Position numbers and translations under genes: made by a program | Notes under the pieces: model-generated | The model's database searches: none | Told to the model about the DNA's origin: nothing | What the model saw: only the letters and a program-made list of their open reading frames with translations | DNA from: Eledone cirrhosa | Lineage: Eukaryota | Direction: 5' to 3' | Length of the DNA stretch: 64,000 nt | NCBI GenBank assembly: GCA_964016885.1 | Contig: OZ024750.1 | Span: 55,118,001-55,182,000 of the forward strand | Part shown: positions 1 to 64,000 of the stretch, one piece after another | How positions within the stretch are numbered: position 1 is the first letter of the stretch | How the letters are laid out: each line of letters opens with the position of its first letter

Positions 1-390
1 ACACATACATAGATATATATATATACATAATATAAATATACACACATACTCATACATAAGCATATACACATAAGTATATTTACATATACACACGTATATA
101 TACATATACATACATACATATATACACATACATACATATATACATACATACACACATATACATACATATATACATATACACATACATACATATACATACA
201 TATACACATACATATATATATATATACATACACACACATATATACATACACACACATATATACAAACACATACATATACACATATATACACATACATACA
301 CATACATATACATACATATACACATATACACTCATATATACATATACATACATACACACACATACATACATATATACATATACATACATA
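1..390. repeat. Compound (TA/CA/TACA) microsatellite; recurs at ~5841-6339, 11780-12296, 17719-18235, 33484-33959, 49219-49721
   Basis: Directly visible low-complexity tract; it is the source of the spurious MYVC-rich ORFs. Confidence 0.95.
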
Positions 391-938
391 AAGACAAATC
401 CACCTCATGGACGAGAATGCAAGGGCTCCTCCTCTTTGTTTCGGCCGCGGATGGCTAACCCTAACCCCATCCCCGCTCCCCACTGCTCCCAACCTCCAAA
501 CGCAATCCAAAACTTCAGAGTTGGTACCATTAATGTAGGCACCTTATAGGGTGGCTCTAACGAGGTTGTAGAAATGCTTGAACGTAAGGAGGTCGATGTT
601 TGTTGTATTCAAGAGACCAGGTGGAGGGGTGGGTCTGCTAGATTCATCGTGGGTAAAGAACGATGCTATACGCTTTTCTGTGTGGCAAATGACAATGGGC
701 TGGGTATACACATACCACCCCACCTCCCCACCGCAAAGTGGTCGTGGAGGCGCCGCGGCCAAAAAGCACCCAGCCCACACTGTAAAGCTGACGTGGAGGT
801 GCCACGGAAAAAAAAAAGCACCCAGCACTCACTGCAAACGGGGTTGGCGTCAGGAAGGGCACCCAGCTGTAGAAACCAATCCAGAATCAGCTCCCACCCC
901 ACCCTTGCAAGCATGGAAAAGCGGACGTATGATGAAGT

Positions 939-940
<2 letters not shown>
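390..940 (+). mobile_element. Internally deleted RTE-clade LINE (AP-endonuclease N-terminus joined to 3' UTR), unit 1
   Basis: Translates [38 protein letters not shown] (APE N-terminal NV/QE motifs), then jumps to a 3' end AGGAAGGGCA..CCAGCTGTAGAAA..TGCAAGCATGGAAAAGCGGACG shared with the RT-bearing RTEs of this window; followed by (TA)n. Confidence 0.85.
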
Positions 941-1015
<75 letters not shown>

Positions 1016-1581
1016 TATATATATACACATATATATATACACACATATATATCAGTGTACATATATATATACATATATATATATATATAAATGAATATTT
1101 ATTCAATTTAAAGCGCCAATTATCTATATATAACAAGATATGAATTTTTCTAGGGATGGGGAAATTTTCAGTTTGTTTTTATATTTTCACTTCATTTTTT
1201 ACTTTCTATTTAATACAGTCTTTGATCCAATATAATCCTGACAGTATTTGAACCAGTTTACCTCATATATATGTATGCACACACAACACTCAAGTTTCGC
1301 CATCTACTGCTATTTCATTCATATTTATTGTTTAATTAACTCTGGTCTAATTCATCAACTATTGTTAATTATATTATTACGTAGATTTCTTATAAAATCT
1401 AGTGCATATATACGTGTATATATACAGGGAGACACTGTAATAGATGTAAAGAGAGTGGGAGATAGAGTTATAGAAGTAAAGAGAGGGGGAGAACTAAGCG
1501 GTAGATAGAGTAATAGATGTAAAGAGAGGGTTAGAACGTTCAACTTGACAGTCAGTACAGTGTTCAGCATGGTAGCCAGTA

Positions 1582-1653
1582 CATATGCCAACTACCCAAC
1601 CGGCCAGCCAGCCGCATATGCGGTTGACTGGCCAGTTGGGCGGTTGGTATGTG
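1582..1653. other. 72-nt near-perfect palindrome/hairpin between ~57-bp direct repeats (1534-1589, 1654-1710); present in all 8 units
   Basis: Arms CATATGCCAACTACCCAACCGGCCAGCCAGCCGCAT / ATGCGGTTGACTGGCCAGTTGGGCGGTTGGTATGTG: 29 Watson-Crick, 4 G.T and 3 C/A positions by manual pairing. Confidence 0.9.
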
Positions 1654-1756
1654 GAACGTTCAACTACGCAGTCAGTACCAAAGTTCAACATTGTAGCCAG
1701 TGCATATGCCGATCGCCGCGCCCTCTTTGCTCTATTTTAATGACCTGGAACTAAGT

Positions 1757-1869
1757 AAAAAGAGTAGGAGATAACTCGACAAGAGCGGAGAGGGTGAGAT
1801 TCGAACCATGTAAAGTCGTTGGCTCCTGAACTTCGTAAGCGGGGCTGCTACTGACTGAGCAGCGCCGGC
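1757..1869 (-). ncRNA. Candidate Pol III small RNA, family 1, copy 1 (113 nt)
   Basis: Minus strand GCCGGCGCTGCTCAGTCAGTAGCAGC...GGTTCGAATC...CTCTTTTT. A-box-like GCTCAGTCAGTAG in tRNA register (+10), B box GGTTCGAATC, T5 terminator, TATAAG at -34 (1898-1903). Confidence 0.55.
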
Positions 1870-1897
1870 AGCAAGGCAAATCGCGCATAAAATAACG

Positions 1898-1903
1898 CTT
1901 ATA
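1898..1903 (-). promoter_or_regulatory. TATA-like element at -34 of the family 1 gene (present in all 8 copies)
   Basis: TATAAG 34 nt upstream of the inferred +1 G, the same spacing as TATAAATA in family 2; preceded by an oligo-T run. Confidence 0.45.
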
Positions 1904-2170
1904 TCGACAAAAAAAAAAAAAAAATTTCAATGTTGCACTCTTGTTTGTTCTTTTATTTTACGTAAACATTTCGCTGCTCTAGCCTCTTATTTCCTATTAG
2001 ATTACACTTAATTCCATTAAACATTCATTCTTAGTCTCGTGGTAAACTATTTCATCTATATTTATATCGCTGTTACAGCCTTTTATTTCTACATCTATCA
2101 CCTATAGCCACTGTTACGCCGGTAGTATAAGTAGCTTTATAACAAGAAACGATGATATAACTCCACAAAA

Positions 2171-2216
2171 TGTCTTCTTCAGCAAGACACTTCACTTCAT
2201 ATTGCTCCAGTACACC
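2171..2216 (+). mobile_element. Fragment of the SINE central domain
   Basis: CTTCAGCAAGACACTTCACTTCATATTGCTCCAGT resembles CTTGAGCAAGATACTTTATTTCACATTGCTCCAGT of the SINE at 5697-5840 (opposite strand). Confidence 0.6.
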
Positions 2217-2852
2217 GAGTTACACATAGACAGATACATACATACATACACAGATAGAAATGAGAGGTAGATAGAGTAAAAGATTTAAAGAGAGTGTGAG
2301 AAGTACGAGTTAGATAGTGTAAAAGATTTAAAGAGAGGGTGAGAGTGTGACACACATTTATCTGTCTATCTCTCTCTATTTTAACACCGGTCGTTATAAT
2401 TAGTTTTATAACACCGCTATATTACCGACATGAAAGAGGTAAATAATTATTTCTTAAATGTTTAGAACATGTTTCTCTTGTCTTCTTAAATGTATAGAAC
2501 ATGTTTCTTATTTATATTCTTAACATAGCTAGGACCTTATCTCATTTACTGGTCTCTACTTTTAGGGCTTTGCTGGTCCCATGTGCCCTCCATGAAGACA
2601 CACTCGCCCCTTCTCTCTCAGTCTCCGTACTAATTACTACACATACGTATATATATTTATTTTAAGAAACCTTAATGACAAATAATATAAAGTGTTTGTA
2701 AAGTGGGGAAGAGTAGTTTTACGGTGGGGTTGTTATATAGATATCGTTTTTGCAGTGGGGTCGTGACTGGCGGAGTCACTGTTGATGTATATACAAATCA
2801 TGTTTTGGATATAAGTGAAGTTATTTAAGAGATTTAGTTGTTTTGTATACAT

Positions 2853-4830
2853 TCATAACGGTACGCGATGGGACCCACCCACAGCCCCGGCGGACAGAAT
2901 GGAGAAGGCGTTTCCCCGGAGCACGGCAAGGGAGACGCGCTGGAAAAGCCACTCCTACTCGCGGGGCTCACACCTGCGGCTGGCCAGCTCAGCGCCTATG
3001 GTGGTGAGTAAGGAGGTAGCCCTGGGGCCGAGGACACCAGAAGTCTCCACTTCCAGGGGTACGACCGCAAACCTGTCGGAGAGTGAACGATATGTGAGGA
3101 GTTTGGCCCCCTCAGCCTGACGTGCAGCAGAACCTGGGCCAGTCGCAGACTGCACCAGGTTGCGGCTGCAGAAAGTGTCGGTGCAAGTGGCATCCCAGAC
3201 GAGGGGTTTGCCACCGCGGAACGGGAAGATGGTCATGCCATCTAGCCTTTTGCCGTCCCCTCGAGCTGGGAAGGGAAGCCTGCAGCGTCCAAGCCATGCT
3301 TAATGACTTCGTTGAGGGCAGCATGGCGTGGATTGCGGGTGGAGGCCGAAAGAGTCCATGGTGGAACGGCAGCGACATTGGTGTGAGGCCGAGCCTCAGG
3401 GAAACGCCGATGCGCAAGCTATTGTTGTCTAGCTGCGTGCGAGTGGAGAAGGAGGGCAGGGCATGGAGCCAGGCCCCACTGTGGGGTTTGGAGGCTGCAC
3501 GAAAACAAACAAGGCGGTGCTGGTCGAGCTGGCACGTGAGCCTGTCTGAGGCCAGGCTGCACTGGATGGCATCCCAAGTGTGTTGGGGGGGACTTGACGT
3601 CAACAGGGGGAGAAGGAGGAGGAACGTCTACTGGGCTAAGTCCCAGCCGGTCCCACGTCTCACAGGCGGCCACGCGTTCTCTGAACACAGAGGGTTCTGT
3701 TGTGTTTTGAAGAACCCTGCTGAAGAGGACGTGGTACGAGGTTACCGACGAAAGATATGCCGGCAAAGCTAGTGAGATCGGGGACTGGAGGCGAAGGCCG
3801 CCATACCTGACAGGTAAAGTTGCATATCTCATCGGCTGCTGCTCGGATACAAGTTTAGGTGTAGCACAGAGTGTATAGAGGAGCTTCGGCATGGCGTAGC
3901 AGTTCCTCAGCAGAAAGAGAACTGGGTGGCCATCAATCAAGCCCAGTCGGCTCGTGAGAGTCTGGACTTGATGGAGGAGCGGATGGCCGGCGGGTGGATC
4001 GGTGAGGGCATCCTCTTTGGGGGGTCACCTGAACCTGGCGGAGAATGGACCGCACGTCCAAGACGGAGACTGCAAAGCTTGCAGCATCGAGGCTGACATT
4101 CACCACCTCCGACTTGGCTGAGTTGACCTGGAGGTCGATTCCCGCCAGGGCAGGAACCACCGATTGAAGGTCATGGCAGACCGCCTGTACGGGCCCACCC
4201 AAAGTAGCATCATCCAGATACCAAACGTTGAGAGAGGCCGTTATACTCCGGGCGATGTGGTCAATACCAAGGGTGAACAGGAGGGGTCCCAAAGGGTTGC
4301 CCTGTTGGATCCCAGTAGCCAAGGGTATGACCGTATCAGCAGCAAGGCGCATGCTTGGGGCTCCATATGACAGGTAGGCAGAGGGGGCTCGGCTGAGGCA
4401 GGCCTCGAGCAGATGATCCCAGCGTAAAGAGTTGAAGGCATTCCTCATGTCAAACTTGACAATGAGGTGGCTGGAGGCCCTGGATGCCGGTTCCGAGTGT
4501 TACGGACTTGCAGATTACCTTGGCAGCCAGCCTCCGGAAGACATTGCCCACAGCAATGGGGCGTATACCATCCTTTTCTTCCTGAGAGCGGTGAGGCTGG
4601 CCGAAAAAAAGAGGCCTCGAGCATAAGAGTCCGGGGCGCCATGGATGAGCCTATTGGTGAGCGCCACAATTGCACTCAGAAGGCGGCGCCCGGCCTCAGC
4701 GGAGAGGGGAGATATAAACTCCTTGAGGAGGCCTGGTCAGAGACCATCAACATCTCTGCAGCTGCTAGCTGGGAAGGACCTGATGGCGGACATGATGTCT
4801 GCATCAGAAGCCACAAGGAGCAAGTGTGGA
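2853..4830 (-). pseudogene. CRE-like non-LTR retrotransposon (RT + restriction-like endonuclease), fragmented, unit 1
   Basis: Motifs PIAVGNVFRRLAAK, LDMRNAFNSL, GIQQGNPLGPLLF, WYLDDATLGG (RT) and GKPLVWDATCTDT..PLEVETSGVLG (RLE); multiple frameshifts and deletions. The probable 3' UTR continues to ~2655. Confidence 0.85.
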
Positions 4831-4894
4831 TTACAATACAAAACCTCTGAGAATGATTTCTAAGATATTTCACCATAATTAATTTTCATCAATA

Positions 4895-5150
4895 TATATT
4901 AATATTATTATTGTTTATTAGGTCAGGTGGATTGGCCAGAACAATTCTACTCTTCTTTTTTAGATGTCACGATTTTTCATGGCATTCCTGAGATCATTAA
5001 TCTCCAGCTGGAGATCCAGAGACATCTGATGTATGTAGGTGAACCTCAGTCATCCCACTTGGGTCTTACTATGTTTAGGTATCCACCACAGGAGCCAGCT
5101 CATCAGGTCATCCTACCCTCAGCAGCAATGTCCAGCATCTATTGACTTCC
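4895..5150 (-). mobile_element. Degraded 3' end of another LINE (RTE/RTEX-like); present in each unit
   Basis: Minus strand gives AGHCC...WIPKHSK...FTYIHQ...DLRNAMKNRDI*KRRV, resembling the C-terminus of RTE-type ORFs, followed by an (AAT)-rich tail. Confidence 0.5.
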
Positions 5151-5275
5151 GCTCCCTAGTTATTGTGGTAATCTTCGATATCTGGGAATATATTTCTTCT
5201 GCTTAAGGGAGTAATAAATATATAGTTTTAAAAAAAACATATATATACACACACATATATATATGTTGACATTTA

Positions 5276-5470
5276 TAAGAGTTCTCTATCAAAAGCCTTC
5301 TCTATGTCCAAAGCTAAGTATAGTGGCTTATTTTTCTCTAAGAACCTCTTTTGTAGTTGTCTCACTAAGAAGAGGGCATCTGTTGCACTTTTCAGCGGCA
5401 CAAAACCAAACTGCATCTCATACACATACATACATATACATACATACATACATATACACATACATACATA

Positions 5471-5512
<42 letters not shown>

Positions 5513-5670
5513 TTCGTTTTAAGTCCGCTTTTTCCCTGCTTGCAAGGGTGGGACGGGAACTGATTCTGGCTTGATTTCTACAGCTGGATGCCCTTCCTAA
5601 CACCAACCTCATTTACAGTGAGTGCTGAGTGCTTTTTTGCCGTGGCACCTCCACGACCACTTTGCAGTGG
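5276..5670 (-). mobile_element. RTE fragments: 3' UTR with (GAT)n tail (5469-5670) and RT piece (5276-5420); also at ~11230-11610, 17165-17550, 32947-33313, 48682-49048
   Basis: EMQFGFVPLKSATDALFLVRQLQKRFLEKNKPLYLALDIEKAFDR matches the RT in 25175-26311; the 3' end GCAAGCAGGGAAAAAGCGGAC..(GAT)n matches other RTE tails. Confidence 0.85.
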
Positions 5671-5696
5671 AATGATATGGACCCCAGTCCCTATCA

Positions 5697-5840
5697 TCTC
5701 ATTTCTACAGCTGAGTAAACTGGAGCAATGTGAAATAAAGTATCTTGCTCAAGGAAACAACACATCACCCGGTCTGAGAATTGAACTCACAACCTTTCGA
5801 TTGCCAGGCCAATGCTCGAACCACTAAGCCATGTGCCTCC
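5697..5840 (-). mobile_element. tRNA-derived SINE; copies at ~11636-11779, 17577-17718, 33340-33483, 49075-49218
   Basis: GGAGGCACATGGCTTAGTGG (A box) ... GTGAGTTCAATTC (B box), then a body CTTGAGCAAG..ACTTTATTTCACATTGCTCCAG..CACTCAGCTG-like. Confidence 0.75.
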
Positions 5841-6339
5841 ATATACATATACATATACATACACATACATATACATACATATATATATACATACATACAT
5901 ATATACACATACATACATACATACACATATACATACATATATATACATACATACACATACATACATATATATATATACATAATATAAATATACATACATA
6001 CACATACATAAGCATATACACATAAGTATATATACATATACACACGTATATATACATATACATACATACATATATACATATACATACATATATACACATA
6101 CATACATACATACATACACACATATACATACATATATACATATACACATACATACATATACATACATATACACATACATACATATATATATATACATACA
6201 CACACATATATACAAACACATACATATACACATATATACACATACATACACATACATATACATACATATACACATATACACTCATATATACATATACATA
6301 CATACACACACATACATACATATATACATATACATACAT

Positions 6340-6889
6340 AAAGACAAATCCACCTCATGGACGAGAATGCAAGGCTCCTCCTCTTTGTTTCGGCCGCGGA
6401 TGGCTAACCCTAACCCCATCCCCGCTCCCCACCGCTCCCAACCTCCAAACGCAATCCAAAACTTCAGAGTTGGTACCATTAATGTAGGCACCTTATAGGG
6501 TGGCTCTAACGAGGTTGTAGAAATGCTTGAACGTAAGGAGGTCGATGTTTGTTGTATTCAAGAGACCAGGTGGAGGGGTGGGTCTGCTAGATTCATCGTG
6601 GGTAAAGAACGATGCTATAAGCTTTTCTGTGTGGCAAATGACAATGGGCTAGGTATACACATACCACCCCACCATCCCACCGCAAAGTGGTCGTGGAGGC
6701 GCCGCGGCAAAAAAGCACCCAGCCCACACTGTAAAGCTGACGTGGAGGTGCCACGGAAAAAAAAAAAAGCACCCAGCACTCACTGCAAACGGGGTTGGCG
6801 TCAGGAAGGGCACCCAGCTGTAGAAACCAATCCAGAATCAGCTCCCACCCCACCCTTGCAAGCATGGAAAAGCGGACGTATGATGAAGT

Positions 6890-6891
<2 letters not shown>
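6340..6891 (+). mobile_element. Internally deleted RTE, unit 2
   Basis: Near-identical to 390-940. Confidence 0.85.
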
Positions 6892-6956
<65 letters not shown>

Positions 6957-7693
6957 TATATATATACACATATATATATACACACATATATATCAGTGTA
7001 CATATATATATACATATATATATATAAATGAATATTTATTCAATTTAAAGCGCCAATTATCTATATATAACAAGATATGAATTTTTCTAGGGATGGGGAA
7101 ATTTTCAGTTTGTTTTTATATTTTCACTTCATTTTTTACTTTCTATTTAATACAGTCTTTGATCCAATATAATCCTGACAGTATTTGAACCAGTTTACCT
7201 CATATATATGTATGCACACACAACACTCAAGTTTCGCCATCTACTGCTATTTCATTCATATTTATTGTTTAATTAACTCTGGTCTAATTCATCAACTATT
7301 GTTAATTATATTATTACGTAGATTTCTTATAAAATCTAGTGCATATATACGTGTATATATACAGGGAGACACTGTAATAGATGTAAAGAGAGTGGGAGAT
7401 AGAGTTATAGAAGTAAAGAGAGGGGGAGAAATAAGCGGTAGATAGAGTAATAGATGTAAAGAGAGGGTTAGAACGTTCAACTTGACAGTCAGTACAATGT
7501 TCAGCATGGTAGCCAGTACATATGCCAACTACCCAACCGGCCAGCCAGCCGCATATGCGGTTGACTGGCCAGTTGGGCGGTTGGTATGTGGAACGTTCAA
7601 CTACGCAGTCAGTACCAAAGTTCAACATTGTAGCCAGTGCATATGCCGATCGCCGCGCCCTCTTTGCTCTATTTTAATGACCTGGAACTAAGT

Positions 7694-7806
7694 AAAAAGA
7701 GTAGGAGATAACTCGACAAGAGCGGAGAGGGTGAGATTCGAACCATGTAAAGTCGTTGGCTCCTGAAGTTCGTAAGCGGGGCTGCTACTGACTGAGCAGC
7801 GCCGGC
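7694..7806 (-). ncRNA. Candidate Pol III small RNA, family 1, copy 2
   Basis: Same as 1757-1869 with one substitution seen (plus strand GAAGTTCG vs GAACTTCG). Confidence 0.55.
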
Positions 7807-8789
7807 AGCAAGGCAAATCGCGCATAAAATAACGCTTATATCGACAAAAAAATAAAAAAATTTCAATGTTGCACTCTTGTTTGTTGTTATTTTATTTTAC
7901 GTAAACATTTCGCTGCTCTAGCCTCTTATTTCCTATTAGATTATACTTAATTCCATTAAACATTCATTCTTAGTCTCTATTTCATCTATATTTATATCGC
8001 TGTTACAGCCTTTTATTTCTACATCTATCACCTATACCCACTGTTACGCCGGTAGTATAAGTAGCTTTATAACAAGAAACGATGATATAACTCCACAAAA
8101 TGTCTTCTTGAGCAAGACACTTCACTTCATATTGCTCCAGTACACCGAGTTACACATAGACAGATACATACATACATACACAGATAGAAATGAGAGGTAG
8201 ATAGAGTAAAAGATTTAAAGAGAGTGTGAGAAGTACGAGTTAGATAGTGTAAAAGGTTTAAAGAGAGGGTGAGAGTGTGACACACATTTATCTGTCTATC
8301 TCTCTCTATTTTAACACCGGTCGTTATAATTAGTTTTATAACACCGCTATATTACCGACATGAAAGAGGTAAATAATTATTTCTTAAATGTTTAGAACAT
8401 GTTTCTCTTGTCTTCTTAAATGTATAGAACATGTTTCTTATTTATATTCTTAACATAGCTAGGACCTTATCTCATTTACTGGTCTCTACTTTTAGGACTT
8501 TGCTGGTCCCATGTGCCCTCCATAAAGGCACTCTAGTCCCTTCTCTGAGGCCCCGTACTAATTACTACACATACGTATATATATTTATTTTAAGAAACCT
8601 TAATGACAAATAATATAAAGTGTTTGTAAAGTGGGGAAGAGTAGTTTTACGGTGGGGTTGTTATATAGATATCGTTTTTGCAGTGGGGTCGTGACTGGCG
8701 TATAATAATGAGTCACTGTTGATGTATATACAAATCATGTTTTGGATATAAGTGAAGTTATTTAAGAGATTTAGTTGTTTTGTATACAT

Positions 8790-10781
8790 TCATAACGGTA
8801 CGCGATGGGACCCGCCCACAGCCCCGGCGGACAGAATGGAGAAGGCGTTTCCCCGGAGCACGGCAAGGGAGACGCGCTGGAAAAGCCACTCCAACTCGCG
8901 GGGCTCACACCTGCGGCTGGCCAGCTCAGCGCCTATGGTGGTGAGTAAGGAGGTAGCCCTGGGGCCGAGGACACCAGAAGTCTCCACTTCCAGGGGTACG
9001 ACCGCAAACCTGTCGGAGAGTGAACGATATGTGAGGAGTTTGGCCCCCTCAGCCTGACGTGCAGCAGAACCTGGGCCAGTCGCAGACTGCACCAGGTTGC
9101 GGCTGCAGAAAGTGTCGGTGCAAGTGGCATCCCAGACGAGGGGTTTGCCACCGCGGAACGGGAAGATGGTCATGCCATCTAGCCTTTTGCCGTCCCCTCG
9201 AGCTGGGAAGGGAAGCCTGCAGCGTCCAAGCCATGCTTAATGACTTCGTTGAGGGCAGCATGGCGTGGATTGCGGCTGGCACTGTGGCGACAGGAAAGCG
9301 GGTGGAGGCCGAAAGAGTCCATGGTGGAACGGCAGCGACATTGGTGTGAGGCCGAGCCTCAGGGAAACGCCGATGCGCAAGCTATTGTTGTCTAGCTGCG
9401 TGCGAGTGGAGAAGGAGGGCAGGGCATGGAGCCAGGCCCCACTGTGGGGTTTGGAGGCTGCACGAAAACAAACAAGGCGGTGCTGGTCGAGCTGGCGCGT
9501 GAGCCTGTCTGAGGCCAGGCTGCACTGGATGTCATCCCAAGTGTGTTGGGGGGGGACTTGACGTCAACAGGGGGAGAAGGAGGAGGAACGTCTACTGGGC
9601 TAAGTCCCAGCCGGTCCCACGTCTCACAGGCGGCCACGTGTTCTCTGAACACAGAGGGTTCTGTTGTGTTTTGAAGAACCCTGCTGAGGAGGACGTGGTA
9701 CGAGGTTACCGACGAAAGATATGCCGGCAAAGCTAGTGAGATCGGGGACTGGAGGCGAAGGCCGCCATACCTGACAGGTAAAGTTGCATATCTCATCGGC
9801 TGCTGCTCGGATACAAGTTTAGGTGTAGCACAGAGTGTATAGAGGAGCTTCGGCATGGCGTAGCAGTTCCTCAGCAGAAAGAGAACTGGGTGGCCATCAA
9901 TCAAGCCCAGTCGGCTCGTGAGAGTCTGGACTTGATGGAGGAGCGGATGGCCGGCGGGTGGATCGGTGAGGGCATCCTCTTTGGGGGGTCACCTGAACCT
10001 GGCGGAGAATGGACCGCACGTCCAAGACGGAGACTGCAAAGCTTGCAGCATCGAGGCTGACATTCACCACCTCCGACTTGGCTGAGTTGACCTGGAGGTC
10101 GATTCCCGCCAGGGCAGGAACCACCGATTGAAGGTCATGGCAGACCGCCTGTACGGGCCCACCCAAAGTAGCATCATCCAGATACCAAACGTTGAGAGGG
10201 GCCGTTATACTCCAGGCGATGTGGTCAATACCAAGGGTGAACAGGAGGGGTCCCAAAGGGTTGCCCTGTTGGATCCCAGTAGCCAAGGGTATGACCGTAT
10301 CAGCAGCATGGCGCATGCTTGGGGCTCCATATGACAGGTAGGCAGAGGGGGCTCGGCTGAGGCAGGCCTCGAGCAGATGATCCCAGCGTAAAGAGTTGAA
10401 GGCATTCCTCATGTCAAACTTGACAATGAGGTGGCTGGAGGCCCTGGATGCCGGTTCCGAGTGTTACGGACTTTCAGCCAGCCTCCGGAAGACATTGCCC
10501 ACAGCAATGAGGCGTATGCCATCCTCTTTCTTCCTGAGAGCGGTGAGGCTGGCCGAAAAAAAGAGGCCTCGAGCATAAGAGTCCGGGGCGCCATGGATGA
10601 GCCTATTGGTGAGCGCCACAATTGCACTCAGAAGGCGGCGCCCGGCCTCAGCGGAGAGGGGAGATATCAACTCCTTGAGGAGGCCTGGTCAGAGACCATC
10701 AACATCTCCGCAGCTGCTAGCTGGGAAGGACCTGATGGCGGACATGATGTCTGCATCAGAAGCCACAAGGAGCAAGTGTGG
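8790..10781 (-). pseudogene. CRE-like RLE LINE, unit 2
   Basis: Same RT/RLE motifs; additional small deletion near 10470. Confidence 0.85.
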
Positions 10782-12296
10782 ATTACAATACAAAACCTCT
10801 GAGAATGATTTCTAAGATATTTCACCATAATTAATTTTCATCAATATATATTAATATTATTATTGTTTATTAGGTCAGGTGGATTGGCCAGAACAATTCT
10901 ACTCTTCTTTTTTAGATGTCACGATTTTTCATGGCATTCCTGAGATCATTAATCTCCAGCTGGAGATCCAGAGACATCTGATGTATGTAGGTGAACCTCA
11001 GTCATCCCACTTGGGTCTTACTATGTTTAGGTATCCACCACAGGAGCCAGCTCATCAGGTCATCCTACCCTCAGCAGCAATGTCCAGCATCTATTGATTT
11101 CCGCTCCCTAGTTATTGTGGTAATCTTCGATATCTGGGAATATATTTCTTCTGCTTAAGGGAGTAATAAATATATAGTTTTAAAAAAAACATATATATAC
11201 ACACACATATATATATATGTTGTCATTTATAAGAGTTCTCTATCAAAAGCCTTCTCTATGTCCAAAGCTAAGTATAGTGGCTTATTTTTCTCTAAGAACC
11301 TCTTTTGTAGTTGTCTCACTAAGAAGAGGGCATCTGTTGCACTTTTCAGCGGCACAAAACCAAACTGCATCTCATACACATACATACATATACATACATA
11401 CATACATATACACATACATACATACATCATCATCATCATCATCATCATCATTTCGTTTTAAGTCCGCTTTTTCCCTGCTTGCAAGGGTGGGACGGGAACT
11501 GATTCTGGCTTGATTTCTACAGCTGGATGCCCTTCCTAACACCAACCTCATTTACAGTGAGTGCTGAGTGCTTTTTTGCCGTGGCACCTCCACGACCACT
11601 TTGCAGTGGAATGATATGGACCCCAGTCCCTATCATCTCATTTCTACAGCTGAGTAAACTGGAGCAATGTGAAATAAAGTGTCTTGCTCAAGGAAACAAC
11701 ACATCACCCGGTCTGACAATTGAACTCACAACCTTTCGATTGCCAGGCCAATGCTCGAACCACTAAGCCATGTGCCTCCATATACATATACATATACATA
11801 TACATACACATACATACATATACATACATATATATATACATACATACATATATACACATACATACATACACATACATACACATATACATACATATATATA
11901 CATACATACACATACATAGATATATATATATACATAATATAAATATACATACATACACATACATAAGCATATACACATAAGTATATATGCATATACACAC
12001 GTATATATACATATACATACATACATATATACACATACATACATATATACATACATACACACATGTACATACATATATACATATACACATACATACATAT
12101 ACATACATATACACATACATACATATATATATATACATACACACACATATATACATACACACACATATATACAAACACATACATATACACATATATACAC
12201 ATGCATACACACATATACATACATATACACATATACACTCATATATACATATACATACATACACACAAATACATACATATATACATATACATACAT

Positions 12297-12849
12297 AAAG
12301 ACAAATCCACCTCATGGACGAGAATGCAAGGGCTCCTCCTCTTTGTTTCGGCCGCGGATGGCTAACCCTAACCCCATCCCCGCTCCCCACCGCTCCCAAC
12401 CTCCAAACGCAATCCAAAACTTCAGAGTTGGTACCATTAATGTAGGCACCTTATAGGGTGGCTCTAACGAGGTTGTAGAAATGCTTGAACGTAAGGAGGT
12501 CGATGTTTGTTGTATTCAAGAGACCAGGTGGAGGGGTGGGTCTGCTAGATTCATCGTGGGTAAAGAACGATGCTATAAGCTTTTCTGTGTGGCAAATGAC
12601 AATGGGCTGGGTATACACATACCACCCCACCACCCCACCGCAAAGTGGTCGTGGAGGCGCCGCGGCAAAAAAGCACCCAGCCCACACTGTAAAGCTGACG
12701 TGGAGGTGCCACGGAAAAAAAAAAAAGCACCCAGCACTCACTGCAAACGGGGTTGGCGTCAGGAAGGGCACCCAGCTGTAGAAACCAATCCAGAATCAGC
12801 TCCCACCCCACCCTTGCAAGCATGGAAAAGCGGACGTATGATGAAGTTG
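12297..12849 (+). mobile_element. Internally deleted RTE, unit 3
   Basis: Near-identical to 390-940. Confidence 0.85.
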
Positions 12850-13616
12850 ATATATATATATATATATATATATTAGTATATATATACACATATATATATA
12901 CACACATATATATCAGTGTACATATATATATACATATATATATATATAAATGAATATTTATTCAATTTAAAGCGCCAATTATCTATATATAACAAGATAT
13001 GAATTTTTCTAGGGATGGGGGAAATTTTCAGTTTGTTTTTATATTTTCACTTCATTTTTTACTTTCTATTTAATACAGTCTTTGATCCAATATAATCCTG
13101 ACAGTATTTGAACCAGTTTACCTCATATATATGTATGCACACACAACACTCAAGTTTCGCCATCTACTGCTATTTCATTCATATTTATTGTTTAATTAAC
13201 TCTGGTCTAATTCATCAACTATTGTTAATTATATTATTACGTAGATTTCTTATAAAATCTAGTGCATATATACGTGTATATATACAGGGAGACACTGTAA
13301 TAGATGTAAAGAGAGTGGGAGATAGAGTTATAGAAGTAAAGAGAGGGGGAGAAATAAGCGGTAGATAGAGTAATAGATGTAAAGAGAGGGTTAGAACGTT
13401 CAACTTGACAGTCAGTACAATGTTCAGCATGGTAGCCAGTACATATGCCAACTACCCAACCGGCCAGCCAGCCGCATATGCGGTTGACTGGCCAGTTGGG
13501 CGGTTGGTATGTGGAACGTTCAACTACGCAGTCAGTACCAAAGTTCAACATTGTAGCCAGTGCATATGCCGATCGCCGCGCCCTCTTTGCTCTATTTTAA
13601 TGACCTGGAACTAAGT

Positions 13617-13729
13617 AAAAAGAGTAGGAGATAACTCGACAAGAGCGGAGAGGGTGAGATTCGAACCATGTAAAGTCGTTGGCTCCTGAACTTCGTAAGC
13701 GGGGCTGCTACTGACTGAGCAGCGCCGGC
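13617..13729 (-). ncRNA. Candidate Pol III small RNA, family 1, copy 3
   Basis: Matches 1757-1869, including TATA spacing and terminator. Confidence 0.55.
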
Positions 13730-14713
13730 AGCAAGGCAAATCGCGCATAAAATAACGCTTATATCGACAAAAAAATAAAAAAATTTCAATGTTGCACTCT
13801 TGTTTGTTGTTCTTTTATTTTACGTAAACATTTCGCTGCTCTAGCCTCTTATTTCCTATTAGATTACACTTAATTCCATTAAACATTCATTCTTAGTCTC
13901 GTGGTAAACTATTTCATCTATATTTATATCGCTGTTACAGCCTTTTATTTCTACATCTATCACCTATAGCCACTGTTACGCCGGTAGTATAAGTAGCTTT
14001 ATAACAAGAAACGATGATATAACTCCACAAAATGTCTTCTTGAGCAAGACACTTCACTTCATATTGCTCCAGTACACCGAGTTACACATAGACAGATACA
14101 TACATACATACACAGATAGAAATGAGAGGTAGATAGAGTAAAAGATTTAAAGAGAGTGTGAGAAGTACGAGTTAGATAGTGTAAAAGATTTAAAGAGAGT
14201 GTGACACACATTTATCTGTCTATCTCTCTCTATTTTAACACCGGTCGTTATAATTAGTTTTATAACACCGCTATATTACCGACATGAAAGAGGTAAATAA
14301 TTATTTCTTAAATGTTTAGAACATGTTTCTCTTGTCTTCTTAAATGTATAGAACATGTTTCTTATTTATATTCTTAACATAGCTAGGACCTTATCTCATT
14401 TACTGGTCTCTACTTTTAGGACTTTGCTGGTCCCATGTGCCCTCCATAAAGGCACTCTAGTCCCTTCTCTGAGGCCCCGTACTAATTACTACACATACGT
14501 ATATATATTTATTTTAAGAAACCTTAATGACAAATAATATAAAGTGTTTGTAAAGTGGGGAAGAGTAGTTTTACGGTGGGGTTGTTATATAGATATCGTT
14601 TTTGCAGTGGGGTCGTGACTGGCGTATAATAATGAGTCACTGTTGATGTATATACAAATCATGTTTTGGATATAAGTGAAGTTATTTAAGAGATTTAGTT
14701 GTTTTGTATACAT

Positions 14714-16719
14714 TCATAACGGTACGCGATGGGACCCGCCCACAACCCCGGCGGACAGAATGGAGAAGGCGTTTCCCCGGAGCACGGCAAGGGAGACGCG
14801 CTGGAAAAGCCACTCCAACTCGCGGGGCTCACACCTGCGGCTGGCCAGCTCAGCGCCTATGGTGGTGAGTAAGGAGGTAGCCCTGGGGCCGAGGACACCA
14901 GAAGTCTCCACTTCCAGGGGTACGACCGCAAACCTGTCGGAGAGTGAACGATATGTGAGGAGTTTGGCCCCCTCAGCCTGACGTGCAGCAGAACCTGGGC
15001 CAGTCGCAGACTGCACCAGGTTGCGGCTGCAGAAAGTGTCAGTGCAAGTGGCATCCCAGACGAGGGGTTTGCCACCGCGGAACGGGAAGATGGTCATGCC
15101 ATCTAGCCTTTTGCCGTCCCCTCGAGCTGGGAAGGGAAGCCTGCAGCGTCCAAGCCATGCTTAATGACTTCGTTGAGGGCAGCATGGCGTGGATTGCGGC
15201 TGGCACTGTGGCGACAGGAAAGCGGGTGGAGGCCGAAAGAGTCCATGGTGGAACGGCAGCGACATTGGTGTGAGGCCGAGCCTCAGGGAAACGCCGATGC
15301 GCAAGCTATTGTTGTCTAGCTGCGTGCGAGTGGAGAAGGAGGGCAGGGCATGGAGCCAGGCCCCACTGTGGGGTTTGGAGGCTGCACGAAAACAAACAAG
15401 GCGGTGCTGGTCGAGCTGGCGCATGAGCCTGTCTGAGGCCAGGCTGCACTGGATGGCATCCCAAGTGTGTTGGGGGGGACTTGACGTCAACAGGGGGAGA
15501 AGGAGGAGGAACGTCTACTGGGCTAAGTCCCAGCCGGTCCCACGTCTCACAGGCGGCCACGCGTTCTCTGAACACAGAGGGTTCTGTTGTGTTTTGAAGA
15601 ACCCTGCTGAGGAGGACGTGGTACGAGGTTACCGACGAAAGATATGCCGGCAAAGCTAGTGAGATCGGGGACTGGAGGCGAAGGCCGCCATACCTGACAG
15701 GTAAAGTTGCATATCTCATCGGCTGCTGCTCGGATACAAGTTTAGGTGTAGCACAGAGTGTATAGAGGAGCTTCGGCATGGCGTAGCAGTTCCTCAGCAG
15801 AAAGAGAACTGGGTGGCCATCAATCAAGCCCAGTCGGCTCGTGAGAGTCTGGACTTGATGGAGGAGCGGATGGCCGGCGGGTGGATCGGTGAGGGCATCC
15901 TCTTTGGCGGGGTCACCTGAACCTGGCGGAGAATGGACCGCACGTCCAAGACGGAGACTGCAAAGCTTGCAGCATCGAGGCTGACATTCACCACCTCCGA
16001 CTTGGCTGAGTTGACCTGGAGGTCGATTCCCGCCAGGGCAGGAACCACCGATTGAAGGTCATGGCAGACCGCCTGTACGGGCCCACCCAAAGTAGCATCA
16101 TCCAGATACCAAACGTTGAGAGGGGCCGTTATACTCCAGGCGATGTGGTCAATACCAAGGGTGAACAGGAGGGGTCCCAAAGGGTTGCCCTGTTGGATCC
16201 CAGTAGCCAAGGGTATGACCGTATCAGCAGCATGGCGCATGCTTGGGGCTCCATATGACAGGTAGGCAGAGGGGGCTCGGCTGAGGCAGGCCTCGAGCAG
16301 ATGATCCCAGCGTAAAGAGTTGAAGGCATTCCTCATGTCAAACTTGACAATGAGGTGGCTGGAGGCCCTGGATGCCAGTTCCGAGTGTTACGGACTTGCA
16401 GATTACCTTGGCAGCCAGCCTCCGGAAGACATTGCCCACAGCAATGGGGCGTATGCCATCCTCTTTCTTCCTGAGAGCGGTGAGGCTGGCCGAAAAAAAG
16501 AGGCCTCGAGCATAAGAGTCCAGGGCGCCATGGATGAGCCTATTGGTGAGCGCCACAATTGCACTCAGAAGGCGGCGCCCGGCCTCAGCGGAGAGGGGAG
16601 ATATCAACTCCTTGAGGAGGCCTGGTCAGAGACCATCAACATCTCCGCAGCTGCTAGCTGGGAAGGACCTGATGGCGGACATGATGTCTGCATCAGAAGC
16701 CACAAGGAGCAAGTGTGGA
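14714..16719 (-). pseudogene. CRE-like RLE LINE, unit 3
   Basis: Same RT/RLE motifs, frameshifted. Confidence 0.85.
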
Positions 16720-17359
16720 TTACAATACAAAACCTCTGAGAATGATTTCTAAGATATTTCACCATAATTAATTTTCATCAATATATATTAATATTATTAT
16801 TGTTTATTAGGTCAGGTGGATTGGCCAGAACAATTCTACTCTTCTTTTTTAGATGTCACGATTTTTCATGGCATTCCTGAGATCATTAATCTCCAGCTGG
16901 AGATCCAGAGACATCTGATGTATGTAGGTGAACCTCAGTCATCCCACTTGGCTCTTACTATGTTTAGGTATCAACCACAGGAGCCAGCTCATCAGGTCAT
17001 CCTATCCTCAGCAGCAATGTCCAGCATCTATTGATTTCCGCTCCCTAGTTATTGTGGTAATCTTCGATATCTGGGAATATATTTCTTCTGCTTAAGGGAG
17101 TAATAAATATATAGTTTTAAAAAAAACATATATATACACACACATATATATATGTTGTCATTTATAAGAGTTCTCTATCAAAAGCCTTCTCTATGTCCAA
17201 AGCTAAGTATAGTGGCTTATTTTTCTCTAAGAACCTCTTTTGTAGTTGTCTCACTAAGAAGAGGGCATCTGTTGCACTTTTCAGCGGCACAAAACCAAAC
17301 TGCATCTCATACACATACATACATATACATACATACATACATATACACATACATACATA

Positions 17360-17392
<33 letters not shown>

Positions 17393-18235
17393 TTCGTTTT
17401 AAGTCCGCTTTTTCCCTGCTTGCAAGGGTGGGACGGGAACTGATTCTGGCTTGATTTCTACAGCTGGATGCCCTTCCTAACACCAACCTCATTTACAGTG
17501 AGTGCTGAGTGCTTTTTTGCCGTGGCACCTCCACGACCACTTTGCAGTGGAATGATATGGACCCCAGTCCCTATCATCTCATTTCTACAGCTGAGTAAAC
17601 TGGAGCAATGTGAAATAAAGTGTCTTGCTCAAGGAAACAACACATCACCCGGTCTGAGAATTGAACTCACAACCTTTCGATTGCCAGGCCAATGCTCGAA
17701 CCACTAAGCCATGTACCTACATATACATATACATACACATACATATACATACATATATATATACATACATACATATATACACATACATACATACACATAC
17801 ATACACATATACATACATATATATACATACATACACATACATAGATATATATATATATACATAATATAAATATACATACATACACATACATAAGCATATA
17901 CACATAAGTATATATACATATACACACGTATATATACATATACATACATACATATATACACATACATACATATATACATACATACACACATATACATACA
18001 TATATACATATACACATACATACATATACATACATATACACATACATACATATATATATATACATACACACACATATATACATACACACACATATATACA
18101 AACACATACATATACACATATATACACATACATACACATACATACACATACATATACATACATATACACATATACACTCATATATACATATACATACATA
18201 CACACACATACATACATATATACATATACATACAT

Positions 18236-18784
18236 AAAGACAAATCCACCTCATGGACGAGAATGCAAGGGCTCCTCCTCTTTGTTTCGGCCGCGGATGG
18301 CTAACCCTAACCCCATCCCCGCTCCCCACCGCTCCCAACCTCCAAACGCAATCCAAAACTTCAGAGTTGGTACCATTAATGTAGGCACCTTATAGGGTGG
18401 CTCTAACGAGGTTGTAGAAATGCTTGAACGTAAGGAGGTCGATGTTTGTTGTATTCAAGAGACCAGGTGGAGGGGTGGGTCTGCTAGATTCATCGTGGGT
18501 AAAGAACGATGCTATACGCTTTTCTGTGTGGCAAATGACAATGGGCTGGGTATACACATACCACCCCACCGCCCCACCGCAAAGTGGTCGTGGAGGCGCC
18601 GCGGCCAAAAAGCACCCAGCCCACACTGTAAAGCTGACGTGGAGGTGCCACGGAAAAAAAAAAGCACCCAGCACTCACTGCAAACGGGGTTGGCGTCAGG
18701 AAGGGCACCCAGCTGTAGAAACCAATCCAGAATCAGCTCCCACCCCACCCTTGCAAGCATGGAAAAGCGGACGTATGATGAAGT

Positions 18785-18786
<2 letters not shown>
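18236..18786 (+). mobile_element. Internally deleted RTE, unit 4
   Basis: Near-identical to 390-940. Confidence 0.85.
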
Positions 18787-18847
<61 letters not shown>

Positions 18848-19588
18848 TATATATATACACATATATATATACACACATATATATCAGTGTACATATATAT
18901 ATACATATATATATATATATAAATGAATATTTATTCAATTTAAAGCGCCAATTATCTATATATAACAAGATATGAATTTTTCTAGGGATGGGGAAATTTT
19001 CAGTTTGTTTTTATATTTTCACTTCATTTTTTACTTTCTATTTAATACAGTCTTTGATCCAATATAATCCTGACAGTATTTGAACCAGTTTACCTCATAT
19101 ATATGTATGCACACACAACACTCAAGTTTCGCCATCTACTGCTATTTCATTCATATTTATTGTTTAATTAACTCTGGTCTAATTCATCAACTATTGTTAA
19201 TTATATTATTACGTAGATTTCTTATAAAATCTAGTGCATATATACGTGTATATATACAGGGAGACACTGTAATAGATGTAAAGAGAGTGGGAGATAGAGT
19301 TATAGAAGTAAAGAGAGGGGGAGAACTAAGCGGTAGATAGAGTAATAGATGTAAAGAGAGGGTTAGAACGTTCAACTTGACAGTCAGTACAATGTTCAGC
19401 ATGGTAGCCAGTACATATGCCAACTACCCAACCGGCCAGCCAGCCGCATATGCGGTTGACTGGCCAGTTGGGCGGTTGGTATGTGGAACGTTCAACTACG
19501 CAGTCAGTACCAAAGTTCAACATTGTAGCCAGTGCATATGCCGATCGCCGCGCCCTCTTTGCTCTATTTTAATGACCTGGAACTAAGT

Positions 19589-19701
19589 AAAAAGAGTAGG
19601 AGATAACTCGACAAGAGCGGAGAGGGTGAGATTCGAACCATGTAAAGTCGTTGGCTCCTGAACTTCGTAAGCGGGGCTGCTACTGACTGAGCAGCGCCGG
19701 C
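19589..19701 (-). ncRNA. Candidate Pol III small RNA, family 1, copy 4
   Basis: Matches 1757-1869. Confidence 0.55.
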
Positions 19702-20696
19702 AGCAAGGCAAATCGCGCATAAAATAACGCTTATATCGACAAAAAAAAAAAAAAAATTTCAATGTTGCACTCTTGTTTGTTGTTCTTTTATTTTACGTAA
19801 ACATTTCGCTGCTCTAGCCTCTTATTTCCTATTAGATTACACTTAATTCCATTAAACATTCATTCTTAGTCTCGTGGTAAACTATTTCATCTATATTTAT
19901 ATCGCTGTTACAGCCTTTTATTTCTACATCTATCACCTATAGCCACTGTTACGCCGGTAGTATAAGTAGCTTTATAACAAGAAACGATGATATAACTCCA
20001 CAAAATGTCTTCTTCAGCAAGACACTTCACTTCATATTGCTCCAGTACACCGAGTTACACATAGACAGATACATACATACATACACAGATAGAAATGAGA
20101 GGTAGATAGAGTAAAAGATTTAAAGAGAGTGTGAGAAGTACGAGTTAGATAGTGTAAAAGATTTAAAGAGAGGGTGAGAGTGTGACACACATTTATCTGT
20201 CTATCTCTCTCTATTTTAACACCGGTCGTTATAATTAGTTTTATAACACCGCTATATTACCGACATGAAAGAGGTAAATAATTATTTCTTAAATGTTTAG
20301 AACATGTTTCTCTTGTCTTCTTAAATGTATAGAACATGTTTCTTATTTATATTCTTAACATAGCTAGGACCTTATCTCATTTACTGGTCTCTACTTTTAG
20401 GGCTTTGCTGGTCCCATGTGCCCTCCATGAAGACACACTCGCCCCTTCTCTCTCAGTCTCCGTACTAATTACTACACATACGTATATATATTTATTTTAA
20501 GAAACCTTAATGACAAATAATATAAAGTGTTTGTAAAGTGGGGAAGAGTAGTTTTACGGTGGGGTTGTTATATAGATATCGTTTTTGCAGTGGGGTCGTG
20601 ACTGGCGTATAATAATGAGTCACTGTTGATGTATATACAAATCATGTTTTGGATATAAGTGAAGTTATTTAAGAGATTTAGTTGTTTTGTATACAT

Positions 20697-22673
20697 TCAT
20701 AACGGTACGCGATGGGACCCACCCACAGCCCCGGCGGACAGAATGGAGAAGGCGTTTCCCCGGAGCACGGCAAGGGAGACGCGCTGGAAAAGCCACTCCA
20801 ACTCGCGGGGCTCACACCTGCGGCTGGCCAGCTCAGCGCCTATGGTGGTGAGTAAGGAGGTAGCCCTGGGGCCGAGGACACCAGAAGTCTCCACTTCCAG
20901 GGGTACGACCGCAAACCTGTCGGAGAGTGAACGATATGTGAGGAGTTTGGCCCCCTCAGCCTGACGTGCAGCAGAACCTGGGCCAGTCGCAGACTGCACC
21001 AGGTTGCGGCTGCAGAAAGTGTCGGTGCAAGTGGCATCCCAGACGAGGGGTTTGCCACCGCGGAACGGGAAGATGGTCATGCCATCTAGCCTTTTGCCGT
21101 CCCCTCGAGCTGGGAAGGGAAGCCTGCAGCGTCCAAGCCATGCTTAATGACTTCGTTGAGGGCAGCATGGCGTGGATTGCGGGTGGAGGCCGAAAGAGTC
21201 CATGGTGGAACGGCAGCGACATTGGTGTGAGGCCGAGCCTCAGGGAAACGCCGATGCGCAAGCTATTGTTGTCTAGCTGCGTGCGAGTGGAGAAGGAGGG
21301 CAGGGCATGGAGCCAGGCCCCACTGTGGGGTTTGGAGGCTGCACGAAAACAAACAAGGCGGTGCTGGTCGATTTGGCGCGTGAGCCTGTCTGAGGCCAGG
21401 CTGCACTGGATGGCATCCCAAGTGTGTTGGGGGGGACTTGACGTCAACAGGGGGAGAAGGAGGAGGAACGTCTACTGGGCTAAGTCCCAGCCGGTCCCAC
21501 GTCTCACAGGCGGCCACGCGTTCTCTGAACACAGAGGGTTCTGTTGTGTTTTGAAGAACCCTGCTGAGGAGGACGTGGTACGAGGTTACCGACGAAAGAT
21601 ATGCCGGCAAAGCTAGTGAGATCGGGGACTGGAGGCGAAGGCCGCCATACCTGACAGGTAAAGTTGCATATCTCATCGGCTGCTGCTCGGATACAAGTTT
21701 AGGTGTAGCACAGAGTGTATAGAGGAGCTTCGGCATGGCGTAGCAGTTCCTCAGCAGAAAGAGAACTGGGTGGCCATCAATCAAGCCCAGTCGGCTCGTG
21801 AGAGTCTGGACTTGATGGAGGAGCGGATGGCCGGCGGGTGGATCGGTGAGGGCATCCTCTTTGGGGGTCACCTGAACCTGGCGGAGAATGGACCGCACGT
21901 CCAAGACGGAGACTGCAAAGCTTGCAGCATCGAGGCTGACATTCACCACCTCCGACTTGGCTGAGTTGACCTGGAGGTCGATTCCCGCCAGGGCAGGAAC
22001 CACCGATTGAAGGTCATGGCAGACTGCCTGTACGGGCCCACCCAAAGTAGCATCATCCAGATACCAAACGTTGAGAGGGGCTGTTATACTCCAGGCGATG
22101 TGGTCAATACCAAGGGTGAACAGGAGGGGTCCCAAAGGGTTGCCCTGTTGGATCCCAGTAGCCAAGGGTATGACCGTATCAGCAGCATGGCGCATGCTTG
22201 GGGCTCCATATGACAGGTAGGCAGAGGGGGCTCGGCTGAGGCAGGCCTCGAGCAGATGATCCCAGCGTAAAGAGTTGAAGGCATTCCTCATGTCAAACTT
22301 GACAATGAGGTGGCTGGAGGCCCTGGATGCCGGTTCCGAGTGTTACGGACTTGCAGATTACCTTGGCAGCCAGCCTCCGGAAGACATTGCCCACAGCAAT
22401 GGGGCGTATGCCATCCTCTTTCTTCCTGCGAGCGGTGAGGCTGGCCGAAAAAAAGAGGCCTCGAGCATAAGAGTCCAGGGCGCCATGGATGAGCCTATTG
22501 GTGAGCGCCACAATTGCACTCAGAAGGCGGCGCCCGGCCTCAGCGGAGAGGGGAGATATCAACTCCTTGAGGAGGCCTGGTCAGAGACCATCAACATCTC
22601 CGCAGCTGCTAGCTGGGAAGGACCTGATGGCGGACATGATGTCTGCATCAGAAGCCACAAGGAGCAAGTGTGG
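20697..22673 (-). pseudogene. CRE-like RLE LINE, unit 4
   Basis: A 342-aa ORF (21263-22291) carries RT motifs; the flanking domains are in other frames. Confidence 0.85.
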
Positions 22674-23606
22674 ATTACAATACAAAACCTCTGAGAATGA
22701 TTTCTAAGATATTTCACCATAATTAATTTTCATCAATATATATTAATATTATTATTGTTTATTAGGTCAGGTGGATTGGCCAGAACAATTCTACTCTTCT
22801 TTTTTAGATGTCACGATTTTTCATGGCATTCCTGAGATCATTAATCTCCAGCTGGAGATCCAGAGACATCTGATGTATGTAGGTGAACCTCAGTCATCCC
22901 ACTAGGGTCTTACTATGTTTAGGTATCCACCACAGGAGCCAGCTCATCAGGTCATCCTACCCTCAGCAGCAATGTCCAGCATCTATTGATTTCCGCTCCC
23001 TAGTTATTGTGGTAATCTTCGATATCTGGGAATATATTTCTTCTGCTTAAGGGAGTAATAAATATATAGTTTTACAAAAAACATCTATATACACACACAT
23101 ATATATATGTTGTCATTTATAAGAGTTCTCTATCAAAAGCCTTCTCTATGTCCAAAGCTAAGTATAGTGGCTTATTTTTCTCTAAGAACCTCTTTTGTAG
23201 TTGTCTCACTAAGAAGAGGGCATCTGTTGCACTTTTCAGCGGCTTAATTAATTAATGAGGTTTAATTAATGAGGAATTTTGAGGTATTTATAACAATTAT
23301 TAATTATTTCATTACTGAGATATCATTTGAAGGACTTACTAATGTTTTTATTTATTAATTATTTTATTAGTAACTTAACATGTGGTTCTTGTATAAAATT
23401 ATGTTGGAAGATTTTAGGAAGATGCTATGTAGCCGGTCGCAGTAAAATAGACGCCCAGGCTATGTAGCCGGTAAGAGTGTCAGACTCCATGTGTTGCGGC
23501 CCTTTATGGTCTGAGTTAAGACAATTTAAAATCTTTTCCACCATCAATTGTTAAAAAACAAGTTAAAATCATTTTGTCGTCCATTTGTAACGTACGTTAC
23601 ACTTTA

Positions 23607-24365
23607 GTTACATACACATATACTATGTTACATACACACATCTACTGTGTTACATACACACACATCAACTGGGTTACATACACACACATCTACTGCGTTA
23701 CATACACATCTACTGTGTTACACACACATCTACTGTGTTACATACACACACATCTACTGAGTTACATACACACACATCTACTGTGTTACATACACACACA
23801 TCTTCTGTGTTACATACACACATCTACTATGTTACATACACACATCTACTATGTTACATACACACATCTACTGTGTTACATACACACACCTGTGTTACAT
23901 ACACACACATCTACTGAGTTACATACACACAGATCTACTGTGTTACACACATCTTCTATGTTACATACACACAATCTACTGTGTTACATACACACATCTA
24001 CTGAGTTACATACACACACATCTACTGAGTTACATACACACACATGTACTGTGTTACATACACACATCTACTGTGTTACATACATACACATCTACTGTGT
24101 TACATACATACACATCTACTGTTACATACACACATCTACCGTGTTACACACACACATCTACCGTGTTACACACACACATCTACCGTGTTACACACACACA
24201 TCTACCGTGTTACACACACACATCTACCGTGTTACACACACACATCTACTGAGTTACATACACATATACTGAGTTACATGCAAACACACATCTACTGTGT
24301 TACATATACACATCTACTGTGTTACATACACATCTACTGTGATACACACACACACATCTACTCAT
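23607..24365. repeat. Minisatellite, ~20-24 bp unit (CATCTACTGTGTTACATACACACA); also ~39343-40080 and ~55066-55780
   Basis: Directly visible; array length differs among the three blocks. Confidence 0.95.
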
Positions 24366-25174
24366 ACATATTCATAAATAGACACACATTATACAAATAA
24401 TTATTACATACACACACATCTCTGTAATAATTCAGGAAGGAAGGGGCTGGTGAAACGCTATAGCAATGTGTGTGTGTTGTGTACCTTTCAGGTTTACCGG
24501 TTTCGTAGCCTATTTGAAGATTTTATTATAATTATGAACCTTATAATTCAATTAATTATGAATAATTTTGAGCTATTTATCACAATTGTTAGTTAATTAC
24601 TAACATAGTAACTTACCATATGGTTGTTATATAGAATTTTGTTGGAAGACTTTAATTTAGATAGGAACCATTTCCATAGTACGAGAACTAATTTTGGTTG
24701 GGTTTCTACCAAAAGGGTTAATGAAGAATTTTGAACAATTTACTAAAATTATTAATTATTTCATTACTAAGATAATGTGTGAATACACAATTATATGTGT
24801 GTATATATATATAAACAGTATATATATATATAAACAGTATATATATATATAGTATATATATATATAAACAGTATATATATAGTATACAAAAGATGTAGTG
24901 GGATAGTGTGTAGTCTTAAGACAAGTCTGTCCAGATAGCTGCGCTGTAACTTACACTTATTGGGACTGTGTGTTGGCAAGCAGGCCTGTATTTTGGGATC
25001 TAGCTGGTCCATTATGAGGGAGGTCTGGTTAGTTGGCAGCACCATGCCTTACTTGTGGTATATGTATGTATAGAAATAAGTTATTGTATATGCATAACTG
25101 TCCATCTATATGTATACATGTATGTTTACTTATATCTTTGCATACATATATACATTTTCAGATGTATACACGTA

Positions 25175-27095
25175 ATGGTCACCCGGATAGTAAACCAAGT
25201 CATACAGAATGGGGTTGTTCTGAAGGACTGGCGTAGCAGCATCATCATTAACTGTTACAAGGGTAAAGGAGATGCCCTAGATAGGAGTAACTATAGAGGC
25301 ATTAAATTAATCGACCAGGTCATGAAGGTCACGGAAAAAGTAATAGCGCAACTAATCAGAGAGAGAATTGATCTAGATGAAATGCAGTTCGGGTTTGTGT
25401 CAGGTAAAAGTACCACAGACGCTCTTTTCATTGTACGACAACTACAGGAGAAGTACCTAGTTAAAAGTAAACCCCTATACTTAGCTTTTGTTGACTTGGA
25501 GAAAGCCTTCGACAGAGTCCCCCGTTCCATTATCTGGTGGGCTCTTAGAAAACTAGGTGTTGAGGAATGGCTTGTGAGAGCTATACGAGCCATGTATAAA
25601 GAAACAGTCAGCAAGGTTAGAATTAACAACGAATATAGTGAAGAGTTTAGCGTAAAAGTTGGTGTTCATCAGGGCTCCGTCCTTAGCCCCCTACTATTTA
25701 TTATTGCCCTTCAGGCTATAACAGTGGAGTTCAAGACCGGCTGCCCATGGGAACTCCTATACGCAGATGATCTAACGCTCATAGCTGAATCAATGGCCGA
25801 GCTAGAGAAGAAATTCCAAACATGGAAGCAAGGCCTAGAATCAGAAGGCCTTAAAATTAACCTGGCTAAGACTAAAGTTCTAGTTTGTAGGAAAGAAAAT
25901 AAGGCGCCGGTCCCTTCCGGGAAATGGCCATGCTCAGTGTGTAGGAAAGGCGTAGGTAGAAACTCCATTTTATGTCCCAAATGCAAAGTATGGGTTCATA
26001 AAAGATGTAGTGGGATCACAGGTAAGCTAACTAAGAACATAGATTTTACATGTGGCCGGTGCTCTGGTGCAATAAGTAGCAGCAAGTGCCCACAAAATAC
26101 TAGCTCTTTCAATTGCGCAGAGGGTTCTATAGAAATAGTGGACAGCTTCCGTTACCTGGGTAACAAAATCAGCAATGGGGGAGGGTGCTCTGAAAGTACA
26201 GTAGCTAGAGTCAGAACTGGATGGAAAAAGTTCAGAGAGCTTATACCACTATTAGCCGCTAAAGGGTTCTCCCTAAAAATGAAAGGCAGGTTGTATGATG
26301 CCTGCATATGAACAGCAATGTTGCATGGCAGTGAGACCTGGGCATTGTGTGCAGAGGATATACGCAGACTAGAGAGGAACGAAGCTTGCATGCTTCGCTG
26401 GATGTGTAATAGTAATATATGTGAACGGCAAAGCATAAACGAACTAAGGGAAAAATTAGAAATAAGAGGGATCAGATGTTGTGTACTCGAGAGAAGACTA
26501 CGTTGGTATGGTCCACGTGATGCGGATGAAAGACGACAGCTGTATAAAAAAAATGCAGGGCAATAAAGATAGACGGTAGCCACGGAGTAGGCAGACCCAG
26601 AAAAACCTGGGACGACTTGATAAATTCCGACCTCACACACTTACACCTCTCCAAGACAATGTCACTGGACCGAGATCTTTGGCGGTACTCAGTAATAGAG
26701 AAGACCCGCCTTACCTAGATACAAAGTAAAACCTACTACAGTCAGTAGGCACCTCTAACAAAATACACCCCACCCCATCCACACCGCCCCTTTCAATGTA
26801 AAGTTATGTTGGTGCCACAACATCCAGGCCGAAACAAATGAGGTCGTGTAGGTGTCACGAGAAAAAAAAAAAACACAGTCCACGCAGTAATGTGGCCGTG
26901 TAGGTAACACGGTAAAAACCTCTCAGTCCCACACTGTAAATGCGGTTGGTGTTAGGAAGGGCATCCAGCTGTAGAAAACCCGCCAGACAGTCCTATGCGA
27001 GCAAGACAACCACTCTTGCCTCAAGTGGGAAAATTCCCGTCCAAACCCATGCAAGCGTGGAATATGGACGTTAAACGATGATGATGATGATGATG

Positions 27096-27097
<2 letters not shown>
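25175..27097 (+). pseudogene. 5'-truncated RTE LINE (RT with internal PHD-like finger), disrupted
   Basis: NYRGIKL, QFGF, FVDLEKAFDRV, GVHQGSVLSPLLF, YADD motifs; stop at 26309-26311 (TGA where the copy at 63661 has CGA); later frameshift; 3' UTR and (GAT)n tail. Confidence 0.93.
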
Positions 27098-27126
<29 letters not shown>

Positions 27127-27277
27127 TCCTTTGACATTTCTTAGAAAAAAAATGAAAAAGTTTTGTGAGAACCCCAATGTTTATTTATTTTATTTTATTT
27201 TTAAATAAAATTAATAACATTAATTTTATTTTGAAATTAGGTTTATAAATATTAATTATCAGCAGACCTTTGTAGCA

Positions 27278-27388
27278 GTCTTGGCGGCTTAGTGGGAAGT
27301 ACCAGAGATGGTGAGGTCCTTGTCTGTAGGTTCAATCCTGGTCTGGGAGTTCAATCATTGCTGTAATGTGTCCTGTTAATCTTTTTTT
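27278..27388 (+). ncRNA. Candidate Pol III tRNA-like RNA, family 2a (block 1)
   Basis: TATAAATA at 27244 (-34), A box CGGCTTAGTGG at +8, B box GGTTCAATCC at 27329 plus a second GAGTTCAATC, T7 terminator. Confidence 0.55.
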
Positions 27389-27668
27389 AAATTTTCCTCA
27401 GAAAAAACTGAAAATCTTTGGTGAGAACCCCAATGTCTATTTATCTAATATAATTTAATTTATTTTATTTTATTTTATTTTACTTTAGTTAAATTGTCAA
27501 AACCACTGGTGATCTAAAGTTAGAGGAGACAGATAAAATAGACATATTGTCTCCTCAACCTTTAGATCTTCAGTGTTTTCGACAATTTAACTAAAATAAA
27601 AAATTAAATTCAATATAATTAAATAAATAGGGGTTCTCTTTTTCAAAGAGATATAGAAAGAAAATTAT

Positions 27669-27806
27669 AAAAGATTAACATGACACCTTACATGTATCTC
27701 ATGGACCAGGATTGAACCTGAGTCCCCAATTCAACCCTCAGACCAGGATTGAACACCCAGAACAGGATCTCACCATCTCTGGTACTTCCCACTAAGCTAC
27801 CGAGAC
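27669..27806 (-). ncRNA. Candidate Pol III tRNA-like RNA, family 2b (block 1)
   Basis: TATAAATA at 27840 (-34), GTCTCGG-TAGCTTAGTGG A box, duplicated GTTCAATCCTGGTC B boxes, T4 terminator. Confidence 0.55.
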
Positions 27807-28032
27807 TGATACAAAGATGTACTGAAATTTAATATTTATAAACCTACTTTCAAAATAAAATTAAAAATAAAATATATATATATATATATTCCTTTGACAT
27901 TTCTTAGAAAAAAGAACTGAAAAAGTTTTGTGAGAACGCCAATGTCTATTTATTTTATTTTATTTTTAATTAAATTAGTTATATTTTGAAAGTAGGTTTA
28001 TAAATATTAATTTTCAATAGACCTTTGTAGCA

Positions 28033-28134
28033 GTCTTGGTGGCTTAGTGGGAAGTACCAGAGATGGTGAGATCCTTGTCTGTAAGTTCAATTCTTGCTTG
28101 GAGACATGTCTAATGTGTCCTATTAATCTTTTTT
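28033..28134 (+). ncRNA. Candidate Pol III tRNA-like RNA, family 2c (block 1)
   Basis: TATAAATA at 27999 (-34), A box TGGCTTAGTGG at +8, T-arm GTAAG-TTCAATT-CTTGC at nt 49-65, cloverleaf-like fold 28033-28106, T6 terminator. Confidence 0.6.
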
Positions 28135-28255
28135 AAATTTTCCTTTTACATCTCTTAGAAATAACTGAAAATCTTTGGTGAGAACCCCAATGTCTATTTA
28201 TCTAATATAATTAATTTAATTTAATTTAATTTAATTTTTATTTTAGTGAAACCAC

Positions 28256-28596
28256 TGTTGTATTCAAGAGACCAGGTGGAGGGGTGGGTCTGCTAGATTC
28301 ATCGTGGGTAAAGAGCGGTGCTATGAACTTTTCTGGGTGGGAAATGACAATGGGCTGGGTATACACATACCACCCCACCACCCCACCGTAAAGTGGTCGT
28401 GGAGGCGCCACGGCAAAAAAGCACCCAGCCCGCTCTGTAAAGCTGACGTGGAGGTGCCACGTAAAAAAAAAAAGCACCCAGCACTCACTGCAAACTGGGT
28501 TGGCGTCAGGAAGGGCACCCAGCTGTAGAAACCAATCCAGAATCAGCTCCCACCCCACCCTTGCAAGCATGGAAAAGCGGACGTATGATGAAGTTG
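28256..28596 (+). mobile_element. Internally deleted RTE, unit 5 (5'-clipped, B variant)
   Basis: Begins at CCIQETRW; ELFWVGNDNG variant. Confidence 0.85.
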
Positions 28597-29370
28597 ATAT
28601 ATATATATATATATTAGTATATATATACACATACATATGTACACATATACACATACATATATATATATATATACACACACATATATATCAGTGTACATAT
28701 ATATATACATATATATATATATATAAATGAATATTTATTCAATTTAAAGCGCCAATTATCTATATATAACAAGATATGAATTTTTCTAGGGATGGGGAAA
28801 TTTTCAGTTTGTTTTTATATTTTCACTTCATTTTTTACTTTCTATTTAATACAGTCTTTGATCCAATATAATCCTGACAGTATTTGAACCAGTTTACCTC
28901 ATATATATGTATGCACACACAACACTCAAGTTTCGCCATCTACTGCTATTTCATTCATATTTATTGTTTAATTAACTCTGGTCTAATTCATCAACTATTG
29001 TTAATTATATTATTACGTAGATTTCTTATAAAATCTAGTGCATATATACGTGTATATATACAGGGAGACACTGTGTAATAGATGTAAAGAGAGTGGGAGA
29101 TAGAGTTATAGAAGTAAAGAGAGGGAGAGAAATAAGCGGTAGATAGAGCAATAGATGTAAAGAGAGGGTTAGAACGTTCAACTTGACAGTCAGTACATAT
29201 GCCAACTACCCAACCGGCCAGCCAGCCGTATTTGCGGTTGACTGGCCAGTTGGGCGGTTGGTATGTGGAACGTTCAACTATGCAGTCAGTACCAAAGTTC
29301 AACATTGTAGCCAGTGCATATGCCGATCGCCGCGACCTCTTTGCTCTATTTAAATGACCTGGAACTAAGT

Positions 29371-29483
29371 AAAAAGAGTAGGAGATAACTCGACAAGAGC
29401 GGAGAGGGTGAGATTCGAACCATGTAAAGTCGTTGGCTCCTGAACTTCGTAAGCGGGGCTGCTACTGACTGAGCAGCGCCGGC
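29371..29483 (-). ncRNA. Candidate Pol III small RNA, family 1, copy 5 (B variant unit)
   Basis: Identical to copy 1 by eye despite substitutions and indels in the flanks. Confidence 0.55.
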
Positions 29484-30498
29484 AGCAAGGCAAATCGCGC
29501 ATAAAATAACGCTTATATCGAAAAAATAAATCAAAAATTTCAATGTTGCACTCTTGTTTGTTGTTCTTTTATTTTACGTAAACATTTCGCTGCTCTAGCC
29601 TCTTATTTCCTATTAGATTACACTTAATTCCATTAAACATTCATTCTTAGTCTCGTGGTAAACTATTTCATCTATATTTATATCGCTGTTACAGCCTTTT
29701 ATTTCTACATCTATCACCTATAGCCACTGTTACGCCGGTAGTATAAGTAGCTTTATAACAAGAAACGATGATATAACTCCACAAAATGTCTTCTTGAGCA
29801 AGACACTTCACCTCATATTGCTCCAGTACACCGAGTTACACATAGACAGATACATACATACACATATATATGTACACAGATAGAAATAAGAGGGAGATAG
29901 AGTAAAAGATGTAAAGATAGTGTAAAAGATTTAAAGAGAGGGTGAGAGTGTGACACACATTTATCTGTCTATCTCTCTCTATTTTAACACCGGTCGTTAT
30001 AATTAGTTTTATAACACCGCTATATTACCGACATGAAAGAGGTAAATAATTATTTCTTAAATGTTTAGAACATGTTTCTCTTGTCTTCTTAAATGTATAG
30101 AACATGTTTCTTATTTATATTCTTAACATAGCTAGGACCTTATCTCATTTACTGGTCTCTACTTTTAGGGCTTTGCTGGTCCCATGTGCCCTCCATGAAG
30201 ACACACTCGCCCCTTCTCTCTCAGTCTCCGTACTAATTACTACACATACGTATATATATTTATTTTAAGAAACCTTAATGACAAATAATATAAAGTGTTT
30301 GTAAAGTGGGGAAGAGTAGTTTTACGGTGGGGTTGTTATATAGATATCGTTTTTGCAGTGGGGTCGTGACTGGCGTATAATAATGAGTCACTGTTGATGT
30401 ATATACAAATCATATTTTGGATATAAGTGAAGTTATTTAAGAGATTTAGTTGTTTTGTATACATTCCAGTTGTTGTCTCCCTGTTTCTTCTTCAACAA

Positions 30499-32500
30499 CT
30501 ATAACGGTACGCGATGGGGCCCACCCACAGCCCCGGCGGACAGAATGGAGAAGGCGTTTCCCCGGAGCACGGCAAGGGAGACGCGCTGGAAAAGCCACTC
30601 CAACTCGCGGGGCTCACACCTGCGACTGGCCAGCTCAGCGCCTATGGTGGTGAGTAAGGAGGTAGCCCTGGGGTCGAGGACACCAGAAGTCTCCACTTCC
30701 AGGGGTACGACCGCAAACCTGTCGGAGAGTGAACGATATGTGAGGAGTTTGGCCCTCTCAGCCTGACGTGCAGCAGAACCTGGGCCAGTCGCAGACTGCA
30801 CCAGGTTGCGGCTGCAGAAAGTGTCGGTGCAAGTGGCATCCCAGACGAGGGGTTTGCCACCGCGGAACGGGAAGATGGTCATGCCATCTGGCCTTTTGCC
30901 GTCCCCTGGAGCTGGGAAGGGAAGCCTGCAGCGTCCAAGCCATGCTTAATGATTTCGTTGAGGGCAGCATGGCGTGGATTGCGGCTGGCACTGTGGCGAC
31001 AGGAAAGCGGGTGGAGGCCGAAAGAGTCCATGGTGGAACGGCAGCGACATTGGTGTGAGGCCGAGCCTCAGGGAAACGCCGATGCGCAAGCTATGGTTGT
31101 CTAGCTGCGTGCGAGTGGAGAAGGAGGGCAGGGCATGGAGCCAGGCCCCACTGTGGGGTTTGGAGGCCGCACGAAAACAAACAAGGCGGTGCTGGTCGAG
31201 CTGGCACGTGAGCCTGTCTGAGGCCAGGCTGCACTGGATGGCATCCCAAGTGTGTTGGGGGGACTTGACGTCAACAGGGGGAGAAGGAGGAGGAACGTCT
31301 ACTGGGCTAAGTCCCAGCCGGTGCCACGTCTCACAGGCGGCCACGCGTTCTCTGAACACAGAGGGTTCTGTTGTGTTTTGAAGAACCCTGCTGAGGTGGA
31401 CGTGGTACGAGGTTACCGACGAAAGATACGCCGGCAAAGCTAGTGAGATCGGGGACTGGAGGCGAAGGTCGCCATACCTGATAGGTAAAGTTGCATATCT
31501 CATCGGCTGCTGCTCGGATACAAGTCTGGGTGTAGCACAGAGTGTATAGAGGAGCTTCGGCATGGCGTAGCAGTTCCTCAGCAGAAAGAGAACTGGGTGG
31601 CCATCAATCAAGCCCAGTCGGCTCGTGAGAGTCTGAACTTGATGGTGGAGCGGATGGCCGGCGGGTGGATCGGTGAGGGCATCCTCTTTGGGGGTCACCT
31701 GAACCTGGCGGAGAATGGACCGCACGTCCAAGACGGAGACTGCAAAGCTTGCAGCATCGAGGCTGACATTCACCACCTCCGACTTGGCTGAGTTGACCTG
31801 GAGGTCGATTCCCGCCAGGGCAGGAACCACCGATTGAAGGTCATGGCAGACCGCCTGTACGGGCCCACCCAAAGTAGCATCATCCAGATACCAAACGTTG
31901 AGAGGGGCCGTTATACTCCGGGCGATGTGGTCAATACCAAGGGTGAACAGGAGGGGTCCCAAAGGGTTGCCCTGTTGGATCCCAGTAGCCAAGGGTATGA
32001 CCGTATCAGCAGCATGTCGCATGCTCGGGGCTCCATATGACAGCTAGGCAGAGGGGGCTCGGCTGAGGCAGGCCTCGAGCAGATGATCCCAGCGTAAAGA
32101 GTTGAAGGCATTCCTCATGTCAAACTTGACAATGAGGTGGCTGGAGTCCCTGGATGCCGGTTCCGAGTGTTACGGACTTGCAGGTTACCTTGGCAGCCAG
32201 CCTCCGGAAGACATTGCCCACAGCAATGGGGCGTATGCCACCCTCTTTCTTCCTGAGAGCGGTGAAGCTGGCTGAAAAAAAGAGGCCTCGAGCATAAGAG
32301 TCCAGGGCGCCATGGATGAGCCTATTGGTGAGCGCCACAATTGCACTCAGAAGGCGGCGCCCGGCCTCAGCGGAGAGGGGAGATGTCAACTCCTTGAGGA
32401 GGCCTGGTCAGAGACCATCAACATCACCGCAGCTGCTAGCTGGGAAGGACCTGATGGCGGACATGATGTCTGCATCAGAAGCCACAAGGAGCAAGTGTGG
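30499..32500 (-). pseudogene. CRE-like RLE LINE, unit 5 (B variant, 358-aa open stretch)
   Basis: Same motifs (GGIRPIAVG, WYLDD, LVWDATC); fewer frameshifts, but still interrupted. Confidence 0.85.
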
Positions 32501-33959
32501 ATTACAATACAAAACCTCTGAGAATGATTTCTAAGATATTTCACCATAATTAATTTTCATCAATATATATTAATATTATTATTGTTTATTAGGTCAGGTG
32601 GATTGGCCAGAACAATTCTACTCTTCTTTTTTAGATGTCACGATTTTTCATGGCATTCCTGAGATCATTAATCTCCAGCTGGAGATCCAGAGACATCTGA
32701 TGTATGTAGGTGAACCTCAGTCATCCCACTTGGGTCTTACTATGTTTAGGTATCCACCACAGGAGCCAGCTCATCAGGTCATCCTACCCTCAGCAGCAAT
32801 GTCCAGCATCTATTGATTTCCGCTCCCTAGTTATTGTGGTAATCTTCGATATCTGGGAATATATTTCTTCTGCTTAAGGGAGTAATAAATATATAGTTTT
32901 AAAAAAAACATATATATACACACACATATATATATGTTGTCATTTATAAGAGTTCTCTATCAAAAGCCTTCTCTATGTCCAAAGCTAAGTATAGTGGCTT
33001 ATTTTTCTCTAAGAACCTCTTTTGTAGTTGTCTCACTAAGAAGAGGGCATCTGTTGCACTTTTCAGCGGCACAAAACCAAACTGCATCTCATACATATAC
33101 ATACATACATACATATACACATACATACATACATCATCATCATCATCATCATCATTTCGTTTTAAGTCCGCTTTTTCCCTGCTTGCAAGGGTGGGACGGG
33201 AACTGATTCTGGCTTGATTTCTACAGCTGGATGCCCTTCCTAACACCAACCTCATTTACAGTGAGTGCTGAGTGCTTTTTTGCCGTGGCACCTCCACGAC
33301 CACTTTGCAGTGGAATGATATGGACCCCAGTCCCTATCATCTCATTTCTACAGCTGAGTAAACTGGAGCAATGTGAAATAAAGTGTCTTGCTCAAGGAAA
33401 CAACACATCACCCGGTCTGAGAATTGAACTCACAACCTTTCGATTGCCAGGCCAATGCTCGAACCACTAAGCCATGTGCCTCCATATACATATACATATA
33501 CATACACATACATATATATATACATACATACATATATACACATACATACATACACATACATACACATATACATACATATACATACATAGATATATATATA
33601 TACATAATATAAATATACATACATACACATACATAAGCATATACACATAAGTATATATACATATACACACGTATATATACATATACATACATACATATAT
33701 ACACATACATACATATATACATACATACACACATATATACATATACACATACATACATATACATACATATACACATACATACATATATATATATACATAC
33801 ACACACATATATACATACACACACATATATACAAACACATACATATACACATATATACACATACATACACATACATATACATACATATACACATATACAC
33901 TCATATATACATATACATACATACACACACATTACATACATATATACATATACATACAT

Positions 33960-34510
33960 AAAGACAAATCCACCTCATGGACGAGAATGCAAGGGCTCCT
34001 CCTCTTTGTTTCGGCCGCGGATGGCTAACCCTAACCCCATCCCCGCTCCCCACTGCTCCCAACCTCCAAACGCAATCCAAAACTTCAGAGTTGGTACCAT
34101 TAATGTAGGCACCTTATAGGGTGGCTCTAACGAGGTTGTAGAAATGCTTGAACGTAAGGAGGTCGATGTTTGTTGTATTCAAGAGACCAGGTGGAGGGGT
34201 GGGTCTGCTAGATTCATCGTGGGTAAAGAACGATGCTATAAGCTTTTCTGTGTGGCAAATGACAATGGGCTGGGTATACACATACCACCCCACCACCCCA
34301 CCGCAAAGTGGTCGTGGAGGCGCCGCGGCAAAAAAGCACCCAGCCCACACTGTAAAGCTGACGTGGAGGTGCCACGGAAAAAAAAAAGCACCCAGCACTC
34401 ACTGCAAACGGGGTTGGCGTCAGGAAGGGCACTCAGCTGTAGAAACCAATCCAGAATCAGCTCCCACCCCACCCTTGCAAGCATGGAAAAGCGGACGTAT
34501 GATGAAGTTG
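33960..34510 (+). mobile_element. Internally deleted RTE, unit 6
   Basis: Near-identical to 390-940. Confidence 0.85.
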
Positions 34511-34514
34511 ATAT

Positions 34515-34559
<45 letters not shown>

Positions 34560-35298
34560 TATATATATACACATATATATATACACACATATATATCAGT
34601 GTACATATATATATACATATATATATATATAAATGAATATTTATTCAATTTAAAGCGCCAATTATCTATATATAACAAGATATGAATTTTTCTAGGGATG
34701 GGGAAATTTTCAGTTTGTTTTTATATTTTCACTTCATTTTTTACTTTCTATTTAATACAGTCTTTGATCCAATATAATCCTGACAGTATTTGAACCAGTT
34801 TACCTCATATATATGTATGCACACACAACACTCAAGTTTCGCCATCTACTGCTATTTCATTCATATTTATTGTTTAATTAACTCTGGTCTAATTCATCAA
34901 CTATTGTTAATTATATTATTACGTAGATTTCTTATAAAATCTAGTGCATATATACGTGTATATATACAGGGAGACACTGTAATAGATGTAAAGAGAGTGG
35001 GAGATAGAGTTATAGAAGTAAAGAGAGGGGGAGAACTAAGCGGTAGATAGAGTAATAGATGTAAAGAGAGGGTTAGAACGTTCAACTTGACAGTCAGTAC
35101 AATGTTCTGCATGGTAGCCAGTACATATGCCAACTACCCAACCGGCCAGCCAGCCGCATATGCGGTTGACTGGCCAGTTGGGCGGTTGGTATGTGGAACG
35201 TTCAACTACGCAGTCAGTACCAAAGTTCAACATTGTAGCCAGTGCATATGCCGATCGCCGCGCCCTCTTTGCTCTATTTTAATGACCTGGAACTAAGT

Positions 35299-35411
35299 AA
35301 AAAGAGTAGGAGATAACTCGACAAGAGCGGAGAGGGTGAGATTCGAACCATGTAAAGTCGTTGGCTCCTGAACTTCGTAAGCGGGGCTGCTACTGACTGA
35401 GCAGCGCCGGC
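35299..35411 (-). ncRNA. Candidate Pol III small RNA, family 1, copy 6
   Basis: Matches 1757-1869. Confidence 0.55.
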
Positions 35412-36406
35412 AGCAAGGCAAATCGCGCATAAAATAACGCTTATATCGACAAAAAAAAAAAAAAAATTTCAATGTTGCACTCTTGTTTGTTGTTCTTTTA
35501 TTTTACGTAAACATTTCGCTGCTCTAGCCTCTTATTTCCTATTAGATTACACTTAATTCCATTAAACATTCATTCTTAGTCTCGTGGTAAACTATTTCAT
35601 CTATATTTATATCGCTGTTACAGCCTTTTATTTCTACATCTATCACCTATAGCCACTGTTACGCCGGTAGTATAAGTAGCTTTATAACAAGAAACGATGA
35701 TATAACTCCACAAAATGTCTTCTTCAGCAAGACACTTCACTTCATATTGCTCCAGTACACCGAGTTACACATAGACAGATACATACATACATACACAGAT
35801 AGAAATGAGAGGTAGATAGAGTAAAAGATTTAAAGAGAGTGTGAGAAGTACGAGTTAGATAGTGTAAAAGATTTAAAGAGAGGGTGAGAGTGTGACACAC
35901 ATTTATCTGTCTATCTCTCTCTATTTTAACACCGGTCGTTATAATTAGTTTTATAACACCGCTATATTACCGACATGAAAGAGGTAAATAATTATTTCTT
36001 AAATGTTTAGAACATGTTTCTCTTGTCTTCTTAAATGTATAGAACATGTTTCTTATTTATATTCTTAACATAGCTAGGACCTTATCTCATTTACTGGTCT
36101 CTACTTTTAGGGCTTTGCTGGTCCCATGTGCCCTCCATGAAGACACACTCGCCCCTTCTCTCTCAGTCTCCGTACTAATTACTACACATACGTATATATA
36201 TTTATTTTAAGAAACCTTAATGACAAATAATATAAAGTGTTTGTAAAGTGGGGAAGAGTAGTTTTACGGTGGGGTTGTTATATAGATATCGTTTTTGCAG
36301 TGGGGTCGTGACTGGCGTATAATAATTAGTCACTGTTGATGTATATACAAATCATGTTTTGGATATAAGTGAAGTTATTTAAGAGATTTAGTTGTTTTGT
36401 ATACAT

Positions 36407-38409
36407 TCATAACGGTACGCGATGGGACCCACCCACAGCCCCGGCGGACAGAATGGAGAAGGCGTTTCCCCGGAGCACGGCAAGGGAGACGCGCTGGAAA
36501 AGCCACTCCAACTCGCGGGGCTCACACCTGCGGCTGGCCAGCTCAGCGCCTATGGTGGTGAGTAAGGAGGTAGCCCTGGGGCCGAGGACACCAGAAGTCT
36601 CCACTTCCAGGGGTACGACCGCAAACCTGTCGGAGAGTGAACGATATGTGAGGAGTTTGGCCCCCTCAGCCTGACGTGCAGCAGAACCTGGGCCAGTCGC
36701 AGACTGCACCAGGTTGCGGCTGCAGAAAGTGTCGGTGCAAGTGGCATCCCAGACGAGGGGTTTGCCACCGCGGAACGGGAAGATGGTCATGCCATCTAGC
36801 CTTTTGCCGTCCCCTCGAGCTGGGAAGGGAAGCCTGCAGCGTCCAAGCCATGCTTAATGACTTCGTTGAGGGCAGCATGGCGTGGATTGCGGCTGGCACT
36901 GTGGCGACAGGAAAGCGGGTGGAGGCCGAAAGAGTCCATGGTGGAACGGCAGCGACATTGGTGTGAGGCCGAGCCTCAGGGAAACGCCGATGCGCAAGCT
37001 ATTGTTGTCTAGCTGCGTGCGAGTGGAGAAGGAGGGCAGGGCATGGAGCCAGGCCCCACTGTGGGGTTTGGAGGCTGCACGAAAACAAACAAGGCGGTGC
37101 TGGTCGAGCTGGCGCGTGAGCCTGTCTGAGGCCAGGCTGCACTGGATGGCATCCCAAGTGTGTTGGGGGGGACTTGACGTCAACAGGGGGAGAAGGAGGA
37201 GGAACGTCTACTGGGCTAAGTCCCAGCCAGTCCCACGTCTCACAGGCGGCCACGCGTTCTCTGAACACAGAGGGTTCTGTTGTGTTTTGAAGAACCCTGC
37301 TGAGGAGGACGTGGTACGAGGTTACCGACGAAAGATATGCCGGCAAAGCTAGTGAGATCGGGGACTGGAGGCGAAGGCAGCCATACCTGACAGGTAAAGT
37401 TGCATATCTCATCGGCTGCTGCTCGGATACAAGTTTAGGTGTAGCACAGAGTGTATAGAGGAGCTTCGGCATGGCGTAGCAGTTCCTCAGCAGAAAGAGA
37501 ACTGGGTGGCCATCAATCAAGCCCAGTCGGCTCGTGAGAGTCTGGACTTGATGGAGGAGCGGATGGCCGGCGGGTGGATCGGTGAGGGCATCCTCTTTGG
37601 GGGTCACCTGAACCTGGCGGAGAATGGACCGCACGTCCAAGACGGAGACTGCAAAGCTTGCAGCATCGAGGCTGACATTCACCACCTCCGACTTGGCTGA
37701 GTTGACCTGGAGGTCGATTCCCGCCAGGGCAGGAACCACCGATTGAAGGTCATGGCAGACCGCCTGTACGGGCCCACCCAAAGTAGCATCATCCAGATAC
37801 CAAACGTTGAGAGGGGCTGTTATACTCCAGGCGATGTGGTCAATACCAAGGGTGAACAGGAGGGGTCCCAAAGGGTTGCCCTGTTGGATCCCAGTAGCCA
37901 AGGGTATGACCGTATCAGCAGCATGGCGCATGCTTGGGGCTCCATATGACAGGTAGGCAGAGGGGGCTCGGCTGAGGCAGGCCTCGAGCAGATGATCCCA
38001 GCGTAAAGAGTTGAAGGCATTCCTCATGTCAAACTTGACAATGAGGTGGCTGGAGGCCCTGGATGCCGGTTCCGAGTGTTACGGACTTGCAGATTACCTT
38101 GGCAGCCAGCCTCCGGAAGACATTGCCCACAGCAATGGGGCGTATGCCATCCTCTTTCTTCCTGCGAGCGGTGAGGCTGGCCGAAAAAAAGAGGCCTCGA
38201 GCATAAGAGTCCAGGGCGCCATGGATGAGCCTATTGGTGAGCGCCACAATTGCACTCAGAAGGCGGCGCCCGGCCTCAGCGGAGAGGGGAGATATCAACT
38301 CCTTGAGGAGGCCTGGTCAGAGACGATCAACATCTCCGCAGCTGCTAGCTGGGAAGGACCTGATGGCGGACATGATGTCTGCATCAGAAGCCACAAGGAG
38401 CAAGTGTGG
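36407..38409 (-). pseudogene. CRE-like RLE LINE, unit 6
   Basis: Same motifs. Confidence 0.85.
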
Positions 38410-40905
38410 ATTACAATACAAAACCTCTGAGAATGATTTCTAAGATATTTCACCATAATTAATTTTCATCAATATATATTAATATTATTATTGTTTATTA
38501 GGTCAGGTGGATTGGCCAGAACAATTCTACTCTTCTTTTTTAGATGTCACGATTTTTCATGGCATTCCTGAGATCATTAATCTCCAGCTGGAGATCCAGA
38601 GACATCTGATGTATGTAGGTGAACCTCAGTCATCCCACTAGGGTCTTACTATGTTTAGGTATCCACCACAGGAGCCAGCTCATCAGGTCATCCTACCCTC
38701 AGCAGCAATGTCCAGCATCTATTGATTTCCGCTCCCTAGTTATTGTGGTAATCTTCGATATCTGGGAATATATTTCTTCTGCTTAAGGGAGTAATAAATA
38801 TATAGTTTTTAAAAAAACATATATATACACACACATATATATATGTTGTCATTTATAAGAGTTCTCTATCAAAAGCCTTCTCTATGTCCAAAGCTAAGTA
38901 TAGTGGCTTATTTTTCTCTAAGAACCTCTTTTGTAGTTGTCTCACTAAGAAGAGGGCATCTGTTGCACTTTTCAGCGGCTTAATTAATTAATGAGGTTTA
39001 ATTAATGAGGAATTTTGAGGTATTTATAACAATTATTAATTATTTCATTACTGAGATATCATTTGAAGGACTTACTAATGTTTTTATTTATTAATTATTT
39101 TATTAGTAACTTAACATGTGGTTCTTGTATAAAATTATGTTGGAAGATTTTAGGAAGATGCTATGTAGCCGGTCGCGGTAAAATAGACGCCCAGGCTATG
39201 TAGCCGGTAAGAGTGTCAGACTCCATGTGTTGCGGCCCTTTATGGTCTGAGTTAAGACAATTTAAAATCTTTTCCACCATCAATTGTTAAAAAACAAGTT
39301 AAAATCATTTTGTCGTCCATTTGTAACGTACGTTACACTTTAGTTACATACACATATACTATGTTACATACACACATCTACTGTGTTACATACACACACA
39401 TCAACTGGGTTATATACACACACATCTACTGCGTTACATACACATCTACTGTGTTACACACACATCTACTGTGTTACATACACACACATCTACTGAGTTA
39501 CATACACACACATCTACTGTGTTACATACACACACATCTTCTGTGTTACATACACACATCTACTATGTTACATACACACATCTACTGTGTTACATACACA
39601 CACCTGTGTTACATACACACACATCTACTGAGTTACATACACACAGATCTACTGTGTTACATACACACACATCTACTGTGTTACACACATCTTCTATGTT
39701 ACATACACACAATCTACTGTGTTACATACACACATCTACTGAGTTACATACACACACATCTACTGAGTTACATACACACACATGTACTGTGTTACATACA
39801 CACATCTACTGTGTTACATACATACACATCTACTGTGTTACATACATACACATCTACTGTTACATACACACATCTACCGTGTTACACACACACATCTACC
39901 GTGTTACACACACACATCTACCGTGTTACACACACACATCTACCGTGTTACACACACACATCTACTGAGTTACATACACATATACTGAGTTACATGCAAA
40001 CACACATCTACTGTGTTACATATACACATCTACTGTGTTACATACACATCTACTGTGATACACACACACACATCTACTCATACATATTCATAAATAGACA
40101 CACATTATACAAATAATTATTACATACACACACATCTCTGTAATAATTCAGGAAGGAAGGGGCTGGTGAAACGCTATAGCAATGTGTGTGTGTTGTGTAC
40201 CTTTCAGGTTTACCGGTTTCGTAGCCTATTTGAAGATTTTATTATAATTATGAACCTTATAATTCAATTAATTATGAATAATTTTGAGCTATTTATCACA
40301 ATTGTTAGTTAATTACTAACATAGTAACTTACCATATGGTTGTTATATAGAATTTTGTTGGAAGACTTTAATTTAGATAGGAACCATTTCCATAGTACGA
40401 GAACTAATTTTGGCTGGGTTTCTACCAAAAGGGTTAATGAAGAATTTTGAACAATTTACTAAAATTATTAATTATTTCATTACTAAGATAATGTGTGAAT
40501 ACACAATTATATGTGTGTATATATATATAAACAGTATATATATATATAGTATATATATATATAAACAGTATATATATATATAGTATATATATATATAAAC
40601 AGTATATATATAGTATACAAAAGATGTAGTGGGATAGTGTGTAGTCTTAAGACAAGTCTGTCCAGATAGCTGCGCTGTAACTTACACTTATTGGGACTGT
40701 GTGTTGGCAAGCAGGCCTGTATTTTGGGATCTAGCTGGTCCATTATGAGGGAGGTCTGGTTAGTTGGCAGCACCATGCCTTACTTGTGGTATATGTATGT
40801 ATAGAAATAAGTTATTGTATATGCATAACTGTCCATCTATATGTATACATGTATGTTTACTTATATCTTTGCATACATATATACATTTTCAGATGTATAC
40901 ACGTA

Positions 40906-42825
40906 ATGGTCACCCGGATAGTAAACCAAGTCATACAGAATGGGGTTGTTCTGAAGGACTGGCGTAGCAGCATCATCATTAACTGTTACAAGGGTAAAGG
41001 AGATGCCCTAGATAGGAGTAACTATAGAGGCATTAAATTAATCGACCAGGTCATGAAGGTCACGGAAAAAGTAATAGCGCAACTAATCAGAGAGAGAATT
41101 GATCTAGATGAAATGCAGTTCGGGTTTGTGTCAGGTAAAAGTACCACAGACGCTCTTTTCATTGTACGACAACTACAGGAGAAGTACCTAGTTAAAAGTA
41201 AACCCCTATACTTAGCTTTTGTTGACTTGGAGAAAGCCTTCGACAGAGTCCCCCGTTCCATTATCTGGTGGGCTCTTAGAAAACTAGGTGTTGAGGAATG
41301 GCTTGTGAGAGCTATACGAGCCATGTATAAAGAAACAGTCAGCAAGGTTAGAATTAACAACGAATATAGTGAAGAGTTTAGCGTAAAAGTTGGTGTTCAT
41401 CAGGGCTCCGTCCTTAGCCCCCTACTATTTATTATTGCCCTTCAGGCTATAACAGTGGAGTTCAAGACCGGCTGCCCATGGGAACTCCTATACGCAGATG
41501 ATCTAACGCTCATAGCTGAATCAATGGCCGAGCTAGAGAAGAAATTCCAAACATGGAAGCAAGGCCTAGAATCAGAAGGCCTTAAAATTAACCTGGCTAA
41601 GACTAAAGTTCTAGTTTGTAGGAAAGAAAATAAGGCGCCGGTCCCTTCCGGGAAATGGCCATGCTCAGTGTGTAGGAAAGGCGTAGGTAGAAACTCCATT
41701 TTATGTCCCAAATGCAAAGTATGGGTTCATAAAAGATGTAGTGGGATCACAGGTAAGCTAACTAAGAACATAGATTTTACATGTGGCCGGTGCTCTGGTG
41801 CAATAAGTAGCAGCAAGTGCCCACAAAATACTAGCTCTTTCAATTGCGCAGAGGGTTCTATAGAAATAGTGGACAGCTTCCGTTACCTGGGTGACAAAAT
41901 CAGCAGTGGGGGAGGGTGCTCTGAAAGTACAGTAGCTAGAGTCAGAACTGGATGGAAAAAGTTCAGAGAGCTTATACCACTATTAGCCGCTAAAGGGTTC
42001 TCCCTAAAAATGAAAGGCAGGTTGTATGATGCCTGCATATGAACAGCAATGTTGCATGGCAGTGAGACCTGGGCATTGTGTGCAGAGGATATACGCAGAC
42101 TAGAGAGGAACGAAGCTTGCATGCTTCGCTGGATGTGTAATAGTAATATATGTGAACGGCAAAGCATAAACGAACTAAGGGAAAAATTAGAAATAAGAGG
42201 GATCAGATGTTGTGTACTCGAGAGAAGACTACGTTGGTATGGTCCACGTGATGCGGATGAAAGACGACAGCTGTATAAAAAAAATGCAGGGCAATAAAGA
42301 TAGACGGTAGCCACGGAGTAGGCAGACCCAGAAAAACCTGGGACGACTTGATAAATTCCGACCTCACACACTTACACCTCTCCAAGACAATGTCACTGGA
42401 CCGAGATCTTTGGCGGTACTCAGTAATAGAGAAGACCCGCCTTACCTAGATACAAAGTAAAACCTACTACAGTCAGTAGGCACCTCTAACAAAATACACC
42501 CCCACCCCATCCACACCGCCCCTTTCAATGTAAAGTTATGTTGGTGCCACAACATCCAGGCCGAAACAAATGAGGTCGTGTAGGTGTCACGACAAAAAAA
42601 AAAAACACAGTCCACGCAGTAATGTGGCCGTGTAGGTAACACGGTAAAAACCTCCCAGTCCCACACTGTAAATGCGGTTGGTGTTAGGAAGGGCATCCAG
42701 CTGTAGAAAACCCGCCAGACAGTCCTATGCGAGCAAGACAACCACTCTTGCCTCAAGTGGGAAAATTCCCGTCCAAACCCATGCAAGCGTGGAATATGGA
42801 CGTTAAACGATGACGATGATGATGA

Positions 42826-42829
<4 letters not shown>
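40906..42829 (+). pseudogene. 5'-truncated RTE LINE, block 2
   Basis: Near-identical to 25175-27097, with the same stop (42040-42042). Confidence 0.93.
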
Positions 42830-42863
<34 letters not shown>

Positions 42864-43012
42864 CTTTGACATTTCTTAGAAAAAAAATGAAAAAGTTTTG
42901 TGAGAACCCCAATGTTTATTTATTTTATTTTATTTTTAAATAAAATTAATAACATTAATTTTATTTTGAAATTAGGTTTATAAATATTAATTATCAGCAG
43001 ACCTTTGTAGCA

Positions 43013-43123
43013 GTCTTGGCGGCTTAGTGGGAAGTACCAGAGATGGTGAGGTCCTTGTCTGTAGGTTCAATCCTGGTCTGGGAGTTCAATCATTGCTGTA
43101 ATGTGTCCTGTTAATCTTTTTTT
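43013..43123 (+). ncRNA. Family 2a, block 2
   Basis: Matches 27278-27388. Confidence 0.55.
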
Positions 43124-43393
43124 AAATTTTCCTCAGAAAAAACTGAAAATCTTTGGTGAGAACCCCAATGTCTATTTATCTAATATAATTTAATTTATTT
43201 TATTTTACTTTAGTTAAATTGTCAAAACCACTGGTGATCTAAAGTTAGAGGAGACAGATAAAATAGACATATTGTCTCCTCAACCTTTAGATCTTCAGTG
43301 TTTTCGACAATTTAACTAAAATAAAAAATTAAATTCAATATAATTAAATAAATAGGGGTTCTCTTTTTCAAAGAGATATAGAAAGAAAATTAT

Positions 43394-43531
43394 AAAAGAT
43401 TAACATGACACCTTACATGTATCTCATGGACCAGGATTGAACCTGAGTCCCCAATTCAACCCTCAGACCAGGATTGAACACCCAGAACAGGATCTCACCA
43501 TCTCTGGTACTTCCCACTAAGCTACCGAGAC
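43394..43531 (-). ncRNA. Family 2b, block 2
   Basis: Matches 27669-27806. Confidence 0.55.
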
Positions 43532-43757
43532 TGATACAAAGATGTACTGAAATTTAATATTTATAAACCTACTTTCAAAATAAAATTAAAAATAAAATAT
43601 ATATATATATATATTCCTTTGACATTTCTTAGAAAAAAGAACTGAAAAAGTTTTGTGAGAACGCCAATGTCTATTTATTTTATTTTATTTTTAATTAAAT
43701 TAGTTATATTTTGAAAGTAGGTTTATAAATATTAATTTTCAATAGACCTTTGTAGCA

Positions 43758-43859
43758 GTCTTGGTGGCTTAGTGGGAAGTACCAGAGATGGTGAGATCCT
43801 TGTCTGTAAGTTCAATTCTTGCTTGGAGACATGTCTAATGTGTCCTATTAATCTTTTTT
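43758..43859 (+). ncRNA. Family 2c, block 2
   Basis: Matches 28033-28134. Confidence 0.6.
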
Positions 43860-43980
43860 AAATTTTCCTTTTACATCTCTTAGAAATAACTGAAAATCTT
43901 TGGTGAGAACCCCAATGTCTATTTATCTAATATAATTAATTTAATTTAATTTAATTTAATTTTTATTTTAGTGAAACCAC

Positions 43981-44321
43981 TGTTGTATTCAAGAGACCAG
44001 GTGGAGGGGTGGGTCTGCTAGATTCATCGTGGGTAAAGAACGGTGCTATGAACTTTTCTGGGTGGGAAATGACAATGGGCTGGGTATACACATACCACCC
44101 CACCACCCCACCGTAAAGTGGTCGTGGAGGCGCCACGGCAAAAAAGCACCCAGCCCGCTCTGTAAAGCTGACGTGGAGGTGCCACGGAAAAAAAAAAAGC
44201 ACCCAGCACTCACTGCAAACTGGGTTGGCGTCAGGAAGGGCACCCAGCTGTAGAAACCAATCCAGAATCAGCTCCCACCCCACCCTTGCAAGCATGGAAA
44301 AGCGGACGTATGATGAAGTTG
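43981..44321 (+). mobile_element. Internally deleted RTE, unit 7 (B variant)
   Basis: Matches 28256-28596. Confidence 0.85.
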
Positions 44322-44421
44322 ATATATATATATATATATTAGTATATATATACACATACATATGTACACATATACACATACATATATATATATATATACA
44401 CACACATATATATCAGTGTAC

Positions 44422-44460
<39 letters not shown>

Positions 44461-45105
44461 AATGAATATTTATTCAATTTAAAGCGCCAATTATCTATAT
44501 ATAACAAGATATGAATTTTTCTAGGGATGGGGAAATTTTCAGTTTGTTTTTATATTTTCACTTCATTTTTTACTTTCTATTTAATACAGTCTTTGATCCA
44601 ATATAATCCTGACAGTATTTGAACCAGTTTACCTCATATATATGTATGCACACACAACACTCAAGTTTCGCCATCTACTGCTATTTCATTCATATTTATT
44701 GTTTAATTAACTCTGGTCTAATTCATCAACTATTGTTAATTATATTATTACGTAGATTTCTTATAAAATCTAGTGCATATATACGTGTATATATACAGGG
44801 AGACACTGTGTAATAGATGTAAAGAGAGTGGGAGATAGAGTTATAGAAGTAAAGAGAGGGAGAGAAATAAGCGGTAGATAGAGCAATAGATGTAAAGAGA
44901 GGGTTAGAACGTTCAACTTGACAGTCAGTACATATGCCAACTACCCAACCGGCCAGCCAGCCGTATTTGCGGTTGACTGGCCAGTTGGGCGGTTGGTATG
45001 TGGAACGTTCAACTATGCAGTCAGTACCAAAGTTCAACATTGTAGCCAGTGCATATGCCGATCGCCGCGACCTCTTTGCTCTATTTAAATGACCTGGAAC
45101 TAAGT

Positions 45106-45218
45106 AAAAAGAGTAGGAGATAACTCGACAAGAGCGGAGAGGGTGAGATTCGAACCATGTAAAGTCGTTGGCTCCTGAACTTCGTAAGCGGGGCTGCTAC
45201 TGACTGAGCAGCGCCGGC
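45106..45218 (-). ncRNA. Candidate Pol III small RNA, family 1, copy 7
   Basis: Matches 1757-1869. Confidence 0.55.
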
Positions 45219-46233
45219 AGCAAGGCAAATCGCGCATAAAATAACGCTTATATCGAGAAAATAAAAAAAAAATTTCAATGTTGCACTCTTGTTTGTTGTT
45301 CTTTTATTTTACGTAAACATTTCGCTGCTCTAGCCTCTTATTTCCTATTAGATTACACTTAATTCCATTAAACATTCATTCTTAGTCTCGTGGTAAACTA
45401 TTTCATCTATATTTATATCGCTGTTACAGCCTTTTATTTCTACATCTATCACCTATAGCCACTGTTACGCCGGTAGTATAAGTAGCTTTATAACAAGAAA
45501 CGATGATATAACTCCACAAAATGTCTTCTTGAGCAAGACACTTCACCTCATATTGCTCCAGTACACCGAGTTACACATAGACAGATACATACATACACAT
45601 ATATATGTACACAAATAGAAATAAGAGGGAGATAGAGTAAAAGATGTAAAGATAGTGTAAAAGATTTAAAGAGAGGGTGAGAGTGTGACACACATTTATC
45701 TGTCTATCTCTCTCTATTTTAACACCGGTCGTTATAATTAGTTTTATAACACCGCTATATTACCGACATGAAAGAGGTAAATAATTATTTCTTAAATGTT
45801 TAGAACATGTTTCTCTTGTCTTCTTAAATGTATAGAACATGTTTCTTATTTATATTCTTAACATAGCTAGGACCTTATCTCATTTACTGGTCTCTACTTT
45901 TAGGGCTTTGCTGGTCCCATGTGCCCTCCATGAAGACACACTCGCCCCTTCTCTCTCAGTCTCCGTACTAATTACTACACATACGTATATATATTTATTT
46001 TAAGAAACCTTAATGACAAATAATATAAAGTGTTTGTAAAGTGGGGAAGAGTAGTTTTACGGTGGGGTTGTTATATAGATATCGTTTTTGCAGTGGGGTC
46101 GTGACTGGCGTATAATAATGAGTCACTGTTGATGTATATACAAATCATATTTTGGATATAAGTGAAGTTATTTAAGAGATTTAGTTGTTTTGTATACATT
46201 CCAGTTGTTGTCTCCCTGTTTCTTCTTCAACAA

Positions 46234-48235
46234 CTATAACGGTACGCGATGGGGCCCACCCACAGCCCCGGCGGACAGAATGGAGAAGGCGTTTCCCCGG
46301 AGCACGGCAAGGGAGACGCGCTGGAAAAGCCACTCCAACTCGCGGGGCTCACACCTGCGACTGGCCAGCTCAGCGCCTATGGTGGTGAGTAAGGAGGTAG
46401 CCCTGGGGTCGAGGACACCAGAAGTCTCCACTTCCAGGGGTACGACCGCAAACCTGTCGGAGAGTGAACGATATGTGAGGAGTTTGGCCCTCTCAGCCTG
46501 ACGTGCAGCAGAACCTGGGCCAGTCGCAGACTGCACCAGGTTGCGGCTGCAGAAAGTGTCGGTGCAAGTGGCATCCCAGACGAGGGGTTTGCCACCGCGG
46601 AACGGGAAGATGGTCATGCCATCTGGCCTTTTGCCGTCCCCTGGAGCTGGGAAGGGAAGCCTGCAGCGTCCAAGCCATGCTTAATGATTTCGTTGAGGGC
46701 AGCATGGCGTGGATTGCGGCTGGCACTGTGGCGACAGGAAAGCGGGTGGAGGCCGAAAGAGTCCATGGTGGAACGGCAGCGACATTGGTGTGAGGCCGAG
46801 CCTCAGGGAAACGCCGATGCGCAAGCTATGGTTGTCTAGCTGCGTGCGAGTGGAGAAGGAGGGCAGGGCATGGAGCCAGGCCCCACTGTGGGGTTTGGAG
46901 GCCGCACGAAAACAAACAAGGCGGTGCTGGTCGAGCTGGCACGTGAGCCTGTCTGAGGCCAGGCTGCACTGGATGGCATCCCAAGTGTGTTGGGGGGACT
47001 TGACGTCAACAGGGGGAGAAGGAGGAGGAACGTCTACTGGGCTAAGTCCCAGCCGGTGCCACGTCTCACAGGCGGCCACGCGTTCTCTGAACACAGAGGG
47101 TTCTGTTGTGTTTTGAAGAACCCTGCTGAGGTGGACGTGGTACGAGGTTACCGACGAAAGATACGCCGGCAAAGCTAGTGAGATCGGGGACTGGAGGCGA
47201 AGGTCGCCATACCTGATAGGTAAAGTTGCATATCTCATCGGCTGCTGCTCGGATACAAGTCTGGGTGTAGCACAGAGTGTATAGAGGAGCTTCGGCATGG
47301 CGTAGCAGTTCCTCAGCAGAAAGAGAACTGGGTGGCCATCAATCAAGCCCAGTCGGCTCGTGAGAGTCTGAACTTGATGGTGGAGCGGATGGCCGGCGGG
47401 TGGATCGGTGAGGGCATCCTCTTTGGGGGTCACCTGAACCTGGCGGAGAATGGACCGCACGTCCAAGACGGAGACTGCAAAGCTTGCAGCATCGAGGCTG
47501 ACATTCACCACCTCCGACTTGGCTGAGTTGACCTGGAGGTCGATTCCCGCCAGGGCAGGAACCACCGATTGAAGGTCATGGCAGACCGCCTGTACGGGCC
47601 CACCCAAAGTAGCATCATCCAGATACCAAACGTTGAGAGGGGCCGTTATACTCCGGGCGATGTGGTCAATACCAAGGGTGAACAGGAGGGGTCCCAAAGG
47701 GTTGCCCTGTTGGATCCCAGTAGCCAAGGGTATGACCGTATCAGCAGCATGTCGCATGCTCGGGGCTCCATATGACAGCTAGGCAGAGGGGGCTCGGCTG
47801 AGGCAGGCCTCGAGCAGATGATCCCAGCGTAAAGAGTTGAAGGCATTCCTCATGTCAAACTTGACAATGAGGTGGCTGGAGTCCCTGGATGCCGGTTCCG
47901 AGTGTTACGGACTTGCAGGTTACCTTGGCAGCCAGCCTCCGGAAGACATTGCCCACAGCAATGGGGCGTATGCCACCCTCTTTCTTCCTGAGAGCGGTGA
48001 AGCTGGCTGAAAAAAAGAGGCCTCGAGCATAAGAGTCCAGGGCGCCATGGATGAGCCTATTGGTGAGCGCCACAATTGCACTCAGAAGGCGGCGCCCGGC
48101 CTCAGCGGAGAGGGGAGATGTCAACTCCTTGAGGAGGCCTGGTCAGAGACCATCAACATCACCGCAGCTGCTAGCTGGGAAGGACCTGATGGCGGACATG
48201 ATGTCTGCATCAGAAGCCACAAGGAGCAAGTGTGG
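46234..48235 (-). pseudogene. CRE-like RLE LINE, unit 7 (B variant)
   Basis: ORFs identical to unit 5. Confidence 0.85.
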
Positions 48236-49217
48236 ATTACAATACAAAACCTCTGAGAATGATTTCTAAGATATTTCACCATAATTAATTTTCATCAATA
48301 TATATTAATATTATTATTGTTTATTAGGTCAGGTGGATTGGCCAGAACAATTCTACTCTTCTTTTTTAGATGTCACGATTTTTCATGGCATTCCTGAGAT
48401 CATTAATCTCCAGCTGGAGATCCAGAGACATCTGATGTATGTAGGTGAACCTCAGTCATCCCACTTGGGTCTTACTATGTTTAGGTATCCACCACAGGAG
48501 CCAGCTCATCAGGTCATCCTACCCTCAGCAGCAATGTCCAGCATCTATTGATTTCCGCTCCCTAGTTATTGTGGTAATCTTCGATATCTGGGAATATATT
48601 TCTTCTGCTTAAGGGAGTAATAAATATATAGTTTTAAAAAAAACATATATATACACACACATATATATATGTTGTCATTTATAAGAGTTCTCTATCAAAA
48701 GCCTTCTCTATGTCCAAAGCTAAGTATAGTGGCTTATTTTTCTCTAAGAACCTCTTTTGTAGTTGTCTCACTAAGAAGAGGGCATCTGTTGCACTTTTCA
48801 GCGGCACAAAACCAAACTGCATCTCATACATATACATACATACATACATATACACATACATACATACATCATCATCATCATCATCATCATTTCGTTTTAA
48901 GTCCGCTTTTTCCCTGCTTGCAAGGGTGGGACGGGAACTGATTCTGGCTTGATTTCTACAGCTGGATGCCCTTCCTAACACCAACCTCATTTACAGTGAG
49001 TGCTGAGTGCTTTTTTGCCGTGGCACCTCCACGACCACTTTGCAGTGGAATGATATGGACCCCAGTCCCTATCATCTCATTTCTACAGCTGAGTAAACTG
49101 GAGCAATGTGAAATAAAGTGTCTTGCTCAAGGAAACAACACATCACCCGGTCTGAGAATTGAACTCACAACCTTTCGATTGCCAGGCCAATGCTCGAACC
49201 ACTAAGCCATGTGCCTC

Positions 49218-49251
<34 letters not shown>

Positions 49252-49721
49252 CATATATATATACATACATACATATATACACATACATACATACACATAC
49301 ATACACATATACATACATATATATACATACATACACATACATAGATATATATATATACATAATATAAATATACACACATACACATACATAAGCATATACA
49401 CATAAGTATATTTACATATACACACGTATATATACATATACATACATACATATATACACATACATACATATATACATACATACACACATATACATACATA
49501 TATACATATACACATACATACATATACATACATATACACATACATATATATATATATACATACACACACATATATACATACACACACATATATACAAACA
49601 CATACATATACACATATATACACATACATACACATACATATACATACATATACACATATACACTCATATATACATATACATACATACACACACATACATA
49701 CATATATACATATACATACAT

Positions 49722-50270
49722 AAAGACAAATCCACCTCATGGACGAGAATGCAAGGGCTCCTCCTCTTTGTTTCGGCCGCGGATGGCTAACCCTAACCCC
49801 ATCCCCGCTCCCTACTGCTCCCAACCTCCAAACGCAATCCAAAACTTCAGAGTTGGTACCATTAATGTAGGCACCTTATAGGGTGGCTCTAACGAGGTTG
49901 TAGAAATGCTTGAACGTAAGGAGGTCGATGTTTGTTGTATTCAAGAGACCAGGTGGAGGGGTGGGTCTGCTAGATTCATCGTGGGTAAAGAACGATGCTA
50001 TACGCTTTTCTGTGTGGCAAATGACAATGGGCTGGGTATACACATACCACCCCACCTCCCCACCGCAAAGTGGTCGTGGAGGCGCCGCGGCCAAAAAGCA
50101 CCCAGCCCACACTGTAAAGCTGACGTGGAGGTGCCACGGAAAAAAAAAAGCACCCAGCACTCACTGCAAACGGGGTTGGCGTCAGGAAGGGCACCCAGCT
50201 GTAGAAACCAATCCAGAATCAGCTCCCACCCCACCCTTGCAAGCATGGAAAAGCGGACGTATGATGAAGT

Positions 50271-50272
<2 letters not shown>
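49722..50272 (+). mobile_element. Internally deleted RTE, unit 8
   Basis: Shares unit 1 variants (RCYTLF..HLPT). Confidence 0.85.
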
Positions 50273-50307
<35 letters not shown>

Positions 50308-51048
50308 TATATATATACACATATATATATACACACATATATATCAGTGTACATATATATATACATATATATATATATATAAATGAATATTTATTCAATT
50401 TAAAGCGCCAATTATCTATATATAACAAGATATGAATTTTTCTAGGGATGGGGAAATTTTCAGTTTGTTTTTATATTTTCACTTCATTTTTTACTTTCTA
50501 TTTAATACAGTCTTTGATCCAATATAATCCTGACAGTATTTGAACCAGTTTACCTCATATATATGTATGCACACACAACACTCAAGTTTCGCCATCTACT
50601 GCTATTTCATTCATATTTATTGTTTAATTAACTCTGGTCTAATTCATCAACTATTGTTAATTATATTATTACGTAGATTTCTTATAAAATCTAGTGCATA
50701 TATACGTGTATATATACAGGGAGACACTGTAATAGATGTAAAGAGAGTGGGAGATAGAGTTATAGAAGTAAAGAGAGGGGGAGAACTAAGCGGTAGATAG
50801 AGTAATAGATGTAAAGAGAGGGTTAGAACGTTCAACTTGACAGTCAGTACAATGTTCAGCATGGTAGCCAGTACATATGCCAACTACCCAACCGGCCAGC
50901 CAGCCGCATATGCGGTTGACTGGCCAGTTGGGCGGTTGGTATGTGGAACGTTCAACTACGCAGTCAGTACCAAAGTTCAACATTGTAGCCAGTGCATATG
51001 CCGATCGCCGCGCCCTCTTTGCTCTATTTTAATGACCTGGAACTAAGT

Positions 51049-51161
51049 AAAAAGAGTAGGAGATAACTCGACAAGAGCGGAGAGGGTGAGATTCGAACCA
51101 TGTAAAGTCGTTGGCTCCTGAACTTCGTAAGCGGGGCTGCTACTGACTGAGCAGCGCCGGC
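51049..51161 (-). ncRNA. Candidate Pol III small RNA, family 1, copy 8
   Basis: Matches 1757-1869. Confidence 0.55.
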
Positions 51162-52155
51162 AGCAAGGCAAATCGCGCATAAAATAACGCTTATATCGAC
51201 AAAAAAAAAAAAAAATTTCAATGTTGCACTCTTGTTTGTTGTTCTTTTATTTTACGTAAACATTTCGCTGCTCTAGCCTCTTATTTCCTATTAGATTACA
51301 CTTAATTCCATTAAACATTCATTCTTAGTCTCGTGGTAAACTATTTCATCTATATTTATATCGCTGTTACAGCCTTTTATTTCTACATCTATCACCTATA
51401 GCCACTGTTACGCCGGTAGTATAAGTAGCTTTATAACAAGAAACGATGATATAACTCCACAAAATGTCTTCTTGAGCAAGACACTTCACTTCATATTGCT
51501 CCAGTACACCGAGTTACACATAGACAGATACATACATACATACACAGATAGAAATGAGAGGTAGATAGAGTAAAAGATTTAAAGAGAGTGTGAGAAGTAC
51601 GAGTTAGATAGTGTAAAAGATTTAAAGAGAGGGTGAGAGTGTGACACACATTTATCTGTCTATCTCTCTCTATTTTAACACCGGTCGTTATAATTAGTTT
51701 TATAACACCGCTATATTACCGACATGAAAGAGGTAAATAATTATTTCTTAAATGTTTAGAACATGTTTCTCTTGTCTTCTTAAATGTATAGAACATGTTT
51801 CTTATTTATATTCTTAACATAGCTAGGACCTTATCTCATTTACTGGTCTCTACTTTTAGGGCTTTGCTGGTCCCATGTGCCCTCCATGAAGACACACTCG
51901 CCCCTTCTCTCTCAGTCTCCGTACTAATTACTACACATACGTATATATATTTATTTTAAGAAACCTTAATGACAAATAATATAAAGTGTTTGTAAAGTGG
52001 GGAAGAGTAGTTTTACGGTGGGGTTGTTATATAGATATCGTTTTTGCAGTGGGGTCGTGACTGGCGTATAATAATGAGTCACTGTTGATGTATATACAAA
52101 TCATGTTTTGGATATAAGTGAAGTTATTTAAGAGATTTAGTTGTTTTGTATACAT

Positions 52156-54132
52156 TCATAACGGTACGCGATGGGACCCACCCACAGCCCCGGCGGACAG
52201 AATGGAGAAGGCGTTTCCCCGGAGCATGGCAAGGGAGACGCGCTGGAAAAGCCACTCCAACTCGCGGGGCTCACACCTGCGGCTGGCCAGCTCAGCGCCT
52301 ATGGTGGTGAGTAAGGAGGTAGCCCTGGGGCCGAGGACACCAGAAGTCTCCACTTCCAGGGGTACGACCGCAAACCTGTCGGAGAGTGAACGATATGTGA
52401 GGAGTTTGGCCCCCTCAGCCTGACGTGCAGCAGAACCTGGGCCAGTCGCAGACTGCACCAGGTTGCGGCTGCAGAAAGTGTCGGTGCAAGTGGCATCCCA
52501 GACGAGGGGTTTGCCACCGCGGAACGGGAAGATGGTCATGCCATCTAGCCTTTTGCCGTCCCCTCGAGCTGGGAAGGGAAGCCTGCAGCGTCCAAGCCAT
52601 GCTTAATGACTTCGTTGAGGGCAGCATGGCGTAGATTGCGGGTGGAGGCCGAAAGAGTCCATGGTGGAACGGCAGCGACATTGGTGTGAGGCCGAGCCTC
52701 AGGGAAACGCCGATGCGCAAGCTATTGTTGTCTAGCTGCGTGCGAGTGGAGAAGGAGGGCAGGGCATGGAGCCAGGCCCCACTGTGGGGTTTGGAGGCTG
52801 CACGAAAACAAACAAGGCGGTGCTGGTCGAGCTGGCGCGTGAGCCTGTCTGAGGCCAGGCTGCACTGGATGGCATCCCAAGTGTGTTGGGGGGGACTTGA
52901 CGTCAACAGGGGGAGAAGGAGGAGGAACGTCTACTGGGCTAAGTCCCAGCCGGTCCCACGTCTCACAGGCGGCCACGCGTTCTCTGAACACAGAGGGTTC
53001 TGTTGTGTTTTGAAGAACCCTGCTGAGGAGGACGTGGTACGAGGTTACCGACGAAAGATATGCCGGCAAAGCTAGTGAGATCGGGGACTGGAGGCGAAGG
53101 CCGCCATACCTGACAGGTAAAGTTGCATATCTCATCGGCTGCTGCTCGGATACAAGTTTAGGTGTAGCACAGAGTGTATAGAGGAGCTTCGGCATGGCGT
53201 AGCAGTTCCTCAGCAGAAAGAGAACTGGGTGGCCATCAATCAAGCCCAGTCGGCTCGTGAGAGTCTGGACTTGATGGAGGAGCGGATGGCCGGCGGGTGG
53301 ATCGGTGAGGGCATCCTCTTTGGGGGTCACCTGAACCTGGCGGAGAATGGACCGCACGTCCAAGACGGAGACTGCAAAGCTTGCAGCATCGAGGCTGACA
53401 TTCACCACCTCCGACTTGGCTGAGTTGACCTGGAGGTCGATTCCCGCCAGGGCAGGAACCACCGATTGAAGGTCATGGCAGACCGCCTGTACGGGCCCAC
53501 CCAAAGTAGCATCATCCAGATACCAAACGTTGAGAGGGGCTGTTATACTCCAGGCGATGTGGTCAATACCAAGGGTGAACAGGAGGGGTCCCAAAGGGTT
53601 GCCCTGTTGGATCCCAGTAGCCAAGGGTATGACCGTATCAACAGCATGGCGCATGCTTGGGGCTCCATATGACAGGTAGGCAGAGGGGGCTCGGCTGAGG
53701 CAGGCCTCGAGCAGATGATCCCAGCGTAAAGAGTTGAAGGCATTCCTCATGTCAAACTTGACAATGAGGTGGCTGGAGGCCCTGGATGCCGGTTCCGAGT
53801 GTTACGGACTTGCAGATTACCTTGGCAGCCAGCCTCCGGAAGACATTGCCCACAGCAATGGGGCGTATGCCATCCTCTTTCTTCCTGCGAGCGGTGAGGC
53901 TGGCCGAAAAAAAGAGGCCTCGAGCATAAGAGTCCAGGGCGCCATGGATGAGCCTATTGGTGAGCGCCACAATTGCACTCAGAAGGCGGCGCCCGGCCTC
54001 AGCGGAGAGGGGAGATATCAACTCCTTGAGGAGGCCTGGTCAGAGACCATCAACATCTCCGCAGCTGCTAGCTGGGAAGGACCTGATGGCGGACATGATG
54101 TCTGCATCAGAAGCCACAAGGAGCAAGTGTGG
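52156..54132 (-). pseudogene. CRE-like RLE LINE, unit 8
   Basis: Same motifs. Confidence 0.85.
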
Positions 54133-56605
54133 ATTACAATACAAAACCTCTGAGAATGATTTCTAAGATATTTCACCATAATTAATTTTCATCAATATAT
54201 ATTAATATTATTATTGTTTATTAGGTCAGGTGGATTGGCCAGAACAATTCTACTCTTCTTTTTTAGATGTCACGATTTTTCATGGCATTCCTGAGATCAT
54301 TAATCTCCAGCTGGAGATCCAGAGACATCTGATGTATGTAGGTGAACCTCAGTCATCCCACTAGGGTCTTACTATGTTTAGGTATCCACCACAGGAGCCA
54401 GCTCATCAGGTCATCCTACCCTCAGCAGCAATGTCCAGCATCTATTGATTTCCGCTCCCTAGTTATTGTGGTAATCTTCGATATCTGGGAATATATTTCT
54501 TCTGCTTAAGGGAGTAATAAATATATAGTTTTTAAAAAAACATATATATACACACACATATATATATGTTGTCATTTATAAGAGTTCTCTATCAAAAGCC
54601 TTCTCTATGTCCAAAGCTAAGTATAGTGGCTTATTTTTCTCTAAGAACCTCTTTTGTAGTTGTCTCACTAAGAAGAGGGCATCTGTTGCACTTTTCAGCG
54701 GCTTAATTAATTAATGAGGTTTAATTAATGAGGAATTTTGAGGTATTTATAACAATTATTAATTATTTCATTACTGAGATATCATTTGAAGGACTTACTA
54801 ATGTTTTTATTTATTAATTATTTTATTAGTAACTTAACATGTGGTTCTTGTATAAAATTATGTTGGAAGATTTTAGGAAGATGCTATGTAGCCGGTCGCG
54901 GTAAAATAGACGCCCAGGCTATGTAGCCGGTAAGAGTGTCAGACTCCATGTGTTGCGGCCCTTTATGGTCTGAGTTAAGACAATTTAAAATCTTTTCCAC
55001 CATCAATTGTTAAAAAACAAGTTAAAATCATTTTGTCGTCCATTTGTAACGTACGTTACACTTTAGTTACATACACATATACTATGTTACATACACACAT
55101 CTACTGTGTTACATACACACACATCAACTGGGTTACATACACACACATCTACTGCGTTACATACACATCTACTGTGTTACACACACATCTACTGTGTTAC
55201 ATACACACACATCTACTGAGTTACATACACACACATCTACTGTGTTACATACACACACATCTTCTGTGTTACATACACACATCTATGTTACATACACACA
55301 TCTACTGTGTTACATACACACACCTGTGTTACATACACACACATCTACTGAGTTACATACACACAGATCTACTGTGTTACATACACACACATCTACTGTG
55401 TTACACACATCTTCTATGTTACATACACACAATCTACTGTGTTACATACACACAATCTACTGAGTTACATACACACACATCTACTGAGTTACATACACAC
55501 ACATGTACTGTGTTACATACACACATCTACTGTGTTACATACATACACATCTACTGTGTTACATACATACACATCTACTGTTACATACACACATCTACCG
55601 TGTTACACACACACATCTACCGTGTTACACACACACATCTACCGTGTTACACACACACATCTACTGAGTTACATACACATATACTGAGTTACATGCAAAC
55701 ACACATCTACTCTGTTACATATACACATCTACTGTGTTACATACACATCTACTGTGATACACACACACACATCTACTCATACATATTCATAAATAGACAC
55801 ACATTATACAAATAATTATTACATACACACACATCTCTGTAATAATTCAGGAAGGAAGGGGCTGGTGAAACGCTATAGCAATGTGTGTGTGTTGTGTACC
55901 TTTCAGGTTTACCGGTTTCGTAGCCTATTTGAAGATTTTATTATAATTATGAACCTTATAATTCAATTAATTATGAATAATTTTGAGCTATTTATCACAA
56001 TTGTTAGTTAATTACTAACATAGTAACTTACCATATGGTTGTTAATATAGAATTTTGTTGGAAGACTTTAATTTAGATAGGAACCATTTCCATAGTACGA
56101 GAACTAATTTTGGCTGGGTTTCTACCAAAAGGGTTAATGAAGAATTTTGAACAATTTACTAAAATTATTAATTATTTCATTACTAAGATAATGTGTGAAT
56201 ACACAATTATATGTGTGTATATATATATAAACAGTATATATATATATAGTATATATATATATAAACAGTATATATATATATAGTATATATATATATAAAC
56301 AGTATATATATAGTATACAAAAGATGTAGTGGGATAGTGTGTAGTCTTAAGACAAGTCTGTCCAGATAGCTGCGCTGTAACTTACACTTATTGGGACTGT
56401 GTGTTGGCAAGCAGGCCTGTATTTTGGGATCTAGCTGGTCCATTATGAGGGAGGTCTGGTTAGTTGGCAGCACCATGCCTTACTTGTGGTATATGTATGT
56501 ATAGAAATAAGTTATTGTATATGCACAACTGTCCATCTATATGTATACATGTATGTTTACTTATATCTTTGCATACATATATACATTTTCAGATGTATAC
56601 ACGTA

Positions 56606-58525
56606 ATGGTCACCCGGATAGTAAACCAAGTCATACAGAATGGGGTTGTTCTGAAGGACTGGCGTAGCAGCATCATCATTAACTGTTACAAGGGTAAAGG
56701 AGATGCCCTAGATAGGAGTAACTATAGAGGCATTAAATTAATCGACCAGGTCATGAAGGTCACGGAAAAAGTAATAGCGCAACTAATCAGAGAGAGAATT
56801 GATCTAGATGAAATGCAGTTCGGGTTTGTGTCAGGTAAAAGTACCACAGACGCTCTTTTCATTGTACGACAACTACAGGAGAAGTACCTAGTTAAAAGTA
56901 AACCCCTATACTTAGCTTTTGTTGACTTGGAGAAAGCCTTCGACAGAGTACCCCGTTCCATTATCTGGTGGGCTCTTAGAAAACTAGGTGTTGAGGAATG
57001 GCTTGTGAGAGCTATACGAGCCATGTATAAAGAAACAGTCAGCAAGGTTAGAATTAACAACGAATATAGTGAAGAGTTTAGCGTAAAAGTTGGTGTTCAT
57101 CAGGGCTCCGTCCTTAGCCCCCTACTATTTATTATTGCCCTTCAGGCTATAACAGTGGAGTTCAAGACCGGCTGCCCATGGGAACTCCTATACGCAGATG
57201 ATCTAACGCTTATAGCTGAATCAATGGCCGAGCTAGAGAAGAAATTCCAAACATGGAAGCAAGGCCTAGAATCAGAAGGCCTTAAAATTAACCTGGCTAA
57301 GACTAAAGTTCTAGTTTGTAGGAAAGAAAATAAGGCGCCGGTCCCTTCCGGGAAATGGCCATGCTCAGTGTGTAGGAAAGGCGTAGGTAGAAACTCCATT
57401 TTATGTCCCAAATGCAAAGTATGGGTTCATAAAAGATGTAGTGGGATCACAGGTAAGCTAACTAAGAACATAGATTTTACATGTGGCCGGTGCTCTGGTG
57501 CAATAAGTAGCAGCAAGTGCCCACAAAATACTAGCTCTTTCAATTGCGCAGAGGGTTCTATAGAAATAGTGGACAGCTTCCGTTACCTGGGTGACAAAAT
57601 CAGCAGTGGGGGAGGGTGCTCTGAAAGTACAGTAGCTAGAGTCAGAACTGGATGGAAAAAGTTCAGAGAGCTTATACCACTATTAGCCGCTAAAGGGTTC
57701 TCCCTAAAAATGAAAGGCAGGTTGTATGATGCCTGCATATGAACAGCAATGTTGCATGGCAGTGAGACCTGGGCATTGTGTGCAGAGGATATACGCAGAC
57801 TAGAGAGGAACGAAGCTTGCATGCTTCGCTGGATGTGTAATAGTAATATATGTGAACGGCAAAGCATAAACGAACTAAGGGAAAAATTAGAAATAAGAGG
57901 GATCAGATGTTGTGTACTCGAGAGAAGACTACGTTGGTATGGTCCACGTGATGCGGATGAAAGACGACAGCTGTATAAAAAAAATGCAGGGCAATAAAGA
58001 TAGACGGTAGCCACGGAGTAGGCAGACCCAGAAAAACCTGGGACGACTTGATAAATTCCGACCTCACACACTTACACCTCTCCAAGACAATGTCACTGGA
58101 CCGAGATCTTTGGCGGTACTCAGTAATAGAGAAGACCCGCCTTACCTAGATACAAAGTAAAACCTACTACAGTCAGTAGGCACCTCTAACAAAATACACC
58201 CCCACCCCATCCACACCGCCCCTTTCAATGTAAAGTTATGTTGGTGCCACAACATCCAGGCCGAAACAAATGAGGTCGTGTAGGTGTCACGACAAAAAAA
58301 AAAAACACAGTCCACGCAGTAATGTGGCCGTGTAGGTAACACGGTAAAAACCTCTCAGTCCCACACTGTAAATGCGGTTGGTGTTAGGAAGGGCATCCAG
58401 CTGTAGAAAACCCGCCAGACAGTCCTATGCGAGCAAGACAACCACTCTTGCCTCAAGTGGGAAAATTCCCGTCCAAACCCATGCAAGCGTGGAATATGGA
58501 CGTTAAACGATGATGATGATGATGA

Positions 58526-58529
<4 letters not shown>
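56606..58529 (+). pseudogene. 5'-truncated RTE LINE, block 3
   Basis: Near-identical to 25175-27097, with the same stop (57740-57742). Confidence 0.93.
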
Positions 58530-58565
<36 letters not shown>

Positions 58566-58714
58566 CTTTGACATTTCTTAGAAAAAAAATGAAAAAGTTT
58601 TGTGAGAACCCCAATGTTTATTTATTTTATTTTATTTTTAAATAAAATTAATAACATTAATTTTATTTTGAAATTAGGTTTATAAATATTAATTATCAGC
58701 AGACCTTTGTAGCA

Positions 58715-58825
58715 GTCTTGGCGGCTTAGTGGGAAGTACCAGAGATGGTGAGGTCCTTGTCTGTAGGTTCAATCCTGGTCTGGGAGTTCAATCATTGCTG
58801 TAATGTGTCCTGTTAATCTTTTTTT
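58715..58825 (+). ncRNA. Family 2a, block 3
   Basis: Matches 27278-27388; TATA at 58681. Confidence 0.55.
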
Positions 58826-59084
58826 AAATTTTCCTCAGAAAAAACTGAAAATCTTTGGTGAGAACCCCAATGTCTATTTATCTAATATAATTTAATTTAT
58901 TTTATTTTATTTTACTTTAGTTAAATTGTCAAAACCACTGGTGATCTAAAGTTAGAGGAGACAGATAAAATAGACATATTGTCTCCTCAACCTTTAGATC
59001 TTCAGTGTTTTCGACAATTTAACTAAAATAAAAAATTAAATTCAATATAATTAAATAAATAGGGGTTCTCTTTTTCAAAGAGAT

Positions 59085-60365
59085 CATCATCATCATCATC
59101 ATCATCATTTTACGTCCGCTTTTCCCTGCTTGCAAGGGTGGGACGGGTCTTATTCAGCACAGCATCTCTCCACTCGTCACGGTCCCTCGTCATCTCCACC
59201 GTGAGCTTCAATGATCTGAGGTCTGTTCTCACCACCTCCGCCCATGTTTTTCGTGGTCTACCTCTACCACGTCTTCCTTCAACTGGCATTTCCTGGCACT
59301 TCTTCACCCATCGGTCATCCTCCATGCGCATCACATGTCCATACCACCTCAGTCTCCTCTCCCGTACACTACATTCTATCCCTCTCAGACACAGTTTCTC
59401 TCTCAACACATTTATGCTGGGTCGTTCACGCACATTTACACTGCACATCCAACGGAGCATGCTTGCCTCATTTCTCTCCAGCCGTCGCATATCTTCTGCG
59501 GTAGCTGCCCATGTCTCACTACCATGCAGCATCGCGCTCCTCACACAGGCATCATACAACCGGCCTTTCGTACGCAGGGAGAAACCCTTCTTCGTCAACA
59601 GAGGAAGCAGCTCCCTAAACTTCTTCCAACCCGTCCTTATTCTAGATACTATGGCCTCGGAACACCCTCCTCCCATGCTAATCTGATCTCCTAGGTACCG
59701 GAAGCTATCCACCACTTCTATAGCGCCCTCTCGCATTTGAAAAATGTGTCTATCAGTGCGACTTCTACTGTCTAATTTCCCTGTACATCTACTGCATACA
59801 TATTTCTCCCTACCTGTTAGTTTGCCTGCTATCCCGCTACATCTCTTGTGTACCCAGGACCTACATTGTGTGCATTTTATAGAATTTATGCCAGTTCCTT
59901 TTCTGCATATCGAACATGGCCATTTCCCTGACGGAATCAGGGTTTTGTCCTCTTTTCTACTCATCAACACTTTTGTCTTAGCTAGATTTACTCTCAGTCC
60001 TCTTGCTTCCAACTGCTGTTTCCATAGCCGGAATTTATTCTCTAGCTCCTCTACTGATTCTGCCATAAGAGCCAGATCGTCAGCATAGAGAAGTTCCCAT
60101 GGACAGCCAGTCTTAAACTCCTCTGTTATGGCTTGGAGGACTATAATGAACAAGAGCGGGCTGAGGACCGAACCCTGATGTACTCCTACTTGTATCTGGA
60201 ATTCCTCACTAAACTCCATTCCTACCCTGACTTTACTGAGAGTACCTCTGTACAAAGTTTGCACTGTCCTTACAAGCCATTCCTCAACACCCAGCTTCCT
60301 TAGGGACCACCAGATGACAGATCGGGGTACCCTATCAAAGGCCTTCTCTAGGTCAACAAAGGCTA
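59085..60365 (-). mobile_element. Young 5'-truncated RTE insertion (different subfamily), open RT frame
   Basis: Open from LAFVDLEKAFDRV through YADD and the PHD-like finger to a stop at 59110; (GAT)n tail; absent from blocks 1 and 2; AGAT present on both sides. Confidence 0.93.
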
Positions 60366-60385
60366 AGATATAGAAAGAAAATTAT

Positions 60386-60523
60386 AAAAGATTAACATGA
60401 CACCTTACATGTATCTCATGGACCAGGATTGAACCTGAGTCCCCAATTCAACCCTCAGACCAGGATTGAACACCCAGAACAGGATCTCACCATCTCTGGT
60501 ACTTCCCACTAAGCTACCGAGAC
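60386..60523 (-). ncRNA. Family 2b, block 3
   Basis: Matches 27669-27806. Confidence 0.55.
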
Positions 60524-60749
60524 TGATACAAAGATGTACTGAAATTTAATATTTATAAACCTACTTTCAAAATAAAATTAAAAATAAAATATATATATAT
60601 ATATATTCCTTTGACATTTCTTAGAAAAAAGAACTGAAAAAGTTTTGTGAGAACGCCAATGTCTATTTATTTTATTTTATTTTTAATTAAATTAGTTATA
60701 TTTTGAAAGTAGGTTTATAAATATTAATTTTCAATAGACCTTTGTAGCA

Positions 60750-60851
60750 GTCTTGGTGGCTTAGTGGGAAGTACCAGAGATGGTGAGATCCTTGTCTGTA
60801 AGTTCAATTCTTGCTTGGAGACATGTCTAATGTGTCCTATTAATCTTTTTT
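60750..60851 (+). ncRNA. Family 2c, block 3
   Basis: Matches 28033-28134. Confidence 0.6.
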
Positions 60852-60972
60852 AAATTTTCCTTTTACATCTCTTAGAAATAACTGAAAATCTTTGGTGAGA
60901 ACCCCAATGTCTATTTATCTAATATAATTAATTTAATTTAATTTAATTTAATTTTTATTTTAGTGAAACCAC

Positions 60973-61313
60973 TGTTGTATTCAAGAGACCAGGTGGAGGG
61001 GTGGGTCTGCTAGATTCATCGTGGGTAAAGAACGGTGCTATGAACTTTTCTGGGTGGGAAATGACAATGGGCTGGGTATACACATACCACCCCACCACCC
61101 CACCGTAAAGTGGTCGTGGAGGCGCCACGGCAAAAAAGCACCCAGCCCGCTCTGTAAAGCTGACGTGGAGGTGCCACGGAAAAAAAAAAAGCACCCAGCA
61201 CTCACTGCAAACTGGGTTGGCGTCAGGAAGGGCACCCAGCTGTAGAAACCAATCCAGAATCAGCTCCCACCCCACCCTTGCAAGCATGGAAAAGCGGACG
61301 TATGATGAAGTTG
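60973..61313 (+). mobile_element. Internally deleted RTE, unit 9 fragment (B variant)
   Basis: Matches 43981-44321. Confidence 0.85.
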
Positions 61314-61350
61314 ATATATATATATATATATATTAGTATATATATACACA

Positions 61351-64000
61351 TCAGCTTACACACCCCAATCGGGGCTGCCAGACGAACTTAAGGATAGGTT
61401 TTACGAGTCCCTAATACACACTACTGCTCTAACAGACGACAAGGACTTCCTAATCATTGCAGGAGATTTTAACGGACACGTAGGTAAACACTGCGACGGC
61501 TTCAATAGAGTACATGGAGGCCATGGAGTTGGCACAAGGAATGAGGAAGGATTCAGACTTCTAGAATTCTGCGACGCCAATGACATGTCGATATGTAACA
61601 CAAACTTTAAAAAACCCGACAACCACCTGATCACCTATAGATCAGGGGAGCACTCTAGTCAGTTAGATTTTATTCTCATCAGAGGACGTGACAGATGGAC
61701 GGTCGTAAACACAAAAGCCTTCCCTAGTGAGGAATGTACATCCCAACATAGCTTAGTTGTCAGCGACCTCACGGTCAGAACTAGACGAGCCCTGAAACAG
61801 AGGCCAACCTGGAGAAGAAAGATCTGGAAGCTGAAAGTCCCCTCAACCAGTAACAGATTTAAAGATATTTTACTCAACGCCTACGACAGTAAAGAAGAAC
61901 AGATAGAGACATTTAACGTAGAAGAGAACTGGGAGTTCCTAAAAAATAACTTACTAGAGGCGACGGATGAGGTTTGTGGCTGGAGTAAGACCTCAAGCAG
62001 GAGGAGAGTGACTTGGTGGTGGAACAATAAGGTAGATGAAGCAGTCAAGGCCAAGAGACAGGCATGGAAAGAATGGAAGAACGGGGGGAGCAGGGTACAT
62101 TACATAGAGACCAAGAGGGAAGCTAGGCGACAAGTATACTTAGCTAGGAGGGAAGCAGAGGATAGAAAATTCAAGCATGTTTTACAACGTGAGGACCAGA
62201 AACAGGAGGTATTCAAGATTGCGAGGCAGTGTGTCAGAGATAGTTGTGATGTCATTGGAGAGAAGTGTATCCGGAATGATAAAGGTGAGCTTGCCCTCAC
62301 AAGTGCTGAGAAGAAAGATGCATGGAAGAGTCATTATGATAGATTACTAAATGAGGAGAATGCATGGGAAGAAGAGACCCTACCCCACGTAGACCCTATA
62401 GAGGGACCAGCAGTACAAGTCAGCGGCAGCGTAGTAAGTAAGGCAATCAGAGATATGAAGATAGGGAAGGCAACCGGTCCATCGGGTATAGCTGCCGAGA
62501 TGCTGAAGGCATCTGGGTCTGTAGGTCACACTATAACCACACGTATCGTTAACCAGGTAATACTAGAGGGGGCCATACCAAAAGATTGGTGCAGTAGCAT
62601 CATTGTCAACTGCTACAAAGGTAAAGGCGATGCACTAGATAGAGGAAACTATAGAGGTATAAAGTTGATGGACCAGGTCATGAAAGTAACAGAAAGAGTT
62701 ATAGCACAGCTGATTAGGGACCGGGTGAATATAGACGAGATGCAATTTGGGTTTGTTCCAGGGAAAGGCACCACTGATGCGCTCTTCCTTGTGAGGCAAT
62801 TACAGGAAAAGTACCTAGCTAAAAGTAAGCCACTCTACTTGGCATTTGTCGACCTTGAGAAAGCCTTTGACAGAGTTCCACGTGCAGTAATCTGGTGGGC
62901 TCTTAGAAAACTAGGAGTAGATGAATGGCTTGTGAAAGCGGTACAAGCCATGTATAGGGGAGCAGTCAGCAAAGTTAGGATTGGCAATGAGTATAGCGAG
63001 GAATTTAGCGTACAGGTTGGGGTCCACCAGGGCTCTGTTCTTAGCCCTCTCCTGTTCATCATAGTCCTGCAGGCAATAACGGAGGAGTTTAAGACCGGAT
63101 GCCCATGGGAACTCCTGTATGCTGATGACCTCGCACTCATAGCTGAATCTATGGTAGAACTAGAGAATAAATTCCAAACCTGGAAGCAGGGACTAGAGAG
63201 AAAGGGCCTCAAAGTCAACATGACAAAGACTAAGGTCCTTATAAGTAGACGAGAAAACAGAACCCAGATCCCCTCAGGGAAATGGCCTTGCTCAGTATGT
63301 AGGAAAGGTGTAGGTAGGAACTCCATTCTTTGCCCCAAATGCAAACAATGGGTACACAAGAGATGTAGCGGGATCTCAGGAAGCTTAATTAAGAATGTAG
63401 GATTCACATGCAGCAGCTGTGCTGAAACAGCAAGCAAACAGCCACAGGAAACAAGTACCACCAATCTCTGGGAGGGCCCTGTAGAAACAGTAGACAGCTT
63501 CTGCTACCTAGGTGACCGAATTAGCAACGGAGGTGGGTGCTCAGAAAGTACAATAACTAGGGTAAGAACGGGATGGAAGAAGTTTAGGGAACTACTACCA
63601 CTGCTAGCTGCAAAAGGCTTCTCCCTCAGAATGAAAGGCAGACTGTATGATGCGTGTATCCGAACAGCGATGTTGCATGGTAGTGAGACCTGGGCGCTGA
63701 AGGTGGAAGACTTACGTAGATTAGAGAGAAACGAAGCCTGCATGCTCCGATGGATGTGTAACAGTAATATACGTGAACGACAAAGCATAAATGAATTGAG
63801 AGAGAGACTGAGCATAAGAGGAATCAAATGCTGCGTGCAGGAGAGGCGGTTACGCTGGTATGGACATGTGATGCGTATGAAGGATGACAGCTGCATAAAA
63901 AGGTGCAGAGCACTAGAAGTTGATGGAAACCGCGGAGTGGGGAGACCCAAGATGACTTGGGATGAGGTGATAAAAGCCGACCTTACCCAACTACACCTCT
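61351..64000 (+). mobile_element. RTE LINE, 5'-truncated within the APE domain, apparently one open frame (APE + RT + PHD-like finger) running off the window end
   Basis: SAYTPQ, GDFNGHVG, QLDFIL, SQHSLV (APE); NYRGIKL, DLEKAFD, GVHQGS, YADD (RT); RRLRWYGHVMR. Spot-checked motifs at 61861, 62701, 63121 and 63841 are all in the frame starting at 61351. Absent from the ORF track, consistent with no stop before 64000. Confidence 0.92.

What the first reader, a model, noticed from the sequence alone, without database searches (positions are those of the whole stretch)
390..61350. The array may be a two-family Pol III small-RNA gene cluster padded with dead transposons
Seen: 17 candidate genes (8 family 1, 9 family 2). 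The two families show no obvious similarity beyond the boxes, yet both place TATA exactly 34 nt before a +1 G that puts the A box in tRNA register. The TE pieces that belong to the repeat share disabling lesions across copies, so they died before amplification. Established: 5S, U2, tRNA and snaR clusters are multi-kb tandem units with TE-filled spacers under concerted evolution. Inference: the array is maintained for small-RNA dosage rather than being a neutral macrosatellite.
Basis: inference. Interest (0 to 1): 0.72.

Follow-up and report, generated by a model that had tools for sequence, protein, structure and literature searches.

The report
Macrosatellite carrying decayed tRNA-like promoters
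A probable octopus-type genome holds a long tandem repeat whose units carry 17 copies of two worn-down tRNA-like sequences with polymerase III promoter signals; they are no better conserved than the DNA around them, so they are likely passengers of the repeat rather than genes kept for dosage, and whether they make RNA is untested.

Summary
There are 8 family-1 and 9 family-2 elements, each with a B box, a T-run and TATA at -34, in a 5.9-kb tandem unit with a 15.7-kb higher-order repeat. Its retrotransposon pieces share lesions. But the 17 elements are 4 distinct sequences and 2 independent TATA placements. -34 to -29 is the usual TATA position upstream of tRNA genes. Family 1's A box misses 3 of 8 consensus positions. 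Both families are degenerate tRNA derivatives copied with their flanks; ARAGORN and Rfam call neither. The dosage inference is not supported. Family 1 is not significantly more conserved than spacer across 8 copies (P 0.12-0.20). Family-2 paralogues differ as much in the predicted RNA (77-84% identity) as in the flanks (76-95%). Two other organisms keep the spacer at about 99%. Best reading: a transposon-rich macrosatellite carrying probably transcribable tRNA-derived cassettes as passengers, like Xenopus OAX or newt PolIII/TAN. Expression could not be tested. A real small-RNA family (family 2, loosely vault-like) is not excluded (about 15%).

The parts
1..61351 (.). Tandem array: ~5.94-kb monomer A (A1-A3 whole, A4 cut at 23243), then a 15.7-kb higher-order unit (block B + 5'-trimmed A + 3'-trimmed A); ends in an A stub at 60973-61351
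   Evidence: self-BLAST and k-mer offsets 5.9/15.7 kb; 14716-43377 matches 30501-59084 at 98.7%
1757..1869 (-). Family 1 copy 1: 113 nt, weak A box, B box at +64, T5 at +109
1899..1903 (-). TATAA at -34 of family 1 (same in all 8 copies)
7694..7806 (-). Family 1 copy 2 (one substitution)
13617..13729 (-). Family 1 copy 3
19589..19701 (-). Family 1 copy 4
29371..29483 (-). Family 1 copy 5
35299..35411 (-). Family 1 copy 6
45106..45218 (-). Family 1 copy 7
51049..51161 (-). Family 1 copy 8
27278..27386 (+). Family 2 paralogue p1, block B1 (109 nt; partial B-box duplication)
27669..27806 (-). Family 2 paralogue p2, B1 (138 nt; two B boxes)
28033..28133 (+). Family 2 paralogue p3, B1 (101 nt)
43013..43121 (+). 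Family 2 p1, B2
43394..43531 (-). Family 2 p2, B2
43758..43858 (+). Family 2 p3, B2
58715..58823 (+). Family 2 p1, B3
60386..60523 (-). Family 2 p2, B3
60750..60850 (+). Family 2 p3, B3
27127..27888 (.). Imperfect ~750-bp palindrome (p1 arm + p2 arm, tail to tail) centred on a 54-bp inverted repeat at 27478-27601, with (TA)n at both ends; p3 (27889-28255) is a third arm cut by the junction to monomer A
2855..4830 (-). 5'-truncated, frameshifted non-LTR retrotransposon (RT domain; CRE clade assigned from recalled C-terminal motifs), once per monomer
   Evidence: Pfam RVT_1; cephalopod and insect homologues; frames
391..930 (+). RTE-type 5' fragment with a shared stop, followed by SINE/RTE-tail-like pieces (labels partly recalled)
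5700..5842 (-). Ordinary tRNA-headed SINE in 5 monomers: perfect A box, B box at 53 (broken in one copy), no T4 terminator close by
   Evidence: (tRNA 22.8 bits, below the 29 cut-off)
25223..27085 (+). 5'-truncated RTE-type element with a shared stop at 26309 in all three B blocks
59084..60365 (-). Copy-specific young RTE-type insertion (1285 bp, 423-aa open frame) between p1 and p2 of B3
1582..1653 (.). 72-nt near-perfect hairpin about 100 nt downstream of the family-1 terminator, in every monomer
   Evidence: z -6.9

Best explanation
This is a transposon-rich tandem repeat (5.9-kb unit, 15.7-kb higher-order unit) that carries two degenerate tRNA-like cassettes with TATA, A box, B box and T-run; they were likely copied as DNA with their flanks, are predicted to be transcribable by polymerase III, and were likely amplified as passengers rather than kept for RNA dosage. 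Steps. (1) Shown: tRNA-like vestiges (family-2 boxes in exact tRNA register, acceptor stem 5-6 of 7; family-1 head resembles a tRNA 5' end). (2) Shown: family-2 paralogues share upstream and downstream flanks and form an inverted duplication. Inferred from this: they spread by DNA duplication, not as SINEs. (3) Inferred: TATA at -34 is inherited tRNA-gene geometry. TFIIIC on the A/B boxes would place TFIIIB/TBP on it and give RNAs of about 101-138 nt (family 2) or 113 nt (family 1, weaker A box). (4) Shown: TE fragments were broken before amplification and kept decaying; block B entered at microhomology junctions. Inferred: unequal crossing-over and gene conversion homogenised the copies (0.1-1.6% apart) regardless of content.
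For: Family 1 plus promoter has 1 variable column in 149 across 8 copies, against 43 of 2119 in non-CRE spacer (Fisher P 0.20; P 0.12 against all the rest). 19% of equal-sized windows do as well, and a 336-nt non-gene spacer has 0. Family-2 paralogues, predicted RNA vs flanks: p1/p3 85 of 101 vs 77/81, 53/59 and 80/91; p1/p2 90/109 vs 51/59 and 44/57; p2/p3 78/101 vs 51/59 and 50/66. There are 0 compensatory changes among 13 or 20 predicted pairs. Folding z-scores are -0.15 to -2.3. B-box arms are duplicated in p1 and p2. No ARAGORN or Rfam call for either family, even at E<=10. TATA at -34 to -29 from the mature 5' end is the usual place in tRNA genes that have one (PMC3082873, passages). A run of organism A holds an ~86%-identical, low-depth contig over family 1 plus ~100 nt of upstream flank (record 3). 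Organism B has one 1.8-kb contig with 15 differences, and organism C four spacer pieces with 0-2 differences, so spacer is shared along with the element. Young copy-specific RTE insertions occur.
Against: The bodies have drifted too far from tRNA for ARAGORN or Rfam, yet all four types keep TATA, a B-box core and a T-run, which suggests selection for transcription at some stage. In family 2, +10 to +38 (29 nt) and the 18-nt TATA block are invariant across three paralogues. The 1119-column family-2 block has 0 variable sites across 3 B copies, against 10 of 3094 elsewhere in B (P 0.045), although the RNAs alone give P 0.32. TATA is not a general feature of animal tRNA genes (PMC3082873). The copies are young, so within-array tests have little power. 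Organism A's best runs may be the source of the window and are not independent.
Confidence: 0.58

Rival explanations
1. One reading: a functional two-family Pol III small-RNA cluster whose copy number is maintained for dosage, like 5S, U2 or snaR arrays.
For: Complete promoter-terminator anatomy in 17 of 17, far above shuffles. 29-nt invariant core in family 2. Family 1 nearly invariant, 1 site in 149. Single contigs over the spacer in organism A have depths of 3300-4900 against 3-9 for the other listed contigs, which suggests (not a copy number) a very large array.
Against: No significant gene-over-spacer conservation. Family 2 is absent from monomers A1-A3, so it cannot explain the basic 5.9-kb repeat. 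The family-1 A box is poor. No conserved structure with covariation. Relatives keep the spacer as well.
Confidence: 0.15
2. The cassettes are internal parts of non-autonomous mobile elements: family 2 the arm of a foldback/MITE-like palindrome in (TA)n, family 1 part of a GA-repeat-bounded dispersed module. They would then themselves be 'dead transposon' padding. This agrees with the best explanation on neutrality and differs on origin.
For: ~750-bp palindrome with modular AT-rich sub-repeats, and p1 and p3 starting at the same base after a (TA)n run. The family-1 3' half aligns with the neighbouring GA-rich repeat (3 of 500 shuffles; shared 12-mer at 1788 and 2333). Summed contig depth in organism A is 12-18 thousand over family 1 against 4-5 thousand over most spacer, with joints that skip the A-box/TATA part (29427-29624, 29391-29617) and a diverged relative. 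Small-RNA-bearing mobile elements are known (Helenus/Ajax, PMC10886601, passages).
Against: No clean terminal inverted repeats or target-site duplications: the right arm lacks the outer ~60 nt. Contig depth cannot rank parts, and the joints have sides under 30 nt at 80% likeness, which the tool flags as often spurious. The second GA block does not align above chance (148 of 500). No genome was available to count dispersed copies.
Confidence: 0.2
3. Family 2 is the cephalopod vault RNA (or a similar fast-evolving Pol III RNA), amplified secondarily.
For: 101-138 nt with A box, one or two B boxes and a T-run, which fits the 80-150-nt range (PMC8824774, PMC7916137, passages). A 9-bp helix joins +12-20 to the pre-terminator region in p1 and p3 with pair probabilities 0.58-0.98. 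Vault RNAs are reported in two lophotrochozoan lineages (PMC2770079, passage).
Against: No RF00006 hit at E<=10. The motif that follows box A in Lottia and Helobdella vault RNAs (PMC8824774) is absent. The helix has probability 0 in p2 and shows no two-sided change. The length variation lies after the B box, not between the boxes.
Confidence: 0.06

Closest known systems
Xenopus OAX / satellite I, newt PolIII/TAN, Rana/polIII (as described in PMC10702118, Background section read whole)
   Same: Tandem repeat whose unit holds a tRNA-derived segment not matched to a known SINE; PolIII/TAN is transcribed in vitro.
   Different: PolIII/TAN and Rana/polIII units are ~360 and ~250 nt and each has one cassette. 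Here the unit is 5.9 kb (15.7 kb higher order), mostly TE debris, with two unrelated cassettes and an upstream TATA; transcription is untested.
5S rDNA, U2 (RNU2), tRNA and snaR tandem clusters (recalled; not read here)
   Same: Multi-kb homogenised units with TE-filled spacers.
   Different: In those the RNA is a known family, expressed and conserved above spacer. Here there is no Rfam family, no expression data and no significant excess conservation.
tRNA-derived SINEs of octopus (OK, OR1, OR2; Ohshima and Okada 1994, not held; title seen in reference lists and OR2 named as a CORE SINE in PMC4758252)
   Same: tRNA-like head with A and B boxes.
   Different: Families 1 and 2 end in a T-run at 100-140 nt, show no LINE tail or TSD, and share upstream flanks between paralogues. 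I could not compare sequences with OK/OR1/OR2.
Helenus/Ajax/Cassandra (TRIMp3) small-RNA-bearing elements (PMC10886601, passages)
   Same: Pol III promoter carried inside a mobile unit; tandem arrays occur.
   Different: There the tRNA-like part lies inside the LTR. In family 2 it lies between the repeated AT-rich blocks, and the units are inverted. The paper lists bivalves, not cephalopods.
Vault RNA (Rfam RF00006)
   Same: Size, A/B boxes, T-run, possible 5'-3' helix (p1, p3).
   Different: No model hit, no post-box-A motif, helix not kept in p2, none in family 1.

Membership tests
Dosage-maintained RNA gene array (5S/U2/snaR type) | Multi-kb tandem units, homogenised | tested here: met
   4-66 differences over 4229 columns among 8 copies
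Dosage-maintained RNA gene array (5S/U2/snaR type) | RNA part conserved better than spacer | tested here: not met
   family 1 P 0.12-0.20 (low power); family-2 paralogues 77-84% in the RNA vs 76-95% in near flanks; B block P 0.045 for the whole block, 0.32 for the RNAs
Dosage-maintained RNA gene array (5S/U2/snaR type) | Abundant discrete transcript, Pol III occupancy | not testable with these tools
   no RNA run available to lay
tRNA gene | Cloverleaf passing ARAGORN or Rfam RF00005 | tested here: not met
tRNA gene | A box at 8 and B box in register | tested here: inconclusive
   family 2 met (0-1 mismatch, G53); family 1 has 3 A-box mismatches and its B box at 64
tRNA gene | Paired acceptor and T stems | tested here: inconclusive
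   with G-U allowed: family 2 acceptor 5-6/7, T 2-5/5; family 1 4/7 and 2/5
tRNA-derived SINE | tRNA-derived head | tested here: met
   family-1 nt 1-30 vs a phage tRNA-Ile 5' end: 1 of 2000 shuffles; p3 vs the same tRNA: 17 of 2000; p3 vs the local SINE head: 5 of 500
tRNA-derived SINE | Copies with unrelated flanks, TSD, LINE-derived or simple-repeat tail | tested here: not met
   paralogues share 86-90% over -60..-1 and share downstream blocks; the diverged family-1 relative includes upstream flank
Vault RNA | 80-150-nt Pol III unit with boxes A and B and a T-run | tested here: met
   definition from PMC8824774 passage
Vault RNA | Conserved motif after box A / RF00006 match | tested here: not met
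Vault RNA | Panhandle joining the 5' and 3' ends | tested here: inconclusive
   p1 and p3 yes, p2 no, family 1 no; no covariation
Vault RNA | Association with major vault protein | not testable with these tools
   needs an experiment
OAX / PolIII-TAN-type tRNA-bearing tandem repeat | Tandem unit with an internal tRNA-derived segment | tested here: met
OAX / PolIII-TAN-type tRNA-bearing tandem repeat | Pol III transcription in vitro or in oocytes | not testable with these tools
   needs an experiment
TRIMp3 (Helenus) or foldback transposon | LTRs with PBS and TSD, or complete terminal inverted repeats with TSD | tested here: inconclusive
   palindrome and (TA)n flanks seen, right end incomplete; PBS and PPT not searched

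The most novel reading that the evidence does not exclude
Family 2, perhaps with family 1, is an expressed, lineage-specific Pol III small RNA built from tRNA (possibly the cephalopod vault RNA), with a TATA-assisted promoter and amplified to hundreds of copies by a macrosatellite. That would be a case of a new RNA gene family arising inside a TE-filled array.
Probability: 0.15. Interest if true: 0.7.

Novelty: new member of a known kind. Interest (0 to 1): 0.33.

Why it matters
On the likely reading it is a cephalopod-type example of a tRNA-bearing long tandem repeat, a kind described from amphibians. It is also a caution that Pol III boxes inside a homogenised array do not show selection. 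If the cassettes prove expressed and conserved, they would be uncatalogued Pol III RNAs in a lineage known for RNA-level novelty, and the exact coordinates make this a one-experiment test (Northern blot or small-RNA sequencing).

Tried and rejected
No whole genome is held, so dispersed copies could not be counted. The run search listed 14 runs, 10 holding part of 27130-29700 and no RNA holder; this says nothing on expression. The small shares of organisms D-G (0.05-0.09) were not interpreted. Only 4 of the 14 runs were laid, and only on 28730-30829 (family 1 side), so family 2 has no outside data. Lack of cover is not evidence: organism C has no depth in 3 of 30 bins, two of them family 1, and organism D has depth in 7 of 30 bins, only on TE and GA-rich pieces. 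Metagenome scans with one exact pattern per family gave 0 and 0. Rfam weak hits were microsatellite or hairpin artefacts far below cut-offs. Bacterial tRNA-Ser origin of family 1 was rejected: the 3' 23 nt match phage tRNA-Ser (E 0.03), but the 5' 62 nt do not align above chance (265 of 2000), the stems do not pair, and 12 of those bases recur in the local GA repeat. Family 2 vs phages gave only chance hits. The tRNA-plus-hairpin (viral TMER-like, recalled) idea was set aside because a T5 run separates family 1 from the hairpin and Rfam gives no miRNA at cut-off. The RTE homologue search gave marine invertebrates at about 50% and did not fix the taxon. The control row for phage tRNA-Ile stems used a wrong offset and was not used. 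Literature searches (CC-licensed PMC and bioRxiv only) listed no paper describing this array. Ohshima and Okada 1994 is not held, Stadler et al. 2009 was not read, and no supplements were opened; SINE consensus files there could bear on identity. Earlier-findings look-ups by place and by sequence were empty.


Full report
Setting. The window is animal DNA rich in (TACA)n, (TA)n and (CAT)n repeats. The best named homologues of its CRE-like reverse transcriptase are from cuttlefish and Octopus sinensis, at 34-50% identity. The SINE pieces look octopus-like from recall only, and the RTE search did not narrow the taxon. I call it a probable cephalopod. No whole genome is held.

Array anatomy. Self-comparison shows periods of 5.9 and 15.7 kb. 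Monomer A (about 5.94 kb) holds, in order: a TACA microsatellite, an RTE-type 5' fragment and SINE-like pieces, a TA microsatellite, an AT-rich spacer, a GA-rich repeat, a 72-nt hairpin, family 1 (minus strand), more spacer, a 5'-truncated CRE-like element (2855-4830, minus), spacer and an ordinary tRNA-headed SINE. A1-A3 are whole and A4 is cut at 23243. Block B (23244-28255: 22-bp minisatellite, RTE fragment, family-2 triplet) follows and rejoins A at a short microhomology. B plus two trimmed A units then repeats at 15.7 kb (98.7% identity). The array ends at 61351, where an RTE with an 895-aa open frame begins. The eight A copies differ by 4-66 sites over 4229 columns.

Observation check. 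There are 8 family-1 and 9 family-2 copies, TATA at -34 in 17 of 17, and T-runs at +97 to +135. The families are unrelated beyond the boxes. The combined motif occurs 4 times in 9.3 kb of non-redundant sequence against 0.01 in shuffles (post hoc criteria). The 17 reduce to four sequences and two independent TATA placements. TATA starts at 1.4-3.7% of flank positions. PMC3082873 (passages) gives -34 to -29 from the mature 5' end as the usual TATA position for tRNA genes that have one, and says animals generally lack a shared upstream motif. So the spacing is what a tRNA-type promoter that kept its flank would show. Family 2 has a good A box and its B-box G at exactly 53; family 1 misses 3 of 8 A-box positions and has its B box at 64. 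Shared TE lesions are confirmed, alongside copy-specific ones and a young 1285-bp insertion in B3.

What the elements are. Neither ARAGORN nor Rfam calls them. The only tRNA-model hit, 22.8 bits, is the ordinary SINE. Vestiges of tRNA remain: family-2 acceptor stems pair at 5-6 of 7, and the family-1 head matches a tRNA 5' end better than all but 1 of 2000 shuffles. The family-1 3' end equals a phage tRNA-Ser end over 23 nt. Its 5' part does not align with that tRNA, and the same 12-mer lies in the neighbouring GA repeat, with which its 3' half aligns, so I read it as a chimera. Family 2 sits in a ~400-bp arm with AT-rich sub-repeats. p1 and p2 form a tail-to-tail palindrome around a 54-bp inverted repeat, p3 is a third, cut arm, and p1 and p3 start at the same base after (TA)n. 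Shared flanks rule out independent SINE insertions. p1 and p2 have duplicated B-box arms.

Test of selection. Family 1 plus promoter has 1 variable column in 149; non-CRE spacer has 43 in 2119 (P 0.20). 19% of windows are as quiet, and a 336-nt spacer has none. Family-2 paralogues are 77-84% identical over the predicted RNA and 76-95% over near flanks. There are no two-sided changes in predicted pairs and folding is mostly unremarkable (z -0.15 to -2.3). Results on the other side: +10 to +38 and the TATA block are invariant in all three paralogues; all four types keep TATA, B-box core and T-run; and the whole family-2 block shows 0 of 1119 variable sites among three B copies against 10 of 3094 (P 0.045; RNAs alone 0.32). 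AT-rich spacers are also quiet, so base composition may explain the last point. Power is low because the copies are young.

Outside data. Ten of 14 listed runs, from 6 studies, hold part of 27130-29700. Four were laid on 28730-30829. In organism A, which may be the source, single spacer contigs have depth 3300-4900 against 3-9 for other listed contigs. This is not a copy number but suggests a very large array. One 287-nt contig of depth 5.9 covers family 1 and ~100 nt of upstream flank with 31 substitutions and 9 gaps, a diverged relative that kept its flank. Two weakly supported joints skip the A-box/TATA part. Organism B has one 1819-nt contig across the region with 15 differences (14 shown, none in family 1; several sit where the window's own copies differ). 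Organism C has four spacer pieces with 0-2 differences. Close relatives therefore share the whole unit, not the RNA in new spacers.

Mechanism. Shown: anatomy, tRNA vestiges, shared flanks, TE decay before and after amplification, homogenisation. Inferred: DNA-level duplication of tRNA-type cassettes, probable TFIIIC/TFIIIB-driven transcription (family 2 more likely than family 1), and passive amplification by unequal exchange. I put this at 0.58. The mobile-element origin of the cassettes is at 0.20, the dosage-selected cluster at 0.15 and vault RNA at 0.06.

Comparison. It works most like the tRNA-bearing tandem repeats of amphibians: OAX, PolIII/TAN and Rana/polIII (PMC10702118, Background read whole). 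It differs in unit size and in having two cassettes. It fails the tested membership features of tRNA genes, SINEs and vault RNA (definition from PMC8824774 and PMC7916137 passages; lophotrochozoan vault RNAs noted in PMC2770079 passage). Cephalopod genomes are full of tRNA-derived loci: about 17,000 in giant squid (PMC6962438 passage), which raises the prior for relics. Helenus/Ajax (PMC10886601 passages) show that mobile elements can carry Pol III promoters. Searches listed no description of this array; the library lacks most subscription papers, including the 1994 octopus SINE paper.

Verdict. It is a new member of a known kind, interest 0.33. The open question is expression, which one small-RNA experiment would settle.

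Noticed in passing
window 1582-1653 and homologues in each monomer: 72-nt near-perfect hairpin (-49.4 kcal/mol, z -6.9) between two ~55-nt direct repeats, about 100 nt past the family-1 terminator; only a weak mir-341 hit (27 vs 90 bits). Organism C has an ~85% version.
   Followed up: partly
window 59084-60365 and 61352-64000: Two young RTE-type elements with long open frames (423 aa and 895 aa; RT plus PHD finger): one inserted in a single B block, one ending the array.
   Followed up: partly
window 1090-1425: 336-nt AT-rich spacer with no variable site in 8 copies; a 361-nt contig of organism A and a 250-nt contig of organism C match it without substitutions.
   Followed up: partly
window 27478-27601: 54-bp inverted repeat (87%) with a 16-nt centre, at the axis of the family-2 palindrome.
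   Followed up: partly
window 23607-24354 (and 39343-40070, 55066-55777): 22-bp minisatellite with about 33 copies and copy-number differences between B blocks.
   Followed up: no
window 2855-4830: The CRE-like element is highly repeated at 80%+ likeness in organism A (summed contig depth above 100,000); copies 5 and 7 keep a nearly open 3' frame.
   Followed up: partly
window 1783-1806: Family-1 3' end is identical over 23 nt to a cyanophage tRNA-Ser end; probably coincidence through the GA repeat.
   Followed up: yes
   Followed up: partly

Follow-up and report, generated by a model that had tools for sequence, protein, structure and literature searches.

The Element and Its Surroundings in the Window

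The DNA analysed here, called the window in the following, is a stretch of 64,000 nucleotides from Eledone cirrhosa. It contains eight copies of the stretch found at positions 1757–1903, all of them on the minus strand. Seven are identical and the lone substitution lies at transcript position 39 of copy 2, which agrees with the count of the original prediction. When the predicted transcript is numbered from position 1869 (+1), a TATAAG word is found at −34 (1903–1898), a 6 bp hairpin with the A box within it at transcript positions 7–26, the B box GGTTCGAATC at positions 63–73, a 7 bp complementarity between 42–48 and 84–90, and a run of five thymidines (T5) at 109–113. All these signals had been named in the original prediction and could be read in the sequence. 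Compared to the consensus sequences TRGYnnARBGG and GGTTCRAnYCY given in PMC10137851, the B box agrees at 11 of 11 positions, and the A box has three mismatches in the form present in the window (C8) and two in a second form (T8). A box, B box, and T run stand in the order of a type-2 polymerase III layout, the spacing from A to B being 43 nucleotides in the element versus 30–40 reported. A TATA word between −40 and −20 was seen in five of 16 native polymerase III genes inspected and occurs by chance in 13–14% of the 14-nucleotide windows of the unit, so that it is modest evidence for a promoter. The coordinates of all features are collected in Table 1.

Table 1: Features of the element, its copies, and the surrounding repeat unit in the window.
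Feature	Position	Strand	Remark
113-nt tRNA-derived element, predicted transcript	1757..1869	-	ends inferred from tRNA register and T run
TATA-like box, −34 to −29	1898..1903	-	18/19 copies with upstream region kept
A box, positions 8–19	1851..1862	-	scored against the consensus in PMC10137851
6-bp hairpin, D-arm relic	1844..1863	-	sequence and fold
B box	1797..1807	-	11/11 to consensus
T5 run, predicted terminator	1757..1761	-	intact in 111/111 young copies
Copy 2, A unit	7694..7840	-	carries the single substitution
Copy 3, A unit	13617..13763	-	
Copy 4, A unit	19589..19735	-	
Copy 5, B unit	29371..29517	-	
Copy 6, A unit	35299..35445	-	
Copy 7, B unit	45106..45252	-	
Copy 8, A unit	51049..51195	-	
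Purine/pyrimidine-skewed minisatellite, downstream boundary of old 0.8–0.9 kb monomer	1453..1535	.	43-bp period in older copy
Hairpin (1580–1655) and duplicated 57-nt block	1534..1710	.	other sequence there in older subfamily
Minisatellite tract upstream of element	2262..2344	.	direct repeat of 1453–1535, 81% over 83 nt
Broken non-LTR retrotransposon fragment	2860..4800	-	RVT_1 E 1.1e-9 in copy at 21263–22339

Besides the element, the surrounding tandem unit of 5.9 kb contains SINE pieces, simple repeats, and the remains of a reverse-transcriptase element. In the window there is also a higher-order repeat of 15.7 kb, which adds 5 kb of sequence; an inverted SINE-like pair with B boxes was observed in this extra segment at 27100–28250, and again at 42840–43980 and 58540–59080. 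The non-LTR fragment is broken differently in the A and B units, its longest open reading frames comprise about 360 amino acids, and its endonuclease-like motifs presumably recall the CRE clade. The two minisatellite direct repeats are 809 bp apart in the unit of the window.

Downstream of the element a near-perfect hairpin of 75 nucleotides with a loop of 2 nucleotides was observed, which is found only in the young subfamily. It yielded the best sub-threshold Rfam match (E ≤ 10), and weak matches to microRNA models lay far below the cut-off. A layout of a tRNA promoter driving a microRNA was rejected, as this hairpin lies past the T5 run, has a loop of 2 nucleotides only, is absent in the older subfamily, and is partly deleted in one copy.

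Likeness to tRNA and Vault RNA

ARAGORN called no tRNA on the element. The Rfam comparison proposed in the original prediction was carried out and gave no match at the gathering score in the whole window; models of tRNA, vault, SRP, and Y RNA did not match the element at E ≤ 10 either, and five older loci yielded nothing of note. In the tRNA register four of the seven acceptor pairs and two of the five T-stem pairs can form. A functional tRNA was rejected on the grounds that the cloverleaf is absent, with these few pairs, no ARAGORN call, and no RF00005 match. The original prediction was right in that the element is not a tRNA; its statement that acceptor pairing is lacking has to be corrected, since four pairs are possible.

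The likeness of the element to tRNA is beyond chance, as seen from a global alignment to native tRNA-Lys(CTT) with z-values of 6.0–6.9 versus shuffles. Over the first 26 nucleotides of the element tRNA-Lys scores 19–21 and the other sampled types 17 or less. A T8 copy shares 22 of its 26 initial nucleotides with native tRNA-Lys(TTT), and older copies start like the native intron-bearing tRNA-Lys(TTT). Genes for tRNA-Lys(TTT) with an intron of about 19 nucleotides were observed in a cluster at L198 (G000:C2:99.10 Mb). The parent comparison covered threonine, isoleucine, and lysine tRNAs and one repeat-borne tRNA type; between the latter (z 6.1) and lysine (z 6.0) there was a tie in the case of the window copy. 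As most isotypes lie outside this sample, tRNA-Lys is put forward only tentatively as the parent. A tRNA-Ser parent was rejected, the 3′ pattern being found at four places, with no tRNA called by ARAGORN at any of them. As a separate observation, an intact-looking tRNA gene was noted in a dispersed repeat whose length is 430 bp or more (L080, L082–L090; C1–C5, C28). Its anticodon varies over ten copies (GAC, AGC, GGC, GGT, GTC) in shared flanks, and the repeat is probably a mobile element which has captured a tRNA.

Vault RNA had been listed among the analogues with A and B boxes. From these analogues the tRNA-derived type-2 layout and a snaR-like duplication held up, and vault RNA dropped out as an identity. 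The size, the type-2 promoter layout with A and B boxes, and the T run are common to both; however, RF00006 does not match the element at E ≤ 10, native vault RNAs pair their 5′ with their 3′ ends to a terminal stem and share a motif, neither of which is present in the element, and a separate native vault RNA cluster occurs elsewhere in the genome (of 49 candidates scored, 14 exceed the gathering score). That the element is a divergent vault RNA can thus hardly be credited. The native cluster, at G000:C3:221.18–221.25 Mb (L013–L018), comprises two sequence types with a stable terminal stem, and a canonical B box was not seen by eye in its genes. No paper on cephalopod vault RNA was found in the literature searched.

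Distribution in the Genome

The genome has a size of 3.0 Gb and telomeres of TTAGGG repeats, and its simple repeats and SINEs would suit an octopod. It contains about 310–335 copies of the element, mostly in 5.9 kb tandem units near chromosome ends. A pattern search allowing up to three mismatches yielded 335 matches for the B box side and 312 for the 5′ side, and reversed-pattern controls yielded none. Candidates genome-wide were similar in number for the flank at 1440–1750 (415) and for the element (380), hence both are part of the same repeat family. Exact matches numbered 181 for the C8 form and 77 for the T8 form. Among the first 100 of the 181 C8 matches 80 lie within 0.5 Mb of a contig end; all 77 T8 matches divide into 37 at no more than 0.5 Mb from a contig end, 21 on two small contigs, and 19 elsewhere, these tallies having been made by hand from the match positions.

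Telomere repeats were found at six of nine array-bearing contig ends examined (left ends of C9 and C13; right ends of C5, C6, C13, and C18) and were not found at the right end of C10 and the left ends of C8 and C15. All arrays near contig ends are oriented away from the end. Interstitial arrays were observed on G000:C11, a contig of 53.9 Mb, at 34.98–35.12 Mb and 32.73–32.76 Mb. They may be the trace of a former chromosome end or of a join made in scaffolding, and three 10 kb stretches at the edges contained no telomere repeats.

Older relatives came to light by one of the 112 element matches in 1.06 Mb which was only 91% alike, with 12 of 113 sites differing inside the element, 42 of about 450 outside, and the TATA word lost. 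This copy led to 13 further copies at 87–90%, and a search restricted to the downstream flank found 31 places. The older relatives occupy about 20 scattered loci with the monomer present once or twice at each. This monomer has a length of 0.83–0.90 kb, is bounded by the 43 bp minisatellite, and is tandem at times. Past the downstream minisatellite of an older copy, at L153:7167–7800 (C8:319.7 kb), there is another piece of the element, which is truncated and resembles the B box.

Divergence Inside the Element and in Its Flanks

The original prediction had stressed that the element is almost invariant and unchanged in the B units. This is indeed observed, but it is no sign of constraint. Units A5 and B1 differ at 49 of 3,614 sites (1.36%), a divergence at which zero changes in 113 nucleotides are expected often (P = 0.22), and 1,147 of 3,627 windows of 113 nucleotides are unchanged between the two units. 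The invariance of the element between A and B units is not beyond chance and is not informative; near-identity of the copies probably results from recent amplification and not from selection on an RNA. The deletion adjoining the element in the B units is present as described, its size being 24 bp rather than about 22.

For the young family, 1.06 Mb of DNA were aligned to positions 1110–2760 of the window, which gave 116 pieces: 111 span the element, two are cut by the edge of the DNA examined, and three end before the element. In the 111 copies 30 variant alleles were counted at the 113 sites of the element and 270 at 1,460 flank sites, two simple-repeat tracts being masked. An expectation matched for AT, GC, and CpG amounts to 24.3 alleles inside the element (ratio 1.23, CI 0.83–1.76). 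Alleles present in at least two young copies, a filter which removes most assembly errors, numbered 11 versus 10.0 expected, and those in at least five copies 3 versus 4.8 (P = 0.29), a slight lean towards constraint. Pairwise divergence of 15 isolated copies is 2.19% inside the element and 2.16% outside. The motif sites are near background with five alleles at 31 sites; the B box consensus is kept in 110 of 111 copies and T5 in all 111. In all but one of the 15 isolated copies A-box position 8 is T, so that the commoner C8 form, which is further from the consensus, is likely derived. Fitch counts on a flank-only tree (68/113 versus 390/1,460) were set aside because the tree had been fitted to the flanks themselves.

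The deep comparison was based on 22 aligned rows. They came from 18 of the 31 loci, one of which contributed two copies, and from an additional locus, to which the window copy and a T8 copy were added. Two loci without the element, nine young copies, and one weak match without a locus were left out. On the tree of these old and young copies the element has 100 changes where the flanks predict 90.1 (ratio 1.11, CI 0.90–1.35). Several copies have internal deletions, four share a 13-nucleotide insert, three are cut at the 5′ end, and the B-box pattern failed in five. A weak hint against free decay is that the 21 sites of TATA, B box, and T5 have 7 changes in all versus 14.3 expected (P = 0.027), for a set which was chosen post hoc and which includes the T run used as the anchor for cutting; with the A box added the count is 19 versus 23.7 (P = 0.20). 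By itself the B box has 5 changes versus 8.7 (P = 0.14), and the A box has 12 versus 9.4, which is the background rate or faster. The quietest 20-nucleotide window of the alignment is the T run with the bases after it (ratio 0.28).

As a control, 11 native tRNA-Lys(CTT) genes were found to be 96.4% identical in the body and 66% and 63% in the flanks. In the 16 of 22 family rows with both flanks present the body reaches 89.6% and the flanks 92.9% and 90.6%. Read contigs under coded labels (organisms B, C, D, and E, which may not be distinct species) were also compared with the window: X2 covers 1100–2117 with six other letters, X3 1743–1893 with none, X7 1677–1896 with five, and X8 1786–1898 with one. 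A reading of the bare flanks of X8 as element-only conservation was dropped, since coverage holes prove nothing; many X8 pieces are of single-read length, and X8 also has the B-type insertion at 2854.

Conservation of an RNA fold is not supported. The fold z-value is −1.13 for the window copy and −1.91 to +0.66 for eight other copies, whereas two native vault RNAs reach −2.24 and −2.53. A consensus fold of 17 copies has −4.0 kcal/mol with a covariation term of −0.07, and three of its 16 pairs show one double change each. Among 30 young haplotypes no pair of either proposed stem is changed on both sides. The original prediction had suggested that the element may be the functional cargo of the array and had named equal divergence of element and flanks as part of the outcome that would speak against it. 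Such equal divergence was found at three depths, the fold is not conserved, and the cargo view is not supported.

A Probable Pseudogene Carried by a Repeat

The element is likely a decayed tRNA-Lys-derived pseudogene, a passenger in a repeat, and it mutates as fast as its flanks; a probability of about 0.72 is given to this reading. A mutation rate equal to that of the surrounding DNA indicates that it is likely carried along by the repeat and is not a conserved RNA gene. A tRNA-derived pseudogene is recognised by its likeness to native tRNA in register together with a mutation rate equal to that of the flanks, and the element has both. Pseudogenes of tRNA can be amplified inside segmental duplications or satellite units. 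Like the element, such pseudogenes have tRNA-derived A and B boxes and have lost the cloverleaf, mutate at the background rate, and owe their copy number to the surrounding repeat; unlike them, the element occurs some 300 times, in arrays of uniform orientation at the ends of many chromosomes, and has retained TATA and T5. In the history proposed here a tRNA-Lys copy would have decayed inside a minisatellite-bounded monomer, which would first have spread to about 20 loci by recombination between minisatellite tracts. One derivative of this monomer sits in the 5.9 kb unit of retroelement fragments and simple repeats; it would have been captured there, and unequal exchange, both inside single subtelomeres and from one to another, would afterwards have amplified the unit and kept its copies alike. 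Where TATA, B box, and T5 are intact, a copy may still recruit TFIIIC and produce a short by-product transcript. In the literature searched for tRNA-like subtelomeric arrays in molluscs and octopus the element is not described, subscription journals being mostly outside this search and supplementary repeat libraries being places which could hold the unit.

A polymerase III RNA family which is young and confined to one lineage, comparable to snaR and 4.5S RNA, in which some copies are transcribed and the body is free to change with only promoter and terminator maintained, would account for the full layout of TATA, A box, B box, and T5 and for the low count of changes in TATA, B box, and T5 in the deep tree. 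It is decidedly unlikely, as the body is unconstrained at every depth, no fold is conserved, indels vary the length, and the A box exceeds its expected number of changes. According to PMC3045588, snaR RNAs of African great apes have about 115 nucleotides, a polymerase III layout, tandem arrays formed by segmental duplication, and older scattered relatives, all of which is the same here; however, they are derived from Alu/7SL, expressed, and bound by protein, whereas the element is known from its sequence, with a fold that is unstable versus shuffles. The rodent 4.5SI and 4.5SH RNAs, as described in PMC10137851, resemble the element in a TATA-like box near −30, A and B boxes, a T-run terminator, and an A box off the consensus, which in 4.5SH is compatible with function; 4.5SI is tRNA-derived as well. 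They are abundant, characterised RNAs, whereas the body of the element is no better kept than its flanks. Spread by DNA duplication into tandem arrays, one mark of the snaR and 4.5S families, is found in the element, and a stable shared structure, another one, is not. Redundant arrays weaken the selection on single copies, so that the element may have a function which needs the promoter alone.

A role at the level of DNA, with the B boxes binding TFIIIC, so that they tether chromosome ends or form a barrier in their chromatin and favour the retention of the arrays, and with the RNA being irrelevant, is very unlikely. The perfect B box, the uniform orientation of the end arrays, and the boundary function of TFIIIC sites in yeasts (PMC3395662, PMC2040200) agree with it. 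Against it stand the B box count by itself, the interstitial arrays near 35 Mb of C11, and the three of 116 unit pieces which end before the element inside the DNA examined; the shared orientation is explained by exchange between subtelomeres. It is highly improbable that the element is the promoter head of a retrotransposed SINE or of a tRNA-bearing TRIM of the Helenus type. Such heads typically lack a cloverleaf and have A and B boxes like those of tRNA (PMC10886601), and three older copies start at or near the A box with unrelated DNA upstream. However, the upstream flank is common to the unit in all 112 matches in 1.06 Mb, T5 follows 36 nucleotides past the B box, a SINE body and tail are absent, the element lies between repeated tracts and not within an LTR, and the unit ends are irregular. 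Flanks are shared in these 112 matches, and the element is not a dispersed SINE, as far as the copies examined are concerned. Helenus TRIMs, in the same source, also have a tRNA-like sequence in a repeat able to form tandem arrays, with a length of 311–1263 bp versus 5.9 kb for the unit here. Unlike in Helenus, no LTR, primer-binding site, PPT, or target-site duplication was seen in alignments judged by eye.

In this reading the element is an ordinary passenger, which serves as a worked case of a young array mimicking conservation and as a marker of exchange between chromosome ends. A bolder idea, which is unlikely, is that the tRNA-Lys copy might have turned into a polymerase III cassette with TATA, B box, and terminator kept and the body drifting, present in some 300 inward-facing copies at chromosome ends, where transcription or TFIIIC would shape subtelomeric chromatin or yield a snaR-like RNA. 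If the promoter signals were selected and the copies transcribed, invertebrates would have a counterpart of snaR in this element, and the idea of tRNA-like boundary elements in the subtelomeres of animals could be tested on it.

Follow-up and report, generated by a model that had tools for sequence, protein, structure and literature searches.

A multi-thousand-copy family of predicted Pol III genes in Eledone cirrhosa, with facing pairs carried by a hAT-type MITE

Gene c of the Eledone cirrhosa window described here belongs to a multi-thousand-copy family of tRNA- and SINE-head-like genes that are predicted to be transcribed by Pol III. Most copies occur as facing pairs within a hAT-type MITE or in subtelomeric macro-repeats, and the conserved element of the family is its promoter, not a fold. 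The family is apparently undescribed: it is absent from the open-access literature searched, and it may already be catalogued without interpretation in repeat databases such as Repbase and Dfam.

Locus c and the extent of its family

The window, by which we mean the whole 64,000-nucleotide stretch, covers C10:55.118–55.182 Mb in a genome of 3.0 Gb, with ~104 kb between it and the contig end. Its SINE and RTE content looks octopus-like. In it, an inverted gene pair, a/b, adjoins c, and the trio is repeated in the window's ~15.7-kb repeats (Table 1). A c-specific junction has 90 exact matches genome-wide, counted as copies of c; on nine contigs with checked ends, these copies lie within 0.8 Mb of an end, the isolated L045 excepted. 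The a, b and c genes of the window are not inside the hAT-type MITE; their flanks consist of (TA)n and macro-repeat sequence, and the upstream flanks differ.

Table 1. Positions of predicted Pol III genes and associated features in the window
Feature	Position	Strand	Comment
Upstream TATA-containing motif of gene c	27989..28015	+	−38 to −12; predicted to bind TBP/TFIIIB
11-nt spacer before the start of gene c	28016..28026	+	hypermutable across the family
Gene c, predicted 106-nt primary Pol III RNA	28027..28132	+	start G to fourth T of the T-run
A box of gene c	28040..28050	+	several columns at least 90% conserved (30 paralogs)
ACCA-GAGA-TGGT hairpin	28056..28067	+	forms in c; as an arm not conserved
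B box of gene c	28085..28093	+	invariant T, T, T columns; one B-box unit
T6 Pol III terminator of gene c	28129..28134	+	many retrocopies stop at the equivalent T-run
Upstream motif of gene a	27234..27260	+	two changes (read from sequence)
Gene a	27272..27388	+	left partner of b in convergent pair
Inverted-repeat spacer between a and b	27478..27601		54-nt arms, 87%
Gene b	27669..27812	−	three B-box units; right partner of a in convergent pair
Upstream motif of gene b	27824..27850	−	read from sequence
Identical gene c, next repeat unit	43752..43857	+	a at 43007-43123, b at 43394-43537
Identical gene c, further copy	60744..60849	+	a at 58709-58825, b at 60386-60529
One ~15.7-kb subtelomeric macro-repeat unit with a, b, c	14716..30466		repeats 98–99% identical

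Other repeats share the macro-repeat with these genes. A GC-rich, broken non-LTR element with an RVT_1 match (E 1e-9) is present in every unit (20697–22342 on the minus strand, repeated at 14714–16387 and 30499–32043); its C-terminal part is CRE/NeSL-like in appearance. Pieces of RTE-like LINEs lie at 25004–26700, where RVT_1 and PHD matches were found, at 59084–60366 (minus strand) and at 61351–64000, and one such piece is inserted directly downstream of the gene b terminator in the third unit. Each unit also has a 22–24-bp minisatellite (23607–24354, 39343–40078 and 55066–55777).

All motifs quoted by the first-pass annotation are present in the sequence at 28033–28106, and they are followed, as it described, by a trailer and T6. 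The RNA probably begins at 28027, six bases before the position that this annotation took as the first. An A box, a B box and a terminator of at least four T residues are all present, which is the anatomy of a type-2 Pol III gene. The sequence TATAAATA starts at −28 from G28027 in c, against −30 in the U6 gene L334 of this genome, and the TATA spacing resembles that of this genome's U6 and tRNA-Sec genes. By eye, no PSE-like box of the kind common to those U6 and tRNA-Sec genes (~−80 to −60) is present upstream of c or of L295. Among the comparison genes themselves, we observed ~30 variant U6 genes in tandem, spaced ~1.8 kb apart and altered in the 5′ stem (L336–L353, C19:31.78–31.84 Mb), and two tRNA-Sec genes (L354 and L355) that each have a GC-rich hairpin ahead of the T-run; this hairpin is kept in the retrocopy L357.

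Genome-wide searches indicate the size of the family. A young core gave 319 exact matches, an old-type 31-mer gave 1,052 matches at ≤2 mismatches and the upstream motif gave 4,258 matches at ≤1 mismatch; further searches for older relatives, which were traced from loose ends in a DNA run, added 17 and 252 matches. The controls for all of these searches returned 0, and a metagenome scan with the upstream motif also gave 0 matches. The 218 distinct promoter-bearing genes fall into 21 lineages. Between lineages, identity is 0.90–0.91 in the 27-bp motif (−38 to −12), the value of 0.91 being inflated by loci that were found via the motif itself, and 0.52 in the adjacent 11 nt; it is 0.76 in the A box, 0.74 in the B box and ~0.62 in the remaining body.

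Convergent, tail-to-tail pairs recur in very different lineages, and in nearly all of them. At 30 motif loci, some of which are the two ends of one pair, the motif is followed by a gene in 26, an opposite-strand motif lies 199–299 nt away in 26 and a hAT arm is present in 20. The starts of paired genes are 195–240 nt apart (10 pairs measured). Older pairs with inverted arms of at least 330 nt were seen at L295 (3254 and 3930), L249 and L300, and the pairs at these three loci have a second B-box-like element ~200 nt upstream of each start. A separate arrangement occurs at L259:5160–5560 (minus strand), where the upstream motif and an A-box start lead into a different body and short repeats with a CTGAGA...GAAA core; this core is reminiscent of a minimal hammerhead ribozyme.

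The best sequence matches of the family are to an abundant SINE head (z 4.2–4.9) and to tRNA-Ser (z 3.0–3.9), and they fall mostly at the boxes. Family and SINE head have 14 nt of the A-box region in common, which is a short homology. Five tRNA or tRNA-like genes were tried as candidate parents, tRNA-Glu giving z 0.6–2.5, and the comparison singles out no parent tRNA. A derivation from tRNA-Sec was rejected, the body similarity (z 0.0–1.5) amounting to none. A protein-coding exon was also considered, given a splice-donor-like end of the invariant core, and is opposed by the A and B boxes, the terminators and the retrocopy ends; by eye, 14 family loci contain no long non-transposon ORF. We also noted dispersed, near-identical tRNA-like genes with good RF00005 scores and varying anticodons (L142, L144–L152), possibly a tRNA-like repeat family.

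Folding of the predicted transcripts

The first-pass annotation had read c as a tRNA mimic in which a GNRA-tetraloop stem replaces the anticodon arm. Five helices can indeed all be drawn in c. As hand-folded, the cloverleaf has an energy of −10.4 kcal/mol against an MFE of −26.7 kcal/mol, with a probability of ~4e-13; its probability in the 74-nt form of c is 2e-8, and the acceptor, D, variable and T pairs have probabilities ≤0.02 in the 106-nt RNA. ARAGORN reports 0 tRNA genes, and Rfam gives no tRNA match (RF00005), even at E≤5 or 10. Nor is the folding z of c unusual (−0.55 over 78 nt, −1.47 over 102 nt). The GNRA hairpin is well populated in c (0.89–0.96), but it is rare in a (0.01) and b (≤0.09) and is fully paired in 8 of 30 paralogs. 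A 25-nt core is the same in a, b and c; to call the three genes otherwise diverged was an overstatement, since they are young relatives with 84–88% identity.

The same arms were followed in 30 diverse paralogs (alignment A1), for which RNAalifold returns no pairs and no consensus structure. Complete arms number 18 for D, 13 for variable (register corrected), 8 for GNRA and 1 for T; the 5-bp T-arm that had been placed in the tRNA register is thus complete in a single paralog, with 47% of its cells paired. Over the four arms, 63.7% of A1 is paired (D 83, GNRA 72, variable 56, T 47). Two measures, percent paired (63.7 vs 60.9) and covariation score, exceed all 500 shuffles, and part of the covariation score derives from a 1-nt register shift; on the two more reliable measures, the counts of pairs and of pair types, 287/500 and 284/500 shuffles are as high. 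With its register corrected the variable arm is 79% paired, a value that 167/2000 shuffles reach. The sole double change in the D-stem is from C-G to U-A, in 6/30 paralogs. GAGA occupies the loop position in 21/30 paralogs, but in most lineages it pairs better with a 5′ UCUC.

The tRNA-like length and T-stem of c have a local explanation. Its close relatives carry two or three B-box units and c carries one; among 63 scorable copies of the 74 sampled from the young lineage, 4 are short (all c-type), 27 have one extra unit and 32 have two. Loss of one ~18-nt tandem unit therefore accounts for both features, the deletion having fused the 5′ strand of one unit with the 3′ strand of the next. The expected processing to ~74–77 nt is likewise unsupported: retrocopies include leader and trailer as far as the T-run and do not correspond to a tRNA-like mature form. 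We consider the tRNA-mimic reading largely refuted, and it is most improbable that c encodes a processed, CCA-added, non-decoding mimic with a GNRA arm. What stands of the proposed mimic family is that it is Pol III-type, tRNA-head-like, non-decoding, amplified and apparently undescribed; a tRNA shape with a conserved GNRA arm does not. The family resembles mascRNA-type mimics in being non-decoding and tRNA-related, and differs from them in its own Pol III promoter, in the lack of conserved acceptor and T structure and in showing no sign of RNase P/Z-type ends.

Other folds were examined in 34 predicted transcripts, which are 81–158 nt long and fold weakly (mean z −0.52). Pairing of the ‘GAGA loop’ with the 5′ UCUC gives a 5′ hairpin that is capped by the D-like stem; this hairpin is 85% paired in 30 genes and dominant in 16/34 transcripts. 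A terminal panhandle of the vault or 4.5SI type was rejected as a family feature: it is present in c and is not family-wide. The A-box/3′ duplex is strong only in the c/d lineage. The family has no Rfam match to vault RNA and no conserved terminal pairing, and so does not qualify as vault RNA (PMC7904556).

These folds bear on the possibility that the family supplies a functional, lineage-specific small RNA like 4.5SH/4.5SI or snaR, selected at a few source loci, with the transposon copies as spill-over; such an RNA would act via its 5′ hairpin or base-pair to transcripts that contain SINEs. Promoter type, size and tandem or segmental spread are as in 4.5SH and snaR, at least 21 old lineages retain motif, boxes and spacing, the first 42 nt have a mean folding z of −1.46, and the A-box region has its 14 nt in common with the abundant SINE head. 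Against this, the bodies are ~62% identical and transcript lengths vary over the range given above, double changes in the 5′ hairpin are few (496/500 and 378/500 shuffles are as high), the terminal panhandle is not conserved (mean z −0.23) and the SINE homology is short. We regard a functional RNA of this kind as unlikely, though less so than the tRNA mimic.

Rodent 4.5SH and 4.5SI are described as SINE- or tRNA-derived Pol III genes of ~95–100 nt with A and B boxes and a TATA-like box near −31/−24, and 4.5SH as lying in hundreds of 4–5-kb tandem repeats (PMC10137851, PMC7279448). By that description gene type, size, boxes and upstream TATA-like box are the same here, whereas the present family has thousands of copies, at least 21 diverged lineages, convergent pairs and a DNA-transposon carrier; unlike 4.5SI it has no conserved terminal duplex, and its expression is predicted from sequence. 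The snaR RNAs of primates (PMC3045588) are likewise SINE-related Pol III products that are confined to a lineage and have multiplied mostly through segmental duplication, but they are Alu-derived and have a known protein partner, whereas the present family is tRNA-head-like and far larger.

Carrier element and retrocopies

In an older lineage, one pair is nested in a 0.9–1.2-kb element with terminal inverted repeats (TIRs), and exact 8-bp target-site duplications (TSDs) were found at four loci (L086, L090, L158 and L168). TIRs and 8-bp target duplications are hallmarks of hAT elements, and on these two features we take the carrier to belong to the hAT superfamily. The left end of this MITE has 791 genome matches. 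The cassette lies behind 14/30 left ends, and several of the others continue uninterrupted over the insertion site; the existence of such empty versions indicates that the gene pair is captured cargo. Among 30 of 150 PF05699 transposase loci, with 1.5-kb flanks, no autonomous hAT with the same ends was found, and the open-access literature searched yielded no hAT element carrying Pol III genes.

The recurrence of pairs raises the possibility that they are useful as DNA, with selection on promoters and orientation and not on RNA sequence: facing TFIIIC/TFIIIB platforms might open or insulate the transposon or subtelomere, or read-through hairpins might feed small-RNA or ADAR pathways. Convergent pairing holds for nearly all lineages, conservation is highest in the promoter, nearly half of the sampled MITE left ends carry the cassette, and a read-through from a into b folds as a 541-nt hairpin of −249 kcal/mol. 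Pol III hairpins have been shown to be able to feed Dicer (PMC12487709). On the other side, empty MITEs have spread too, conservation of the motif in MITE copies does not significantly exceed that of the arm (P 0.46 and 0.53), and the T-runs between the genes face both ways, so read-through should be rare. We judge usefulness of this kind to be quite improbable.

A bolder version, which we also think unlikely, is that a DNA transposon captured a face-to-face, active Pol III pair and spread it to thousands of sites. The pair would then act as a mobile TFIIIC/TFIIIB platform or supply hairpin RNA, to the benefit of the element or with an influence on octopus subtelomeres, while its RNA would go on seeding proto-SINE fusions with LINE tails. 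Such an element would be a cut-and-paste counterpart of Cassandra and Helenus. The TRIMp3 elements Cassandra, Helenus and Ajax are LTR retroelements with direct repeats, PBS/PPT and 4–5-bp TSDs (PMC10886601); like the present carrier they are non-autonomous and have small-RNA-derived Pol III promoters whose motifs, but not RNA structure, are conserved. The carrier here differs from those TRIMp3 descriptions in its TIRs and 8-bp TSDs, and in that the Pol III units are inverted, each with a terminator of its own, and form a cargo that some elements lack.

The alternative already raised by the first-pass annotation, a SINE, is contradicted by the upstream DNA. In a sample that was not drawn at random, 280/329 distinct genes keep the upstream motif and 49 are without it; 23/30 loci found by a gene-body pattern also lack it. 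RNA retroposition cannot copy upstream DNA, so the SINE alternative fails for the promoter-bearing majority. The 49 promoterless copies match the family at close to background level upstream of −1, with an increase at +1/+2, and ~12 of them look by eye like DNA rearrangements. Those fused to SINE or LINE pieces are dispersed over the genome. A sense SINE or LINE piece starts at +71 to +126 in 17/49 (antisense in 1); 5 of these 17 are self-matches to the library source loci and 12 are independent. Retrocopies start at the G equivalent to 28027 and stop near the T-run, and L045 is identical to 28027–28132 and joined to a full SINE. As a positive control, retrocopies of U6 (L348) and tRNA-Sec (L357, L358) are fused to the same partners. 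A junction-pattern search gave 3 matches, namely one known chimera, one new chimera and one chance match. Around 8 chimeras we found no convincing TSD.

A common LINE-derived tail is absent; partners and junctions are several and different. It is true that c is most similar to a SINE head and tRNA-Ser, chiefly in the boxes, and that the locus sits in a repeat rich in SINE and LINE debris, as would suit an ordinary SINE head or dead tRNA pseudogene in a satellite that is now untranscribed. The upstream promoter common to most copies, the lack of a common tail and the retrocopy identical to c with the predicted RNA ends make this reading very hard to credit. One locus on C1719 (L294:3689–4242, minus strand) contains eight truncated family units in a 79-bp tandem array with a SINE head behind it, a case of satellite formation from a retrocopy.

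Ohshima and Okada reportedly described tRNA-derived SINEs of octopus in 1994. The family is like these in having a tRNA-like head with A and B boxes, as well as similarity to the abundant SINE head of this genome; it differs in having no common body or tail and in being amplified mainly as DNA with its promoter, the sequence comparison being with the SINE head of this genome. Chimeric retrocopies have precedents in U6/LINE chimeras, including ones with RTE-clade LINEs (PMC4476161), and a fungal RNA of unknown function, WEIRD, that is known from such chimeras (PMC2104539). In both, as here, a full small RNA lies 5′ of a LINE or SINE piece, RTE-clade partners included; relative to those accounts, many distinct source genes contribute in the present family, and the 8 chimeras tested showed no convincing TSD.

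Mutation profile, transcription and significance

The MITE copies provide an untranscribed arm for comparison with the genes. Across 37 copies, the arm has a non-CpG divergence of 0.041 and the motifs one of 0.035; the two spacers reach 0.103 and 0.122 and gene E1 reaches 0.073, and these last three values differ from the arm at P<1e-6. Parsimony counts on a star-like tree of 26 of the 37 copies follow the same order, with 1.02 changes per site in the arm, 0.81/0.93 in the motifs, 2.36/3.20 in the spacers and 1.57/1.98 in the genes. Mutation just upstream of the start is thus 2–3-fold higher. Singleton rates are flat (~0.02) across segments, and the excess therefore lies in recurrent changes. 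On the sense strand, G>T changes are in excess over C>A changes (P 0.007 in one of six tests). A similar profile has been described for active tRNA genes, which show a mutation peak 12–15 nt ahead of the mature end together with a dip at the TBP site (PMC6130373); the spacer here lies 7–17 nt upstream of the tRNA-like position 1.

Retrocopies and hypermutation together point to likely germline transcription, and Pol III transcription of the family, taken alone, is very probable. Of five public runs listed, four come from one organism and study. The single RNA run has a small share, and its sole contig (depth 2.1) crosses the terminator and may be DNA, so that the run speaks neither for nor against transcription.

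We favour, with some confidence, a model in which germline Pol III transcription yields an unprocessed RNA of ~106 nt that has no conserved cloverleaf and is probably a passenger of DNA-level duplication. TFIIIC would bind the A and B boxes and TBP/TFIIIB the upstream TATA-containing motif; Pol III would then initiate at G28027 and terminate in the T-run. The older lineage would have spread as pair cargo of the hAT-type MITE and the younger one (a, b, c) via the subtelomeric macro-repeat. A LINE reverse transcriptase switching onto this abundant RNA would generate the SINE/LINE fusions; with a terminator ahead of the acquired tail, these probably do not propagate further. The contrast between a conserved promoter and a rapidly evolving body would reflect transcription-linked mutation combined with weak selection on an RNA that has no structure-dependent function. 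Some residual structure counts against this model, namely the pairing kept in the 5′ hairpin and the variable arm and the D-stem change. The main point that the passenger model leaves unexplained is the persistence of facing pairs despite bodies that are ~62% identical.

The family represents an apparently undescribed and very large set of predicted Pol III genes in a cephalopod, and its carrier a DNA transposon with such genes as cargo. With thousands of copies of similar age and the untranscribed arm as an internal control, Pol III transcription-associated mutagenesis would become measurable free of the purifying selection that masks it in tRNAs. Fusions of head and LINE tail may capture the step from which new SINEs are thought to arise, and the filled and empty versions of one MITE would make a barrier role of TFIIIC sites directly testable.
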